DNA from: Gammaproteobacteria bacterium
Lineage (GTDB): Bacteria; Pseudomonadota; Gammaproteobacteria; GCA-001735895
NCBI GenBank assembly: GCA_050298595.1
Contig: JBNKUM010000094.1
Coordinates: forward strand, 64,001-128,000
DNA length: 64,000 nt
Direction: 5' to 3'
Part shown: positions 1 through 64,000 of the stretch, piece by piece
Position numbering within the stretch: position 1 is the first letter of the stretch
How the letters are laid out: every line of letters begins with the position of its first letter
The notes under the pieces: generated by a model
What the model was told of the DNA's origin: nothing
What the model saw: the letters and a program-made list of their open reading frames with translations, nothing else
Database searches by the model: none
Position numbers and translations under genes: made by a program

Positions 1-743
<743 letters not shown>

Positions 744-781
744 AGTCTCTAATAGGTAATGGTTAGCGGCTGCTAGATAAT

Positions 782-1453
782 TTACTGACCAGTAGTCGAT
801 TGTTGACCAGATAATTCACGATATCTAAGCAAATCTTTGGCGTATTGTTGTTTAATGCGTGATTTTTCTTCAATCTTAAGTTCCAGTTGCTTCTGTTTAT
901 TTAGGATTTTTTCATGGAAGTATTCTATGTTTTGTGCCAGGCCGCCTGGCACAGCCTTGTCCTTACTGATGAATTGAGTTTGAGCACGTTGCTCCAGCTC
1001 CTGTAATTTGCCCTGTTCGATTTTGATATTTTTATTTAATAGTTGAATAACCGAATCTATGACGTCAATACGCTCCTGTTGAGCTTCCAGAATTTCATCT
1101 TCACTATTGAATGTCATCATCAGGACTCGGTCGTAATGCTCTTTTTCAGCCTTGATCCGTGCCTGTTTTTCAGCTTCTATTCTTTCTCTTTCTTTTTGCT
1201 GTTCGATTTCTGCACGTTCTGCATCGGATAGTGGTTTTTCTTTTGTTTCAATGACTCTACCATCAGGTGTCAGGGTCTGGTGGCGTTGCTTAGATTGCTC
1301 CACGGTCAATCGATCGCTGTAGCGGATATTGCCGTCCTCATCTACATATTTATATAACTTCGCTGCCTGAGCACTGTTGAGCAACAGCATGGTGGATATC
1401 AGACAAGCCAACAGGATATGGATAAAGTGGGTGATTGAGATTCTACAGCTCAT
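782..1453 (-). CDS. DUF4124-type exported protein with coiled coil
   Basis: Signal peptide then AKLYKYVDEDGNIRYSD, typical of the DUF4124 N-terminus; start uncertain (1453 or 1480). Confidence 0.7.
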   Translation of the reverse strand: MSCRISITHFIHILLACLISTMLLLNSAQAAKLYKYVDEDGNIRYSDRLTVEQSKQRHQTLTPDGRVIETKEKPLSDAERAEIEQQKERERIEAEKQARIKAEKEHYDRVLMMTFNSEDEILEAQQERIDVIDSVIQLLNKNIKIEQGKLQELEQRAQTQFISKDKAVPGGLAQNIEYFHEKILNKQKQLELKIEEKSRIKQQYAKDLLRYRELSGQQSTTGQ

Positions 1454-1553
1454 TTTGCAGTTGTGTCCTCCGTAATGCATGAGTAATTATCTACGATCAA
1501 TACTAGACTATTATAAAAGAATTGTAAGCTGAGCCACCTTGAACTAAGTCTTA

Positions 1554-2294
1554 TTAAATATGAGTGTATAGGCTTTGGATGACTACATTATCCCTGGATG
1601 TGACTATTGCGGCTATGCCCAGGTTTTGGGTATTCCATTCATCTTTGATTTCAATTTGATAGTTTAACTGCGGTGTTAGATTGAGTTCTGGGCTCAGATA
1701 TCTAACCACATGTTGATGATTCAGCCGGTTCCCGGTATTTTCGCCGGCATCTACCTGGCTGGACAGGTTGTCTTCAAAAATTACAAACTCAACATTTAAG
1801 ATATCATTTGCAGTATTTACGTTGTTCAGCTGTAGACGAATGACTTTGGGCTGTTTATCGACTTTAAGTTCAAGCTGAATTGGTGATTTACTCTGATTAG
1901 CCTGACGAATCTTGTTGATAATGTTTCGACTGCCTCTGGTTTCTATGCCATTTAACAAAAACTCAGGCGTATAAATGCTGTTTTGTCTATTGGCCCTGGC
2001 CAGCATACGTTGCCTGCTGGTGTATTGCGGGCTGGCAAAGGGATCTTTCCAGCCAATGTAATCCCAGTAGTCAACATGAAATGCGAGTGAGAGCACATCC
2101 AGCTCCTGTCTGGATAATTTGATGACTTCGCTCAACCAGCGATCTGCCGGTGGGCAGCTGCTACAACCTTCTGAGGTATACAGCTCTAATACGGGGGTCT
2201 GGAAAGGATTACTTTTGATGACTGTGGTTTGCGCCTGTGCAGGTGGAATGGCTAGCAACAGGAGTGCAATTGACACTGAATAGATACGGCGCAT
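1554..2294 (-). CDS. DUF1223 thioredoxin-like secreted protein
   Basis: Signal peptide; ELYTSEGCSSCPPAD and FHVDYWDYIGWKDPF signatures. Confidence 0.85.
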   Translation of the reverse strand: MRRIYSVSIALLLLAIPPAQAQTTVIKSNPFQTPVLELYTSEGCSSCPPADRWLSEVIKLSRQELDVLSLAFHVDYWDYIGWKDPFASPQYTSRQRMLARANRQNSIYTPEFLLNGIETRGSRNIINKIRQANQSKSPIQLELKVDKQPKVIRLQLNNVNTANDILNVEFVIFEDNLSSQVDAGENTGNRLNHQHVVRYLSPELNLTPQLNYQIEIKDEWNTQNLGIAAIVTSRDNVVIQSLYTHI

Positions 2295-2367
2295 AAAGGA
2301 TACTACTCATCAGGATTTATTGAGTAGTAGACGATGAGTGCCTGCTTAAAGTTCCGTCTCCGGGCAG

Positions 2368-3006
2368 CTAAACTGTACCGTAGCGCTCTCGATACGCGGT
2401 AACCGCCTGTAATTGTTGCTGATCGCCGCTTTGCTGCAGGTAGGTCATAATATCGGATAGCTGGATGATGGGGATGACATTGACCCCCTGTTGTCTAAGT
2501 TCCTCGATAGCCGATTTTTCACCCTGACCTTTTTCCTGCCGATCTAAAGCAATGGTGACGCCCTTAACCCTGGCTCCTAATGAGTCTATCAGCTGCATGG
2601 ATTGACGTATTGCTGTGCCAGCAGTGATCACGTCATCGATAATGAGGATGTCACCCTTAAGTTCTGCACCGACTATCTGACCACCTTCGCCGTGATCTTT
2701 CTTTTCCTTTCGGTCGAAAGCATAAGACTTATCGATATTGAATTGCTGGTACAGGCTGCTGGCAGTGATAGCGGCTAAGGGTATACCCTTGTATGCAGGG
2801 CCAAATAGTACATCAAATGCAATACCTGAATGCTGGATAGCCTGGGCATAGAAGTTTCCAAGTGCAGACAGGTCTGCCCCGCTATTGAATAGACCGGCGT
2901 TAAAAAAATAAGGACTCACGCGACCTGATTTAAGGGCAAATTCGCCAAATCGTAATACCCCTCGTTGGATGGAATAATCGAGAAACTGTTGCTGAAATTC
3001 CTGCAT
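2368..3006 (-). CDS. pyrE: Orotate phosphoribosyltransferase
   Basis: [43 protein letters not shown]. Confidence 0.97.
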
Positions 3007-3087
3007 TGTTCACCTGCTCTGTTAGATCTGTTGTATCATATCATAGATTTTTAAATTTCAGATTCAGCAGGGCGTTCCCCACACTTC

Positions 3088-3867
3088 ATGAAAATAATTT
3101 CGGTTAATACCAATGGCATACGTGCTGCTGCACGTAAAGGATTTTTCGACTGGTTACCTGAACAAAAGGCAGATGTGATTTGTGTGCAGGAAACTAAAGC
3201 ACAGTTTGATCAGCTACAGGATTCCGTGTTTCATCCCGAGGGATATCACTGTAGTTATTTTGATGCCCTGAAGAAGGGCTACAGCGGTACTGCAATTTAT
3301 GCACGACAAAAACCGCTGGAAGTCATTCGAGGTTTTGGTGATAGTGAGTTTGATAATGAGGGTCGCTATCTGGAGTACCGCTACAAAAACCTGTCAGTTA
3401 TTTCTCTGTATGCGCCTTCTGGTTCATCGGGTGATCATCGGCAGGAATCCAAAGAGCGATTCATGGTCAGTTTTAAATCGCATTTGATGGCGCTAAGACG
3501 CAAGCGCAGAGAGTTTGTCATCTGTGGTGACTGGAATATTGCGCACCATGAAATCGATTTAAAAAACTGGCGTGGCAATCGCAAGAACTCGGGTTTCCTG
3601 CCGCATGAACGCGCCTGGTTGACTGAGTTATTTGACTCTATGGGGTATGTGGATGCCTTTCGTGTGGTAGAGCCAGCGGCAGAGCAATATACCTGGTGGT
3701 CGAATCGCGGGCAGGCCTGGGAAAAGAATGTAGGGTGGCGTATCGATTATCAAATCGTGACACCGAAATTGAAACCGTCGATTGAATCTACTTCTATTTT
3801 TAAAGACCAACGCTTTTCAGATCATGCGCCACTGATCATGGATTATCGGTTCGATATCGAGGGATGA
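3088..3867 (+). CDS. xthA: Exodeoxyribonuclease III / AP endonuclease (Crc-related clade)
   Basis: NTNGIRA, QETK, GDWN, WRIDY and SDHAP catalytic motifs intact; divergent from pyrE. Confidence 0.9.
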   Translation: MKIISVNTNGIRAAARKGFFDWLPEQKADVICVQETKAQFDQLQDSVFHPEGYHCSYFDALKKGYSGTAIYARQKPLEVIRGFGDSEFDNEGRYLEYRYKNLSVISLYAPSGSSGDHRQESKERFMVSFKSHLMALRRKRREFVICGDWNIAHHEIDLKNWRGNRKNSGFLPHERAWLTELFDSMGYVDAFRVVEPAAEQYTWWSNRGQAWEKNVGWRIDYQIVTPKLKPSIESTSIFKDQRFSDHAPLIMDYRFDIEG

Positions 3868-5210
3868 ATAAAGTGCTTCATAACTGGTCACAGTCTTTTC
3901 TGGTTTATCGCCATCCGCGCGTGATTGCGATGTTGTTTCTGGGGTTTTCTTCGGGTTTACCCTTATTGCTGGTATTCGGAACCCTGTCGGCGTGGCTTAG
4001 AACCGAAGGAGTCGATAAAACCACTATTGGTTTTGTCAGCTGGGTGGCTCTGGCTTATGGTTTCAAGTTTGTCTGGTCACCGCTTGTTGACCGCATGCCG
4101 CTGCCATTTCTTACTTCTATGTTGGGCAAACGTAGAAGCTGGATGTTGCTGGCGCAGTTTGGAATAATGATCGGTTTGCTGAATATGGCGTTGAGTCACC
4201 CGACCATTGAGTTACAGTCAGTGGTGCTGTTTGCTGTATTGACTGCATTTTCATCTGCCACGCAGGATATTGCAATAGACGCCTGGCGTATTGAAGCAGT
4301 TGAAGAGGAGTATCAGGGAGCGATGGCAGCTGCCGTTCAACTGGGGTATCGCCTGGGCATGATTGTCGCTGGTGGCGGGGCATTTTCTCTTGCCTACTAT
4401 TATTCCTGGCCAGTCGCCTATCAGTTTATGGCTGCTTTTATGTTGCTTGGAGTGCTCATGGTATTTTTGATTTCAGAACCAGACCATGAGATGAATGAGC
4501 AACAGCGGATGCTGGAGAGCAAGATTGTGGAAACCCTCGAGATCCCAGTTTCTACAGGTTTTTTCAGTAGAATAAAAGACTGGGTTGCAGTTGCAGTGGT
4601 GAGTCCATTTGTTGAATTTTTTTCCCGACATGGCTTATTCGCTGTTGTTATTCTCCTGTTTATTATGGTGTTTCGTATCAGTGATATTACACTGGGTGTG
4701 ATGGCGAATCCGTTTTACATTGATATGGGCTACAACGAATTGCAGATCGGCCTGGTATCTAAAACCGTAGGTCCGGTGGTAACCATAGTAGGTGCTCTGT
4801 TTGGTGGTGTACTGGTAGTAAGGTACGGCAAGATGAGTATGCTGATGGCAGGTAGCATACTGGTGATTGTGACCAATTTGATGTTTTCCTGGCTAGCTAC
4901 TCAACAGGCCGAATTGATCTGGCTTATTCTGGTGGTGGGAGCCGATAATCTGGCGGGTGGGATTGCAACGACTACCTTTGTTGCTTATCTGTCAGCATTG
5001 ACCAACAAGGCTTATACGGCGACGCAGTATGCCCTGTTTAGTTCTATCATGTTGTTGCTGGCCAAGTTTGTGGCGGGGTTTTCCGGTGTAGTTGTCGATG
5101 CCACCAGCTATCCGGTGTTTTTTGCCTATGCCGCAGCACTCGGTCTACCTTCAATTTTTCTAATACTCATGTTAATGCGGCATGATCGTAGGGTCTTGAA
5201 TGGGCCTTAA
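3864..5210 (+). CDS. ampG: AmpG muropeptide MFS permease
   Basis: LGFSSGLP, KFVWSPLVD, ATQDIAIDAWRIE, TATQYAL. Confidence 0.93.
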   Translation: MNKVLHNWSQSFLVYRHPRVIAMLFLGFSSGLPLLLVFGTLSAWLRTEGVDKTTIGFVSWVALAYGFKFVWSPLVDRMPLPFLTSMLGKRRSWMLLAQFGIMIGLLNMALSHPTIELQSVVLFAVLTAFSSATQDIAIDAWRIEAVEEEYQGAMAAAVQLGYRLGMIVAGGGAFSLAYYYSWPVAYQFMAAFMLLGVLMVFLISEPDHEMNEQQRMLESKIVETLEIPVSTGFFSRIKDWVAVAVVSPFVEFFSRHGLFAVVILLFIMVFRISDITLGVMANPFYIDMGYNELQIGLVSKTVGPVVTIVGALFGGVLVVRYGKMSMLMAGSILVIVTNLMFSWLATQQAELIWLILVVGADNLAGGIATTTFVAYLSALTNKAYTATQYALFSSIMLLLAKFVAGFSGVVVDATSYPVFFAYAAALGLPSIFLILMLMRHDRRVLNGP

Positions 5211-5282
5211 AAAGCGCCTGGATAGATTCGCGGCCAGTAACAGGTATACTCCCAACTAAAAAATCATCAGTAGATTTATTCT

Positions 5283-6098
5283 GTGAAAAACGATAATCAA
5301 GACCATAAGCCTCCAGTAGTAATGACTTTTTCTGGTCACGATACCACCGGTGGTGCCGGCGTTCATGCTGATATAGAAGCGATTAGTAGCCAGGGGTGCC
5401 ATGCTGCAACGGTGGTGACCTGTTTGACGATACAGGACACTATCGATGTATCCACTTTGATTCCGATCGATGACGATATCGTTATTCAGTCGGCGCGCGC
5501 GGTACTGGAGGATATGCCGGTAGCGGCCTTCAAGATAGGTTTGTTAGGTAGTGTAGAGGTTATCGAAGCAGTACACTCGATTCTGTATGACTATCCCAAT
5601 ATCCCTGTGATTTTCGATCCGATTCTGGCCAGTGGTTCTGGTACAGAGCTGGCGAATGCAGATGTAATTGATGCCATGAGCGCTTTGCTATTTCCGGAAA
5701 CTAATGTGTTAACGCCGAATACATTAGAGGCTGCTGCACTGGTTCCTGAAGCGGATACACATGCTGCAATGGCCTATGGTTTAATGGATAGAGGCTGTGA
5801 CCATGTGCTGTTAACCGGAACCCATGACGACAATCATCATGTGGTAAATCGTCTCTATTATAATCAGCGTGAGATCGATAGTTTCGAATGGCCTCGTCTG
5901 GCGCATGAATACCATGGCAGCGGATGTACGCTGGCATCTACACTGGCGGCTTTGATGGCACGGGGACTCGATCCACTCTCTGCTTCGCGTGAGGCACAGA
6001 ACTTCACCTGGCATAGCCTTAACAATGCGTACCGTCTGGGCATGGGGCAATTAATTCCAAATCGACTATTTTGGGTAGATGAGGCTGGTGAAGAGTAG
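5283..6098 (+). CDS. thiD: Hydroxymethylpyrimidine/phosphomethylpyrimidine kinase
   Basis: DTTGGAGVHAD, FDPIL, LTPN, HGSGCTLAS; thiD-thiE-hemL synteny. Confidence 0.88.
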   Translation: MKNDNQDHKPPVVMTFSGHDTTGGAGVHADIEAISSQGCHAATVVTCLTIQDTIDVSTLIPIDDDIVIQSARAVLEDMPVAAFKIGLLGSVEVIEAVHSILYDYPNIPVIFDPILASGSGTELANADVIDAMSALLFPETNVLTPNTLEAAALVPEADTHAAMAYGLMDRGCDHVLLTGTHDDNHHVVNRLYYNQREIDSFEWPRLAHEYHGSGCTLASTLAALMARGLDPLSASREAQNFTWHSLNNAYRLGMGQLIPNRLFWVDEAGEE

Positions 6099-6714
6099 CC
6101 TGGCCGGTTTATACGGCATTACTGATTCAAGCCTTCAGCCATCTACTGCGAGTCTGCTAAATGCGGTTGAGTCAGCGCTGGATGGTGGCATGAAGATTCT
6201 GCAGTATCGTGAAAAAAAATTACCGGAATCAGAACAAATACAACAGGCACAGGCGTTAAAAAGACTGTGTGATGAGTATCAGGCGCTATTTATCATCAAT
6301 GATAATGTCGCGCTGGCCCTCAAAGTAGGTGCTGATGGTGTGCATCTGGGCAAATCCGATAGCGATATTGAGTGGGCACGTAGTCAACTGGGTGGTGACA
6401 AGCTCATAGGGGCTTCCTGTTATAACCGCATTGATCTGGCTCTTGATGCGCAAAACAGAGGGGTTGATTATGTGGCATTCGGTCGTTTTTTTCCTTCGCT
6501 GACCAAACCTGACGCAGTTCAGGCAAATCCACAGATGTTACAGCAGGCATGTCAGCAATTGACTGTTCCAGTGTGTGCCATTGGTGGGATAAGTCTTGAA
6601 AATGCGAATATTTTGATCGAGCAGGGTGCTGATATGATTGCCGTTATTCATGATCTGTTTTCTGCCAGAGATATCCGGTATCGAGCCCGTGATTTTACGG
6701 CGCTATTTCTGTAG
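6079..6714 (+). CDS. thiE: Thiamine-phosphate synthase
   Basis: LYGIT, QYREK, IIND, DGVHLG, TKP, AIGGI. Confidence 0.93.
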   Translation: MRLVKSSLAGLYGITDSSLQPSTASLLNAVESALDGGMKILQYREKKLPESEQIQQAQALKRLCDEYQALFIINDNVALALKVGADGVHLGKSDSDIEWARSQLGGDKLIGASCYNRIDLALDAQNRGVDYVAFGRFFPSLTKPDAVQANPQMLQQACQQLTVPVCAIGGISLENANILIEQGADMIAVIHDLFSARDIRYRARDFTALFL

Positions 6715-6772
6715 TTCTAAGTGCCTGAGTTTTTGCGTAGAATAGCGGCCAATTAAATTAAGAGAATCCGAT

Positions 6773-8062
6773 ATGAGTCAATCCGAAATCTTATTTCAAC
6801 GTGCATTGAAAACAATCCCCGGCGGCGTGAATTCACCCGTACGTGCATTTAATGGAGTAGGTGGTACACCTCTCTTCATCAAGAGTGCAAAAGGGGCTTA
6901 TCTATACGATGCAGATGGAAAGGCCTATATCGATTATGTAGGTTCCTGGGGGCCTATGATCTGTGGGCATGCCAATGAAGAAATCATCGAAGCGGTCAAG
7001 CTGGCAGTGGATAATGGCCTGAGTTTCGGGGCGCCTACCGAACTGGAGATTGATCTGGCAGAAAAAATCTGTGCAATTATGCCGGGTATGGATCAGGTAC
7101 GTATGACCAATTCAGGCACCGAGGCTACCATGTCGGCGATCCGGCTGGCGCGGGGCTATACAGGGCGTGAGAAAATCATCAAGTTTGAAGGTTGTTATCA
7201 TGGGCATGGAGATTCCCTGCTGGTGAAAGCAGGCTCTGGTGCACTTACTATGGGCGTACCGAGTTCGCCAGGTATTCCTGCTGCACTGGCAGAAAACACA
7301 TTGACGCTTGAATACAATAATATTGCACAGGTTAATGCGTTATTTGCTGAGCTGGGTGAACAGATTGCCTGTCTGATCGTGGAGCCGGTAGCAGGAAATA
7401 TGAACTGTATTCCACCCGTGCCGGGCTTTCTTGAATGCCTACGCGAAAACTGTAGTAAATATGGAGCGGTATTTATTATCGACGAGGTAATGACCGGTTT
7501 CAGAGTGGGACTGACGGGGGCGCAGGGTTATTACGGAGTGCAGCCCGACTTGACTACTCTAGGTAAGGTAATAGGTGGTGGTATGCCTGTTGGGGCATTT
7601 GGTGGCAAGCAGGAGATTATGAATCATCTGGCACCTGTAGGACCGGTCTATCAGGCGGGCACGTTATCGGGTAATCCGATTGCGATGACGGCGGGATTAA
7701 AGAATCTGGAGATTATCACTCGAGAAGGTTTTTATGAGGAATTAACCCGTAAAACTGATTTTCTGGTGGATGGCCTGTTGGCTGCAGCCAGGCGTCAGGG
7801 TATTTCAATGGTGGCAAATAAGGTTGGTGCTATGTTTGGCCTGTTTTTTACCGATCAGGAGAAGGTGCAAAGCTTTGCTGATGTTGGTAGATGCGATATT
7901 GAGCGATTTAAGGCATTCTTTCATGGCATGCTGGAGCAGGGCGTTAATTTTGCACCATCAGCCTATGAAGCGGGCTTCGTCAGCTCTGCGCATGATGATG
8001 CAATCCTGCAACAGACTATCGATAAAGCTGAAATCGTTTTCCAGTCTTTATCAGGTAGTTAA
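6773..8062 (+). CDS. hemL: Glutamate-1-semialdehyde 2,1-aminomutase
   Basis: [39 protein letters not shown]. Confidence 0.97.
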
Positions 8063-8610
8063 AATCTCACCATTTGTGCGGCCACCTGGTCGCGCAGAGT
8101 CTTATTGCCCAGGCGTTCAATCAATGTGAGGGCAAAATCCATCGCAGTGCCAGGGCCTCTGGAGGTGATGATATTGTTATCAATCTCTACCGGGTTGGTT
8201 GAAATCGTAAATCCAGAGCAATCGAGCTGATCCATAGCGCCGGGGTAACAGGTAATGGTTTTACCTTGCAGAATACCACTGGCAGCCAGTGCTTTGGGGG
8301 CCGCGCAGATTGCGCCGACGGTTTTTCCTTTGGCGTGTTGCCGTTGAATCAGCGACTGAACATCTGCATTGTCGCGTAAGTTATCGGCACCGGGCAAGCC
8401 GCCGGGTAGTACGATTAAATCGAATTCTTCATTGATGACTTTTTGAATGCTGGTATCGGGGATAATAACGGTTTTTCGACTGGCAGTAACCGGCTGGTCG
8501 TCAAGTCCTGCGCTAATCACGTCAAACCCTGCTCTACGTAGCAGGTCGATAATGGTTATTGCTTCGAGCTCTTCGAATCCATCTGCAAGTGGGACAAGTA
8601 CCTTGGCCAT
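8059..8610 (-). CDS. yajL: DJ-1/ThiJ/YajL family protein
   Basis: GFEELE, LPGG, AICAAP, TSRGPGT. Confidence 0.9.
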
Positions 8611-9353
8611 TCTGTTTCCTCCTGTTGAAGATTTGCTACCTGTTGAGATAGCGTAATAAATTCAAATTCATCGCCCATTTCCTCCATTTTTTCCAATAGA
8701 ATATCAATCGTATTCTGATAGGGGTGAGCAATGGCTACAGCATGCCCATTTTCTCTGGCTAACGCTAACCAGCGGTCAAATTGATGGCGGATAGAATCCA
8801 GGTTGTTACGATCGGCATCTAAAAAGACATCACGTTTAAGTGTCGGTACGCCGGCAACCAATGCCTGTTGATAGGCTGTGCTTAATGCAGACGTTCTACT
8901 GTCCAGAAAATATAATGACTGATTCTGTTGTTTGATGGTTTCCATCACTGGGCGCATGATGTAACCGATCTCAGTTAGTCGGCTTCCCATGTGATTGTTG
9001 ATGCCCTTAATATGAGGGATATCCTTTATCATACTGACTACACTGTCGGCGATTTGTCGTTCGCTCATCTGCTCATTCAGTGCGCTGGATTCAATAATCA
9101 GGTCAGTGGAGGCCTGCATCGGCATATGCAGCATGACTTCATGACCATTCTGGTAAGCGAATTCTGCAATTTTTTTACTGTATGTGGTTTCAGGGATAAT
9201 CGCAAAGGTATGATCCCCCGGCAGGCTTAAGACCTTTTTTGCCTGTTCAAATGAATATCCCAGATCGTCAATAACCAGAGACAGCGTGGGCTTTTTAGCC
9301 CAGGCTGCACTGCTTAGTAGTACTAGAAAGAATAACGAAAACGGTCTGATCAT
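8556..9353 (-). CDS. yibQ: Divergent polysaccharide deacetylase (YibQ family)
   Basis: VIDDLG, LHMPM, NNHMGS, FLDSRT, RDVFLD, IAHP; envC-ctpA-yibQ synteny. Confidence 0.88.
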   Translation of the reverse strand: MIRPFSLFFLVLLSSAAWAKKPTLSLVIDDLGYSFEQAKKVLSLPGDHTFAIIPETTYSKKIAEFAYQNGHEVMLHMPMQASTDLIIESSALNEQMSERQIADSVVSMIKDIPHIKGINNHMGSRLTEIGYIMRPVMETIKQQNQSLYFLDSRTSALSTAYQQALVAGVPTLKRDVFLDADRNNLDSIRHQFDRWLALARENGHAVAIAHPYQNTIDILLEKMEEMGDEFEFITLSQQVANLQQEETEWPRYLSHLQMDSKSSKQ

Positions 9354-10684
9354 CCTCTACTCTGTTGGATGCTATTAGCGATAGATAGTCCTTTGAGTAG
9401 ATTTAACGCTTCGAATAACTGGTAATCAGTTTCGGACAGTTTTTCTTCCTTTTTTGAAGTGTCATCATTGGCATCTTTGCTGTCTGTATTACTGCTCTGT
9501 TCGTCGCCATTGATCGGGTTACTCAGGTGCCCTGTCAGATCTTTTTCTGAGATTCGATTAGTATTTTTTTCCCTGGCTTTAACTTCGACATTACTCAATT
9601 CAATATCCGGGACAATACCTTCAGCCTGAATGGAGCGGCCATTTGGTGTGAAATAACGGGCGGTGGTTAATTTTACCGCTGAGCCATTGCGTAGTTCCTG
9701 AATGGTTTGAACCGAGCCTTTACCAAAGGTTTTAAAGCCCATGATGATTGCACGTTTATGATCCTGCATAGCGCCAGCAACGATTTCTGAAGCTGATGCC
9801 GAACCGCTATTTACCAGAATGACCAGCGGAGCACCGTTTAGTGCATCGCCAGGAGTTGCGTTGTATTTCAGGCTGGAGTCATCGATACGACCCTCGGTAT
9901 ATACGATCAGTCCATCATTCAAAAAGGCGTCTGAAACGCCCACGGCGCCATTTAAAACACCGCCCGGGTTGTTTCTTAAATCGAGTACCATGCCTTTCAG
10001 AGCTGATTCTTCCTGCAAATCAGCAACAGCTTTTAACAGGTCGGTAGTGGTGCGTGACTGAAAGTTAGTGATACGGACATAGCCATAACCGGGTTCCAGC
10101 ACGCGTTTTTTAACGCTTTTCACCCGGATGATTTCACGAGTAATGGTGATTTTTAGAGGTTGAGACTCACCTTCGCGCACTATGGTCAGGACGATATCTG
10201 TGCCGGGTTTACCGCGCATGACTTTGACCGCATCGTTCAATGTCATGCCTTTAACTGGTTTTTCGTCCAGGCGAACAATCAGATCACCGGCTTTTACACC
10301 AGCATGTGATGCTGGAGTGTCATCAATAGGAGAGATGACCTTCACAAAACCATTTTCCATACCAACTTCAATGCCCAGGCCACCAAACTGTCCAGTGGTA
10401 CCTATGCGTAGTTCGCCAAATTCTTCGGTGTCAAGATATGACGAATGGGGGTCTAGACCCGATAGCATGCCGCGTATCGCATCTTCCAGTAGTTTTTTGT
10501 CGTCAACCTGCTCAACGTAGTCAGATTTGATTCTGGAGAATACATCAGTAAATGCCTGTAAATCCTCAAAAGGAATGGGGTTCTCATTGCTTTTTAAAGC
10601 GAAAACACTATGTCCGATAGCCATAGACAGGCCTATTAAAAGGCCTGCAATAAAAAAAGTGGAAGTTCTGAGTTTTTGTACCAT
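9350..10684 (-). CDS. ctpA: Carboxyl-terminal processing protease (S41)
   Basis: LDPHS, PDZ GLGI, DLRNNPGG, SASASEI, TFGKGSVQ; start placed at the ATG with GGAG RBS. Confidence 0.93.
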   Translation of the reverse strand: MVQKLRTSTFFIAGLLIGLSMAIGHSVFALKSNENPIPFEDLQAFTDVFSRIKSDYVEQVDDKKLLEDAIRGMLSGLDPHSSYLDTEEFGELRIGTTGQFGGLGIEVGMENGFVKVISPIDDTPASHAGVKAGDLIVRLDEKPVKGMTLNDAVKVMRGKPGTDIVLTIVREGESQPLKITITREIIRVKSVKKRVLEPGYGYVRITNFQSRTTTDLLKAVADLQEESALKGMVLDLRNNPGGVLNGAVGVSDAFLNDGLIVYTEGRIDDSSLKYNATPGDALNGAPLVILVNSGSASASEIVAGAMQDHKRAIIMGFKTFGKGSVQTIQELRNGSAVKLTTARYFTPNGRSIQAEGIVPDIELSNVEVKAREKNTNRISEKDLTGHLSNPINGDEQSSNTDSKDANDDTSKKEEKLSETDYQLFEALNLLKGLSIANSIQQSRG

Positions 10685-10818
10685 GTAAATCTCCAATAAG
10701 GTCACGCTTAAGTGTAGACCATATATATGTGATGAAGTTGTTTTTCGAATTTGAATAATTCGATATTTTTAAAAGTCAGACTATATAACAGTTGGGCGGT
10801 GAAGGATATCCGTCTTGT

Positions 10819-11979
10819 TTAAGTGGCAAACCAGTTGCGGATATTACACCAGATAGAGGGATTTAAAGGTTTACCCTTTTTGCGAATTTCAAAATATAAG
10901 CCGGGATGATTTTGTCCTCCACTGTTACCTATACTGGCTACTACATCCCCAGCTTCTACCCATTCTCCTGCGGATTTATAAAGCGATTGATTATGCCCGT
11001 AAAGCGATAAATAACCCTCTCCATGGTCGATAATGATTAAATTGCCCATTCCACGTAACCAGTCAGAGAATGCTACTCTTCCATGTGAAACAGCTCGAAC
11101 GTTGTTGCCTTCGTTTGCTTTAATCACCACGCCTTGCCAGCGCAGGTTGGAAGGGGGTTTCAGATGACCAAATAGTTTGCGCACATTCCCCTTTACTGGC
11201 CAGGCAAGCTTGCCTTTTAATTTCGAGAATTTTGTATTCGAAGCTGGTGGTGAGGGAATGTCGGTTAGAATTTCTGATAATGAATTGATTAACTGGGTCA
11301 GATTTTTCGCATCCTCTTCTAACTGGTCCAGGTTTTTACCCTGTTTTTTAAGATCTTTCTCAAGATTCGCTATAATGGTTTCTCTTTGTTTGTGATTTTG
11401 AGTTAACGTAGCTTTCTGTTTTTCCAGGTCTGAGAGCAGAGTTTCCAGTTCCTTGCTGGCCTGTTGAATAAGTAATTGATTGGCGTTTAATTGCTGAAAA
11501 TTGATTTGTGCGGAATCTATTAAACCCAGTCGATAGCGTGTGAAGTATTCATAATAGGTTAGATTGCGTTGTAGTTGAGCTGCGTTTTTCTGTGAAAAAA
11601 GGAGTTTGATCTGTTCCTGCTGGCCCAGCGTATAGGCAGCATGAAGCTGCTGGGCAAGTTGCTGGTTTTGCTGGATTATTGATTGCTGAATTCGTTTTTT
11701 GTCCTGATTTAGCGTGCTCAGTGATCTTTGTTTGGACTTTAGAGCCTGTTTTGAGCTATTGATTTGCTGGCTCACCTTACCAATCTTTTTTTCAATGTTG
11801 CGTAATTGTTTGCTGTAACTTGACTTGCTATTTTCCTTAACCTCAATTGTCTGACGTAATTTTTCAATACGTGATTTAAGTTGAGAGAGTTCTTTTTGTT
11901 TGCGGGTCCTGTCATCTGAAAAAGCGCTGACATGGAATAAAATGGTTATAGTAGTAAGGGCAATGAACAGGAAACGCAT
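10819..11979 (-). CDS. envC: Murein hydrolase activator EnvC (coiled coil + degenerate M23)
   Basis: Long coiled coil; WPVKG, IIDHG, LYGHN, LYFEIR. Confidence 0.9.
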   Translation of the reverse strand: MRFLFIALTTITILFHVSAFSDDRTRKQKELSQLKSRIEKLRQTIEVKENSKSSYSKQLRNIEKKIGKVSQQINSSKQALKSKQRSLSTLNQDKKRIQQSIIQQNQQLAQQLHAAYTLGQQEQIKLLFSQKNAAQLQRNLTYYEYFTRYRLGLIDSAQINFQQLNANQLLIQQASKELETLLSDLEKQKATLTQNHKQRETIIANLEKDLKKQGKNLDQLEEDAKNLTQLINSLSEILTDIPSPPASNTKFSKLKGKLAWPVKGNVRKLFGHLKPPSNLRWQGVVIKANEGNNVRAVSHGRVAFSDWLRGMGNLIIIDHGEGYLSLYGHNQSLYKSAGEWVEAGDVVASIGNSGGQNHPGLYFEIRKKGKPLNPSIWCNIRNWFAT

Positions 11980-12104
11980 CGTTAATAGTAAATTTATGTA
12001 TTTGATTTTAGGAATATTAATGATGAATTGTTATAAAAAAATGTGACTCATATCAAGTGCACGCATGATGATACTTTAATATAGCGATAATGGCGATGCT
12101 GATA

Positions 12105-12133
12105 TAGACAAAGTAAGAATGTTACTACATAAT
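12105..12133 (+). promoter_or_regulatory. Putative sigma70 promoter of the arsR-rhodanese-grxC-secB-gpsA operon
   Basis: TAGACA-N17-CATAAT, about 36 nt upstream of ATG 12170. Confidence 0.5.
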
Positions 12134-12169
12134 TGATGCCTAATATTAGCACATCATGATAGAGCACTA

Positions 12170-12499
12170 ATGAGACTTGATACTATCTTACCTGGCGATA
12201 ACCCACAGCTTTTAACTCGTGAAGAAGACATTGAAAGAGCGTCACGCTCTCTAAAAGCTATGTCTCATCCCTTGCGATTAAAAATTCTTTGCACATTAGG
12301 CGATCAGGAAGTCAGTGTTCAGGGCATTGTTGAAAATGTTGGGACTTCACAAAGTAATATTTCACAACATCTGGCAATTTTACGCGATAAGGGTATATTA
12401 GCGTCCCGAAAAGATGCGAATCGTGTTTATTACCGAGTGGGTGATGCACGTACATTACGTTTAATAAGTATGATGCAAGACGTTTTCTGTACCTCCTGA
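12170..12499 (+). CDS. ArsR/SmtB regulator, BigR/SqrR/YgaV-like (two Cys)
   Basis: LKAMSHPLRLKILC, SQSNISQHL HTH, C-terminal VFC. Confidence 0.85.
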   Translation: MRLDTILPGDNPQLLTREEDIERASRSLKAMSHPLRLKILCTLGDQEVSVQGIVENVGTSQSNISQHLAILRDKGILASRKDANRVYYRVGDARTLRLISMMQDVFCTS

Positions 12500-12503
12500 A
12501 TAT

Positions 12504-12950
12504 ATGCCTGAACAATTAATTGAGTTTTCAACCAATCATTCGATATTGGTTCTGTCCTTTGTTGCCTTATTAGGCCTGATCGTATTTACCGAGTTTCGGC
12601 GTTTCACGCAGAAGTTTTCTAATATTGGTCCTGCTGCTGCCATTGGTATTATCAACCATGAAAATGCCGTTTTACTTGATGTGCGTGAGCAAAGCGAAAC
12701 TAATGAAGGTATGATCGCTGATGCCATTCATATTCCGCTAAGTGTATTCCCCAAACGCGTTAGCGAGATGGATAAGCACAAAGATGCCACTGTCATCGTA
12801 TATTGCCGTAGTGGAAATCGTTCAAGTGGAGCCTGTAGAACGCTAACCCAGCGCGGATTCGAAAAAGTACATAACCTGGCGGGGGGCATAATGGCCTGGC
12901 AGGAGGCTCATTTGCCCGTCCAAAAACAAAAAAACAAGAAAAAGAAATAG
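12504..12950 (+). CDS. yibN: Membrane-anchored rhodanese (YibN-like)
   Basis: N-terminal TM; LDVRE, YCRSGNRS, LAGGIMAW. Confidence 0.85.
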   Translation: MPEQLIEFSTNHSILVLSFVALLGLIVFTEFRRFTQKFSNIGPAAAIGIINHENAVLLDVREQSETNEGMIADAIHIPLSVFPKRVSEMDKHKDATVIVYCRSGNRSSGACRTLTQRGFEKVHNLAGGIMAWQEAHLPVQKQKNKKKK

Positions 12951-12952
12951 TG

Positions 12953-13210
12953 ATGATGGAAGTGGTTATTTACAGTAGCGCTTTTTGTCCTTACTGTACC
13001 TGGGCCAAAAAAATGCTGGAATCAAAGCAGGTTGATTATAAAGAAATTCGAATTGACCAGGTAGAGGGTGCTCAGCAGGAAATGCTTTCCAGGAGTTCAG
13101 GAATGATGACCGTGCCACAAATTTTTATCGGAGACTTTCATGTCGGTGGATACACTGATATGGTTAAGCTTGATCAGGACGGTAAGCTCGATACTTTGCT
13201 GACGGGTTGA
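12953..13210 (+). CDS. grxC: Glutaredoxin 3
   Basis: CPYC, TVPQIFI, VGG. Confidence 0.93.
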   Translation: MMEVVIYSSAFCPYCTWAKKMLESKQVDYKEIRIDQVEGAQQEMLSRSSGMMTVPQIFIGDFHVGGYTDMVKLDQDGKLDTLLTG

Positions 13211-13286
13211 TAGCCAGTTTACAGAAATCGCCGCTCCTTCTGCGTCACCATAAAACTCGAAAACCTAAACCTAAAGACAATTATCC

Positions 13287-13757
13287 ATGAATGATACAGT
13301 CAAACCAGAAAATCAGTTCTCTATCCAAAAGCTCTATATAAAAGATGTCTCATTCGAGTCACCTTCTGCACCAGAAGTTTTTAGCTTTACCAAGTGGGAG
13401 CCAAAGATTGATTTAAACCTGAATAATACTAGCAAGCAGGTATCTGAGGGTGTGTATGAGGTGGTTTTGAGCGTGACAGCTACCGCCAAACAAGATGATA
13501 AGACGGCATTTCTGGTAGAGGTTCAACAGGCAGGGGTATTTAATGTGGTTGGCTTTAATCCTGACGATACCCGCTATATTCTTAATGCGCAGTGTATGAC
13601 GATTCTTTTCCCTTATGCGCGTGAAGTCATCTCTGATCTGACTAGCCGAGGTGGTTTTCCTCCGTTACTGCTTAATCCTGTTAACTTTGATGCCTTATTT
13701 GCTAATGCGATGCAGCAGCAAAAAGAGGCTCAGACTGAACAAGCGGTTAAACATTAA
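13287..13757 (+). CDS. secB: Protein-export chaperone SecB
   Basis: YIKDVSFESP, EVQQAGVF, LFPYARE, RGGFPPL, PVNFDALF. Confidence 0.96.
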   Translation: MNDTVKPENQFSIQKLYIKDVSFESPSAPEVFSFTKWEPKIDLNLNNTSKQVSEGVYEVVLSVTATAKQDDKTAFLVEVQQAGVFNVVGFNPDDTRYILNAQCMTILFPYAREVISDLTSRGGFPPLLLNPVNFDALFANAMQQQKEAQTEQAVKH

Positions 13758-13801
13758 TTTGCCGGGATAATACCTAAATTTTCTACTTCAGGAGTTGAGC
13801 T

Positions 13802-14824
13802 ATGTCCGAGCCTGTAAAGGTTGCTGTGATTGGGGCGGGTTCCTGGGGTACAGCCCTGTCACTCCAGCTTGCCCGCAATGGCCATACCGTCAATTTGTGG
13901 GGACATGAAGCGCAACATATCCAGCGCTTGATTCAGAATAAACAGAATGTTGAGTTTCTTCCTGATATCGAGCTGCCTCCAAATATCCATCCTGTTGCTG
14001 ACTTAAAACAGGCCGTAGCAGGCATACATTATATTCTTCTGGTTATTCCCAGTAAGGCTTACCGTGATTTTTTAAAGCAATTAAAACCATTAATTGCTTC
14101 TGATACGCGCGTGTTCTGGGCAAGTAAAGGCTTTGAGATTGAGACGGGTAAGTTCTTACATGAGTTGGTCATTGAAGAGCTTAATATTGAACATTATGGC
14201 GTTATCTCGGGCCCCACATTTGCCACTGAAGTTGCAAAAGATCTACCTGCCGCTGTAACCTGTGCGGGAAACCACCCTGAATCGACTCAGCAGGTCGCTG
14301 AATTACTACATGGCGGGCATTTTCGCTGTTACACCTCTAGTGATGTGATTGGCGTTGAAGTCGGAGGCGCATTGAAGAATGTCCTCGCAATTGGTGTCGG
14401 CGCGGTCGATGGTTTGGGGTTTGGGGCAAATACTCGAGCCGCTTTGATTACGCGTGGGCTGGCTGAAATTATGCGCTTTGGTGAGCGCATGGGGGCTAAC
14501 CGAGAAACCTTGATGGGCTTATCCGGCCTGGGTGATCTTATTTTAACCAGTACCGATAACCAAAGTCGTAATCGGCGTTTTGGGTTGGCAGTAGGGCAAG
14601 GCATGAGTATTGATCAGGCGATGCAGTCAGTGCATCAAACCGTTGAAGGATATCGTGCCAGCCGAGCTATTTATGAAATTGCTCGGAAGATAGGGGTTAC
14701 TTTACCGATCATGGAGCAGATCTACCTGGTTTTATATCAGGGTAAGTCTCTGGTTGATGCGGTAGCTGATCTTGAAAATCGAGAGCAAAAATCTGAGCTT
14801 GAGTCTCGACACCAGGCTGATTAG
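13802..14824 (+). CDS. gpsA: NAD(P)H-dependent glycerol-3-phosphate dehydrogenase
   Basis: [30 protein letters not shown]. Confidence 0.96.
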
Positions 14825-15282
14825 CTTCCAGTGAAATTTAATTGTCGCCAGCTTTCATAAACGGCGATAGCTACCGTATTAGATAGATTCAGGCTTCTTG
14901 AATGTTCCAGCATAGGCAGGCGGGCTTTCTGATGAGCTGGTAAATTGTCGAGAATCTGTGAGGGCAAGCCTCGAGTTTCCGGTCCAAATAGTAGAACGTC
15001 GTTTTCCTGATATCTGATCTCGCTATAGTTTTTTTTACCCTTAGTGGTGAAAGCATAGAGGTTATGGAACTCGGTTGATTGTATAAAACCCTCAAACGTT
15101 TCGTGCTGCGAGACTCGCGTCCATTCGTGATAATCAAGACCTGCTCTACGCAATAACTTATCCTCCAGTTCAAACCCAAGAGGCTTGATTAGGTGTAGCT
15201 TATATCCAGTGTTAGCGGCAAGCCGAATAATATTTCCTGTATTGGGTGGAATTTCAGGTTCATAGAGTACGATATGTAGCAT
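14821..15282 (-). CDS. trmL: tRNA (cytidine/uridine34-2'-O)-methyltransferase
   Basis: [30 protein letters not shown]. Confidence 0.96.
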
Positions 15283-15594
15283 ATTAAGATAATTATTGAA
15301 TTAGCCTTGAAATATAATATATAAAGCCTAAAATTTATAGCAATGACAATAAGTTATACAACATATTTTAAGCGATCTCTAGAATAATATTTGATTGGCT
15401 CTGCAACCTGTATTCTGCGTCCCACTCCATAAGAGAAATATAAATTCATCATTCCTGATTTAAATGATTAGGGTCAACAAGTTTATGTGCGTGAAGTGAT
15501 ATAACTTTTTGATTTAATACAATTAAGAGTAAGTTTTAAATTGCCCGAATCGAAAATATGGTTCGGTTAAAGTGATAAACCACGAGAAGAGTAA

Positions 15595-16509
15595 ATGTTG
15601 GGATTGTTTTCATCAAAACCCAAAGGTTCTCAGGTTGGTGTAGATTTTACCCCAACTGGGGTAGCTGCTGTCGAAGTGATTACAAAGAGGAAAAATCCTG
15701 GCGCTGTCAGGCATAATGCATTTCTGCCAGCTGTTGGTGTGAAAGAGCAAACTAGAGCGCTTAAGCAATGGGTTGAGCAGAATGGGCTTAAAAGTGTGCC
15801 CTGTGTTAGCCTGATTGCAAAGCACGATGTTCAGGTTTTCCAGCTGGAAAAACCAGCGGTTGAAGATAGCGAGTTAATGCAGGCCGTCGGTTGGAAAATT
15901 AAAGACTTGATCAATTACGACGTCACCACTGCGGTCGTCGATGTTTTCGAAATGCCCCAGTCACCTAAAAGCCCTGCCAGCTATATTAATGCTGTAGTTG
16001 CCAATGAGGCCGTTGTGGGGGCTTATGTCGACATTGTCAGGCAATCAGGCCTTGAATTAATGGCGATAGATATTCATGATCTGGTAGCGCGCAACTACCG
16101 CTTACTACATGACGACTCGGGTCAGACCGAGGCGCTGTTACAGTTTTCGGATAATCATGGTTTGATTACGATTTACAATAAAGATGATCTGTATGTTGCC
16201 CGAGATTTCAAAATTGGATTGCTGGATATTGAAGGCGCTGACGATACTGAATCTCTTTACGATAATCTATTGCTGGAGTTGCAGCGTTCTATGGATTATT
16301 TTGAAGCAACTTATGGCCTCTCAGCAGTACAGCGGATGGTTGTATTTCCTCAAATTGCTGCGGTCGAAAAAATGGCCAAATATCTGCAAAACTATCTGGC
16401 ATATGAGCTGGACTTTACACAAATTAAAGATGAGCAAGATGCTGAGTTGATGCTTGATTCTCATTGCTTTGCTGCTTATTGCGCCGCCTTACGTGGGGTG
16501 GCTAAATGA
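15595..16509 (+). CDS. mshI: MSHA biogenesis protein MshI (PilM-like cytoplasmic part)
   Basis: WKIKDLI and LELQRSMDYFE motifs; first gene of the msh cluster. Confidence 0.78.
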   Translation: MLGLFSSKPKGSQVGVDFTPTGVAAVEVITKRKNPGAVRHNAFLPAVGVKEQTRALKQWVEQNGLKSVPCVSLIAKHDVQVFQLEKPAVEDSELMQAVGWKIKDLINYDVTTAVVDVFEMPQSPKSPASYINAVVANEAVVGAYVDIVRQSGLELMAIDIHDLVARNYRLLHDDSGQTEALLQFSDNHGLITIYNKDDLYVARDFKIGLLDIEGADDTESLYDNLLLELQRSMDYFEATYGLSAVQRMVVFPQIAAVEKMAKYLQNYLAYELDFTQIKDEQDAELMLDSHCFAAYCAALRGVAK

Positions 16510-17108
16510 TCATTCAGGAAATTAATCTTTATCAGGATCGCTTTAAGGAAAAGAAACTTCTGTTGTCAGCACAGCATAGCCTTATTCTTTTTGCAGTAGT
16601 GATTTTAGTGTTGATGGTGTCTAGTTATTTTTATGCAGGTATGACTGAGCAGGAGCAATTACGTCTTGATCAAAATACGCGACAGAAAATTCAGTCTAAC
16701 CAACGTCTGGAAGAGCTGAAAAAACAGTTGCAGAAACTGCTGGCAAATGACCAGTTTGATAAGAAAATTACGCAGGTATCTAAAGATATTAAGGTGCGTA
16801 AACGTATGATTGATTTTGTGGACAATAATCAATTTGGTTCAGGTGAAGGCTTTTCTGAAGAGTTAGGCGTTCTGGCCGAGTTGCCGAGCAAAAATCTCTG
16901 GTTAAATCAGATATCACTGGCTAGTAACTACATTAAGCTCTCAGGTAGCGCATTAAATGCCCAAAGTGTGCCAGAGTACTTTAATCAGTTTCAATCCAGA
17001 GATTTATTTGAGGGGCATGTTTTTGATGTGTTTGAATTGGGCAGGGAAGCACAGCGAGACTGGAAAGTTGATTTTGTGATCGCGAGCAGGGTGGTAAGCG
17101 ATGAGTAA
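16506..17108 (+). CDS. MshI2/PilN-like alignment protein
   Basis: QEINLY (INL motif), one TM, coiled coil, LWL...LSGSA. Confidence 0.75.
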   Translation: MIIQEINLYQDRFKEKKLLLSAQHSLILFAVVILVLMVSSYFYAGMTEQEQLRLDQNTRQKIQSNQRLEELKKQLQKLLANDQFDKKITQVSKDIKVRKRMIDFVDNNQFGSGEGFSEELGVLAELPSKNLWLNQISLASNYIKLSGSALNAQSVPEYFNQFQSRDLFEGHVFDVFELGREAQRDWKVDFVIASRVVSDE

Positions 17109-17766
17109 TCAGTACCAGCAATATGCGCAAAAGTTTGATGGCCTGTCGGTACGTGAGAGATCTTTAGTTGCTATAACCGCGCTGGCTATCGTTATTTATC
17201 TGTGGTGGTATTTTTATGCGATGCAGGAACTGGAAAAAAGAAAAGAGCTTGCGCAACAAAATACAGCCCTGGAAACTGAGATTCAAATGCTAGATACAAC
17301 TAGCTCACAAATTGCTTTACGTATTAAAGAAGGTGTTAATAAGTCAAAGCAACAACAGCTGGATTTGCTACAGTCTGAATTAGACCGTGTTAAAGCCCAG
17401 TTGCAGCAGAAAACTCTGGAGTTAATCGAACCCGAAGATATGTTCCAGTTGATGCAGCAAATGATCTTCAGCGAGTCGAAGCTTAAGCTTACCGGCTTAA
17501 AACGTAAGCTGGTACGTCCAGCGTTTGAGCCAGATCCGCAGGATGAGCAGAAGGATGAGCAGCAGCCTGAAATATACCGGCACGTGATGCTGGTAAGTTT
17601 TCAGGGGGGCTACCAGAATATTTTGAAATACATTCAAAGTCTTGAATCACTGGAGTGGAAATTGATCTGGGATAAAATCTCTCTAGAGCTGGATGAATAT
17701 CCAAACATTAATGTAGAGATTGAAATCTCGACTTTAAGCGACAGTCAGCATTGGGTGGGGTTGTGA
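17101..17766 (+). CDS. mshJ: MSHA biogenesis protein MshJ (PilO/GspM-like)
   Basis: LSVRER + TM; IYRH...FQGGY..IL.Y...LE.L.WKLIW. Confidence 0.82.
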   Translation: MSNQYQQYAQKFDGLSVRERSLVAITALAIVIYLWWYFYAMQELEKRKELAQQNTALETEIQMLDTTSSQIALRIKEGVNKSKQQQLDLLQSELDRVKAQLQQKTLELIEPEDMFQLMQQMIFSESKLKLTGLKRKLVRPAFEPDPQDEQKDEQQPEIYRHVMLVSFQGGYQNILKYIQSLESLEWKLIWDKISLELDEYPNINVEIEISTLSDSQHWVGL

Positions 17767-18155
17767 TAAGGCTCGTACTATTTTTTTCTGGATTGTTATT
17801 TACTTTTCAGTTGATGGCTACAGAATTCCATGACCCCATGAAGCCCCCTGAATTTGCCTTGAATAAATTCAGGATTGAAAAATTAAAAAAGAACCAGACA
17901 GCTTCACAAGCTGTTGTAAAGGAGGAAAAAAAGGATCCCTGGGTATTAAATTCAATCCTTTATTCCAGCAATCGGCAGCACGCAATAATTAACAACAAGC
18001 TGGTAAGAAAGGGTGAGGTGATTGGTGGTGCAAAACTGGTCAGCCTTAAACCGGATAGTGTGCGATTAATTTCCAGAGGAAAGGTGGTTATTTTAAAACT
18101 ACCCAGTGCCAATCAGTCAATTAAAAACCTCCTAACGAGAAGAAGTTATGATTAA
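17763..18155 (+). CDS. mshK: MSHA biogenesis protein MshK
   Basis: Signal peptide; DPMKP, LNSIL...AIIN...V.KGE.I; GTG overlaps the mshJ stop. Confidence 0.75.
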   Translation: MIRLVLFFSGLLFTFQLMATEFHDPMKPPEFALNKFRIEKLKKNQTASQAVVKEEKKDPWVLNSILYSSNRQHAIINNKLVRKGEVIGGAKLVSLKPDSVRLISRGKVVILKLPSANQSIKNLLTRRSYD

Positions 18156-19857
18156 ACTAAGGGCTCTACTTATATCATCTTTATTTTTTCTGGTTTCCTG
18201 CGCAAGTCAGACGACGTTGGAACGAAGCCAGCAAACTAAAGATGATATCCAGTCTCATCTGCAACAGGCAAGTGATGAGGTGGTTGCAGAGCCGATAGAA
18301 ACTCCACCCGAAATTATGAATGATCTGATGCCACAAACCGGTATTCTGGTACCGGGCTTGCGTACTGAAGTGAAACAGGAACCACGTTTCGATATCTCGG
18401 TGGCAAACGCCCCTGCAGATGTGTTTTTTATGAGCCTGGTTGCAGATACCGATATTAATATGGTTGTGCATCCCAGTGTATCTGGAAACATCAGTCTGGA
18501 TTTGAAAAAAGTCAGTGTGGATGAGGTGATGAAACTGTCACGAGAGGTATTTGGCTATGAATATCGGAAAACAGATAATGGATATATCGTTTTACCCGCA
18601 CGTATTCAGTCAAAAATTTTCCAGGTCAATTATCTCAACATAAGCCGTGATGGTGAGTCGAGTATGACCGTAAGTTCGGGACAGATTGCTAGTTCAAACA
18701 ATAATAGCTCAAGTGATACTAACAACGATAATAACTCGTCATCGCAAAACACTACCGAAACTTTGCGATCCAGTAGTATCACAACCACCAGCAAGGCTAA
18801 TTTCTGGTCAACACTTGCAGCGACTATTCAGGCCATAGTTGGACAGGGAGCCGGACGTTCGGTAGTTGTTGATCAGCATGCAGGACTGGTTATAGTTCGA
18901 GGTATGCCAGGGGAATTACGCGATGTAGAAGCATATTTGACTAGTGCGCAGGAAAACCTTCAGCGGCAGGTCATACTCGAAGCAAAAATCATTGAAGTTA
19001 AATTAAATGATAGTTATCAATCGGGCATCGACTGGGCGGGATTGATGAGCAAGTCTGGAGATAGTGCCGCTGCTGGTATTACAGGATTTCAAAATGGCAG
19101 CGCGACCTTATATAATTCGAATGGAGTATTCGATGCAAGCCAGGCCCTGACATCGTCTGATAACTCGTCCTTTTCAAATATGTTTGCAATTGGTGCCGGT
19201 TCAGATGACTTTGCGGCATTACTCAGATTGCTCAGCACTCAGGGAGAGGTGCAGGTGTTGTCTAGCCCAAGAATCTCAACAGTGAATAATCAAAAAGCTG
19301 TCATCAAGGTAGGCTCAGACGAATTCTTTGTTACCGAAGTCTCTTCGACAACAACCTCAGGGTCAACTTCAACTTTAACCACTCCCAGCGTAACTCTAAC
19401 ACCTTTTTTTTCGGGTATCGCTCTTGATGTGACGCCTCAGATAAGCAACGAGGATCAGGTGATTCTGCATATTCATCCGAGTGTTAGTGAAGTCAATGAT
19501 CAGACAAAGAATATAACTATTGGTGGTCAAAGCCAGCAGCTACCCCTGGCGCTAAGTACAGTGCGTGAGTCAGATTCGGTGGTTAAAGCAATGAGCGGGC
19601 AGGTGGTCGTGATCGGAGGACTTATGCAAAATAGTACCTCTAACGACGATGCAGGCGTACCAGGTGTCAGCGAGGTTCCTTTTCTGGGAAACTTTTTTGG
19701 ACAGAAGCGTAAGGTTAATTCGCGCAGTGAGCTGGTTATACTGCTCAAGCCCATGGTCGTGAATAGCAATAAGACCTGGGCCAGTTATATCCGTCAGACC
19801 CAACAGCGCATACTACAGTTGCAAAAGGCTGAATCACAAAAGCCAGAAGGTGAGTAA
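18148..19857 (+). CDS. mshL: MSHA secretin (lipoprotein)
   Basis: Lipobox LVSC; QVILEAKIIEV, SSPRISTVNNQKAVIKVG, PFFSGIALDVTPQI. Confidence 0.93.
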   Translation: MIKLRALLISSLFFLVSCASQTTLERSQQTKDDIQSHLQQASDEVVAEPIETPPEIMNDLMPQTGILVPGLRTEVKQEPRFDISVANAPADVFFMSLVADTDINMVVHPSVSGNISLDLKKVSVDEVMKLSREVFGYEYRKTDNGYIVLPARIQSKIFQVNYLNISRDGESSMTVSSGQIASSNNNSSSDTNNDNNSSSQNTTETLRSSSITTTSKANFWSTLAATIQAIVGQGAGRSVVVDQHAGLVIVRGMPGELRDVEAYLTSAQENLQRQVILEAKIIEVKLNDSYQSGIDWAGLMSKSGDSAAAGITGFQNGSATLYNSNGVFDASQALTSSDNSSFSNMFAIGAGSDDFAALLRLLSTQGEVQVLSSPRISTVNNQKAVIKVGSDEFFVTEVSSTTTSGSTSTLTTPSVTLTPFFSGIALDVTPQISNEDQVILHIHPSVSEVNDQTKNITIGGQSQQLPLALSTVRESDSVVKAMSGQVVVIGGLMQNSTSNDDAGVPGVSEVPFLGNFFGQKRKVNSRSELVILLKPMVVNSNKTWASYIRQTQQRILQLQKAESQKPEGE

Positions 19858-20756
19858 TGTATGAACAATATTATGGCCTGTTGGAAAAACCCTTTGATCT
19901 TACACCTGATACTGATTTTTATTGTCAGACGTTAACCCATCAGGATGCGTTAAATACGCTACTGGTGGCCATAAAAAATGGCGATGGATTTATTAAATTA
20001 ACCGGTGAGGTTGGTACAGGAAAAACCCTGCTCTGCCGTAAGCTATTGAATCTGCTGGATGATGGCTTTGACACCGTTTATATTCCTAATCCCTATATGA
20101 GCTGTGATGCCCTGCTTAGAGGCGTTGCAGAGGAAATGAATCTGCTAGAAGAAGTTAAGGATAATAATTATCTTTCCGCCATCAATAAAAGATTAATTCA
20201 GAATGCTCAGGCAGGTCGTAAAACGGTGATATTGTTAGATGAGGCGCAATCTTTACCGGTTGAAAGTCTGGAAGCTATCCGTCTGCTAAGTAACCTGGAG
20301 ACAGAGAAAAGCAAGCTGGTACAGATCGTATTATTCGGGCAACCAGAGCTAAACAAAAAGCTTATGGATAATACTATTCGCCAGCTACAGCAACGAATTG
20401 TACATGCCTGTGAATTATCCACCTTGAGTAGAGATGTGCTGAAAATTTATGTCTGCCACCGATTAAAATCAGCGGGATATAACGGACCGGGATTATTTGA
20501 TAAAAGCGCATTAAAATTACTGTATAAAAAATCACGAGGAGTACCTCGCCTGATTAATTTGCTGTGTAATAAAGCTTTGATGCTTGCATACTCAAGCGGT
20601 AGTTTTTATGTCAATGCAAAGCATGTCAAACAGGCAGCGCAAGATAGTCAGCAGACTAAGGCAGCCAGGTTAGGCATGGCAGGTGTGGTGCGACAACTAA
20701 CGTTTGTTTTTACAATGGCAATGCTATTGCAACAGATTGCTCAGGGAATACTATGA
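19857..20756 (+). CDS. mshM: ExeA-family AAA ATPase MshM
   Basis: GEVGTGKT, DEAQ, RLLSNLET, FGQPEL. Confidence 0.9.
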   Translation: MYEQYYGLLEKPFDLTPDTDFYCQTLTHQDALNTLLVAIKNGDGFIKLTGEVGTGKTLLCRKLLNLLDDGFDTVYIPNPYMSCDALLRGVAEEMNLLEEVKDNNYLSAINKRLIQNAQAGRKTVILLDEAQSLPVESLEAIRLLSNLETEKSKLVQIVLFGQPELNKKLMDNTIRQLQQRIVHACELSTLSRDVLKIYVCHRLKSAGYNGPGLFDKSALKLLYKKSRGVPRLINLLCNKALMLAYSSGSFYVNAKHVKQAAQDSQQTKAARLGMAGVVRQLTFVFTMAMLLQQIAQGIL

Positions 20757-22126
20757 GTGTAATCAATAGCGTACTCAGGGATCTGGATCAAAAACCTACA
20801 GCGTTTACGCCCCTTGAGCTGGAAACGATTGCAGCGCTAAAAAATAAGGATAAACATTCAAGGTTGTACTGGGCAATACTGCCTGTCACTGTGATCCTTG
20901 TTGCAGTTATCTACTGGGTTGGATATTACGATACAGCGAAATCTAAACAGGGCGCTCAAAAGGTCGAAGTATTATCAAATGAAATTGATCAGGCAAAACA
21001 AATCCGGCAGTCTGAGTCACCGCAGCTAGCGGATAGCGTTATGCTTATCCAGCCAGTGCCCCCTGCTAATAACCCTGAACCAAATAAGATGAGTGGGTTG
21101 CAGATAAAAGAAAATGAAGACTTCATGGAGTTAGCGTTTCAGTTAACCAGGTTCACCCCCAGTTTTCTTAAACAGCGTTCTAATAATCGCTATGTGTTTG
21201 TGATTAAAAAGGTGGCTAATTCTATTGTGACACCGCAAATCAGTGACAACCCCTGGCTTAAGCAGATACGGATTTCAACTCTGGACGAAGATATTGAAAT
21301 TCGTTTCGACACTCAGCAGGGCGTACTTGTGGATACTCAGGATCGACATGAAGACAGTGCTTATTATTGGTTAATCAGGCTGAAAAAAACTTTAGAGGTC
21401 GAGCAAGCTGCCACCGTTAAAGAAAATGACTCAAGTGCAGCAGTAAACTCAGTGATAAATGCCTCATCAGCAGTGTCTACGGATTATGCAATAAAAAATA
21501 TTCAGCAAACAGAGCAAAAACAGGAATTGACTGTAGCACCAGTAAAATTACAGATCAGACCGGTTCAGAATAAAAACACGGGTAAAATGAAATTAAATGC
21601 AGCTATTCAGGCTGCAAAGTCGGGTGATATAACTCAGGCAAAGAAATTGCTAGAGCTGCTGTTAGATGGTGAGTTTGATCGCCAGGCAAGAACTCAGCTG
21701 TTGAGCCTGTTAAGTAGGCAGAGTGACTCCCGGAATTTTAACGAATTGCTGAAAGTATCGCTGAAAAAATACCCGCAAGATGAGGTTTATTTATTGTATG
21801 AAGCAAATCGCTTATTTGCTGAGAAGCAATATCTGGCTCTCATCGATAAATTCAAAACTTTTACTGAGAATGGTCAGTTACTTAGTCTGTTAGCTACAAG
21901 TTATCAGAGGACAGATCAGCATCAGTTAGCAGCAGAGCATTTTATCGCTGCATTAAAGATCAATCCCCAGCAACCAAAATTGTGGATTAGTCTAGCGATA
22001 TCGCAACAGAATTTAACTCAGCGAGAACAGGCATTGAACTCGTATCAAATGGCTTTGCGTAGTGGTTCTATGAACCAGCGCCTGCATGATTTTGTGCAAT
22101 CTAAAATTAAACAGTTAGCGAACTAA
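20753..22126 (+). CDS. mshN: MshN-like TPR membrane protein
   Basis: MSVINSVLRDLD N-terminus, TM, C-terminal TPRs; lies between mshM and mshE. Confidence 0.8.
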   Translation: MSVINSVLRDLDQKPTAFTPLELETIAALKNKDKHSRLYWAILPVTVILVAVIYWVGYYDTAKSKQGAQKVEVLSNEIDQAKQIRQSESPQLADSVMLIQPVPPANNPEPNKMSGLQIKENEDFMELAFQLTRFTPSFLKQRSNNRYVFVIKKVANSIVTPQISDNPWLKQIRISTLDEDIEIRFDTQQGVLVDTQDRHEDSAYYWLIRLKKTLEVEQAATVKENDSSAAVNSVINASSAVSTDYAIKNIQQTEQKQELTVAPVKLQIRPVQNKNTGKMKLNAAIQAAKSGDITQAKKLLELLLDGEFDRQARTQLLSLLSRQSDSRNFNELLKVSLKKYPQDEVYLLYEANRLFAEKQYLALIDKFKTFTENGQLLSLLATSYQRTDQHQLAAEHFIAALKINPQQPKLWISLAISQQNLTQREQALNSYQMALRSGSMNQRLHDFVQSKIKQLAN

Positions 22127-22149
22127 AGAGCTGAGGATAACCGACGCAT

Positions 22150-23898
22150 ATGGCTTTCCGAAAAAAAATACGCTTAGGCGATCTACTGGTAGAAAAAGGC
22201 TTAATTACTGAAGATCAGTTAATCCTGGCATTACAGGAACAAAAAAAGCTGGGTCGTAAGCTAGGTAGTACGCTGGTAGAGCTAGGCATGATTGATGAGC
22301 AGAGTATTTTAAACCTGCTTTCAAGTCAGCTGGCGATTCCACTGGTGGATTTAAGAAATTATACCTATGATGAAAATGTCGTTAGAACGCTTTCAGAAAG
22401 TATTGCGAGAAGATATCGGGCCATAGTGCTGGAAGACAGAGCTTCTGATTATCTGGTGGGTATGGCTGACCCAACCGATTTGTACGCACTAGATGAAATT
22501 CAGGAGAAGCTATCCAAGCCGGTGAGCCAGGCAATAGTTCGTGAAGGAGATTTATTACAAACCTTTGACAAGGTTTATCGTCGTACAGAAGAAATTAGTG
22601 CATTAGCCGAGGAGCTGGGTCAGGAATTATCCAGTGGCAGTGCCGAACTAACAAATCTACTGCAAGCCGAAATGACCGATGCTCCGGTCGCCAAGTTATT
22701 GCAGTCTATCTTTGAAGATGCAGTGCAGGTGAACGCCTCAGATATTCATATCGAACCGGATAAAAGTGTTATCCGCATACGGCAGCGTATAGATGGTATT
22801 CTGTATGAGCAGGTGATGAAAGAGATACAGATTGCTCCAGCAGTGGTTGTTCGTTTGAAGTTAATGGCTGGCCTGAATATTTCTGAAAAAAGATTACCTC
22901 AGGATGGTCGATTTCAAATGACTGTCAATGGGCGAGATATCGATGTGCGTTTATCGACCATGCCGGTACAGTATGGTGAGTCGGTGGTTATGCGTTTACT
23001 CGACCAAACCCGTGGTGCATTGAATATTGAGCAGCTGGGTATGCCGCCTGAGCTACTAAAAAGGTTTCGTAAGAATTTTCATTTACCCCATGGTATGGTG
23101 CTGGTAACAGGGCCAACCGGTAGTGGTAAAACGACTTCATTATATGCAGCGCTTAGTGAATTAAATAAGGCTGAATCCAAAATCATCACAGTTGAAGATC
23201 CGGTTGAATACCGACTAAGTCGAATCAGTCAGGTTCAGGTAAATCCTAAGATAGGACTGAATTTTGCCTCGGTGCTTCGGTCAGCACTACGTCAGGATCC
23301 AGATATCATCATGGTGGGTGAGATGCGTGATCGTGAAACGGTAGAAATAGGGGTCAGTGCGGCAATGACAGGGCATCTGGTGCTATCTACCTTGCATACC
23401 AATGATACGGTTTCTACTGCCACACGCTTGCTGGATATGGGTGTAGAAGGCTATCTGCTGGCGACTACCTTGCGTTCGGTAATCGCTCAGCGACTGATTA
23501 GAAAGGTTTGCAGTAATTGTGCCGATACCTACATCCCTGACGTTTTTGAAACCACCTGGATCAGGGATCAACTGCATCTCGAAGCCAGCAAATTTCAATA
23601 CAAGTCAGGTAAAGGTTGTAACCATTGTGGGTTCACCGGCTATCAAGGACGTATGGGTGTTTACGAATTACTGGAAATGAATTCAGAACTGGCTGAAACC
23701 TTGCGCCGTGATGATACGCAGGGGTTTGTTGAAGCAGCTGCAAGAGCACCAGGTTATCAACCCCTGGTCAATGTTGCGCACGATTATGCCACTCGAGGAT
23801 GGACAACCGTTGATGAAATTCTAAAGCTGGCAGGACAGTCGCGAGATGAATTGCTCGATGAGCCTGTGCTAGAGCTTGAGCTGGAGCCGGGTGAATAA
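22150..23898 (+). CDS. mshE: MSHA extension ATPase with MshEN c-di-GMP-binding domain
   Basis: Tandem RLGxxLxxxG motif, GPTGSGKT, RQDPD, STLHTN, CxxC pairs. Confidence 0.95.
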   Translation: MAFRKKIRLGDLLVEKGLITEDQLILALQEQKKLGRKLGSTLVELGMIDEQSILNLLSSQLAIPLVDLRNYTYDENVVRTLSESIARRYRAIVLEDRASDYLVGMADPTDLYALDEIQEKLSKPVSQAIVREGDLLQTFDKVYRRTEEISALAEELGQELSSGSAELTNLLQAEMTDAPVAKLLQSIFEDAVQVNASDIHIEPDKSVIRIRQRIDGILYEQVMKEIQIAPAVVVRLKLMAGLNISEKRLPQDGRFQMTVNGRDIDVRLSTMPVQYGESVVMRLLDQTRGALNIEQLGMPPELLKRFRKNFHLPHGMVLVTGPTGSGKTTSLYAALSELNKAESKIITVEDPVEYRLSRISQVQVNPKIGLNFASVLRSALRQDPDIIMVGEMRDRETVEIGVSAAMTGHLVLSTLHTNDTVSTATRLLDMGVEGYLLATTLRSVIAQRLIRKVCSNCADTYIPDVFETTWIRDQLHLEASKFQYKSGKGCNHCGFTGYQGRMGVYELLEMNSELAETLRRDDTQGFVEAAARAPGYQPLVNVAHDYATRGWTTVDEILKLAGQSRDELLDEPVLELELEPGE

Positions 23899-25121
23899 TG
23901 CCTTTATATAGTTACAAGGGCAGGCATCAAAACGGCGAGCTGGCTGAAGGCGAGCTGGAGGCATTAAATAGCAATGCGGTAGCCGGCCAGTTAATGGATA
24001 AAGGCGTTACTCCTTTAACTATCATAGAAAAAAAACAACAGGTCGATGTCATAGATCAGATCAAGGAAAAGCTGGATCTGTATCAGGTAAGTATAGAAGA
24101 GTTATTGATGTTCACCCGTCAGATGGGCGCCTTGCTGAAGGCGGGTATTCCAGTAACCCGCGCCATAACCGGTATACTGGAATCGATCAGCAATCCGTTG
24201 ATGGTTAAGGCGTTAAAAGATACTAACGAACAGCTTGAATCAGGGCGCAGTCTTTCAATTGCTTTTGCACGGCACCCCAGGGTTTTTAGTAATCTGTATA
24301 TCAGTATGATCCAGGTAGGAGAAAATACCGGAAAGCTGGACGGTGCATTTAACCAGATGGCAACCTATATCGATCGTAACAGGCGTATGAGTCATAACAT
24401 CTCTGCTGCTTTGCGTTATCCGACTATTGTGATAATGGCAATTGTCATTGCGCTGGCTATTGTAAATTTATTTGTGATTCCCAAGTTTGCTTCATTCTTT
24501 GAAGCAAATCATCTGGAACTACCCTGGCAGACGATTGTGTTGCTCAATACCTCTAACTTTTTTGTAGCATATTGGCCGTATATACTGGTTCTGGGTATTA
24601 TCTTATGGGTGGCGTTTAAAAAGTATATCTCGACAGTTAAAGGTCGCTATAAATGGCATCAGTTTATCCTTAGAACACCGGTAATTGGTGAAATTTTACT
24701 GCGCGCCTATCTGGCACGCTTTGCACGTTCTTTCTCTATGGCTTATGGTGCTGGAGTACCCATTGTGCAAGGTATGGGGGTAATATCGCGTTCGGTTGGT
24801 AACGATTATATCGCCGACCATGTGTCCAATATGCGCGAAGGCATAGAGCGTGGTGAGCCCTTGACCCTGACTGCGCAGAAAACAGGCATGTTCACCCCAG
24901 TAGTTATGCAAATGTTTGCAGTGGGTGAAGAGGCCGGTAATCTGGAAGAGATGATGGATTATATTGCAGACTTTTACGAGGAAGAGGTGGATTACGATGT
25001 TAAAACCCTGTCAGATAAACTGGAACCCCTGATTTATGTATTTGTCGGCGCGCTGGTATTGATTCTGGCAATGGGAATCTTTGTGCCAATGTGGGATATC
25101 GCGCAACTGGCTGGAAAATGA
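23898..25121 (+). CDS. mshG: MSHA inner-membrane platform protein
   Basis: GspF/PilC family: FTRQ..LLKAGIP, GENTGKLD, ALRYP, GEEAGNL. Confidence 0.93.
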   Translation: MPLYSYKGRHQNGELAEGELEALNSNAVAGQLMDKGVTPLTIIEKKQQVDVIDQIKEKLDLYQVSIEELLMFTRQMGALLKAGIPVTRAITGILESISNPLMVKALKDTNEQLESGRSLSIAFARHPRVFSNLYISMIQVGENTGKLDGAFNQMATYIDRNRRMSHNISAALRYPTIVIMAIVIALAIVNLFVIPKFASFFEANHLELPWQTIVLLNTSNFFVAYWPYILVLGIILWVAFKKYISTVKGRYKWHQFILRTPVIGEILLRAYLARFARSFSMAYGAGVPIVQGMGVISRSVGNDYIADHVSNMREGIERGEPLTLTAQKTGMFTPVVMQMFAVGEEAGNLEEMMDYIADFYEEEVDYDVKTLSDKLEPLIYVFVGALVLILAMGIFVPMWDIAQLAGK

Positions 25122-25603
25122 ATCAAGTCACCTCGAATCCGGGTGCTTCCCGGTTCCGCTCTATCTTGGCTTTAATTGTCTTTCTTGCCTGTTTCTCTAT
25201 TTTTCTGCTCTATACCGCTGATGTATCAAAGAAAGTGGATAAAATTGCAAGGGAAAGGGTGATCAATGAAATCAATGTCGCCCTATCAATGCGCCTGTTC
25301 CAGTCTACGATTGAAGGTACTTTAGGTGAACTTTCTAAAATTCATAAAAAGAACCCCTTTATTATATTAAACGGCAAGGATTACCAGGTCCCTGAAGACT
25401 ATATGGGGCAGATAAGTGACAAAGAAACACCTCGGATTTCCGGTTGGTACTATGATAAGGAGCAGGAAAATATTTTTTACTGGGATGGTGATGCTCGTTT
25501 ATTTCAATACCAGTTACAGTTCCTGTATCGAGATGCCAACAACTCAGGGCGCTATGAGTCGAGTGAAGATGTTATTGAAAACCTGAAAATGGTTAGTCAA
25601 TAA
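25118..25603 (+). CDS. MshF-like degenerate pilin-like protein
   Basis: ATGA overlap with mshG; G|ASRFR + TM (degenerate class III signal, no E5); NPF and GWYYD motifs. Confidence 0.6.
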   Translation: MNQVTSNPGASRFRSILALIVFLACFSIFLLYTADVSKKVDKIARERVINEINVALSMRLFQSTIEGTLGELSKIHKKNPFIILNGKDYQVPEDYMGQISDKETPRISGWYYDKEQENIFYWDGDARLFQYQLQFLYRDANNSGRYESSEDVIENLKMVSQ

Positions 25604-25604
25604 G

Positions 25605-25635
25605 AAAGCCGTATAAAGTATTTATACGGCTTTTT
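25605..25635. terminator. Probable bidirectional intrinsic terminator between convergent mshF-like and mshA
   Basis: Perfect 13-bp inverted repeat AAAGCCGTATAAA-gta-TTTATACGGCTTT followed by a T tract. Confidence 0.85.
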
Positions 25636-25646
25636 ATTGTTATATA

Positions 25647-26099
25647 TTAAGGTATTACACCTGTACAAATGATGGTTGCAACGCTGGCCGCTGTGCCCTG
25701 AGTGTTATTTACAGAACATTTAAAGGTTTGACCTGCGGTACAGGCAGCATCTTCAGTAGTAATATCACCACCAGTTGTGCCTGTTATGATGGCATATTGG
25801 TAGTTGGAAGTTGGAGCGCTACCGCTAGCCATTAGGGCATCTAATGATGAAGAAGGGCTAGTTCCAGTACTAATGCAATCTGCAGTGGCAATTGCGGTGG
25901 GAGATGCACCAACTGCACTGGCTGCGAAATTTATCGCAGCGGCTGATGACAATTCTGATGCAAGACCTTGTGCGGCAGCGTTAGCGGCCTCGGCGGATAA
26001 ATTCTGAAACTTACCCAGTGCAGTGACACCAAGAATACCCAGTAATACGATTACCACCACCAGTTCTATGAGTGTGAAACCGCTTTGTGATCTTTTCAT
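25647..26099 (-). CDS. mshA: MSHA major pilin, on the opposite strand to the rest of the cluster
   Basis: QSG|[27 protein letters not shown]; Ser/Thr/Ala-rich head with four Cys. Confidence 0.8.
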
Positions 26100-26183
26100 A
26101 ATAAAATACCTTTAAAGGTGTTAAATGGATTTAGCAGTCTGTTTTTTACTTTTAAAGTTAAAGTAATATACTTATTGAGTGCT

Positions 26184-26205
26184 TTAAGTGAATGATTTCA
26201 CATTA
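26184..26205. promoter_or_regulatory. CRP/Vfr-like binding site in the divergent mshA-mshC spacer
   Basis: tta-AGTGA-atgatt-TCACA-tta matches 9/10 core positions of TGTGA-N6-TCACA. Confidence 0.6.
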
Positions 26206-26228
26206 TAAATAGACCATAGGTTCAGTAA

Positions 26229-26699
26229 ATGCAAGGTGGATATCATAAAGGTTTTACATTAATCGAATTGATTTCGGTTGTTATTCTTTTATCCATACTT
26301 GGTGTGGCGGCTTTTTCACGCTTAGGTAATATGAACCAGTTTGAGACAAGGGCATTTTATAACGATACGGTGACTGCTCTGAGGTATGCGCAAAAGTTAG
26401 CGATTAGTACCGGTTGTAATGTGCAGGCAACACTGACCGCTAACAGTTATGCGTTGAACCAGCGTCAGATAGATTGTAAAAATGGCACTTATACGCGACC
26501 GGTCCTTAATCCTGCAAATCGAGCGCAAAATTATACGGCCAACGTCCCTGCGGGAAGTGGTATCACTATCAGTCCAGCTGCGGTTTTTGTGTTCACACCT
26601 CAATCCACGGTAACGGGTCTTGCAGCTAACACGGATTTCACCATTGATGGTCGAACATTCACTGTGTTCCCGCTTTCAGGTTTAATCAATGTGCCGTAA
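26229..26699 (+). CDS. mshC: MSHA minor pilin MshC
   Basis: G|FTLIELISV; ALRYAQKLA. Confidence 0.82.
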   Translation: MQGGYHKGFTLIELISVVILLSILGVAAFSRLGNMNQFETRAFYNDTVTALRYAQKLAISTGCNVQATLTANSYALNQRQIDCKNGTYTRPVLNPANRAQNYTANVPAGSGITISPAAVFVFTPQSTVTGLAANTDFTIDGRTFTVFPLSGLINVP

Positions 26700-27150
26700 T
26701 TCCATTAGCAAGTTTTCGGCTTTTACCCTGATAGAGATTCTCGTCACTATCGTGGTGATCAGTATTGCAGGCACCGCGTTAATGGGTGTGTATACCAGTA
26801 TGGTGGCTAAAAGCGCCGATCCAATTATCCAGCAGCAGGCATTGGCGATTGCAGAAGCTTATATGGAGGAAATTCGTCTAAAGGCATTTACTGACCCAGA
26901 TGGGGTTGGAGGCGAAATACGAGCTAATTTTGATGATATTCTGGATTACAATAATTTGCCAGATGCAAACGTGCGAGACCAAAATGGTGCTGTGATCCCT
27001 TCCTTATCGGCTTATAGTGTGGCGGTTACAGTGGCCGCCGCACCTTTCGCAGGTATTCCTGTGGCAGATTCAATGCGCATAGATGTAGTGGTTGGTCACC
27101 CTGCAATCTCCCCCATTACTCTGTCCAGCTTCAGGACGAGTTACAGATGA
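26689..27150 (+). CDS. mshD: MSHA minor pilin MshD
   Basis: A|FTLIEI; SADP..QQQA..IAEAYMEEI; FDDILDY. Confidence 0.85.
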   Translation: MCRNSISKFSAFTLIEILVTIVVISIAGTALMGVYTSMVAKSADPIIQQQALAIAEAYMEEIRLKAFTDPDGVGGEIRANFDDILDYNNLPDANVRDQNGAVIPSLSAYSVAVTVAAAPFAGIPVADSMRIDVVVGHPAISPITLSSFRTSYR

Positions 27151-28031
27151 ACAGGCAGCACGCTTTTACCTTAATTGAATTAATCGTCGTGGTTGTACTG
27201 TTGGGTATTATGGCTGCTGGAGCCGGCATGTTAATTTCTAAACCCATTGAAGCCTATAGCGACCAGCTGCGCAGGCAGCAACTGGTAGATTCGGCTGAAA
27301 TGTCATTGCGTAAGATCACTACAGATATTCGACGAGCCCTGCCCAATAGTATCCGTATTACCAATAATCAACCAGTAGGATGGGCTTTGGAGATGGTCAA
27401 TACGGTTGATGCTGCGCGATATCGTGATGAAGCTGGTGGGGCTTTTACGCAACCGGCTCAGATTCTGGATTTCTCTGCGCCAGATAATAGCTTTAATCTG
27501 CTGGGCCGGTTTTCGGTGCTGGATATTGGGGCGACAGCGGCGGGTTACCCTGCTGTTTTTCCTCTCCTCCGTGCAGTGGTATATAACACTGATAACGCTA
27601 CTATTTACACTCAGGCTGCGCTCGGAACTAACCCCGGCATTATTAGTGCTGCCGGAATAACAGTGGGTATTAATGGTATCGAGGAGAATGTGACTCTTAC
27701 AGCGTCACATCAATTCAGTCTTCAATCGCCGGAGCAAAGGGTTTTTCTGGTGGATGGGCCTGTGAGTTATATCTGTGATACCACAACAGGGCAGTTAACC
27801 CGCTATACCGGATACGCTTTTCAGGCAGCACAAGCGAGTACTGATTTGGCGCTAGGGCTGGCTGGGGCGACAGGGGGAACTGTAGCCACTCAGGTAAGTT
27901 CGTGTAGTATCGACTATGATCCCGGTACCGCGCAAAGGGCCGGCATGATTACGCTTGGAGTTTCATTAACCGATGCACAGAGTGAAAGTGTCAGCCTGTT
28001 GCAACAGGTGCATGTGGATAACCAGCCATGA
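27147..28031 (+). CDS. mshO: MSHA minor pilin MshO
   Basis: A|FTLIEL; DIRRALPNSIR; C-terminal QVHVDNQP. Confidence 0.88.
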   Translation: MNRQHAFTLIELIVVVVLLGIMAAGAGMLISKPIEAYSDQLRRQQLVDSAEMSLRKITTDIRRALPNSIRITNNQPVGWALEMVNTVDAARYRDEAGGAFTQPAQILDFSAPDNSFNLLGRFSVLDIGATAAGYPAVFPLLRAVVYNTDNATIYTQAALGTNPGIISAAGITVGINGIEENVTLTASHQFSLQSPEQRVFLVDGPVSYICDTTTGQLTRYTGYAFQAAQASTDLALGLAGATGGTVATQVSSCSIDYDPGTAQRAGMITLGVSLTDAQSESVSLLQQVHVDNQP

Positions 28032-28471
28032 TGAGAGCGACACAAAAAGGTTTTTCGCTGGTTACTGCAATCTTTCTGCTAGTGGTATTGGCGGGGTTGT
28101 TGGGGTATATGGTCAACCTAAGCGTGGTTCAGCATAATACTGTCGCCATGGCTGTTAGAGGCGCCCAGGCAATGCAGGCGGCGCGTTCGGCGCTGGATTA
28201 TGCGATCTTTCAGGTATTGCCGCTTCCCGGTGGAGGAGGATGTGCCATAGTTGCAGGAAATGTAGGCTTTATTGGAGCTGGACCCGCATTGGCGCCGTAT
28301 AACGTGCGGTTGATCTGTATTGAATCCACTCATATAGAAGGTGTTACTCCGTTTACCGTGTATGAGCTGACGGCAGAGGCCACTAGTGGCGCTTATGCTT
28401 CAGGCGCAAACGCTAACCCAGATTATGTTTCACGCAGAATACGCGCTACAGTCTCAACTCCGCCACCTTAA
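28028..28471 (+). CDS. mshP: MSHA minor pilin MshP
   Basis: QKG|FSLVTAIFLLVVLA (no E5); AMQAARSAL; YVSRRI. Confidence 0.85.
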   Translation: MMRATQKGFSLVTAIFLLVVLAGLLGYMVNLSVVQHNTVAMAVRGAQAMQAARSALDYAIFQVLPLPGGGGCAIVAGNVGFIGAGPALAPYNVRLICIESTHIEGVTPFTVYELTAEATSGAYASGANANPDYVSRRIRATVSTPPP

Positions 28472-28518
28472 AAACGCCTGAAATATCAATAATTTCTGAA
28501 TCAGTGTTAAAGTACGGT

Positions 28519-28547
28519 TTGAGTCGTTGAGATTTCAACAGTATACT
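28519..28547 (+). promoter_or_regulatory. Sigma70 promoter with a palindromic operator in its spacer, upstream of the response regulator
   Basis: TTGAGT-N17-TATACT; spacer contains GTTGA-gatt-TCAAC. Confidence 0.55.
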
Positions 28548-28574
28548 GTAATAACTATTTTTTAGTGATATCCC

Positions 28575-30017
28575 ATGAACTCCGTATCAAACCAGCATCC
28601 CACTCTTTTATTGGTCGATGATGATTCGATTATTGCGGAGAGCCTCGAGTACGTCTTAAGTGATGAGTACGATGTAAAAATTGCTTATGATCGGCTCAAT
28701 TGTATCCAGGTTCTAGCAAGCTATCAGACGCCTCCCCAGCTGGCTCTGGTTGACCTGGGGCTACCCCCGGATACACATAAACCTGATGAAGGCTTTGCGG
28801 TCATTGAATATCTTCATGAACATTTTCCAATGACTCAGATTATTGTTTTATCGGGTCAGGATGAGCATAAATATGTCGAAAGTGCAAAAAAGCTGGGTGC
28901 TGTAGATTTTATTTCCAAGCCCTGTGATGTAGCAGCTCTTAAAGCGCGCTTAAGCCCCTATCTGAGCAAAGATAGAAATAATGAGCCTGAGCAACGACCG
29001 CTGAAGGGCATAGTCGGAGAGAGTCCTGCTATTGAATTATTACGCATGCAGATCAGACAGCTGGCCGACTCTCCTTACCCGGTGTTAATAGAAGGGGCCT
29101 CAGGTAGTGGTAAGGAGTTGGCAGCTCATTATTTGCATAACCTGAGTGTTAGAGAATCCAGTCCATTTTTTACATTGAATTGTGCGGCTTTTAATGGTGA
29201 GTTACTGGAGTCTCAGTTGTTTGGCCATGTGAGAGGTGCATTTACCGGGGCGACTGATTCAAAAAATGGTTTTTTTGAAGAGGCTGGTGATGGCACATTG
29301 CTGCTTGATGAAATCGCCGATTTACCGCTCGATTTGCAGGCAAAATTACTGCGCGTACTGGAAAACGGTGAATACTACCGCCTGGGTGAGACTCGTGCGC
29401 GCACCTCTACTGCTCGAGTGCTGGCAGCCAGCAACAAAGATTTGCTGGCAGCTATTGATAGCGGACAATTTAGAGAAGATCTCTACCATCGCCTCAGTGT
29501 ACTCACATTGCGAGTTCCCACTCTGCATGAGCGAAGAGAGGATAAGTTGGTATTACTTGACCATTTTCAGCAATTAGTAAACCCCCAAACTCAGGGCTTT
29601 GTACTGGATGAAGACGCTAAAGCACTGTGGATGGAGTATGAATTCCCCGGCAATGTGCGAGAATTGCGCAATATAGTTATTCGATTGTCAGCTAAGTATC
29701 CCGGCCAAACCATCAAGCGCTCGGTGCTGGAGATTGAGATGACAGGTAAAAGGGTGCGGAGTACTGGGCTGAACGAGGATGACATGTTCCTGAAAAACCT
29801 ACATTCAGGAGATTTTCAGTTAAATGAAGAGTTAAAGCGTGTGGAGCAGCACTATATCGAACTCGCGCTAAAAGAAAGTTCGAATAACATGAGTAAAGCG
29901 GCTGCGCTACTGGGTGTCAACCGCTCTACACTATATGGGCGAATGGAACGTACTGGAGAATTAAAAGCAACTGGTATGAGAAATGATCTGGATTTCAACA
30001 ATAAAGGGTTAGGGTGA
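28575..30017 (+). CDS. Sigma54-dependent response regulator (REC-AAA-Fis HTH; PilR/PrsR-like)
   Basis: LVDDD, DLGLPP receiver Asp, GASGSGKE, GAFTGA, FPGNVREL, AAALLGVNRSTLY. Confidence 0.93.
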   Translation: MNSVSNQHPTLLLVDDDSIIAESLEYVLSDEYDVKIAYDRLNCIQVLASYQTPPQLALVDLGLPPDTHKPDEGFAVIEYLHEHFPMTQIIVLSGQDEHKYVESAKKLGAVDFISKPCDVAALKARLSPYLSKDRNNEPEQRPLKGIVGESPAIELLRMQIRQLADSPYPVLIEGASGSGKELAAHYLHNLSVRESSPFFTLNCAAFNGELLESQLFGHVRGAFTGATDSKNGFFEEAGDGTLLLDEIADLPLDLQAKLLRVLENGEYYRLGETRARTSTARVLAASNKDLLAAIDSGQFREDLYHRLSVLTLRVPTLHERREDKLVLLDHFQQLVNPQTQGFVLDEDAKALWMEYEFPGNVRELRNIVIRLSAKYPGQTIKRSVLEIEMTGKRVRSTGLNEDDMFLKNLHSGDFQLNEELKRVEQHYIELALKESSNNMSKAAALLGVNRSTLYGRMERTGELKATGMRNDLDFNNKGLG

Positions 30018-30023
30018 TTACCT

Positions 30024-31670
30024 GTGTATGAAGCGTACTTTGGTTTAAATCGACAACCATTCCGTATCACACCGGATACTTCTCTATTCTTTGACGGTGG
30101 ACGCCGTGGAGATATTCTCGGAGCGCTGGTATATGCAGTGCACCGAGGGGAAGGCATCATTAAGGTGGTCGGCGAGGTCGGTAGTGGTAAAACCATGCTG
30201 TGCCGTATGTTGCAGATCGAATTACCAGATAGTGTTGAAATTATTTATATCGCTAATCCCAGTGTGTCCCCTGAAGATATCCTTTTTGTGATTGCGGATG
30301 AGCTGAAGTTTGATGTGAAGCGCGATGCCTCCAAGCATGAGCTGGTGAGCATGCTGCAGAATTATCTGCTGAAAAGGCACGCTGAAAACAAACAGGTGGT
30401 CTTGTTTGTTGAAGAGGCTCAGGGAATGCCGCTGGAAACGCTCGAAGAGATACGACTGTTATCGAATCTTGAAACTGATCGACACAAATTATTACAAATT
30501 ATCCTGTTCGGTCAGCCCGAACTGGATGAGAATCTGGCGAATAATTCTATTCGTCAACTTCGTGAAAGGATTACTCATGATTTTAATCTTTCGCCTTTAA
30601 CCAGTGAAGAGATTCACAAATACCTGAATTTCAGGATGCGAGAAGTCGGTTATACTGGCCCCGAACTTATCAGTAAGAAACTGGCTCATCAGATGGCGAA
30701 GCATTCGGCGGGCCTGTTAAGGCGTATAAATATTCTGGGCGATAAAATGCTTCTGTCGGCTTTTGCTGAAGGCACTCATAATATCACCACTAAGCATTTG
30801 ATGAACGCGGTGAAAGATAGTGGTTTTAGTGAGCTGCATTATAAACAGAACAAAACACTGTCAATAATATTAGTGTCAGGGTTGTTGACCCTGTTGATCT
30901 TGATGGCGGCCTACATCGCGTATAAGCAGGGTTTTGCACTGGCGGGGTTGGGTGCAGAAACAGCAGGATTATCTGAAATACCTAAAAAAGAAACCTTAGA
31001 AACCCCACTTGCCACAGCGTCTGTTGAAGAACAACCTAATAAGTCTGCCGTTCTATCAGAAATGCAGTCCTACGCGCAAGAGATAGATCATCAGTTGGCT
31101 GAACCTGAAGTTATTGAGCCAGAGCTAAAGGTAGCAGAAAGAATTAATACCGCTATAGAAGATGATAAGGCTAGCGAAAAACAAACTGTGCAGTTTCAAG
31201 GTGTAAATACCGATATTATAAATCCACTTGCTGAAATGCCGGATAGTTCAAAAAAAAATCAACACTCAGTGGTTAAACTTGATAAAGTTACAGAAAATCA
31301 GCCTCTTGAAGTAGTATCTTCAAGTGAAATGCCTCAAAACTATGAGGCATGGCTACAGAATAAAATTCAGCAGAGTATAAAGTGGTTAAAAGGGGCTGAT
31401 GCGCATGGTGTTTCAATTCAGGTCATGATGCGTAGCAAGGTGGCGATGAAAGAGCTTGCATTATATCTGCAAAATGACTGGCCTCTGGAGCTGGATAAAA
31501 CCTATATATATGAAGTCAAGTTGAAGGATAGAAGCATTTATCGGGTATTCTATGATGAGTATCCTAACGTTACTTTGGGGCATCAGAGCATTAAACAATT
31601 ACCCGAATCGGTGCGAGTCAATTCACCTTACTTGCATTCTATCAACCGGATGCAAGAAGAGTTGTTATAA
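30024..31670 (+). CDS. ExeA/MshM-like AAA ATPase with TM and C-terminal SPOR-like domain
   Basis: GEVGSGKT, EEAQ, RLLSNLET, FGQPEL; TM near aa 280-300; C-terminal SIQVM...YRVFY...LP..VR.NSPY. Confidence 0.85.
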   Translation: MYEAYFGLNRQPFRITPDTSLFFDGGRRGDILGALVYAVHRGEGIIKVVGEVGSGKTMLCRMLQIELPDSVEIIYIANPSVSPEDILFVIADELKFDVKRDASKHELVSMLQNYLLKRHAENKQVVLFVEEAQGMPLETLEEIRLLSNLETDRHKLLQIILFGQPELDENLANNSIRQLRERITHDFNLSPLTSEEIHKYLNFRMREVGYTGPELISKKLAHQMAKHSAGLLRRINILGDKMLLSAFAEGTHNITTKHLMNAVKDSGFSELHYKQNKTLSIILVSGLLTLLILMAAYIAYKQGFALAGLGAETAGLSEIPKKETLETPLATASVEEQPNKSAVLSEMQSYAQEIDHQLAEPEVIEPELKVAERINTAIEDDKASEKQTVQFQGVNTDIINPLAEMPDSSKKNQHSVVKLDKVTENQPLEVVSSSEMPQNYEAWLQNKIQQSIKWLKGADAHGVSIQVMMRSKVAMKELALYLQNDWPLELDKTYIYEVKLKDRSIYRVFYDEYPNVTLGHQSIKQLPESVRVNSPYLHSINRMQEELL

Positions 31671-31705
31671 ATTTGAATAGGTTCTTGTAAGGACTGGGAA
31701 AAACA

Positions 31706-33274
31706 ATGAAATATCTAATTTTTATAACTGTGCTATTTAGCCTCGTGTCCTGCCAGACAGTGACAAGGGGTACGGATGACCGTATGTCAGTGTCGACTGG
31801 GCATCTGGGGGATCCTGTTCCAGAGAAACAGTCAGTAAAGCAGGATATCCCAGCTGTGGTGGATCAGTTACCTATAGTTGAGGCACCAAAGCCCACTGAA
31901 AAGTTACAGGTTTTTACCGTAGTAGCAACCGATCTGCCAGCCAATGAATTGCTGTTTGCCTTAGCCCGAGATGCGCGCTTGAATTTGGATATCGACCCTG
32001 CAATTTCTGGAAATGTGAGCATTAACGCGATTGATCAGACACTGCCCCAGATCCTTAAAAGAATCTCTCGGCAAATTAGCTTACATTACTACATCGATGG
32101 CCCCAACCTGGTAGTAGAACGAGATTTACCGTTTATGCGTAACTACCCGATCAATTATCTGAATATGGAAAGAGCCACCTCTTCGAAAGTAGAGATCTCA
32201 TCCAAGATTTCTTCGACCGGATCAGGAACTGGTGGCGGTGGAGGTGGCGGTAGTGACTCTTCTACTGGTATCAGTAATAAGAGCGATAACAGCTTCTGGA
32301 AGACCCTGGAGACTAATCTTGCCGCTATCGCTAGTAGTAATGGGGCTAAGGGTGTTGTCATTGTGAATAAAGAGGGTGGCATGATATCGGTAATGACCAC
32401 TGCATCGAATCATGATTCCATTCAGGCTTTTATCGATCAGGTTATGTCCAGTGTACGCAAGCAGGTTCTAATCGAGGCAACAGTGGTAGAGGTTACGCTC
32501 AGCGATGAGTTTCAGGCGGGTGTTGACTGGTCAAGAATTGTAAATGGTAATGGCTGGGATATTACACAGAGTACTCTGGGTGGTGCACTGGGAACAGCCC
32601 CTTTTGTATCCGCAAGTTATTCTAATACCAGCTCAGGTAGTACGGTTACTGCAGCTATTAAAGCGCTTGATTCGTTTGGTGATGTATCCGTTATGTCTTC
32701 CCCCAAGATCATGGCTTTAAATAACCAGACATCAATATTGAAGGTGGTAGACAACGCTGTTTATTTTAATTTTGATGTGAGTACGACTGTGAGTGATACG
32801 GGAGTACCGAATACTACGTTTAATACAACGATAAATACTGTGCCTGTCGGCTTTGTCATGAATGTCACTCCTTTTATTACCTCTGACAATGAAGTGATAT
32901 TAAACGTACGACCAACTATTTCCAGAATACTGGGGTATGTAAATGATCCTAATCCTGAGTTAGCAGCTGCAAATGTTGAGTCTCAAATCCCTCAGATACA
33001 GGTACGTGAGATGGAATCGGTATTACGAGTTGCAGATGGTGATACAGCAGTAATAGGTGGTCTTATGGAAAATAGTATTGATCAAAACAGTGCGGGTATC
33101 CCTGGATTGCATGACGTGAAAGGTGTCGGCGTCCTTTTTGGAACACAGGCAAAAAATACTAACAAGACTGAACTGGTGATTTTTCTAAGACCCAGAATTA
33201 TCGATAGCGCAAGCCTGAATAGCGATCTGACTGATTTTCAACGCTACCTTAAACCCCGGCTGTTAGCAGAATAG
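31706..33274 (+). CDS. Second secretin (MshL-like lipoprotein)
   Basis: Lipobox LVSC; QVLIEATVVEV, SSPKIMALNNQ, NVRPTIS, VIGGLM, TELVIFLRP. Confidence 0.92.
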   Translation: MKYLIFITVLFSLVSCQTVTRGTDDRMSVSTGHLGDPVPEKQSVKQDIPAVVDQLPIVEAPKPTEKLQVFTVVATDLPANELLFALARDARLNLDIDPAISGNVSINAIDQTLPQILKRISRQISLHYYIDGPNLVVERDLPFMRNYPINYLNMERATSSKVEISSKISSTGSGTGGGGGGGSDSSTGISNKSDNSFWKTLETNLAAIASSNGAKGVVIVNKEGGMISVMTTASNHDSIQAFIDQVMSSVRKQVLIEATVVEVTLSDEFQAGVDWSRIVNGNGWDITQSTLGGALGTAPFVSASYSNTSSGSTVTAAIKALDSFGDVSVMSSPKIMALNNQTSILKVVDNAVYFNFDVSTTVSDTGVPNTTFNTTINTVPVGFVMNVTPFITSDNEVILNVRPTISRILGYVNDPNPELAAANVESQIPQIQVREMESVLRVADGDTAVIGGLMENSIDQNSAGIPGLHDVKGVGVLFGTQAKNTNKTELVIFLRPRIIDSASLNSDLTDFQRYLKPRLLAE

Positions 33275-33296
33275 CTACAACCAACTGGGGATTGCT

Positions 33297-35315
33297 ATGA
33301 GCTTACTATTAGATGCATTGAAAAAAGCCGCCGAGAAGAAGGCGCAGAAAGATGCTGAAAGCAAGGCGGTAGAAAATACTGAAGTTCTAACCAGAACTCG
33401 GGTAACCAACGATAAAACCATCGCTGATGAAACGCTAGCGATGACTGAGACTGAGCTGGATGCAACTAGCATTGATGCGACTCAACTGGATAAAACCTCA
33501 GCGGATACGACTTTAAAAATAGGCTCGACTCAAGTTGATGCTACTCAAGCTGATCATGAGTCTACCCTGGAATTAGATATCAAAAATCTGGATTTATCAA
33601 AGCTAGCTGCTGAGGAAAATGAAGTTATTTTTGATTCAGGTGCAGATGACTCTCTCTCTTTTATTGATGAGGAAGAGGTGATAACCGATGATAAGGCAGA
33701 GGATGAAACCATAGTATTAACGCCTGATGACATCACCGATTTTTTGGGTGACGGTAATTACCCGAAACAGACGAAACCGGAAAAAGTTGTGCCTCCTCCG
33801 GTCAGGCATGAAATATCAGACGATACAACCTTAACGAATCCAGATGCCATAAGCCTGACAGATATTGATCGGGATAGCCTGGATCTGGAACCAGTGGTTG
33901 ATAAGGATTATTCGCAGGCTCAGGATTCAACCAGAACTGAATCAGCAAACTATAATTCTTACGATGGCATTTTGTCTCGGCAAGAAAGGGGCCGGGGCAC
34001 GTCTTCTTCAGTACAGCCTGGTGAAGGTAGTCAGTCGACGATGATGAATGCTGATAGCACTTCAGTGGATATAGAAAAGTTAACCAATGATGAAACAGTA
34101 ACCATCAAAGATAGTACGTTCACTCGTACTTTTGCACCTGACAATTATGACAGGACCTTGATGAAGCTCACGGATAATAACGTATCACGGATATTCTCGG
34201 GGATGAGGTCAGAAACTGATTCTGTGATGACGCCAGACTATGCAAAAAAGATATTTATCACCAAGTCACGAGGTGTTAAAAATTATTACTACAAGGTCTA
34301 TGCCGGTATTGCGCTGTGTATTTTACTTGTTGTGGTTGTCTGGGGACTGTTTGAGATTCAATCTGAATCTGAGTCAATCGATAATAGTTTGATTGCTTTA
34401 AAGAGAGATCCCATGCCGGGCGTGATTAAACCTAAAAGGCAGTCCGAGCCGGATAATCTATTTTTATCTGCGCCAAAGGTTGATAATAATGCGATAAAGG
34501 TTATTGAAAAAGCAAGTAAAGTTGCTGATGGTGTTTCCGGTGAAGTTCAACAGAAAGGTTCAGCTATACAGGCAGAAGATATAGGTGAGGTCGCTGTTCA
34601 AAGCGTATCGCCAAACGATTCGGTCGATTCTCTGGGTAGCCAGCAGTCGAAGTCACCTGCTGTGAAAGCAAAAGCAAATTCAGTAAAAAAACAGCCATCA
34701 GCTCAGTCTAAACAGGCATCGCTGCAAATTTCTTCAAATAAACGAGTTTCTGAAAAAGATCAGATATTAGCTGAGGCTTATGCCGCCTATGAAGCTGGAG
34801 ATATAGATAAGGCCAGAAGGCAATATCAACAGGTAATAGCTCTTGACCCCGAGAACAGGGATGCTCTGTTAGGTCGTGCTGCTATTTATGTTTTAGATAA
34901 TCAATTTGAGAGAGCTATTACTCTCTATCAGAAACTTTTGCTTGCTAATCCTAAGGATGATCTGGCAATGACTTCGCTTATCTCGGTTGCTAATGTTGAC
35001 CCACAAACAGGGGAGACAGAAATAAAGCGCCTGTTGAATGACTTACCTGAATCACCTTACCTGCATTTTGCTTTAGGTAATATGTTTGGAAATCAGAATC
35101 GTTGGGCAGAAGCTCAAACTGAATATTTTAAGGCGTTACAAATTAAACCCGAAGATCCAAACTATGCCTATAACATGGCCGTTAGTCTCGAGCATTTACA
35201 AAAGTCAGATTCTGCAATTACGTTTTATGAACGGGCATTAAAAAATAAAATAAATGGTTTGGCGACTTTCAGTGAATCTTTAGTGGTACAACGTATCGAG
35301 GTGCTGAGTCAGTGA
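33297..35315 (+). CDS. Bitopic TPR protein (ExeB/MshN-like N-terminus, acidic Thr-rich cytoplasmic region)
   Basis: MSLLLDALKKA; about 320 aa acidic region; TM YAGIALCILLVVVVWGL; C-terminal TPRs. Confidence 0.8.
   Translation: MSLLLDALKKAAEKKAQKDAESKAVENTEVLTRTRVTNDKTIADETLAMTETELDATSIDATQLDKTSADTTLKIGSTQVDATQADHESTLELDIKNLDLSKLAAEENEVIFDSGADDSLSFIDEEEVITDDKAEDETIVLTPDDITDFLGDGNYPKQTKPEKVVPPPVRHEISDDTTLTNPDAISLTDIDRDSLDLEPVVDKDYSQAQDSTRTESANYNSYDGILSRQERGRGTSSSVQPGEGSQSTMMNADSTSVDIEKLTNDETVTIKDSTFTRTFAPDNYDRTLMKLTDNNVSRIFSGMRSETDSVMTPDYAKKIFITKSRGVKNYYYKVYAGIALCILLVVVVWGLFEIQSESESIDNSLIALKRDPMPGVIKPKRQSEPDNLFLSAPKVDNNAIKVIEKASKVADGVSGEVQQKGSAIQAEDIGEVAVQSVSPNDSVDSLGSQQSKSPAVKAKANSVKKQPSAQSKQASLQISSNKRVSEKDQILAEAYAAYEAGDIDKARRQYQQVIALDPENRDALLGRAAIYVLDNQFERAITLYQKLLLANPKDDLAMTSLISVANVDPQTGETEIKRLLNDLPESPYLHFALGNMFGNQNRWAEAQTEYFKALQIKPEDPNYAYNMAVSLEHLQKSDSAITFYERALKNKINGLATFSESLVVQRIEVLSQ
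33411..33555 (+). repeat. Degenerate 15-bp coding tandem repeat (D-x-T-x-x pentapeptide)
   Basis: DKTIA DETLA ... DATSI DATQL DKTSA DTTLK ... DATQA; DNA units such as ctggatgcaactagc / attgatgcgactcaa / ctggataaaacctca / gttgatgctactcaa. Confidence 0.75.
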
Positions 35316-37027
35316 AAACCGTACCCGGTACTAATAAGCCAAAAAGACTGGGCGAAATACTCATCGATGAAGGGGTTATCACCCCGGATCAATTAAATAT
35401 CGCGCTTACTGAACAAAAAAAAGTCGATTTGCCAATAGGTAAACTGTTGGTAAATCTGGGGTTTGCTACCGAATCTATAATGCGTTCAGCTCTAGGTGAA
35501 GCGCTAGAGCAGGACAGTGTTGATCTCTCCAGAGTAGTGCCTGATCCTGAGGCGATTAAGCTGATAGATTCAGACACTGCGCGTAAACACAAAGTTATCC
35601 CGCTTAATTACAATAGCATGACCGGCAGCTTAACCATCGCCATGTCGGATACTTTCAATCTATTCACGCTGGATCGTATTCGAATTCAGATTGGACAGCA
35701 TGTTGAAATCACACCAGTGCTGGCGGGTGAAACCGAGATTTCGAATGCCATAGATCAGTTCTATGGATATGAACTTTCAATTGATGGCATCCTGCGTGAA
35801 ATTGAAACTGGAGAAGCGGATTATACTAATTATCAGGGTGATATTGAAGAATACAGTCAGCCACTGGTAAGACTGGTGGATGTCATGATGGCCGATGCGG
35901 TAAAGCGAGGAGCCTCAGATATTCACTTTGAACCAGAGGAAAGCTTTCTACGTATCCGTTATCGAATTGATGGTGTATTGCGGCAGATCCGGAGTTTGCA
36001 TAAAACCTATTGGGCTGCAATAGCGGTACGGCTAAAGGTTATGGCGAATATGAATATTGCTGAAACTCGGGCTCCTCAGGATGGGAGGATTTCAAGAATA
36101 ATCATAGGTCGGCAGATTGATTTTCGTGTGGCATCCCAACCAACCATTCACGGTGAAAATATCGTTCTGCGTGTGCTGGACAGGGAAAAAGGGGTAATTC
36201 CTCTGGATGGGCTGGAACTACCCGATGCCTCGATGCGAATTTTGAAGATTATGATGGCTCGGCCTGAGGGGATAATTCTGGTAACCGGCCCGACGGGTAG
36301 TGGTAAGACAACTACGCTTTACTCGCTACTCAATCACATGAGTACAGAAAAAGTTAATATCATGACCCTGGAAGATCCTGTTGAATATCCTTTTCCATTG
36401 ATTCGGCAAACTTCAGTGAGTGATATGGCTGGGATGAATTTTGCTGACGGCATTAAGTCTTTAATGCGTCAGGATCCAGATATTATTCTGGTAGGTGAGA
36501 TTCGTGATGAAGATACTGCAGAGATGGCTTTTCGCGCAGCGATGACGGGGCATCAGGTCTATTCTACCTTGCATACAAATTCTGCCATTGGCGCGCTGCC
36601 TCGTTTAAGAGATATTGGTATTATGCCTGAAATTATGGCGGGTAATATTATTGGTGTCATAGCGCAACGCCTGGTGCGTAAATTGTGTAAATACTGTAAG
36701 GAGCCATATCATCCTGACGATTATGAGTTCAGGCTTTTATCAAATCCTGATGGCATCAGGCCCAATAAAATTTATCGCTCCAAAGGCTGCTCGGCCTGCG
36801 ATAACACGGGTTATAAAGGGCGTATGGCGCTGATGGAAATTCTCAAGATGAACTCTGAAATTGACGACATGCTGGCTCATGGTGCAACAACCAAAGAAAT
36901 AAAAGATGTGGCTTATCAACAGGGTTTTTTCACGCTTGCTGATGATGGAATTCGGCATGTTCTAAGCGGTGTGACTTCTATTGAAGAAATATCGCGAGTA
37001 ACTGACCTGACAGACAGGATGACCTAG
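35312..37027 (+). CDS. Second GspE/PilB-family assembly ATPase with MshEN-like N-terminus
   Basis: RLGEILIDEGVI...L...L..Q, GPTGSGKT, RQDPD, STLHTN, CKYC/CSAC. Confidence 0.93.
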   Translation: MKTVPGTNKPKRLGEILIDEGVITPDQLNIALTEQKKVDLPIGKLLVNLGFATESIMRSALGEALEQDSVDLSRVVPDPEAIKLIDSDTARKHKVIPLNYNSMTGSLTIAMSDTFNLFTLDRIRIQIGQHVEITPVLAGETEISNAIDQFYGYELSIDGILREIETGEADYTNYQGDIEEYSQPLVRLVDVMMADAVKRGASDIHFEPEESFLRIRYRIDGVLRQIRSLHKTYWAAIAVRLKVMANMNIAETRAPQDGRISRIIIGRQIDFRVASQPTIHGENIVLRVLDREKGVIPLDGLELPDASMRILKIMMARPEGIILVTGPTGSGKTTTLYSLLNHMSTEKVNIMTLEDPVEYPFPLIRQTSVSDMAGMNFADGIKSLMRQDPDIILVGEIRDEDTAEMAFRAAMTGHQVYSTLHTNSAIGALPRLRDIGIMPEIMAGNIIGVIAQRLVRKLCKYCKEPYHPDDYEFRLLSNPDGIRPNKIYRSKGCSACDNTGYKGRMALMEILKMNSEIDDMLAHGATTKEIKDVAYQQGFFTLADDGIRHVLSGVTSIEEISRVTDLTDRMT

Positions 37028-37031
37028 CTCT

Positions 37032-38237
37032 ATGCCATTGTATAAATATAAAGCCATAGATAAGTCAGGTAAATTTATTCAGGGGAGTCTGGACGCGGGA
37101 AATATTGCCGATCTGGAATTACGCCTGGATAAAATGAGTCTCGATCTGATTACTTTCAAGCAGAAAGATCCCGGAGCAGATATTTTTGGACGCAATAAAA
37201 TTAAGCGTCGCGACCTTATTAACTTTAGCTTTCATCTTGAACAGTTAACCCGATCAGGCGTACCTATTCTTGATGGCTTGAAGGACTTGAGAGCCAGTGA
37301 AGAGAACCCTGGCTTCCGTGATGTCATTGCGAGTGTGATTGAAGCGATTGAGGGTGGTAATTCTTTCTCCAGGGCGTTAGCAATGTACCCCAAGGTGTTT
37401 GATGATGTTTTCACTAGCTTGATTAAGGTTGGAGAGCATAGCGGTAAAATGGCTGTAGTATTATCAGACATTACGGAAACTCTTAAATGGCAGGATGAGA
37501 TACTTGGCAAAGCGAAAAAAATCATGACTTATCCGGCTGTTATCGGTTCGTTGATTATGGCTGTTATTATGTTCCTGATGATTTTTATAGTACCGGACAT
37601 AATGAGTGCAATCGTTTCTCTGGGTGGAGAGATACCGCTGGAGACCAAAGCGCTTATGGCTGTGTCATGGTTCCTGGTTAATTACTGGTATCTAGTTATT
37701 GCTGTTCCTATAGCCCTGTTCTTCCTGATTAGGCATTTTTATAAAACTAATACTAAATTTCATTTCAAGATGGACGGCATTCTACTCAGGATTTGGCCCA
37801 TAGGTGATGTGAATGAAAAAATAAAAATCTCTCGTTTTACGCGATATTTCGCATTGATGTTTGCTTCTGGAATCACGGTTCTCGATGCAATCAAAATGAG
37901 TAAAGCTGTTGTTAGCAATCTGGTTCTGGAAGATGGTATTGATCGTGCCTGGGTACAGATTTCGGAAGGTGGTAGCATCAGTGAGAGCTTTCAGAATATA
38001 GGGATATTTCCTCCTCTGGTCATTCGAATGCTGCGTGTGGGTGAGTCTACCGGGCGTATGGATGAGTCGCTAAAAAATGTGAGTTATTTTTTTGAGAGAG
38101 ATATTAATGACCAGATTGATAAGCTTGAACCCGTGTTGCAAACATCGTTAATGGCCGCAATAGGTATTATCGTACTTTGGTTGGCGTTGTCAGTACTTGG
38201 CCCGATTTATGACACTATCAGCACCATAGACTTTTAA
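37032..38237 (+). CDS. Second GspF/PilC-family platform protein
   Basis: SGVPILDGL, VGEHSG, MTYP, GESTGRMD, LEP. Confidence 0.92.
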   Translation: MPLYKYKAIDKSGKFIQGSLDAGNIADLELRLDKMSLDLITFKQKDPGADIFGRNKIKRRDLINFSFHLEQLTRSGVPILDGLKDLRASEENPGFRDVIASVIEAIEGGNSFSRALAMYPKVFDDVFTSLIKVGEHSGKMAVVLSDITETLKWQDEILGKAKKIMTYPAVIGSLIMAVIMFLMIFIVPDIMSAIVSLGGEIPLETKALMAVSWFLVNYWYLVIAVPIALFFLIRHFYKTNTKFHFKMDGILLRIWPIGDVNEKIKISRFTRYFALMFASGITVLDAIKMSKAVVSNLVLEDGIDRAWVQISEGGSISESFQNIGIFPPLVIRMLRVGESTGRMDESLKNVSYFFERDINDQIDKLEPVLQTSLMAAIGIIVLWLALSVLGPIYDTISTIDF

Positions 38238-38243
38238 ATCATT

Positions 38244-39824
38244 ATGAAAAGAGTTCTCTACTTTACAGGATATAGAATGGTAGCCCAGGAGTGGTCTGGG
38301 CCGAAGCTGCTGAGTAGTGTTTATTTTGAGCCAGATGAGCAGGGGCTGGATTTATTTACGGCTTATCTCCAGTCACTTAAAAATGAACCAGTCCGACTGT
38401 TAATTGATTTAATCGAAGAAGAGTTTCGTCAGGTTAAAATACCGCTTCTCAGAGGTTCTGATCGGCAGGAGATTATAAATAGGAATTTTACCAAGTTTTT
38501 TAGAAACTCCGTGTATCGTCTGGCACGATCACAATCAGTTCAGAAAAAGGAAAGAAAAGAAGAGCATCTGTTGCTGATGGGGTTGACGAATCAATACATA
38601 CTAAAACCCTGGCTGCAAATAATAAATGATACTCGGACACCTTTATCTGGAATTTTAAGCCTGCCACTAATAAGTGAAGATTTTATTGCCCGTTTTAAGG
38701 GGGAGCATGAATGTGTCATTCTCGTTACTCAACAGGTACCCAGCAATCTCCGTCAATCCGTTTTCATAAAAGGTAAATTAATTCTTAGTCGTCTGGTTCC
38801 GATAGCCAGTTTCTATCAGGGTGATTATGCCTCGGATGTTGTTCGTGATGTTGAAGGTACACAGCGTTACCTCTTTAGCCAGAGAATAATCGATCGTACC
38901 GATGTGATATCAGTGCATATACTGTGTAATCAACGGCATAAAGATAAACTGGCTGTAAAATGTTCCGGGGATGAATATTTTGACTATCACATACATGATG
39001 TAAATGATGTTATTGAGCAGGAAAAAATAGAACTCAAGGAGGAGCAGGATTTTAGCTCAGTTTTATTTTGCTATCATGCCTCAAAAAAACTGCTAGTTAA
39101 TCATTATGCGAATACCTCTGAAAAAAAATATTTTTATCATCAGCTTGCTGCTGTTAGTGGCAAAGTAATTGGTATGATATTAATCGCAACAGCTGTCGGG
39201 CTTTTTACTACCGCCTTCATAAAGGGTGTCTTATATGGAAGTACTGTTAATGAAATGCAGCTGGTCGAACAGAAATATAAGTCAAAATTTAATCAGCTTT
39301 CAGAGAGTCGAATCGACTCCAGTACTAGCACTACTACCATGCAGTCCGTTGTTAATACAGTAGAACAGATTGAAAAAAAATATCAAACCCGTCCAAGAGA
39401 TCTTCTGGTTAAAATCAGTCAGCACATATCGTTATTTAATGCGCTCAGGTTAAAAAAATTAGATTGGTTTATTTCCAATTCTCCAGATTCTAAATCTATT
39501 AGCGAGGTGTCCTGGGGTGGTGGGAATGCTCGAAGAGGCTCAAGGTCGCGAGCAGGGAATGCCCTGTATGAAATTGCCATATTATCTGGAGAATTCCTTG
39601 AGTTTGATGGAAATTACAGATATGTGTTGAGCGCTATCGATGATCTGGAGGATGCAATGAAAGTATCGAATGAGTATGACTCTGTTACTATTTTAAAGCG
39701 TCCTCTGGATATAGAACCAGAAAACAAATTATCTGGTGATGCAGGTGCTAATGCAGGCGTCGGAAATAACAGAGCTGAGTTTTCCATACGCGTTGTGAGA
39801 AAGGTAAGCATTGATGAAAAATAA
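38244..39824 (+). CDS. Putative PilM/PilN-fusion (GspL/MshI-like) alignment protein
   Basis: Large soluble N-domain, one TM near aa 305-330, periplasmic coiled coil; lies directly after the platform gene. Confidence 0.55.
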   Translation: MKRVLYFTGYRMVAQEWSGPKLLSSVYFEPDEQGLDLFTAYLQSLKNEPVRLLIDLIEEEFRQVKIPLLRGSDRQEIINRNFTKFFRNSVYRLARSQSVQKKERKEEHLLLMGLTNQYILKPWLQIINDTRTPLSGILSLPLISEDFIARFKGEHECVILVTQQVPSNLRQSVFIKGKLILSRLVPIASFYQGDYASDVVRDVEGTQRYLFSQRIIDRTDVISVHILCNQRHKDKLAVKCSGDEYFDYHIHDVNDVIEQEKIELKEEQDFSSVLFCYHASKKLLVNHYANTSEKKYFYHQLAAVSGKVIGMILIATAVGLFTTAFIKGVLYGSTVNEMQLVEQKYKSKFNQLSESRIDSSTSTTTMQSVVNTVEQIEKKYQTRPRDLLVKISQHISLFNALRLKKLDWFISNSPDSKSISEVSWGGGNARRGSRSRAGNALYEIAILSGEFLEFDGNYRYVLSAIDDLEDAMKVSNEYDSVTILKRPLDIEPENKLSGDAGANAGVGNNRAEFSIRVVRKVSIDEK

Positions 39825-40416
39825 AATCGACTGGTTTTTTCTAAGACGAGCTTTAATATTTTTATCTTTAGCCATTATTTTTTCAGTTGTTTTGACTTTT
39901 CTTGGTTGGGAGTATGAGGATGCAAAATTTGAAGAGTACCAGAAGGGGGTGGAAAATCTGAGGACCACTCATCGACTCTATAAAAATATGGTTAATGATA
40001 TTGATTTGCTGGAACAATATACCGTTAAATATTCGGCCTATAAAGCTTCAGGGCTGGTCGGTGATGAACGTAGATTGAGCTGGATTGAAAGTCTGAAATC
40101 CACCAACTCGGTCCTGAAACTTCCAAAAATTAGTTTTAATCTGTTACCGCAGGAAGGGTTTAATCGACCGGGATTTAAAGCTGAAAGAATGGTCGAAGTC
40201 AAAAGTTCCCCTATGGAATTAAATATGGCAATACTACATGAAGAAGATATATCTGCACTTTTTGATGGCTTGAGTTCTTCAATCAGTAACCTGTTTTCAG
40301 TTGATAGCTGTAGTATTTCATTGCAGGGAAAGGTGGGGGGTAAATTTGACACAAAGAGAGCAAACTTAAACGCAAATTGTGTTATTCGATGGATTAGTAT
40401 CAATGCTAAAAGTTAA
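39814..40416 (+). CDS. PilO/GspM-like membrane protein
   Basis: N-terminal TM, coiled coil, RLSWIE, LHEED, Cys pair. Confidence 0.55.
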   Translation: MKNKIDWFFLRRALIFLSLAIIFSVVLTFLGWEYEDAKFEEYQKGVENLRTTHRLYKNMVNDIDLLEQYTVKYSAYKASGLVGDERRLSWIESLKSTNSVLKLPKISFNLLPQEGFNRPGFKAERMVEVKSSPMELNMAILHEEDISALFDGLSSSISNLFSVDSCSISLQGKVGGKFDTKRANLNANCVIRWISINAKS

Positions 40417-40846
40417 ACATTTTTTTATTATTTTATTACTTCTATCGGGTAATTTTACTCAGGCCTTAGCTGAGGATAAGTCGCAGCTATTAACCTTATT
40501 TAGTACAGCTCAAGAACGACAGATTATAAATAACAATCGATATAAAAATGACACTCCGGTTAAAAATACACCTGTTCAACCTCAGTCGGTAGAAGAAGTT
40601 GTAGAGCTACCAAAAGTAGAGGTCAATGTGTCCTATCAAATATCTGGTGTATCTACTAATACCGAAGGTAGCAAAACCGCCTGGGTTAATGGTAAGTCCT
40701 ATGAATCCGGTGACGTTATGGAAGATGGCTCAAAAATTAGAATAAGGAATACCACTGTCATTATTACCACGGTTGATGGTAAAAGTCATACTGGGGTTAG
40801 TGGTGAAGTGCTGGAATTGACCTATCTTCGTGCTGCTGAGCAATAA
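40403..40846 (+). CDS. MshK/PilP/GspC-like exported protein
   Basis: Signal peptide; LFST.QER..I, ISGV....G..TAWVNG. Confidence 0.55.
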   Translation: MLKVKHFFIILLLLSGNFTQALAEDKSQLLTLFSTAQERQIINNNRYKNDTPVKNTPVQPQSVEEVVELPKVEVNVSYQISGVSTNTEGSKTAWVNGKSYESGDVMEDGSKIRIRNTTVIITTVDGKSHTGVSGEVLELTYLRAAEQ

Positions 40847-40855
40847 ATTTAAGCT

Positions 40856-42373
40856 ATGAACACCCAATGTAATCAATCAGGATTCGCCTTATTGATTTTT
40901 GTTGTTGTGTTATTGGGTATCGCTGGTGTAGTCGGTTCTGAATTAATCCAGAGTCGGACGAAAACCGTGCAGGTCAAAAAAATGAAGCATGATCAGGCGG
41001 TGTTGCAAATGGCCAAGCAGGCCTTGTTAGGATATGCGGTTAAATATCATACTGCCCCAGGTGGGTTGTACGATATGGGGCGTTTACCCTGTCCTGATTA
41101 TACAGAACTCGGTGTTGCTTCAGAAGGTACTCAAGATGGGCCCTGTGGCGCAATCCATGTAAATGCCCAGGGTTTTCTGCCATGGAAAACATTGGGCCTT
41201 GATTCGATAAAAGACAGCAATGGCGACTGCCTGTGGTATGTAGTATCGGGTGATTACAAAGATAGAGCCGAGGCCCGCATGTTAAATGAAGATACCAATG
41301 GATTATTAAAGGTACAAGATGAGAATGGACAGCTGTATAACGGGGCTAATCCAGATGACCGACCTATCGCTCTGATCATTGCTCCAGGGCCCCTTCTTTC
41401 TGGTCAGGATCGCACGCCTTCTAATAATGCCTTGACGCATTGTCGTGGTAATTATGGAGATGAAAATGAATATCTTGAATCAGGAGGTAGCGTTAATTAT
41501 ACCACCAACCATGTGCCTACTGCCGATACGATCTGGACCTATGTGTATGGAACACTGAATAATGATCTGGATAATACTAATTATAATGATCGTATGGTAT
41601 GGATCACCAAATCGGAATACTGGGATGCTGTGAAGGCTCAGGGGGATCTGGAAGCTGCGGATCCCAGCAAAGAAATAAATATATTAACGCAAAAATTAGC
41701 CCAATGCCTGGCTGGATATGCAAATGATATTTCAAATGAAAATCACTGGTTGCCCTGGCCAGCACCAATAGGTTTGGCCGATTATCGAACAGACAGTCTC
41801 TATGCAGATCAGGATGATCCATCTGATTTGATGGGGCGTTTCCCTACAGATATAACTAATAGTAATACAAAGGAAGGTAATGAAACCTCTTCTGCTATAT
41901 CAGTCTTCCCCGATATGACAGATATACTTTCAACTTGCCTGTTGCCGGATGATAAGATGCTCTGGCAAAACTGGAAAGATCACTTTTTCTATGTAGTTTC
42001 GGAAGAGTTTAAGATAGATGGGGCTACAGGTGGTGACTTAACCACAAGGTGTTCGTCAGGAAAATGTGTCACTATAGCTGGTCTTTCTGATGATCTGGCT
42101 GGTATAGTTTTCTATGCAAATAGTGTGGAAATTGGTGAATCGAGGAGTGCGGGGAATGTGGGAACAGATCCTGATGAAAAACAGGATATTACCCAGTATC
42201 TGTCTTCAATAGCTTCACAACCCACAATTTGGAATGCCCACCAATATCCGAATGATGCAGCTTATACAGGTGCTGGAGGTGTAGTGAATCAGTATTACCG
42301 GGATCTTGATGATATCACTTACTGTATCAAAGTGAGTTCATCTACAAAATTGGAGGTGTCTGATTGTAGCTGA
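40856..42373 (+). CDS. Large pilin-like protein lacking E5 (GspK/PilX-like; possible tip protein)
   Basis: QSG|FALLIFVVVLLG; GRLPCPD, GFLPWKTLGL; many Cys and Asp. Confidence 0.7.
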   Translation: MNTQCNQSGFALLIFVVVLLGIAGVVGSELIQSRTKTVQVKKMKHDQAVLQMAKQALLGYAVKYHTAPGGLYDMGRLPCPDYTELGVASEGTQDGPCGAIHVNAQGFLPWKTLGLDSIKDSNGDCLWYVVSGDYKDRAEARMLNEDTNGLLKVQDENGQLYNGANPDDRPIALIIAPGPLLSGQDRTPSNNALTHCRGNYGDENEYLESGGSVNYTTNHVPTADTIWTYVYGTLNNDLDNTNYNDRMVWITKSEYWDAVKAQGDLEAADPSKEINILTQKLAQCLAGYANDISNENHWLPWPAPIGLADYRTDSLYADQDDPSDLMGRFPTDITNSNTKEGNETSSAISVFPDMTDILSTCLLPDDKMLWQNWKDHFFYVVSEEFKIDGATGGDLTTRCSSGKCVTIAGLSDDLAGIVFYANSVEIGESRSAGNVGTDPDEKQDITQYLSSIASQPTIWNAHQYPNDAAYTGAGGVVNQYYRDLDDITYCIKVSSSTKLEVSDCS

Positions 42374-43131
42374 TGAGTATTAAGTTTAAGAAAACTCGGG
42401 GCTTTACATTAATAGAGATCGCTATTGTTCTGATAGTGCTTACTATACTCCTTGGTTATACCGTCGCGATGGTGCCAGTTCAGCAGGAGCTTAAGCAATA
42501 TCGTAAAGCTGACAAAGAGATGGATAAAATCCTGGATGCGCTGTATGCCTACGCTCAGGTTAATGGTCGGTTGCCGTGTGCTGATGATATGGCTAGTGCT
42601 GATGGGGTTGCCGATCCAGAAACAGCGACCACTTCCTGTACCGTATGGTACGGATATATACCGAGTAAAACGCTTGGGCTGGAAGGGAATTTAAATGCTC
42701 AGTTTTCTATACTAGATCCCTGGGGGCAGCCTTACCGGTATCAAGTTACTCAAGCTAATGGAGGTGGCTTTGTCAATGATATACAAGCTATCGGCATTCC
42801 AAGTTTTGCACCTGATTTAGAGGTTTGTACAATCCATCCAGCAGTTGGTGCTGAAGAACCTTCGTGTGGAAGTGCAGCTAAAACTGTAGCAAAAGGCATT
42901 CCTGCTGTAGTTCTTTCTCTTGGTAAAGATATAGGGCGAAACCCTTCAGGCATCCAGAAGGAGAACCTGGACAATGGGGATGATAGTAATAGTAATGGTA
43001 GTTTTGAGGATTATGTGTTTGTAAAATCAACCCGTAGCAATGCCAGCGGTGATGAGTTTGACGATGTGGTTAAATGGATCGTACCCAATGTCCTTTACTC
43101 AAAAATGATCGATGCTGGTAAATTACCCTAA
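42373..43131 (+). CDS. Prepilin-type minor pilin
   Basis: RG|FTLIEIAIVL; NGRLPC, DPWGQPYRY, FDDVVKW. Confidence 0.85.
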   Translation: MSIKFKKTRGFTLIEIAIVLIVLTILLGYTVAMVPVQQELKQYRKADKEMDKILDALYAYAQVNGRLPCADDMASADGVADPETATTSCTVWYGYIPSKTLGLEGNLNAQFSILDPWGQPYRYQVTQANGGGFVNDIQAIGIPSFAPDLEVCTIHPAVGAEEPSCGSAAKTVAKGIPAVVLSLGKDIGRNPSGIQKENLDNGDDSNSNGSFEDYVFVKSTRSNASGDEFDDVVKWIVPNVLYSKMIDAGKLP

Positions 43132-43146
43132 GGAACAAAGTTGGGC

Positions 43147-43905
43147 ATGAATCAAAACGCCGCTGGTTTTACCCTGATAGAAGTTTCCCTGGTTTTACTG
43201 ATTGTGACTATCCTGCTAGGGTATTCACTTGGGGTGTATCCAGTGCAGCAGGAGTTGAAACAATACAGAGCAGCCCAAACTGAAATGGATTCCATTATCC
43301 AGCGCCTGTTATATTTCGCCGAGATTAATGGCCGTTTACCCTGTCCTGATACTAGTACCGGCGGTACTGTAAATGGTCAGGAAGATCTAAATGGCCCTGG
43401 AAAATGTAGATCTATATATGCTTATCTACCGGGCAGAGATCTGGGAATGCAGGGCAACTACGATTCAAACAATCGCTTACTCGATCCCTGGGGGCAACCG
43501 TATAGGTATGGTGTTTCAAGTTCTACCAGTAATGCGGCGGATAATTTTGTTGATCGGAATCAGATTCGAGCTCAGGGTGTTGATGGAATGAATGGTGATA
43601 TTTTTATCTGTGATGATAGTAACACTACCGGTGCTAATGCAAACTGTTCAACAGTATCCGGCAATGAAGTGATGAGTCGTGTTGCAGCGATTGTAGTTTC
43701 TACCGGTAAGGACAGGGGGCGTACTCCCACTTCCAATATACAGGCTGAGAATCAGGATAACTTTAATAATTCATCGACTGCAGATCATGTCTACATATAT
43801 GCTCAACGTAGTGATGCTAGTGGTGCTGAATATGATGATCTGGTCAAGTGGTTACCTACAAACCTTTTACTATCAAAGCTTATCGAAGCGGGCCAGCTGC
43901 CCTAA
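43147..43905 (+). CDS. Prepilin-type minor pilin, tandem paralogue of the previous gene
   Basis: AG|FTLIEVSLVL; QQELKQYR, NGRLPCPD, DPWGQPYRY, YDDLVKW, AGQLP. Confidence 0.85.
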   Translation: MNQNAAGFTLIEVSLVLLIVTILLGYSLGVYPVQQELKQYRAAQTEMDSIIQRLLYFAEINGRLPCPDTSTGGTVNGQEDLNGPGKCRSIYAYLPGRDLGMQGNYDSNNRLLDPWGQPYRYGVSSSTSNAADNFVDRNQIRAQGVDGMNGDIFICDDSNTTGANANCSTVSGNEVMSRVAAIVVSTGKDRGRTPTSNIQAENQDNFNNSSTADHVYIYAQRSDASGAEYDDLVKWLPTNLLLSKLIEAGQLP

Positions 43906-43920
43906 AGTCGGCTAGAAAAT

Positions 43921-45603
43921 TTATTCACCTATATGTTGAAACAGGCTAAAGCAAACCCTGCCCTTTTCATTGCTTGCTAATTCCAGCTCAAAATTAAAAG
44001 ACCTTGCCATAATTGCCGATTGATACAGGCCTATACCCATGCCTTCGCCTGAGGATACGGGTTTTATAAAAAGGTTACTTTCGAGGTCTGCTTTCACCTG
44101 ACTTCCATTGTCACACACTGTGACAACTATCATTTCAGTGTTGGCAGTAATATCAATGATTACCTGGCTGACCTCATTTTTATTTTGAGTGTTCGATAAC
44201 AGGTTGTTGATGACACTATCAAATAATTCACAGGGGATGGCATGGTTAAGGCTGATATCCTGATTAACGATTAACCATGGGTAGCTATGTTCAGATTGAA
44301 AGCGCTTAAGCCAGTCCTTAATACTGATGATTTTGATGGATGTTGATATCTCCGGTGATTTTAGCTTTTCAAGGGTTGACTCAAGTCTACTGCTAATCTG
44401 ATCCAGGTTTTGCCTAAGTAGTTTATTGGATTTTTGTTTTTTGTCATCTGAAGTGGCTTGCACAATATCAAGAGAGGTTTTAATGGACTGCAGAATATTT
44501 TTTATGTCATGCGTCAATCGGGCGCCGGTGTGGTGAATGGTTTCAAAATGCTCCTCAGCGCGTATTTTATCCTGATTCAATTTGGCTAGATAAAATTGAT
44601 AAGCCATTCGAATCAGGAGAATAGTATGTTGTCGTAAAGCTTTTCCTGGGTCGGATTTGAAGTAAATGGTGACTAAAATTTGTTCCGATAGCTGGTGACG
44701 GAATACGGCGCCATTTCTGGGGCCTGATGCAATGGTAAAGCCTTTGAATTGCCATTGAATTCCATTTAGCCAATCGTTTTCAATCAAGTGTTCACAGGCT
44801 GCCTGTAAGAATTCAGATGCTGATATATAGGGCTCTTCTATCAGTGTGGTTAAGGTGTTTATCCAGATTTCAAAAGGCCCTCCAATAGTCATTGCGTAAC
44901 GGTTCCAGAGCACTCCCAGACCTGAATAACCAACGCCAGGGTTCCAGAACCAACTGATACCGATGGAAAGTGTTGATACAATGAAAACCGTTAAAAGCAG
45001 CCCATCGAGGTAGTCAACACCATATAAAAGGTTGATCACTATACCGCCGAGTAAGGCAAGGAATATTAATGTAGCGGTTAGCAGACCATGCATAAACTCT
45101 ATCTGACTGCGCGGTTGCTGTGTTCTATCAGGGCTAGGGGCAAAGAAAAACCCCAGGATTGGGATTAATAACAGGGTTTGAATTAATGAGGTAAATTGAA
45201 CAGGAAGATTAATTTGCGCAAAGGTATCCGGGATGATGCCAATCGCCATCTCAATGATTAGAATAGACATGGCAAGTAAATCAAAAGCTCTTGAAGTATT
45301 CTGGCTAAATAAACGGCTTCCAAGAAGTCCAGAAACAATCAGGCTGAACAGGATGAGTGATTCGTTTTGATAGTAATAACTGAAAGTTAGCAGCAATATT
45401 ATTAGTATAAAGGATGGAAGTGTATTGATTTTTGTGTCTTTTCCCCATAATGGTTGCCACATAAAAAATAAACCATATAGTACTAACACCATCGAAAACT
45501 GGATAAACTTGTCTGAAAATGTCCAGGTGAGACTGTGAAGTAAAAGTAATATGGAGGCAAGTATTTGCTGCTCTAATACTATTAATAAGTTAACTAGCTT
45601 CAT
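43921..45603 (-). CDS. Multi-TM sensor histidine kinase
   Basis: About 7 TM segments; H-box LTHDIKN, N-box NNLLSN, DNG, GMGIGL. Confidence 0.88.
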   Translation of the reverse strand: MKLVNLLIVLEQQILASILLLLHSLTWTFSDKFIQFSMVLVLYGLFFMWQPLWGKDTKINTLPSFILIILLLTFSYYYQNESLILFSLIVSGLLGSRLFSQNTSRAFDLLAMSILIIEMAIGIIPDTFAQINLPVQFTSLIQTLLLIPILGFFFAPSPDRTQQPRSQIEFMHGLLTATLIFLALLGGIVINLLYGVDYLDGLLLTVFIVSTLSIGISWFWNPGVGYSGLGVLWNRYAMTIGGPFEIWINTLTTLIEEPYISASEFLQAACEHLIENDWLNGIQWQFKGFTIASGPRNGAVFRHQLSEQILVTIYFKSDPGKALRQHTILLIRMAYQFYLAKLNQDKIRAEEHFETIHHTGARLTHDIKNILQSIKTSLDIVQATSDDKKQKSNKLLRQNLDQISSRLESTLEKLKSPEISTSIKIISIKDWLKRFQSEHSYPWLIVNQDISLNHAIPCELFDSVINNLLSNTQNKNEVSQVIIDITANTEMIVVTVCDNGSQVKADLESNLFIKPVSSGEGMGIGLYQSAIMARSFNFELELASNEKGRVCFSLFQHIGE

Positions 45604-45636
45604 TACAATTTATGGGTCATATTTAAGGAGTTATAG

Positions 45637-46416
45637 GTGTTTTCACAAACTATAGCATTGTTTAGATATTTACTGAGCGGTCTTATAAATACTCGGTTAT
45701 TAATACTATTGCTGGGTATTACTCTTACAGGCATTTTGTCAGGCCAATATATTTCTGAATTAGCTATCATCAATAGCAAACTTATCGGATTGGCTTTTAC
45801 TGCTGAGTTGTTGCGTTACTGCCTTTTGTTTTTCATGGTCGTCTCTATAGCCTATCGTATCTCTCAAGATTATGAGCTTGGTCAATTTGATCGATTGTTG
45901 TCTATGCCTATCACAAGAGCTCAGTATGTTTTTTCCCAACTATTAGTCATTCTAACTGCCGGGTTTATATTTTCGATTCCAGTCATTGTCTCTATGCCTT
46001 TTTTTGCGTCATTTCCACTGGCGGTATACTGGTTTTTATCGGTTTATCTGGAGTTGATACTGATAGGTCTGTTTACAATGCTGGCTATTCTGAGCCTGGA
46101 AAAATTGCCAGTAGCTATTATTTTTAGTGTTGCAGCCTATTTGCTATCAAGATTAATTCCACAGATTAATAGCGCTCTCGAACAATCTGTTGATTATTAC
46201 TCTGATGAAGTGACTTTCAGGTTTTCTGAATATCTGTTTAAGTTATTACAGTATGTTTTACCAACCTCGAGCTCTTTTGCACAAAATAATATATTGTTTG
46301 AGCTGGTTGTTAACTGGGAAAATCTTATCGAACAATCTCTGTCTGTTTTTATTTATGGTGGATTCTTGTTATTTATCAGTTTGATTGATTTTTATCGAAA
46401 GGAATTTAATCATTGA
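45637..46416 (+). CDS. ABC-2 type transporter permease (PilI-like)
   Basis: About 6 TM; LLSMPITRAQYV motif; AAGGAG RBS. Confidence 0.75.
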   Translation: MFSQTIALFRYLLSGLINTRLLILLLGITLTGILSGQYISELAIINSKLIGLAFTAELLRYCLLFFMVVSIAYRISQDYELGQFDRLLSMPITRAQYVFSQLLVILTAGFIFSIPVIVSMPFFASFPLAVYWFLSVYLELILIGLFTMLAILSLEKLPVAIIFSVAAYLLSRLIPQINSALEQSVDYYSDEVTFRFSEYLFKLLQYVLPTSSSFAQNNILFELVVNWENLIEQSLSVFIYGGFLLFISLIDFYRKEFNH

Positions 46417-47141
46417 GAAATAATTCCTACCGAAGCGTTAAACAGGTTCCATTGCTAATCCTATGCATGGCAGTGTTTTTCATGCTACTTCAATTAGAGT
46501 TGAGCATTAAGCAAAAAGAAAATAATAAGTATTCTTTTCAGCAATTAACTAAGCCTCAAAATGTAGACTTTTACAGGATGATCTCGTTAGGCTCGAATCG
46601 GTTGATGAGTTATCTGTTAGCGATAGGTCTTCAATTACATGATAATCAAAAGGGTAAGCATGTCTCTTACTCACGTCTTGATTATGATTTTCTTAGCCAA
46701 TGGTTGCGTACTGTTTACTTGCTTAATCCTGACTCTGAATACCCCGCTTTTTTAGCCTCTAGAGTTTATAGTCAGGTAAAAGAAAAAAATAAAGTAAGAT
46801 TAATGATTCAACAGATAGAGTTGATGTTCGAATCAAACCCGCAGAAGTTTTGGCGTAGAATGACTGAAGCCTGTTTGCTAGCCAAACATCAGCTTAAAGA
46901 CCTGGATCTGGCGCTTAATCTCGCGAAGCAGATTTCATCATTACCACAGTCAATAAAAATGCCGTTTTGGGCAAGAGATATGAAGCTGATATTACTGGAT
47001 GAACTTGATCAGAACGAATCGGCTGCACTGTTAATCGTGAGCCTGTTACAAAGTGGTCAAATTATAGATACAGATGAGAAAAGATTTTTAGAATTCAGGC
47101 TGTCGAAAATTAAACAGAAGATGTCTGAATTTGGACAGTGA
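46413..47141 (+). CDS. Membrane-anchored helical/TPR-like protein (PilG/XapA-like by context)
   Basis: N-terminal TM; LDY..L..WL...LNP..EYP; PFWARDM; lies between permease and pilin. Confidence 0.55.
   Translation: MRNNSYRSVKQVPLLILCMAVFFMLLQLELSIKQKENNKYSFQQLTKPQNVDFYRMISLGSNRLMSYLLAIGLQLHDNQKGKHVSYSRLDYDFLSQWLRTVYLLNPDSEYPAFLASRVYSQVKEKNKVRLMIQQIELMFESNPQKFWRRMTEACLLAKHQLKDLDLALNLAKQISSLPQSIKMPFWARDMKLILLDELDQNESAALLIVSLLQSGQIIDTDEKRFLEFRLSKIKQKMSEFGQ
47101..47137. promoter_or_regulatory. Tandem putative enhancer sites (TGT-N10-ACA x2) for a sigma54 activator
   Basis: TGTCGAAAATTAAACA (47101-47116) and TGTCTGAATTTGGACA (47122-47137), starts 21 bp apart. Confidence 0.6.
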
Positions 47142-47200
47142 TAGCGCTTTTGGCTGGTCTTTGAAACTATCTTGTCTGAAAACCCAATGATTATAAGTTT

Positions 47201-47216
47201 TGGTATATTATATGCA
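47201..47216 (+). promoter_or_regulatory. Sigma54 (-24/-12) promoter of the pilin gene
   Basis: TGGTAT-ATTAT-ATGCA: exact GG-N10-GC spacing, ending about 30 nt before the ATG, GGAG RBS between. Confidence 0.75.
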
Positions 47217-47245
47217 TAATATAGTGTAGTTGATTGGAGAATGGT

Positions 47246-47857
47246 ATGAATACATTTAAGAATAAAGGTTTTACACTAGTTGAGATAGCGATAGTTCTGG
47301 TCATTGTTGGACTGTTGATAGGTGGTGTACTAAAAGGTCAGGAAATGATCACAAATGCAAAGCTAAAGCGTATCGAGTCTGATAATGCGGGTATCGCAGC
47401 GGCGATGTTTTCCTATCAGGATCGTTACCTGCAATTACCAGGAGATGATAGTGCTGCTTCCTCAAGATTTGATGTTACAGTGGTTGGTGATGGGGATGGG
47501 AATGGCATAATCGGAAGTGGGAATGACTGGGCATCTTCCGATTCTGCTGCTGAAACATCACTTTTTTGGTCTCACTTGCGTGCTGCAGGTCTAGTAGCGG
47601 GTAATGCAGCAGATACCACCAGGCCTTCTAATGCTTATGGAGGTAAGATTGGAGTTCAGGATGGTTTTGGCACTATATCAGGGCATGTCACGGTATTCGG
47701 TCAAATTGAAGGACCCATCGCAAAAATCCTTGAAGCTCGACTTGATGATGGCAGTCCTGCGACGGGAAGAATGCAGGGTCGAAAAACTTCAGATGCTGCT
47801 TTAAGTGTAACTGCATATACTGATAGTGAACGTTTTAATCTAGGCTTTCGTTTGTAA
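47246..47857 (+). CDS. Probable major pilin of the second type IV filament system
   Basis: KG|FTLVEIAIVLVIVGLLIGGVLKGQEMI; LPGD, W.HL..AGL, LDDG; own promoter and downstream hairpin. Confidence 0.8.
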   Translation: MNTFKNKGFTLVEIAIVLVIVGLLIGGVLKGQEMITNAKLKRIESDNAGIAAAMFSYQDRYLQLPGDDSAASSRFDVTVVGDGDGNGIIGSGNDWASSDSAAETSLFWSHLRAAGLVAGNAADTTRPSNAYGGKIGVQDGFGTISGHVTVFGQIEGPIAKILEARLDDGSPATGRMQGRKTSDAALSVTAYTDSERFNLGFRL

Positions 47858-47883
47858 GGGATTCCCGGGTTAAGATTCTAATT

Positions 47884-47902
47884 ACCCGCCACTGTGGCGG
47901 GT
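47884..47902 (+). terminator. GC-rich hairpin with weak U tract between pilin and ABC ATPase
   Basis: ACCCGCCA-ctg-TGGCGGGT followed by TATT; ends 4 nt before the next ATG. Confidence 0.6.
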
Positions 47903-47906
47903 TATT

Positions 47907-48620
47907 ATGATTAAAATCGATAAATTACAATTTTCATACAATTCCCATTCAGTTCTGAATAGCCTGTCGTTACTTATTGAAAAAAACCATTATTTCGCCT
48001 TAGCTGGATTGAATGGTGCGGGTAAGACCACTCTTATTCGTTTAATAGTGGACTTGTTAAGGTCTCCGAATAAATCCGATATACAGATTAACGGGCTCAG
48101 TAGCTGGCGTGTTGATAGCAGAAAGAGTCTGATCTACCTGCCTGAGAAATTCAAACTTAGCTCAAATACTACTGCACTGGAATATTTTAAGTTGCTATCA
48201 GGCGTGTATCGGCAAAACCTTGATCGAAAGAAACTTGAATTCCTTTGCGGCCAGTTAGATTTCCCTGTTGACTCATTGGCTAAAAGGTCAGCAACCTACT
48301 CAAAGGGTATGCTACAAAAGGTGGGATTAATGGGCTGTTTTATTCTGGATTTACCTATTATGTTGCTTGATGAGCCTTTGAGTGGTCTAGACCCAAAGGC
48401 AAGACTCCAGGTAAAAAAACTTCTGTTAGAAGAAAAGAAAAAAACTAGCAAAACACTATTTTATAGCACCCATATGCTTTCGGATGTTGATGAGCTTTGT
48501 GATAGCTTCGGTATTTTGCATAACGGTAGCTTAAAGTTTCTCGGTACCCCTATGGATTGCCTGTCAACTTATGAGTCTGACACTCTTGAGCAGGCATACA
48601 TGAAGTGCATTGAAGCGTAG
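47907..48620 (+). CDS. ABC transporter ATP-binding protein (PilH-like)
   Basis: GLNGAGKTT, YSKGMLQK, LLDEPLSGLDP, STH. Confidence 0.92.
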   Translation: MIKIDKLQFSYNSHSVLNSLSLLIEKNHYFALAGLNGAGKTTLIRLIVDLLRSPNKSDIQINGLSSWRVDSRKSLIYLPEKFKLSSNTTALEYFKLLSGVYRQNLDRKKLEFLCGQLDFPVDSLAKRSATYSKGMLQKVGLMGCFILDLPIMLLDEPLSGLDPKARLQVKKLLLEEKKKTSKTLFYSTHMLSDVDELCDSFGILHNGSLKFLGTPMDCLSTYESDTLEQAYMKCIEA

Positions 48621-48632
48621 CAAAGCTCTGCT

Positions 48633-50546
48633 TTAAGGATCAGGCTTTTCGTAAGACTTCTTTTTCTCCATTAAATGTTCAACTAGTGCTGCCTTTTTTT
48701 CAGCTAATAGTTCGATGTGCTCCTGGTTGCTTTCACGGGCAAGAATTTTCTCAGCAAAGTTGTAAAAATCGAGGGTTGTCTGGTTACTCATATGCCAGTA
48801 TCTAATGGCTTTAAATACTACATCTGCAGCTTTCTCAGTCTCTCCCCGGCTCAGGTAGAGAGAGGCAAGATCACGTGAAGCCGGTAAAAAGCGAGGGTTG
48901 GTTTCCAGGCATTTCTGGTAATATCGAGTGGCTTTCAGCTTCCAGTGTCCACTGGAGAGTAGTGGCATTTGTTCATAGAGGCTGGCCTGAAGATAATCGG
49001 CAGCTTCACGATGAGGATTAATCTGTCTGGCTTTGTTAAGGTATTCCAGAGACTTATCGTATAGGAGTTGTTTTTTCTGATCGGTCAGTTCGGTATCTTT
49101 TTCCAGTATTGACAGAAATGTCTGAACATAAAAAAGGTATGGCCGATCATCGTATGGGTATATGCTCATTGCGCTAGAGACTAATGTATCAGCTTCTGTA
49201 ATCTTTCCCTCTAAATAAGCCTGTTCGCCTTTAACGTAAAGATGACTGAAGGTGCTAATAATGGAAAAGTAGACTGTGTAAACGATAAAAATGGCCCCAA
49301 TGGTTAAGCCAAAGATGGATTTTCGAATGGGAATTAGGTCGAGAAAGACAGCAGGTTTTGTATATTTGCTAATTTCAAGGAAGCGCCCTAGTAATAAACC
49401 AATAAGATAAAGAACGCAAAAAACACCTAAATTAAAACTGAAAAAAGAGTGGAACCCAATAGCAGTTATACCCGCTATTAAGCCTGATGCTTCGATTTTT
49501 CTACTGACCTCAATCTCTTTATTCTGTATATATATCCACCAGTAATAGAGAATGGCAAGCATGATCATTAATAAAAATGCCAGACCGGGTACTCCAGTTT
49601 CAATCAGATACTGCAAATAGTCATTATGAGCATTGAGTCCCGCACTCGGATCGTTGATCTGGCGATAGGCAGGATATGTTAACCAAAAGGTACCAATTCC
49701 TCCTCCATACCAGGGCGTATCCTTAAGCAAGTTAATGGCGCCTTCCCAAATCTCACGTCTACCTAGATCGGCCTCCTCTATTTTGTATTCAAAAAAACGG
49801 AGTAAGTTGCTGGTTAATAGTGTGGCTGAAATTATTGCAGTTAGATAGATGGCCAGGTACTGATTGACTACCTTCCGAGTTAAGTGTTGTCTGCCGGCGA
49901 AAAAAATCATGATTAGCCCAATTATTTGACCGGCAGTAGCTCCTCGGCTACCAGGGAGGGCATGACTAAATTCGAGTGCGAACAGGGCGATACCTAAGAA
50001 TAGCCTGGTATTTCCTTTTGGTGATAATAAGAAATACGCGCTGGTAGGTAAGATGATTAAATTGAGGTAAGACGCGTGTGTATTTTTATTAAAAAATAGA
50101 GAATTTGGTGGGTTGATTCCTAGATATACTTCAATGCAGCTGTAAATAAAAAGGATTATTCCTGCAGCAATGACAGACCACCAGATTTTTTCCCAGCTTA
50201 AGGTGTTATTTGTGATCAGGAAGTAACTATATAAACCAACAACTGATGCGCTGATAGTGATTGCGCGTAACAGACTAATGGCTGGAACATCGCTCCAGAA
50301 AACGGTTAGAAAACACCAAAAAGTAAATAGTACAACAAGTAAGCTGATAGGTGGTTTCGGCAGAATTAGGTTTTTTTTATAGTTCCTGTAGATGGAATAA
50401 AGTAATAAACTAAAAGCACTAAATGCGGCTGGGCCAAACCAGAAAAGATCGCCCCCTTGCCATATAATTCCCAATATTAGTGTGATAAATATAATTAGAG
50501 AGTGGGCATATTTTGAGGCTGTATTTTCAAATAGTGTTTTAATCAT
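48633..50546 (-). CDS. O-antigen ligase/Wzy_C-family protein with C-terminal TPRs (candidate O-oligosaccharyltransferase)
   Basis: About 12 TM; GSRG, R..IW, PWYGGGIGTF, AHNDYLQYLIETG; TPR tail. Confidence 0.78.
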   Translation of the reverse strand: MIKTLFENTASKYAHSLIIFITLILGIIWQGGDLFWFGPAAFSAFSLLLYSIYRNYKKNLILPKPPISLLVVLFTFWCFLTVFWSDVPAISLLRAITISASVVGLYSYFLITNNTLSWEKIWWSVIAAGIILFIYSCIEVYLGINPPNSLFFNKNTHASYLNLIILPTSAYFLLSPKGNTRLFLGIALFALEFSHALPGSRGATAGQIIGLIMIFFAGRQHLTRKVVNQYLAIYLTAIISATLLTSNLLRFFEYKIEEADLGRREIWEGAINLLKDTPWYGGGIGTFWLTYPAYRQINDPSAGLNAHNDYLQYLIETGVPGLAFLLMIMLAILYYWWIYIQNKEIEVSRKIEASGLIAGITAIGFHSFFSFNLGVFCVLYLIGLLLGRFLEISKYTKPAVFLDLIPIRKSIFGLTIGAIFIVYTVYFSIISTFSHLYVKGEQAYLEGKITEADTLVSSAMSIYPYDDRPYLFYVQTFLSILEKDTELTDQKKQLLYDKSLEYLNKARQINPHREAADYLQASLYEQMPLLSSGHWKLKATRYYQKCLETNPRFLPASRDLASLYLSRGETEKAADVVFKAIRYWHMSNQTTLDFYNFAEKILARESNQEHIELLAEKKAALVEHLMEKKKSYEKPDP

Positions 50547-50562
50547 TAAGAAGTAGCAGTCA

Positions 50563-52017
50563 TTAAGTCTCCTGATTATATAGTTCCTTCAATTTTCTCG
50601 TCAGCGTATTTCTGCCCCAACCCAGAATTTTAGCGGCTTCTATCTTTCGACCTCCTGTTTTCTCAAGCGCACATTCAAGCAGAGTTTTTTCAAACTGTGG
50701 CAATGCCTGCGATAAAATATCAGTTTCACCGGCATTAATATGCAATCGGGTCCACTGATAAAGCTGGTCGGCCCAGCTGTTTTGGTCACTATATTGCGGA
50801 GTTGGTGATTCGGTATCGGTGGCTGTGCTTGCTGATACGTTCTGTAATTCATCAGGCAGGTCGGACATGTGAATGGTATTACCTGTAGCCATAACGCTGA
50901 ACCATCGGCAGGTATTCTCTAACTGGCGTACGTTACCGCTCCACTCGTAATTGCTCAGGTATTGAACAATCTCTTTACTCAGGTTTTTAGGTGCTTCATT
51001 AAGCTCCAGGGCGCATTGGTGCATGAAATGGTTGAGTAGTAGCGGTATGTCTTCTTTACGCTCGCGTAAAGCCGGTAGATGGATTTTGATGACATTCAGA
51101 CGATGGTATAGATCTTCTCTGAAGCGCCCCTGTGCAACCAGCTCTTTCAGGTTCTGATGTGTGGCTGCAATAATGCGTACATCCGATTTTATAGATGTGA
51201 TACCGCCAACACGAAAGAACTCACCTTCGGCTAGTACGCGTAACAGGCGGGTTTGTAGTTCCATCGGCATATCGCCGATTTCATCAAGAAAAAGTGTGCC
51301 GCCATCGGCCTGTTCAAAACGCCCTTTATGTTGTCCCTGAGCACCGGTAAAAGCTCCTTTTTCATGACCAAACAGCTCTGATTCCAGCAATTCGCTGGGG
51401 ATTGCAGCGGTGTTAATGGCGATGAAGGGTTGATTGGCTCTTGGGCTATGTTTATGTAAAGCATGTGCGACCAGTTCCTTACCTGTACCTGATTCGCCAT
51501 TGATTAATACGCTGATATTGGAGCGAGATAGCCGGCCGATTACCCTGAAAACCTCCTGCATGGCAGGCGAGTCGCCGATAATGTCATTGGAGATTTCATT
51601 ACTGGTTGCTTTGGGTGAAGTTTCGAAACGTTTTTGAGTCGCTGATGCTGCAAGTGCGATAGCTTCATCAATATCAAAAGGTTTTGATAGATACTCAAAT
51701 GCGCCTTCCTGGTAGGCCTGTACGGTGGTGTCGAGGTCTGAGTAAGCGGTCATGATAATAATCGGCAGATCTGGGTCGAAGTTATGTACCTGCTTCATGA
51801 ATTCAAAACCGTCAATACCCGGCATGCGCACATCGGTGATAATGGTGTCTGGTTGATCGGTTTGCTGGCGTTTGAGTCGCGTCAGTGCTACTGAGGCTGA
51901 ATCAAAACTATGGACCTTATAGCTGGCCTGTTTTAAGGCTTTTTCAAGAACCCAGCGTATCGACTGGTCATCATCTATGACCCAGATACAGGCTTCATTA
52001 ATTGGTGTGTCACTCAT
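50563..52017 (-). CDS. ntrC: Nitrogen regulation response regulator NtrC
   Basis: WVIDDDQSIRWVLEKAL, DVRMPG, GESGTGKE, GAFTGA, LGWGRNTLTRKL. Confidence 0.96.
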   Translation of the reverse strand: MSDTPINEACIWVIDDDQSIRWVLEKALKQASYKVHSFDSASVALTRLKRQQTDQPDTIITDVRMPGIDGFEFMKQVHNFDPDLPIIIMTAYSDLDTTVQAYQEGAFEYLSKPFDIDEAIALAASATQKRFETSPKATSNEISNDIIGDSPAMQEVFRVIGRLSRSNISVLINGESGTGKELVAHALHKHSPRANQPFIAINTAAIPSELLESELFGHEKGAFTGAQGQHKGRFEQADGGTLFLDEIGDMPMELQTRLLRVLAEGEFFRVGGITSIKSDVRIIAATHQNLKELVAQGRFREDLYHRLNVIKIHLPALRERKEDIPLLLNHFMHQCALELNEAPKNLSKEIVQYLSNYEWSGNVRQLENTCRWFSVMATGNTIHMSDLPDELQNVSASTATDTESPTPQYSDQNSWADQLYQWTRLHINAGETDILSQALPQFEKTLLECALEKTGGRKIEAAKILGWGRNTLTRKLKELYNQET

Positions 52018-53080
52018 GTTCTTCCTCTAGAGGTAATAATGTATTAAATTCGGTTAAGCCACTTGCGCTATTGCATTGAATAATGCCTTCGTGGCCGGTA
52101 ATAATTTGCTGTGCTATGGGTAGACCCAGTCCAGAGCCATCGGCTTTATCGGTCACCATCGGTAAGAAAATGTTTTCAATTAACTCTGGCGAAATACCCG
52201 GCCCGTTATCTATGACGTCTATCTGCATCACAAGTTTGTGGCGTTTATTTAAAATTGTGTGCTGACGTGAAACACGGGTTCTAAGGGTTATAATCCCCCG
52301 CTCCTGTTCGGCAACAGACTGTGCCGCATTTCTCACAATATTCAGGAAGGCCTGTATCAGCTGGTTTTTGTCAGCGCAGATGTCAGGGAGACTGGGGTCA
52401 TAGTCGCGGATGATTTGCAGGTTGTGCGTAAATTCGGCTAGTACCACACTGCTTACGTGTTCAAGTACTTCAAGGATGTTGACAGGGGCCTTGGTTATTC
52501 TCCGGTTCGGTCCCAGCATGCTATTGAGCAGCACCTGAAGTCGATCAACTTCATGAATGATGACATCGGTGTATTCTTTAAGTTCTGGGTTGCTGATTTC
52601 CCTTTCGAGAAGCTGAGCTGCGCCTCTAATGCCACCGAGAGGATTTTTTATTTCGTGAGCCATGCCTCGTGCCAGTTGTTGGCTGGCTAGCTGCTGGGCT
52701 ATACGTTGCCCTTCCTGAGCTATTTCCAGGTGTCGATCCAGCGGTCTGATTTCTAACAGCAAATTGAGCGCATCAAGTTCTATGATTGGGTGGATAGAAT
52801 AGTCGCAGGAAATATATTTTCCATTGCTCAGGATAAGTATGGCCTCGTGTTCGGTTACCTGGTGATTGTTTGCGACGCTAAACTCTAACGAAGACATGAT
52901 CGAGTTCTCTTCTTGTTTACTCAGTAAATCCGAGAATTTTTTATTAAATAAGGCGCTTTCGCTGGTGTCGAAAAAAACTTCTGCAGTGGCGTTAACCTGT
53001 TTTATTTGTAGATTCGAATTCATACAAATGAGGCTGCTATCCAGATAGTCGAGAATTTTGTTCGCGGTTATTAATGACAT
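52010..53080 (-). CDS. ntrB: Nitrogen regulation sensor kinase NtrB
   Basis: PAS-like N-terminus; AHEIKNPLGGIRGAAQLL, DYDPSLP, DNGPGI, GSGLGL. Confidence 0.95.
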   Translation of the reverse strand: MSLITANKILDYLDSSLICMNSNLQIKQVNATAEVFFDTSESALFNKKFSDLLSKQEENSIMSSLEFSVANNHQVTEHEAILILSNGKYISCDYSIHPIIELDALNLLLEIRPLDRHLEIAQEGQRIAQQLASQQLARGMAHEIKNPLGGIRGAAQLLEREISNPELKEYTDVIIHEVDRLQVLLNSMLGPNRRITKAPVNILEVLEHVSSVVLAEFTHNLQIIRDYDPSLPDICADKNQLIQAFLNIVRNAAQSVAEQERGIITLRTRVSRQHTILNKRHKLVMQIDVIDNGPGISPELIENIFLPMVTDKADGSGLGLPIAQQIITGHEGIIQCNSASGLTEFNTLLPLEEEHE

Positions 53081-53092
53081 AGATATAAATAA

Positions 53093-53108
53093 TGCAATTA
53101 TTTGACCA
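53093..53108 (-). promoter_or_regulatory. Sigma54 promoter of ntrBC
   Basis: Minus strand TGGTCA-AATAA-TTGCA (GG-N10-GC). Confidence 0.7.
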
Positions 53109-53183
53109 ATAATTAAAAGTTGGGCAAAGACAGCAGTATGGCTCTTGTACAGGAGTCAGACTGTTGTATTGCGCTAATGATTA

Positions 53184-53200
53184 TGCCCAAAAATAGTGCG
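53184..53200. promoter_or_regulatory. NtrC box upstream of ntrB
   Basis: TGCCC-AAAAATA-GTGCG versus consensus GCAC-N7-GTGC. Confidence 0.6.
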
Positions 53201-53249
53201 TAAAGCAGTAAGTAAAGTTGGATGCTGATTTTGGGGCTGAATACCGGAT

Positions 53250-53278
53250 AAAAAAAGGCCCCTTTGCAAGGGGCCTTT
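53250..53278 (-). terminator. Intrinsic terminator of glnA
   Basis: AAAGGCCCCTT-tgc-AAGGGGCCTTT with a U tract on the minus strand. Confidence 0.88.
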
Positions 53279-53302
53279 GTATAACCGGAGTGGGTGTGTG
53301 TT

Positions 53303-54712
53303 TTAAACGCTGTAGTACAGATCAAACTCAACAGGGTTAGTAGCCAATCTTACGGCCTGTACTTCTTCGTTCTTAAGAGCGATGTAGCTATCGATAACGT
53401 CATCAGTGAACACGCCGCCTTCTTTAAGGAAGTCACGATCCTGATCTAGCGCTTTCAGGGCTTCGTCAAAAGAGAAAGCGACTTGAGGTATGGCTTTTTC
53501 TTCTTCAGCTGGTAGGTCATAAAGATCTTTATCCATCGCTTCGCCAGGGTGCATCTGGTTTTTGATTCCGTCAAGGCCTGCCATCAGGATGGCAGAGAAT
53601 GCCAGGTATGGGTTGGCAGTTGAATCAGGGAAACGAACTTCGATACGACGTCCTTTAGGGCTGCTAACGAAAGGAATACGAATAGACGCTGAGCGGTTAC
53701 GCGCTGAATAGGCCAGCATAACAGGGGCTTCAAATCCAGGTACCAGACGCTTATAGCTGTTGGTTGAGGCATTAGCGAAAGCATTGATCGCTTTAGCATG
53801 TTTTATGACCCCGCCAATAAAGAATAGTGCTGTTTCAGAAAGGCCACCATACAGGTCACCAGAGAACAGGTTTTCTCCATTTTTAGCAATAGAAACATGA
53901 ACATGCATGCCGTTGCCATTATCACCTACCAGTGGCTTAGGCATGAAAGTAGCGGTCTTGCCGTAGCTATGTGCAACGTTATGGATACAGTACTTTAGCG
54001 TTTGTACCTCGTCTGCTTTCTTTACCAGAGTATTGAAAGATACCCCGATTTCACATTGTCCAGCAGTGGCAACTTCGTGGTGATGAACCTCAACTTTCTG
54101 ACCCATTTCTTCGATGGCCAGGCACATAGCTGAACGCAGGTCATGTAATGAATCAACTGGAGGTACAGGGAAATAGCCGCCTTTTACGCCTGGACGGTGA
54201 CCCATGTTGCCGCCTTCGTAGGTTTTTGAAGTATTCCAGGCAGATTCCTGTGAATCGATTTGATAGAAAACGTGGCCCATTTCATTGCCCCATTTAACAT
54301 CATCAAATACGAAGAATTCGTTTTCAGGTCCGAAGTAAGCGGTATCACCAATGCCGGAAGCATTCAGATAAGCTTCTGCGCGTTTTGCGATAGAGCGCGG
54401 GTCACGCTCGTAACCTTCGCCAGTAGAGGGCTCTAGAATGTCGCAGGTAATGTTAACAGTAGCTTCATCTGTAAATGGATCAAGTACCGCCGTGGACGCA
54501 TCCAGACGCATGATCATGTCTGATTCGTTGATACCTTTCCAGCCAGAGATTGACGAACCATCGAACATTTTGCCTTCTGTAAACATGTCTTCATCCAGTA
54601 TCTGAGCAGGAATGGTTACGTGTTGTTCTTTGCCCTGTGTATCTGTAAAGCGTAAATCGACAAATTTAACGCCCTGTTCATTGATCATATTGATTACGTC
54701 AGCAGGTGACAT
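53303..54712 (-). CDS. glnA: Glutamine synthetase type I
   Basis: [34 protein letters not shown]; ATG with GGAGG RBS. Confidence 0.98.
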
Positions 54713-54846
54713 GTAGCTATCCTCCAAAGAAGTTCAGGTAAGAAAATTGATAAGGTTAAGCCACCCATAGGGCGGATGAAAAACAGTAGCATTGTACAGA
54801 TAAATCTAGGCTAGCCAATTCTTACAGCGAGTATTTCATTAATAAA

Positions 54847-54902
54847 TGCACTAAAAATAGCCGCAAGCACTTAAATAGTGCTCTGCGCACAATTATTGTG
54901 CG
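54847..54902. promoter_or_regulatory. Array of NtrC boxes upstream of glnA
   Basis: AGCAC-TTAAATA-GTGCT (54866-54882), CGCAC-AATTATT-GTGCG (54886-54902), half-site TGCACTAAAA (54847). Confidence 0.8.
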
Positions 54903-56020
54903 TAGTAGGTGTTGATTTTCCCAATGAAATCCAGGTGAGTGGCAGCTTCAATTAAGTTCGTTGCCAGTGAGTGGTCTTTTCCGCAGGCCATGCTAATCGG
55001 TAGGATAATGTCGATTTCAACCTGGTCGCTCAGGTAATGAAGATGGATATTGATGATTTTATCCGAGCCTTCCACGCTTTCCCATGATGAGAAGAGTGAA
55101 AACAACAGCTCTGAACGTGAGGGTAATTTTACGATGCTGTCATGATCTATATCTGCGACTGGATCTATATGAACCGTTATATCGGAGATTTCGCTGAAGG
55201 TTTTTTTTACCGACTGCTCTAAATGCAGTGAAATGAAATGAGCTTCAGATACGCTCAGTCTGGGGTTTACACGTATTTCAGTATCGATATAACCTAAACC
55301 GCCCATAGATCGAGAGCGTAGGCTATGTACTGCAACAACACCGCCGGTATTCAAGATATGTTGTTTCACGTTATCAAGCAGCTCCTGATCAAGGCTGGTG
55401 TCGATTAATTCGGCAAAAGATTTTTTAACCAGATGTAATCCCATTAGAGAAATCATAACGGCAACGATTATTGCAGCCATGGCATCCATGTTAGGTGCCC
55501 CGAATATCTGTGCACCAACACCAGCGACAACAACTATGGAAGAAAATACATCTGAACGATGGTGCAGGGCGTTGCTTTCGAGTAGTGTGGATTTGATTTC
55601 ACGGGCAGCTTTTATGGTATAGCGATAGAGGAACTCTTTGCTAAAAATAGCCAAAAAAGCGAAAAAGAGCGCATAGGGTTCTACTGCTTGAGGAGCAGGG
55701 ACAGCGATGGAAAGAATGCCTCGGTAGCCTATTCCAATGGCAACTGCAAGTAAAGCAATGCCGAGAAAAATCGAAGTCAGGGTTTCAAATCTTCCGTGTC
55801 CATAGGGGTGGTCATCGTCTGCTGCTTTAGCGGCATGTTGAGCGGCAAACAGAACGACAAAATCACTTAACAAGTCGGCCAGGGTGTGTATTCCATCAGC
55901 GATCAAGGCAAGACTATGAGCAAAAAAACCAGATAGAATCTGAGCCCCAGAAAGTAGTATGTTGACCAGAATGCCGGTATAGGTCACACGTTTGATAACG
56001 GCATGACGCTGATTAATCAT
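54893..56020 (-). CDS. Cation diffusion facilitator transporter (FieF-like) with extra C-terminal domain
   Basis: ALIADGIHTLAD, HPYGHGRFE, HHRSD, VHIDP, then about 85 extra residues. Confidence 0.88.
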   Translation of the reverse strand: MINQRHAVIKRVTYTGILVNILLSGAQILSGFFAHSLALIADGIHTLADLLSDFVVLFAAQHAAKAADDDHPYGHGRFETLTSIFLGIALLAVAIGIGYRGILSIAVPAPQAVEPYALFFAFLAIFSKEFLYRYTIKAAREIKSTLLESNALHHRSDVFSSIVVVAGVGAQIFGAPNMDAMAAIIVAVMISLMGLHLVKKSFAELIDTSLDQELLDNVKQHILNTGGVVAVHSLRSRSMGGLGYIDTEIRVNPRLSVSEAHFISLHLEQSVKKTFSEISDITVHIDPVADIDHDSIVKLPSRSELLFSLFSSWESVEGSDKIINIHLHYLSDQVEIDIILPISMACGKDHSLATNLIEAATHLDFIGKINTYYAQ

Positions 56021-56243
56021 CGTTGCATTTTCTCACGCGGATAATGATTTCGTAATCGCCCTCGGTAATGCTTTCCAGCTGATGTCCATTGATACGGCAC
56101 CAGGCTGGAATGTCATTCTTGACCCCTGGGTCAGTGCAGGTAATTTCGATGAAATCGTCGATCATGGCCTGATTCACGGCATCCTGAAGCCGGATTACCG
56201 GCATCGGACAAAGTAAGCGTCGTGCGTCAACTTTAATCGTCAT
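56013..56243 (-). CDS. tusA: Sulfur carrier TusA family protein
   Basis: VDARRLLCPMPVI, TDPG...DIPAWC; true start MTIKV (track ORF is over-extended). Confidence 0.85.
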   Translation of the reverse strand: MTIKVDARRLLCPMPVIRLQDAVNQAMIDDFIEITCTDPGVKNDIPAWCRINGHQLESITEGDYEIIIRVRKCNDD

Positions 56244-56247
56244 GGAT

Positions 56248-57291
56248 TTAAACCAGGTACCAGTTTTGCGGCATTTGATGTGCTGCAAGTGGCTTAACCT
56301 TAACAGGGTGTGGGTCAATATCAGGCGCACTATAGCTAAGCTCGACCAGCTCTGCATCCTTACCCTTGCTAAAGCGGGCAACAATAGCACAGGCCAGTTC
56401 AAGCTGTTGCTGATTGAGTATTTCACCTTCAACCAGCGCGAGAGGGCCGCTATGGCTGATGGTTTTAATCGACTGGAACTGATTCCTGTAGCCACTTAAA
56501 AAACGGGTCTCGCCTTCTTCGCGTGCGATAATGAGTTTAAATCCAGCTTCGGGTCTGATATGTCGGCCCACCTTGAGCAGCATGATATCGTCAAGGTCAT
56601 ATTTTTTCTGTCCACGGTTATCCCATAGATCCTGTAATCGTACCGAATAGTTTTCATCAGTCAGAAAGCAACAACCGCCCGCCGGTTGAGCGTAATCCTC
56701 AAATCCAAATTTTGCAGCAAGTTCTATTTGAGGTTTGCGAGACCTTCCAGAAAAGCCATAAAGCTGCTCGCGGTCAACCCATTGTTCTCTTTCTGGCAGG
56801 GTTGGGGGCAGGTTTTTTGCGCACAAAGGACGTAGCAAGCGATCATCTGCTCCAGATTCATTGGAGATGATCGGCATGGTTTCCTTGCGCTGGGACATGG
56901 GTCTTTGGCCGATGACTTCACCAGTGATAATAAAGTCGAAGTTATTCTTCTCAATCCACTGCTGAGCTTTTTTTACCATGAATATTTTGCAATCAAGGCA
57001 GGGGTTCAGGTTAGCCCCATAACCATGACTGGGGTTGATCACAACATCCTTATATTCTTCAACGATATCCACAATGTGCAGTTTGATGCCGAGTTGTTCG
57101 GCAACCCAGAGTGCATTGTTACGTTTTGGTTTAGCCTTGTCCTGTTTACGGATAGCGTGGGTATGACCCTCAACACAAAAGCCTGTGAAGAAGTTGATCC
57201 CCTCAACATGCACTCCCAGTTGCTGGATAACTTTTGCGGCGAGTAGTGAGTCCAGTCCACCAGAGATAAGGGCAACAGCTTTATGAGTCAT
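56248..57291 (-). CDS. ThiI/MnmA-like PP-loop tRNA thiouridylase, no THUMP domain
   Basis: KAVALISGGLDS, NPCLDCK, TGEVIGQRPMSQ, LLRPL, PAGGCC; start MTHK. Confidence 0.8.
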   Translation of the reverse strand: MTHKAVALISGGLDSLLAAKVIQQLGVHVEGINFFTGFCVEGHTHAIRKQDKAKPKRNNALWVAEQLGIKLHIVDIVEEYKDVVINPSHGYGANLNPCLDCKIFMVKKAQQWIEKNNFDFIITGEVIGQRPMSQRKETMPIISNESGADDRLLRPLCAKNLPPTLPEREQWVDREQLYGFSGRSRKPQIELAAKFGFEDYAQPAGGCCFLTDENYSVRLQDLWDNRGQKKYDLDDIMLLKVGRHIRPEAGFKLIIAREEGETRFLSGYRNQFQSIKTISHSGPLALVEGEILNQQQLELACAIVARFSKGKDAELVELSYSAPDIDPHPVKVKPLAAHQMPQNWYLV

Positions 57292-57304
57292 TCGGTTCTT
57301 GCAT

Positions 57305-57336
57305 AAAAAAGGGCTGCTGATTATATCAGAGCCCTT
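57305..57336 (-). terminator. Intrinsic terminator after pilE
   Basis: AAGGGCT(G)CTGAT-tat-ATCAG-AGCCCTT with an A6 run, i.e. a U tract on the minus strand. Confidence 0.7.
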
Positions 57337-57361
57337 ATAGAAAGGAATGGTTAAGCAGGAT

Positions 57362-57763
57362 TTACCAGCACTTTGAAGAATCGGTTCCTGTGCCAGATTT
57401 TTGTCCCAGATTGTTAAGAGTAAGGCTAGTGCATTCAGCATCATTTGCCTGAGATTTCCCGCTGACAGGAGAAGCTGTTAGCGAGTAGGTTGAAGAAGTT
57501 AGTGTGACAGCAATGGTGTAAAAACCTTCTTCGGAAGTAATACTGGCATCGTTGATGATTGAGCAATTTGTAGTGTATGTACCATTTAACGCACGGCATT
57601 TTTCCAAAGAGGTCGCAGTTCGCTGAAGTTCCTTGCGGCCATCGGTGCGTCTGGAGGAGATAATATTATTTTGATATGACGTAAATGCAATGGATGCAAG
57701 AATTGCAATAATCGCCACTACGATCATAAGCTCTAATAATGTGAAGCCAGCTTTTTTAGACAT
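57362..57763 (-). CDS. pilE: T4aP minor pilin PilE
   Basis: AG|FTLLELMIVVAIIAILA, SRRTDG, C-terminal C..LTL...G.K...CW. Confidence 0.88.
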   Translation of the reverse strand: MSKKAGFTLLELMIVVAIIAILASIAFTSYQNNIISSRRTDGRKELQRTATSLEKCRALNGTYTTNCSIINDASITSEEGFYTIAVTLTSSTYSLTASPVSGKSQANDAECTSLTLNNLGQKSGTGTDSSKCW

Positions 57764-57791
57764 TTTGATTTCCGAGTTTGAAGTGTTTTAT

Positions 57792-58091
57792 TTACTTTGG
57801 CATTACCCATATCGTGTCGACCAGGTCTCGTTTGTTTATGGTGATGACCTTAACCTTAACCCAGTCATTGGGCTTTATCATATCTATAGTGCCGGGTTTT
57901 CGGTTTTTCAGTATAACCTTAACTGTTGGAGATATTCGAAAATGTTGGTCATTCAATTGGATGAAATCTCTATCGATTTCATTAACGAATCCAGAATCAA
58001 CCAGGGATATAGCCTGTACAGCACCTGCACTGAAAAAAGAGATTGAAAATAATACCGCAGCGATAAGATTAACGTGCTTTGAAATCTTCAT
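57792..58091 (-). CDS. PilY2-like small exported protein
   Basis: Signal peptide; small beta-rich domain; lies between pilY1 and pilE. Confidence 0.55.
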   Translation of the reverse strand: MKISKHVNLIAAVLFSISFFSAGAVQAISLVDSGFVNEIDRDFIQLNDQHFRISPTVKVILKNRKPGTIDMIKPNDWVKVKVITINKRDLVDTIWVMPK

Positions 58092-61000
58092 TTTATAAGC
58101 TCCTGCCATGAAAAGCGGCCTTCGGGGACATCGGGTAATTCCTTGACTTTTGTCGGTACGTCGGCGTCGTATTTAAGGTCTTCAATAAAAGTGGGTTCAG
58201 GTTGATAACCAGCCTGTTTTATGCCCGCAACAGCTCTCCCATTGACCAGATCATTTTGATCGACTACTCCATTCTTGGTGTAGTCAATTACCGCTTCCAG
58301 TGGCGATCCGCCTGTAGTCATATCGACGGCTAATTGCCAACCATGACCACCAGATGAGCAGGCATTCGATGCAGCGGGAATGAAAGTATTGAAGAAAACC
58401 GCGCCTCCACGCGCAATTGGATTGGTGACCGCGCGCTCACCACTATCCGTTAGATTAAAATACCATCCCATTTTGGTAGAGTAATCGACTGCGTTTCTGG
58501 AAATAAAACGAGTATCACCCGACGCCGAGGTCTCAATTGTTTGTGCGATTAGGTCGTCAGTACGGTTTAGTCCGGAGTCGCCATTATCCCAAACGCCATA
58601 GAATGACTGAGTAGTTGTAGTCGCGATATCCGCATTAACAAGGTATTGACCCGTACCAAAATAAACCATCATGTTCGGAGCATTGCTCGGACTGGAGGAA
58701 TAGGGAATGGTGGGGTGTTTGGCGATTACCGGTTTTGTGGTAATGGGTTGCCCGGCTTCAGCGGTAAACAGAGGTTTAGGGTCTTGGCCCGCTTTATAAG
58801 CGACACCCCATTGGGAGGTGGAGGCAGAAGACATATCAAAAGCCCACATATTGCCTCTAAGGTCTCCAGCATAAACCCGGTCCACAGTTCCGTTACCATC
58901 TGTATCTATCAGAGCGGGTGATGCGAGGCCGTTTCTATTGTTGGCGTCACCAACACCTGTGGTAATTTCAATGTAATCTCCTGCAGCCCAGCCATCCACT
59001 CCTGCTTCTATATCCAGAATGAATAGTTTGGCCTGACCGCTTCCCTGATCGTTGTATCCATTGCCAAAAATTGCGTACCAGCGTCCATTATTCGCCATGG
59101 CAATAGCGGGTCGGCTATAGCTGTAACCCAGGTCGTTGTCGTTACTGGATGAAAATTCCCACATGGCAACCTTGTTGGCATTGGATTCAGTAAGATTTGC
59201 CGGATTAGTAATATCAAGTGCGAATAAACCACGTCCACCGCCGCGTAATCCACCGATTAAAACCGTATGCCATCCGTTACCAAAGCCTGTGGTCAAGTAG
59301 ACATCAGATATGGTTGGGGTCAGGTCTACATACCACTGGTGTACGTAACCGGGGTCGGTCAGGTAATGGTATCCTTTATTGATAGTAGAAGAAGCCAGAA
59401 TATTTGGTGCATAGGCAAAGATCTCCTTTCCCCAGGTGGAGGCGCTGGTGTCGTCAAAGGCGTGAAGAAATCCATCATTGGCACCAACATATACAGTTTT
59501 AGCTCGAGTGTTTGATAGGCCGTTTTTAAAATCCGAATACCTCGACCCAGATGCCGAAGGAAAGGGGGCTGTATCCGGCCAGGCCAGGTCAGACTTGCCC
59601 ACAAAAACGGGGCCGGAGTTGACAATGTCTCCTAGCAGTGAAAGTCGAGATCTGAAACCTTGACTGGTTTCAGAAGATCTGTCACCTCGTAGATACTCAA
59701 GACGGGCTGAAGCAATTGCATCACTGTCGGTTCCGCCAAGCGGGTTGGTGCGTAAATCAGCCTGCATTTCTGCGCTCAGATTGGCGGTACTCCATTTAAA
59801 TGGAACGCCTGTAGTGCCGTTATGAGTGATGATATTACGATAAGCTGCAATGGCAGGGTCATTTGTATAAGGCCGTGCGTTGAGCTTTTCTTCCGCGCGC
59901 CAATTCGGTTCGTCAGCCAGAGTGCCCAGGGTAGTGTTTCCAATGGGGTAGGCAGCAAGGCTGCCCTGCCAGCGATTTGAATTGAATCGAGCAACATAAA
60001 CAACCGAGTTTGTTGTCAGCCTGCCAGAATTGACCGCTACTGCTGCACCTATAGCCGTGCGACTGGCGATGTCCTCGATCGCATCTGATAATGCAGTCTG
60101 TAACTGAGCTGGATTCGACGCATCCAGATATTTCCCCCGGGAATTGTATGCGGCATGCTCAAGATCATCGACCCTCCTTTCGTCTTTTGTACTGGTCGAC
60201 GCGTCTGGCCAGGCAAAAGTGGTGTCTGTAGTCGAGGGGTGCGTGGTCAGTGTTCCCTTAAGGCCTAGAGCGATCGTATAGGTGACCAGGTGCTGGTGCG
60301 TAGCCTCATCCACTCCGCTAATAGTAGGTACAATGTTGGGTAATCCACTTAAATCATGCTCATAATAGTACATGGCTATATCCGCCAGGGTGACGGAATA
60401 ATTATCAGCGTATCTGCCACCATCAAATCCATCAACCTGTGTTCCGTCATCATCTTTATCTGCGTTACCGTAAGTTTCAGTTAGGCTAGCTTCACCGGTA
60501 TCATTTAACGAGTTCCAGTATCCGTCAGATAAAAAGATGTCGAAATTCTGCTGGCATGAACCACCATCGGCTGCTGACTGGATGGGGGAAGGATATTGTT
60601 GGTCAACTGCGCTATCAAGAGTACCTTCGAACAGTTTCCCGATTTTGATCAGAGCTTCGCGCCCCGGTGTTCCCTTACATGTATTGGGATAAGGGTAATT
60701 CGAGCCGCCATCCTTGTCTTTGCCTCTACCGCAGAGAATCTCGTGACCGTACATGTTTTTTAGCAGTTCAAGTTTGTCAGCAGGGTTACTTAGACTTTTT
60801 ACGGTATATGTACTGAAGTTACCCGGAGGTGTGTAGTAGCCATTAAATGCCGAGTAACCGGAACGCACATTATCGGTATTCAAAATGGTATGACCTATCG
60901 CGTTCTTGGCAACATAGGAACGCTTGCGATGGTATTGGTACCAATTCGCGAAATTAAGGATTTCCTGGGCATACGTTCTTCCCGAAGGGTAGGTTCCGGC

Positions 61001-61738
61001 GCCAAAAGCATCGGCAGTCCCATCATTTCTGATTTCTATTTTTCTACCCTTCTCTCCTGCTTCGAGAACTCCAACGATATCACCTTTATCATCATCCCAT
61101 TCGTAATAGGTTGCAGGGTAAAGAGTGTCATCCTCCCATACGACATTGCTCTCATCCCAATCAGCGCCTACACCCACCTTGAAATTAATTGGAGCGGTAA
61201 GATTGATTGTGCCTGCACTCGGTTTATTAGGATCGAGCATGACTTGTGTGGCATCTGTAACATAATTATACAGTGGAGTGCCATCACTGTTGGATCCAGG
61301 CCAGGGTTTATAGTCAATCGCTGGGTTGTAATAAATTGCGTTTCCATGATGTGTTCGGGCTACCCAGGCGAGATCCCAGACTGTGGTAGAAGGAACAGTG
61401 AATTCGTACTCGTTCAGCGCTGTGGATTTCCCGTCTCTGCCATTGGCATAGTCGGGAATAACGTAACGTTTTTCTATGTAGCTAGTGTCCGTACTTTTTC
61501 TGTACTTTGGGTCTCCGTCATTGGTTTCAATGCCGGCAATTCCATTTCTCATCAGTGTTTCGAACTCCATACTTCCTGAGTCATCGATAATATAGAATAT
61601 ATTAGGCTCAACAGAATTGGATAGATATAGAGGTGAACTCGGTAGCGTGCCAAGTGGCGCAGCAGATGACATGGATGGCAAAAAAGTCAAGCAGGCAATG
61701 AGAAGGGACTGCGTAAATTGGATAAATTTGATGTCCAT
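58088..61738 (-). CDS. pilY1: Type IV pilus tip adhesin PilY1
   Basis: PNI..IIDDSGSM (MIDAS-like), LSDG, LGDIVNS.P, VGANDGFLHAF, DLGYSYS, Ca-loop DTDGNGTVD, YFGTG, GRFSWQEL; start MDIKF with GAGG RBS. Confidence 0.93.
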   Translation of the reverse strand: MDIKFIQFTQSLLIACLTFLPSMSSAAPLGTLPSSPLYLSNSVEPNIFYIIDDSGSMEFETLMRNGIAGIETNDGDPKYRKSTDTSYIEKRYVIPDYANGRDGKSTALNEYEFTVPSTTVWDLAWVARTHHGNAIYYNPAIDYKPWPGSNSDGTPLYNYVTDATQVMLDPNKPSAGTINLTAPINFKVGVGADWDESNVVWEDDTLYPATYYEWDDDKGDIVGVLEAGEKGRKIEIRNDGTADAFGAGTYPSGRTYAQEILNFANWYQYHRKRSYVAKNAIGHTILNTDNVRSGYSAFNGYYTPPGNFSTYTVKSLSNPADKLELLKNMYGHEILCGRGKDKDGGSNYPYPNTCKGTPGREALIKIGKLFEGTLDSAVDQQYPSPIQSAADGGSCQQNFDIFLSDGYWNSLNDTGEASLTETYGNADKDDDGTQVDGFDGGRYADNYSVTLADIAMYYYEHDLSGLPNIVPTISGVDEATHQHLVTYTIALGLKGTLTTHPSTTDTTFAWPDASTSTKDERRVDDLEHAAYNSRGKYLDASNPAQLQTALSDAIEDIASRTAIGAAVAVNSGRLTTNSVVYVARFNSNRWQGSLAAYPIGNTTLGTLADEPNWRAEEKLNARPYTNDPAIAAYRNIITHNGTTGVPFKWSTANLSAEMQADLRTNPLGGTDSDAIASARLEYLRGDRSSETSQGFRSRLSLLGDIVNSGPVFVGKSDLAWPDTAPFPSASGSRYSDFKNGLSNTRAKTVYVGANDGFLHAFDDTSASTWGKEIFAYAPNILASSTINKGYHYLTDPGYVHQWYVDLTPTISDVYLTTGFGNGWHTVLIGGLRGGGRGLFALDITNPANLTESNANKVAMWEFSSSNDNDLGYSYSRPAIAMANNGRWYAIFGNGYNDQGSGQAKLFILDIEAGVDGWAAGDYIEITTGVGDANNRNGLASPALIDTDGNGTVDRVYAGDLRGNMWAFDMSSASTSQWGVAYKAGQDPKPLFTAEAGQPITTKPVIAKHPTIPYSSSPSNAPNMMVYFGTGQYLVNADIATTTTQSFYGVWDNGDSGLNRTDDLIAQTIETSASGDTRFISRNAVDYSTKMGWYFNLTDSGERAVTNPIARGGAVFFNTFIPAASNACSSGGHGWQLAVDMTTGGSPLEAVIDYTKNGVVDQNDLVNGRAVAGIKQAGYQPEPTFIEDLKYDADVPTKVKELPDVPEGRFSWQELIK

Positions 61739-61757
61739 GATGGTTTCCTCGATTGAT

Positions 61758-62288
61758 TCAAAAAGCCTTGCCGTAGTAAGACTGAAGCATTCGCGCAGAG
61801 CGGTCTGATTGACCGAATCCGCGTGAAGTTGTTCTGAAGTTGGATACGGTAAATCCCGGTTGCTGTGTTCCGTATCCACCAATGTTGACCTTGGCGACTT
61901 CATTTTGCGAACGGTCGCCAAGGTATTTGATGATGAATTTGGGGTTGGTATAGACATTTGCTAAGGTTGCAGAGGATGTTTGCGAGTTATCACTACCCCA
62001 GCTGTCTGCTTTGAAGTAATCCGGGTCCAGAGTGTTTTCTGCGTATAAGCCATTTGTGTCATCAAAGTCATTCTTTGAAATGGTTGATCCGAGGACGCTT
62101 TCTGCAGAGATTAACCCCAATTCGGCTGATTGAAACGCGATGTCCGCATCGCGCATGTTACCGGCCATGGCAATTTCTGTTTGTGTGCCTTGAATGCTGC
62201 TTAACCCCAGCATGGTCAGAATAATTAAAATGACCATGCTCATGATTAGGGTAAAACCATTTTGCCTTTTATCTGTTGATAATTTCAT
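61758..62288 (-). CDS. pilX: Minor pilin PilX
   Basis: QNG|FTLIMSMVIL (no E5), MAGN.RD...AFQSAE. Confidence 0.88.
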   Translation of the reverse strand: MKLSTDKRQNGFTLIMSMVILIILTMLGLSSIQGTQTEIAMAGNMRDADIAFQSAELGLISAESVLGSTISKNDFDDTNGLYAENTLDPDYFKADSWGSDNSQTSSATLANVYTNPKFIIKYLGDRSQNEVAKVNIGGYGTQQPGFTVSNFRTTSRGFGQSDRSARMLQSYYGKAF

Positions 62289-62300
62289 TTTTCTAACTCA

Positions 62301-63296
62301 TTACCGTTTATTGCGTAACGCAATGGTGGTTGTAAATACCTGTCTTAATCGATTGTCAGTCGAGCTTAATGTCTGTCCATTAAAAAAGTAGCTCTGGGAG
62401 CCCTCGATGAAGGCGCTCTCGGGTGATCTTAAAAGTAACATGATGCGGATTGCAGTGACTTTATCCCAATCGGTTACACCGGTACTGTTAAAGTACTGAT
62501 TGGGTGTGCCATCGGAATCGCTATCGACGCCATACAGGATTTGCAGTTGTTCCACACCGTCGACGAGTTCGCTATTTGTTGCGAACACAGATCGGAACAG
62601 AGCCGGTTCTCCACTTTCGCCTGTTGCAATTGAGTAGGTTACGGTTTGCATCTTGAGGAGTGCAGAATCTCCACCGTATGTTTGTGACAGGCAATGTCCA
62701 CTTTGACAGGCATCGGGGTTGTAGTTACCGGGGGCAGTGCTATCTCCCGAATTATGGACAACAGAGATCTTGTTTGCTACATCACTCGGTGTAGCGTTGG
62801 TTACCTGGAAGATATCGGCACCGCGACAATTGCTTAATAAAACGATATCACCGCTTTTAACAAAACCGGTTACATTGATGAAAATCTGGGCAGATGTGGG
62901 TGAGTTATATGGTGTTAAAACGTTGGCCTGCCCTGGAGCCGCCCCTCGTATTACTAAGGTGTCAGAGCCGTTTAATCCGTCGTTTTCGGTGCCTTTGATA
63001 TCTGGCTGCCCGAAAAAATCATGCATGCTTTGATTATACCCTTCTCCCTCGGGGTTAAGATTGTTGACGAATTTTGTAGTTGCGCAGCCCCTAAAACCAG
63101 CCATTCGAATATCCTGGGTCATCTTTTCAATGGCAAAACGGCCATTCTCCTGAACCCTGGAGACGCCTTCGGAAAAACGATACGTGGCTTTGTTCGCTAC
63201 TAATACCTGTATCATGCCTCCGAGCAAAAACAGGCTGATTACCAGAGCAACCAGAATTTCAACAAGAGATAGGCCAAGTTGTTTGCGTATTCTCAT
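62301..63296 (-). CDS. pilW: Minor pilin PilW
   Basis: G|LSLVEILVA, QENGRFA...DIRMAGF, VDGVEQLQILYG, TIALRN. Confidence 0.9.
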   Translation of the reverse strand: MRIRKQLGLSLVEILVALVISLFLLGGMIQVLVANKATYRFSEGVSRVQENGRFAIEKMTQDIRMAGFRGCATTKFVNNLNPEGEGYNQSMHDFFGQPDIKGTENDGLNGSDTLVIRGAAPGQANVLTPYNSPTSAQIFINVTGFVKSGDIVLLSNCRGADIFQVTNATPSDVANKISVVHNSGDSTAPGNYNPDACQSGHCLSQTYGGDSALLKMQTVTYSIATGESGEPALFRSVFATNSELVDGVEQLQILYGVDSDSDGTPNQYFNSTGVTDWDKVTAIRIMLLLRSPESAFIEGSQSYFFNGQTLSSTDNRLRQVFTTTIALRNKR

Positions 63297-63787
63297 GGCA
63301 ATATCCCCATAGTTATGGTGTAACATGTCAGGTCGACGTTAGGATTTGCGCCACATGCAGTACCCGTAGCGCCGGTACCCTCGTCATCCCACATGACGAC
63401 CACATCTAATTGGCCATCAATGCCATCGGTTGCGCGAATTAATCCGCGCCCTGACGGAAGTGCAGAGAGTGCCTTGGACCAGTCTGTTGCATCGGCAGTA
63501 ATTAGATCTGATGTGGAGCAAGAAGTGCTGGTGCAATCCTTGTTATATCCGGTGTCGGTGTCAATTCCAATATAGTCATTAATTGCTGATTCGTTGGAAC
63601 GAATTCTATCAGCCATGTCGTAGGCGTTGAGCACAGCCTGGCTATGCCACAGAGCACTGGAATTCTGCTGAACTGAATTTATTTGCAGTGCAGCAATGCC
63701 CAGTAGACCGATTGATATGACCAATAAAGCAATCATGGACTCAATCAAGGTCACACCAGTTTGTTTTTGCTGTGTGGTCATGAGCAT
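63293..63787 (-). CDS. pilV: Minor pilin PilV
   Basis: QTG|VTLIESMIALLVISIGLLGIAALQ, DMADRIRSN, LPSG. Confidence 0.9.
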   Translation of the reverse strand: MLMTTQQKQTGVTLIESMIALLVISIGLLGIAALQINSVQQNSSALWHSQAVLNAYDMADRIRSNESAINDYIGIDTDTGYNKDCTSTSCSTSDLITADATDWSKALSALPSGRGLIRATDGIDGQLDVVVMWDDEGTGATGTACGANPNVDLTCYTITMGILP

Positions 63788-64000
63788 GAAACGGTTCCTC
63801 CCAAACGAATACGGCCGGTATTGGAAATCGATATGGCTTTGCCTTTACTAGCTCCTCGGTCATCGCAAATGGAAAATGTAGAGCTAGAATTGGGTGAAAA
63901 CCCCCTGTTATCGTAAATGATTGTAGAACCACCGGAGCTTACTAGTGTGGTCCCGCCAGTAAGTGCTTCGTGCACTTTGATTATTTCGTCGCCATCACTT
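63778..64000 (-). CDS. fimU: FimU/FimT minor pilin, C-terminal part (truncated by window edge)
   Basis: I.YD.RG, TFSICD.RG, I.ISNTGR.R typical of the FimT C-terminus; upstream of pilV. Confidence 0.75.
   Translation of the reverse strand, partial: SDGDEIIKVHEALTGGTTLVSSGGSTIIYDNRGFSPNSSSTFSICDDRGASKGKAISISNTGRIRLGGTVSCS

What the first reader, a model, noticed from the sequence alone, without database searches (positions are those of the whole stretch)
28575..48620. A second, self-regulated type IV filament system with its own ABC transporter, not matching T4aP, T2SS, MSHA or Tad
Seen: directly after mshP is a 20 kb cluster with paralogues of the core parts: ExeA-like ATPase, lipoprotein secretin, TPR protein, GspE/PilB ATPase, GspF/PilC platform and three alignment-like genes. 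It adds four pilin-like genes, a sigma54 response regulator, a multi-TM kinase and an ABC ATPase/permease/accessory trio. Known: the order (ExeA, secretin, TPR, E, F) is MSHA-like. However, the pilins (G|FTLVEIAIVLVIVGLLIGGVLKGQE and the GRLPCPD group) do not resemble MshA-D/O/P, PilA/E/V/W/X or GspG-K, and MSHA has no dedicated ABC transporter or two-component system. Inference: an uncharacterised filament or secretion machine. No prepilin peptidase or retraction ATPase is in the window, so these would be shared or absent.
Basis: partly seen in the sequence, partly recalled or inferred. Interest (0 to 1): 0.85.

Follow-up and report, generated by a model that had tools for sequence, protein, structure and literature searches.

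The report
Unnamed sister lineage of MSHA pilus
Next to an ordinary MSHA pilus operon lies a complete second pilus-type assembly machine, of a conserved but unnamed and unstudied type that recurs in the same gene order in many environmental bacteria.

Summary
Window 28575-48620 encodes 17 intact genes: a sigma54 response regulator, an ExeA/MshM-like ATPase, a lipoprotein secretin, a TPR protein, a GspE/PilB-type ATPase with an MshEN c-di-GMP motif, a platform protein, three assembly proteins, four related prepilin-like proteins, a multi-TM kinase and an ABC ATPase/permease/accessory trio.

The set is conserved as a unit. Relatives of its 505-aa pilin-like protein occur in 393 stretches of species-representative genomes of Gamma- and Betaproteobacteria. 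The core order holds in 43-50 of 51 loci.

In quick trees the ATPase, secretin and platform each form one clade (SH-aLRT 100, 99, 100), apart from MshE/L/G, GspE/D/F and PilB/C. The secretin clade is sister to MshL. This is therefore an unnamed sister lineage of MSH within the type IV filament superfamily, not a wholly new machine.

The kinase/ABC module is optional (17 of 45 loci). It resembles the Myxococcus pilSR-pilA-pilGHI arrangement. A sigma54-type promoter precedes the major pilin gene.

Most likely function: a c-di-GMP-gated adhesive pilus. A secretion role is not excluded. The scan found the same kind of cluster before on another genome (e1-3110128).

The parts
28575..30017 (+). RR: sigma54-dependent response regulator (REC + AAA+ + Fis-type HTH)
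   Evidence: Pfam Sigma54_activat 5.2e-61, Response_reg, HTH_8. Below every NCBIfam equivalog cut-off. An orthologue (47-50% identity) sits directly upstream of the M2 gene in 3 of 5 extended loci.
30024..31670 (+). M2: ExeA/MshM-like AAA ATPase with one TM segment (281-299) and a C-terminal extension of about 250 aa
   Evidence: AAA_22 9.8e-29. TIGR03015 222 bits, below its cut-off of 324.5. 40% identity to own MshM over 266 aa. TM segment. No Pfam hit in the extension.
31706..33274 (+). L2: lipoprotein secretin, sister clade of MshL
   Evidence: Secretin 2.9e-38 and Secretin_N_2. TIGR02519 253.5 bits against cut-off 250.2. Tree. Lipobox read by eye.
33297..35315 (+). N2: bitopic TPR protein in the MshN/TadD position, with a long acidic N-terminal region
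   Evidence: TPR families at residues 490-650. TM segment 334-352. Present in 47 of 51 loci.
35312..37027 (+). E2: assembly ATPase with an MshEN c-di-GMP-binding motif
   Evidence: T2SSE 8.3e-125 and MshEN 7.1e-18. NF053729 57.1 bits against cut-off 38. Motifs read against PMC5013675. Own clade at SH-aLRT 100.
37032..38237 (+). G2: inner-membrane platform protein
   Evidence: T2SSF 1.8e-46, two stretches. Own clade at SH-aLRT 100.
38244..39824 (+). I2: PilM/GspL-like assembly protein (cytoplasmic actin-like domain, TM segment, periplasmic alpha/beta domain)
   Evidence: No family found. AlphaFold model pLDDT 80.3. Foldseek PDB: PilM 5eou_B E 7.8e-10, EpsL 1yf5 7.3e-8, GspL 4pht_Y 3.4e-7.
39811..40416 (+). 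J2: small bitopic protein in the MshJ/PilO/GspM position
   Evidence: N-terminal TM segment. Present in 48 of 51 loci. No family, and no hhalign match to own MshJ or MshK. Role inferred from position only.
40379..40846 (+). K2: small exported protein with the motif LF(S/T)T.QER
   Evidence: Signal-like start. An ORF of this kind lies between J2 and BIG in 57 of 67 loci. Only sub-threshold Pfam hits (T2SSB E 0.075).
40856..42373 (+). BIG: 505-aa Cys-rich pilin-like protein (QSG|FALL, no Glu5; motif GRLPCPD); candidate tip subunit
   Evidence: Family alignment with 10 invariant or near-invariant Cys. Model pLDDT 76.3. Weak pilin-fold match only: EpsG 4lw9_A Z 4.9, 89 aa. Shares its first ~110 aa with PA, E 1e-4.
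42373..43131 (+). PA: prepilin with the GRLPC.D motif
   Evidence: N_methyl 9.3e-6. Present in 44 of 45 loci.
43141..43905 (+). PB: prepilin, paralogue of PA
   Evidence: N_methyl 6.2e-5. 41% identity to PA.
43921..45603 (-). HK: histidine kinase with about 8-9 hydrophobic segments in its first 220 aa
   Evidence: HATPase_c 2.3e-7. HisKA sub-threshold, E 0.013. PrsK TIGR02916 60 bits against cut-off 300, C-terminal part only. Topology. Present in 17 of 45 loci.
45637..46416 (+). PERM: putative ABC-2-type permease
   Evidence: 5 hydrophobic segments. ABC2_membrane_4 only at E 0.079. Present in 17 of 45 loci.
46413..47141 (+). ACC: membrane-anchored helical accessory protein of an unnamed family
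   Evidence: No family found. Atlas: unnamed clusters at 0.98 and TPR clusters at 0.89. Profile search: 160 hits; none of the 120 listed carries a name other than 'hypothetical protein'. Present in 17 of 45 loci.
47201..47216 (+). sigma54-type -24/-12 promoter-like site TGGTATATTATATGCA upstream of the major pilin gene
   Evidence: One of only two matches to the strict pattern in the 64-kb window. The same pattern lies upstream of 14 of 53 MAJ genes; background is 0.011 per 260 nt.
47234..47857 (+). MAJ: candidate major pilin (likely start ATG 47246; leader MNTFKNKG|FTLVE)
   Evidence: N_methyl 1.1e-6. Family alignment with invariant D63 R64 Y65 P69 G70 D71 E107 H114 D171 D172 and no conserved Cys. 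Present in 32 of 45 loci.
47884..47902 (+). G+C-rich hairpin between the pilin stop codon and the ABC start codon (terminator/attenuator-like)
   Evidence: Consensus scan: 8 pairs, 6 of them G-C.
47907..48620 (+). ABC: ATP-binding subunit of an ABC-2-type exporter
   Evidence: ABC_tran 5.8e-18. Best NCBIfam hits are DrrA, lantibiotic-protection and GldA-type ATPases, all below cut-off. Present in 12 of 45 loci.

Best explanation
The region encodes a complete type IV filament machine of a distinct, conserved, unnamed lineage. Its nearest relative is the MSH pilus system.

Proposed mechanism:
1. The shared prepilin peptidase PilD, encoded elsewhere, processes four related prepilins.
2. The platform G2, the PilM/GspL-like I2 and the small proteins J2 and K2 form the inner-membrane assembly complex.
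3. The hexameric ATPase E2 drives polymerisation of the ~200-aa pilin MAJ. E2 is probably switched on by c-di-GMP through its MshEN domain.
4. Polymerisation starts on a priming or tip complex of the Cys-rich pilin-like proteins BIG, PA and PB.
5. The fibre leaves through the lipoprotein secretin L2. The ExeA-like ATPase M2 and the TPR protein N2 help assemble L2.
6. The multi-TM kinase and the sigma54 response regulator drive transcription of the pilin gene from a -24/-12 promoter, as PilS-PilR do for pilA.
7. The ABC-2 exporter trio that brackets the pilin gene is an optional helper for pilin handling, as PilGHI is in Myxococcus.

The most likely output is an adhesive surface pilus made under high c-di-GMP.

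Shown here: gene content, conservation, the separate clades, the PilM/GspL fold of I2, the c-di-GMP motif and the promoter motif. Inferred: every functional step, which pilin is major, and pilus rather than secretion.
For: - Parts and domains.
- Conservation. 393 of 441 candidate stretches in species-representative genomes encode a BIG relative. In the 80 loci kept, among 51 with at least 9 kb upstream, L2 occurs in 50, N2 in 47, E2 in 50, G2 in 50, I2 in 43 and J2 in 48. PA occurs in 44 of 45 with at least 6.5 kb downstream. A K2-like ORF occurs in 57 of 67.
- Trees. E2 36 rows form one clade at SH-aLRT 100. L2 30 rows at 99, sister to MshL with a joint 99. G2 25 rows at 100.
- Ancient paralogy. 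Two Gallionellaceae genomes (G061, G062) carry both a true MshE/L/G set and this system.
- I2 fold: PilM E 7.8e-10, EpsL/GspL 1e-7.
- c-di-GMP. NF053729 scores 57 bits against cut-off 38. Motif I, RLGEILIDEGVITPDQLNIALTEQ, fits the strict 24-residue motif of PMC5013675.
- Promoter: 14 of 53 MAJ genes, about 0.6 expected. A sigma54 activator lies in the cluster in 5 of 5 extended loci.
- Hairpin after the pilin gene.
- Shared peptidase and PilT-like genes elsewhere in the genome.
- Precedent for a pilin-ABC trio: PMC3546991 and PMC3724824 passages.
Against: - No experiment and no expression data exist for any member.
- Motif II of the MshEN domain ends in Ala where even the relaxed motif requires Q/N/K/R/Y/W/S/T, so c-di-GMP binding is not certain.
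- MAJ has no conserved Cys but has invariant acidic residues and a G/D/N loop. By my recollection these are traits of T2SS pseudopilins, which favours secretion.
- M2 has the ExeA/GspA-type architecture (TM segment plus periplasmic extension) rather than the short MshM form.
- MAJ was not found in 13 of 45 loci, and the kinase/ABC module not in 28 of 45.
- Homology of the ABC trio with PilGHI was not tested.
- The position of E2 relative to MshE and GspE is unresolved.
- The trees are quick searches with LG+G4 and hold few MshE/L/G references (3 each, none from Vibrio).
- J2 and K2 are assigned by position only.
Confidence: 0.6

Rival explanations
1. It is a type II secretion-like machine. MAJ forms a short periplasmic pseudopilus that pushes folded substrates through L2, and the large Cys-rich protein caps it as GspK does.
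For: - MAJ, PA and PB get their best, sub-threshold NCBIfam hits from GspG and GspH.
- MAJ lacks conserved Cys and has invariant acidic residues.
- M2 has the ExeA/GspA architecture.
- I2 has the one-chain GspL layout, and EpsL/GspL are among its fold matches.
- BIG lacks Glu5. By my recollection GspK does too.
- E2 is 43% identical to the genome's own GspE over the ATPase core.
Against: - E2, L2 and G2 lie outside the GspE, GspD and GspF clades.
- The secretin is sister to MshL, a pilus secretin.
- No GspC-like gene was recognised.
- The genome already has a full gspC-N operon.
- No candidate substrate gene is conserved in the loci.
- By my recollection, the MshEN-type c-di-GMP switch is best known from the MSHA pilus.
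Confidence: 0.2
2. The kinase and the ABC trio are unrelated neighbours that landed inside some loci, for example an exporter for a lipid, glycan or peptide with its own sensor. They are not part of the filament system.
For: - They were not found in 28 of 45 loci that hold the core.
- The ABC ATPase is of the general ABC-2 exporter type.
- In one Burkholderiales genome the ABC ATPase sits upstream of the regulator instead.
- By my recollection, ABC genes beside pilA in Geobacter belong to a polysaccharide locus.
Against: - The pilin gene lies between ACC and ABC in the window.
- All five genes occur together, in the same order in the listing, in 11 of 45 loci spanning E2 identities down to about 61%.
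- HK, PERM and ACC have the same count, 17 of 45, and 16 loci hold all three together.
- ACC and HK have no paralogue elsewhere in the genome.
- The composition equals the pilA-pilGHI operon of Myxococcus.
Confidence: 0.15
3. It is a decaying or silent duplicate of the neighbouring MSHA operon without a function of its own.
For: - It abuts the canonical msh cluster.
- It shares the M-L-N-E-G gene order.
Against: - All 17 ORFs are intact.
- Identity to the adjacent msh genes is only 25-40%, while orthologues in other orders keep 53-63% for E2.
- Synteny is conserved in 43-50 of 51 loci.
- The system also occurs in genomes where it is not next to msh genes: in G061 and G062 the two sets lie on different contigs.
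Confidence: 0.03

Closest known systems
MSH (mannose-sensitive haemagglutinin) type IV pilus system of Vibrio and Shewanella, as defined in TXSScan/TFF-SF (PMC6668835)
   Same: - The order ExeA-like ATPase, lipoprotein secretin, TPR protein, ATPase, platform.
- A secretin that is sister to MshL and just passes the MshL model.
- M2 is 40% identical to MshM.
- An MshEN c-di-GMP motif on the ATPase.
- A single locus with no prepilin peptidase and no retraction ATPase (PMC6668835 passages).
   Different: - The ATPase and platform form their own clades, not nested in MshE or MshG.
- I2 is a one-chain PilM/GspL-like protein of 526 aa, against the 304-aa MshI.
- The assembly genes come after E and G instead of before L.
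- M2 and N2 carry large extra regions.
- The pilins are unrelated to the msh pilins at E<1e-4.
- It has a 505-aa Cys-rich pilin-like protein, a sigma54 regulator, and an optional kinase plus ABC module.
Type II secretion system (GspC-N with GspA/ExeA)
   Same: - A GspL-like single-chain assembly protein by fold.
- An ExeA-like ATPase with a TM segment and a periplasmic part.
- GspG-like pilin N-termini.
- A large Glu5-less pilin-like protein, recalling GspK.
   Different: - The core proteins lie outside the GspE, GspD and GspF clades.
- No GspC was recognised.
- There are three accessory pilin-like proteins instead of GspH-I-J-K.
- No peptidoglycan-binding domain was detected in M2.
Myxococcus xanthus T4aP regulatory and accessory module pilS-pilR-pilA-pilG-pilH-pilI
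   Same: - The major pilin gene is co-located with an ABC ATPase, a permease and an accessory factor.
- The module is under a sigma54 two-component system.
- PMC3546991 lists MXAN_5780-5783 as permease PilI, ATPase PilH, accessory factor PilG and pilin PilA in one operon.
- PMC3724824 states that PilGHI are needed for pilin translocation.
   Different: - Sequence or fold homology of ABC, PERM and ACC with PilH, PilI and PilG was not tested here, as no reference sequence was at hand.
- The core machine here is MSH-like, not T4aP.
- The gene order differs: permease, accessory, pilin, ATPase.
PEP-CTERM/exosortase regulators PrsK-PrsR and the associated ATPase (NCBIfam TIGR02916, TIGR02915, TIGR03015)
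   Same: These are the best-scoring NCBIfam models for the kinase and M2, and the second-best for the response regulator (after NtrC).
   Different: - All scores are far below the cut-offs: 60 against 300, 319 against 503, and 222 against 324.
- No exosortase or PEP-CTERM genes are in the cluster.

Membership tests
MSH pilus system | MshL-type secretin | tested here: met
   TIGR02519 scores 253.5 bits against a cut-off of 250.2, which is borderline. L2 is a separate clade, sister to MshL, with a joint clade at SH-aLRT 99.
MSH pilus system | ATPase orthologous to MshE | tested here: not met
   36 E2 rows and 3 MshE rows form separate clades, each at SH-aLRT 100, and E2 is not nested in MshE. 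E2 is 37% identical to own MshE, while true MshE orthologues in Betaproteobacteria reach 51-53%. The MshEN domain itself is present.
MSH pilus system | Platform orthologous to MshG | tested here: not met
   G2 (25 rows) forms its own clade at 100, and MshG (3 rows) a separate one at 100. Identity to own MshG is 25%.
MSH pilus system | MshM (ExeA-like AAA ATPase) | tested here: met
   AAA_22 domain and 40% identity to own MshM over 266 aa. M2 has an extra TM segment and a C-terminal extension of about 250 aa.
MSH pilus system | MshA-type major pilin and MshB/C/D/O/P minor pilins | tested here: not met
   tblastn of MAJ, PA and BIG against the whole genome, which includes the adjacent msh pilin genes, gave no hit at E<1e-4 other than themselves, PB and one orphan MAJ paralogue.
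MSH pilus system | Single locus without a prepilin peptidase (PMC6668835) | tested here: met
   The only PF01478 match in the genome is on contig C8.
MSH pilus system | Detection by the MacSyFinder TFF-SF MSH model (mshA, E, G, L, M mandatory) | not testable with these tools
   The profiles are not available here. The model definition was read in PMC6668835.
Type II secretion system | GspD, GspE and GspF orthologues | tested here: not met
   L2, E2 and G2 lie outside the GspD (100), GspE (99) and GspF (100) clades. TIGR02533 scores 511 against 630, and TIGR02517 151 against 351.
Type II secretion system | GspC and the GspG-K pseudopilin set | tested here: inconclusive
   No family hit for a GspC. 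GspG and GspH models hit only the pilin N-termini, below cut-off. BIG against EpsG gives Z 4.9, which is weak.
Type IVa pilus | PilB and PilC orthologues, and PilMNOPQ | tested here: not met
   E2 and G2 lie outside the PilB (100) and PilC (99) clades. TIGR02538 scores 517 against 676, and the PilQ model 110 against 284. I2 shares only the PilM fold.
Tad (type IVc) pilus | TadA-type ATPase | tested here: not met
   TIGR03819 scores 49 bits against a cut-off of 373. E2 has the long GspE/PilB-type N-terminal domains.
PilGHI-type pilin-associated ABC exporter (Myxococcus) | ABC ATPase, permease and accessory factor co-located with the major pilin gene under sigma54 control | tested here: met
   Composition and placement. 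Promoter motif. Literature description.
PilGHI-type pilin-associated ABC exporter (Myxococcus) | Sequence or fold homology to PilG, PilH and PilI | not tested
   No reference sequence was held. The profile search with ACC found unnamed proteins only.

The most novel reading that the evidence does not exclude
This is a separate family of the type IV filament superfamily, of the same rank as MSH, T2SS and T4aP. It has its own pilin family (signature R/Y-x-LP-C/G-x-D after the N-terminal helix), a disulfide-rich 500-aa tip adhesin, and, in one branch, an ABC exporter and a many-TM kinase that together handle and sense the membrane pool of pilin. It is widespread in iron- and sulfur-oxidising and sediment Proteobacteria, where it could mediate attachment to mineral or particle surfaces.
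Probability: 0.3. Interest if true: 0.75.

Novelty: new variant of a known kind. Interest (0 to 1): 0.6.

Why it matters
Type IV filament machines are sorted into a handful of studied families. This one is complete, occurs in hundreds of species-level genomes of Gamma- and Betaproteobacteria, and has no name. Six of its components (I2, J2, K2, BIG, PERM, ACC) match no Pfam or NCBIfam family.

Describing it would add a branch next to MSH. It would also show how such machines swap assembly and pilin modules while keeping the motor and pore.

The pilin-linked ABC trio offers a second, independent setting for studying what PilGHI-type exporters do for pili. That question has been open since the 1998 Myxococcus work cited in the passages read.

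Carriers include iron oxidisers (Gallionella, Sideroxydans), large sulfur bacteria and Woeseiaceae, where surface attachment matters ecologically.

Tried and rejected
-. The first ATPase tree was wrong because my script took the first long ORF of some loci instead of the ATPase. It was discarded and redone.
-. hhalign of the I2 and J2 family profiles against the genome's own MshI, MshJ, MshK and GspL gave probabilities below 5%. The templates were single sequences, so this is uninformative.
-. A loose sigma54 consensus scan with 2 mismatches found 29 hits where 37 were expected, so it was useless. It was replaced by a strict pattern with a measured background.
- BIG. Foldseek against PDB gave nothing at E<=0.001. 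VIA wide gave no Z>=5; the best was EpsG at Z 4.9. PDB sequence searches with MAJ and the BIG profile matched only pilin N-termini or nothing. The C-terminal half of BIG was not folded alone, so I make no claim of a new fold.
-. My by-eye idea that the C-terminal part of M2 is a SPOR domain got no Pfam support and was dropped.
- ACC. The Atlas gave unnamed clusters, plus TPR clusters of Bdellovibrionota at 0.89, which is a lead only. The profile search gave 160 hits; none of the 120 listed carries a name other than 'hypothetical protein'.
-. No RNA holder was listed among sequencing runs.
- Complex prediction (ACC with MAJ). The queue was full, and the tool was declared unavailable. Nothing was folded.
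- Literature. Six full-text searches found no paper describing this cluster as a separate system.
- PMC3770913 (passages) mentions 'rearranged' MSH clusters of unknown function in Sideroxydans ES-1 and Gallionella ES-2. These may or may not be this system.
- Supplements of PMC6668835 were searched for Sideroxydans and Gallionella with no hit. However, 15 files could not be read or were not fetched, so whether their MSH set already includes this lineage stays open.
-. Cluster names from sources are generic only: 'type IV pilus assembly protein PilB/PilC'.
-. The Wzy_C-TPR gene at 48633-50546 was considered as part of the system and rejected. It was found in none of the 80 loci.

Full report
**Observation**

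Window 28575-48620 holds 17 intact ORFs. Twelve lie head to tail on the plus strand (28575-43905), with gaps of at most 35 bases or short overlaps. A kinase gene follows on the minus strand, then four more plus-strand genes.

Pfam and NCBIfam identify these parts:
- a sigma54 response regulator (RR);
- an AAA_22 ATPase of the ExeA/MshM kind (M2);
- a secretin (L2), which scores 253.5 bits on the MshL model against a cut-off of 250.2;
- a TPR protein (N2);
- a T2SSE ATPase with an MshEN domain (E2), which scores 57.1 bits on the c-di-GMP motif model against a cut-off of 38;
- a T2SSF platform (G2);
- three N_methyl prepilins (PA, PB, MAJ);
- a HATPase_c kinase (HK);
- an ABC ATPase.

Six products match no family: I2, J2, K2, BIG, PERM and ACC.

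Directly upstream, 15595-28471 is a canonical msh cluster with its own MshL (287.9 bits), MshM-like, TPR, MshE-like and platform genes and its own pilins. Downstream lie a Wzy_C-TPR gene and then the ntrC gene. Two further minus-strand ORFs follow, which I take to be ntrB and glnA from their position and size; they were not scanned.

**Rest of the genome**

The assembly has 5.49 Mb in 119 contigs. It holds:
- six assembly-type ATPases and three PilT-like genes;
- a full gspC-N operon, a pilB-pilC-pilD locus, a TfpB-type ATPase and one more secretin/ATPase/platform/pilin cluster;
- a single prepilin peptidase, beside pilC.

So the peptidase and any retraction ATPase must be shared. PMC6668835 reports the same for MSH loci (passages).

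**Is it a unit?**

The 505-aa protein BIG has 221 relatives at E<=0.001 in the large protein collection, and none carries an informative name. A scan of one genome per species with the BIG family alignment found 441 candidate stretches, of which 393 encode a relative. The best 80 were kept.

The 80 loci come from:
- unclassified Gammaproteobacteria;
- Woeseiaceae, Thiotrichales (Beggiatoa, Thiomargarita) and Arenicellales;
- Betaproteobacteria: Gallionella, Sideroxydans, other Nitrosomonadales, Burkholderiales and one Zoogloeaceae.

A few bins carry labels such as Polaribacter, Gemmatimonadales or Enterobacteriaceae. I take these to be mis-binned or mislabelled.

I ran BLASTP of all ORFs of the 80 loci against the window's proteins.

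| Gene | Found in loci with at least 9 kb upstream of BIG (n = 51) |
|---|---|
| L2 | 50 |
| N2 | 47 |
| E2 | 50 |
| G2 | 50 |
| I2 | 43 |
| J2 | 48 |
| K2 (by BLAST) | 10 |

A small exported ORF with the motif LF(T/S)TPxER lies between J2 and BIG in 57 of 67 loci. So K2 is conserved but fast-evolving.

| Gene | Found in loci with at least 6.5 kb downstream of BIG (n = 45) |
|---|---|
| PA | 44 |
| MAJ | 32 |
| HK | 17 |
| PERM | 17 |
| ACC | 17 |
| ABC | 12 |
| All five of MAJ, HK, PERM, ACC, ABC | 11 |

Extending five loci upstream showed a sigma54 activator in every cluster:
- in 3 of 5, an RR orthologue sits directly before M2;
- in one Woeseiaceae genome, a 391-aa sigma54 activator sits nearby;
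- in Gallionella, the RR comes after PA.

Among 61 relatives of the window's genome, 35 have a BIG match.

**Where does it sit among known machines?**

I collected all long T2SSE ATPases from the window's genome and from five carrier genomes. Labels were assigned as follows:
- GspE, PilB and TfpB by NCBIfam scores above cut-off;
- MshE by membership in the canonical cluster, or by 51-53% identity to it.

*ATPase tree*: 65 rows, IQ-TREE quick search, LG+G4, rooted on PilT. It includes 30 of the 59 locus E2 sequences (every second one).

| Group | Rows | SH-aLRT |
|---|---|---|
| E2 | 36 | 100 |
| MshE | 3 | 100 |
| GspE | 5 | 99 |
| PilB | 3 | 100 |
| TfpB | 4 | 100 |

E2, MshE, GspE and a few unlabelled ATPases share a clade (92) that excludes PilB and TfpB. 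The order inside that clade is unresolved.

*Secretin tree*: 48 rows, labels by adjacency to labelled ATPases, with half of the qualifying locus secretin sequences (every second one; 24 rows). L2 (30 rows, 99) is sister to MshL (3 rows, 100), with a joint clade at 99. Both are apart from GspD (100) and from the remaining secretins.

*Platform tree*: 37 rows, with every third locus sequence.

| Group | Rows | SH-aLRT |
|---|---|---|
| G2 | 25 | 100 |
| PilC | 5 | 99 |
| GspF | 4 | 100 |
| MshG | 3 | 100 |

Two of the five PilC labels (L161, L164) were my guess and were not checked by adjacency.

*Identities within the genome*:

| Pair | Identity |
|---|---|
| M2 - MshM | 40% |
| L2 - MshL | 27% |
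| E2 - MshE | 37% |
| E2 - GspE (ATPase core only) | 43% |
| E2 - PilB | 35% |
| G2 - each of MshG, GspF, PilC | 25-28% |

N2, I2, J2, K2 and the pilins gave no hit.

Two Gallionellaceae genomes hold both a true msh set and this system on different contigs. The two are therefore old paralogous lineages, not a local duplication.

**The unassigned parts**

*I2.* It was modelled from 13 family members (pLDDT 80.3). The model shows an N-terminal alpha/beta domain of about 290 residues, a long membrane-spanning helix, and a C-terminal beta-beta-alpha-beta-beta domain. Foldseek finds PilM (5eou_B, E 7.8e-10), the EpsL cytoplasmic domain (1yf5, 7.3e-8) and GspL (4pht_Y, 3.4e-7). So I2 is a one-chain PilM-PilN/GspL-type protein.

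*J2 and K2.* J2 is bitopic and K2 is exported. Both fit the PilO/GspM and PilP positions by topology and place only.

*BIG.* It starts QSG|FALL, has no Glu5, and keeps ten invariant or near-invariant cysteines. Its model (pLDDT 76.3) has a 57-residue N-terminal helix. The only fold matches are weak pilin-type ones: EpsG at Z 4.9 over 89 residues, and PilE at Z 4.5.

*Relations among the pilin-like proteins.* BIG, PA and PB share the motif GRLPC(P/A)D followed by C...G(F/Y)(L/I)P.KTLGL (E 1e-4). PA and MAJ share their first 75 residues, up to (R/Q)LP(C/G)(A/D)D (E 3e-8). The four pilin-like proteins are therefore one family.

*MAJ.* The family keeps D63, R64, Y65, P69, G70, D71, E107, H114, D171 and D172, has a G/D/N-rich loop, and has no conserved cysteine.

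*M2 and N2.* M2 has a TM segment at 281-299 and an unassigned C-terminal part of about 250 aa. N2 has about 330 acidic residues before its TM segment.

**Regulation**

*c-di-GMP motif.* E2 residues 12-35, RLGEILIDEGVITPDQLNIALTEQ, fit the strict 24-residue c-di-GMP motif exactly. After a 5-residue spacer, residues 41-64 fit the relaxed motif except at the last position, which is Ala.

*Promoter.* A -24/-12 type site, TGGTATATTATATGCA, lies at 47201-47216, 30 bases before the likely ATG of MAJ at 47246. It is one of two matches to my strict pattern in the whole window. The pattern occurs within 200 nt upstream to 60 nt downstream of the annotated MAJ start in 14 of 53 cases. The measured background is 0.011 per 260 nt over the 80 loci, so about 0.6 matches would be expected.

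*Hairpin.* A G+C-rich hairpin at 47884-47902 lies between the MAJ stop codon and the ABC start codon.

This is the pattern expected for a highly expressed major pilin gene under a PilS/PilR-like pair, with read-through into a helper gene.

**The ABC trio**

The ATPase is of the ABC-2 exporter type. PERM has five hydrophobic segments and only sub-threshold ABC2_membrane hits. ACC is a membrane-anchored helical protein of an unnamed family.

The closest precedent is in Myxococcus xanthus:
- MXAN_5780-5783 encode permease PilI, ATPase PilH, accessory factor PilG and pilin PilA in one operon (PMC3546991 passages).
- PilGHI are described as essential for pilin translocation and piliation (PMC3724824 passages).
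- PMC6060248 notes that experimental support for the transport role is lacking (passage).

I could not test homology with these proteins.

**Verdict**

Its interpretation is partly right. This is an uncharacterised, conserved machine whose core proteins do not nest in the characterised clades. But it is a sister of MSH rather than something outside the known families, and its ABC plus two-component module has a known counterpart and is optional.

I read it as a c-di-GMP-gated, sigma54-regulated adhesive pilus (confidence 0.6). A T2SS-like secretion role is the main rival (0.2).

An earlier follow-up of this scan, on another genome, reached the same 'sister lineage of MSHA' reading (e1-3110128). 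My trees and synteny counts were made independently and agree with it.

**Limits**
- The trees are quick searches with few MSH references.
- MacSyFinder could not be run.
- There are no expression data.
- Part of the supplements of PMC6668835 could not be read.

Noticed in passing
G000:C68:15380-16036 (outside the window): An orphan paralogue of the candidate major pilin MAJ: 218 aa, 53% identity, leader MNNKLYSG|FTLVE. It lies just downstream of four genes that look like a MacAB/LolCDE-type ABC exporter. No strict sigma54 pattern lies upstream of it.
   Followed up: partly
window 48633-50546 (-): A 637-aa membrane protein with a Wzy_C (O-antigen ligase) domain and C-terminal TPR repeats, directly after the cluster. 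It could be a pilin O-glycosyltransferase of the PglL/TfpO kind (recollection). It was found in none of the 80 related loci.
   Followed up: partly
L100 = G000:C116:1-9838; L101 = G000:C102:1-19000: The genome holds two more filament loci. One, on a short contig, is a cluster with an 816-aa ORF just upstream (not scanned; no secretin match on this contig), a 612-aa ATPase (sister to GspE), a platform and four pilins. The other is a TfpB-type ATPase (NF053534, 889 bits against 850) beside several lipoprotein-like genes.
   Followed up: no
L123, L126-L130 (G061, G062, G065): A well-supported clade (SH-aLRT 95) of 780-810-aa T2SSE ATPases with N-terminal extensions of about 200 aa. There are four copies in one Gallionella genome, and none reaches any NCBIfam cut-off.
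   Followed up: no
L157 = G065:C7:10000-19000: In a Burkholderiales carrier, an ABC ATPase 36% identical to the window's sits directly upstream of the response regulator instead of after the pilin gene. So the module is rearranged rather than lost there.
   Followed up: partly
window 50563-54727 (-) and loci L019-L021, L027, L028, L030, L045, L058, L059, L068: An NtrC-like gene (60-96% identity to the window's ntrC, 43% in L021) lies just after the cluster on the opposite strand in several Gammaproteobacteria loci; overall an NtrC-like ORF occurs in 15 of 45 loci. The linkage to the nitrogen regulator operon seems to be kept over large distances.
   Followed up: no
L111 (G065), L114 (G063): Two ATPases of 684-710 aa form a clade sister to MshE (SH-aLRT 92). 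One has a 457-aa secretin 12 kb away (L146). This may be yet another MSH-related lineage.
   Followed up: no
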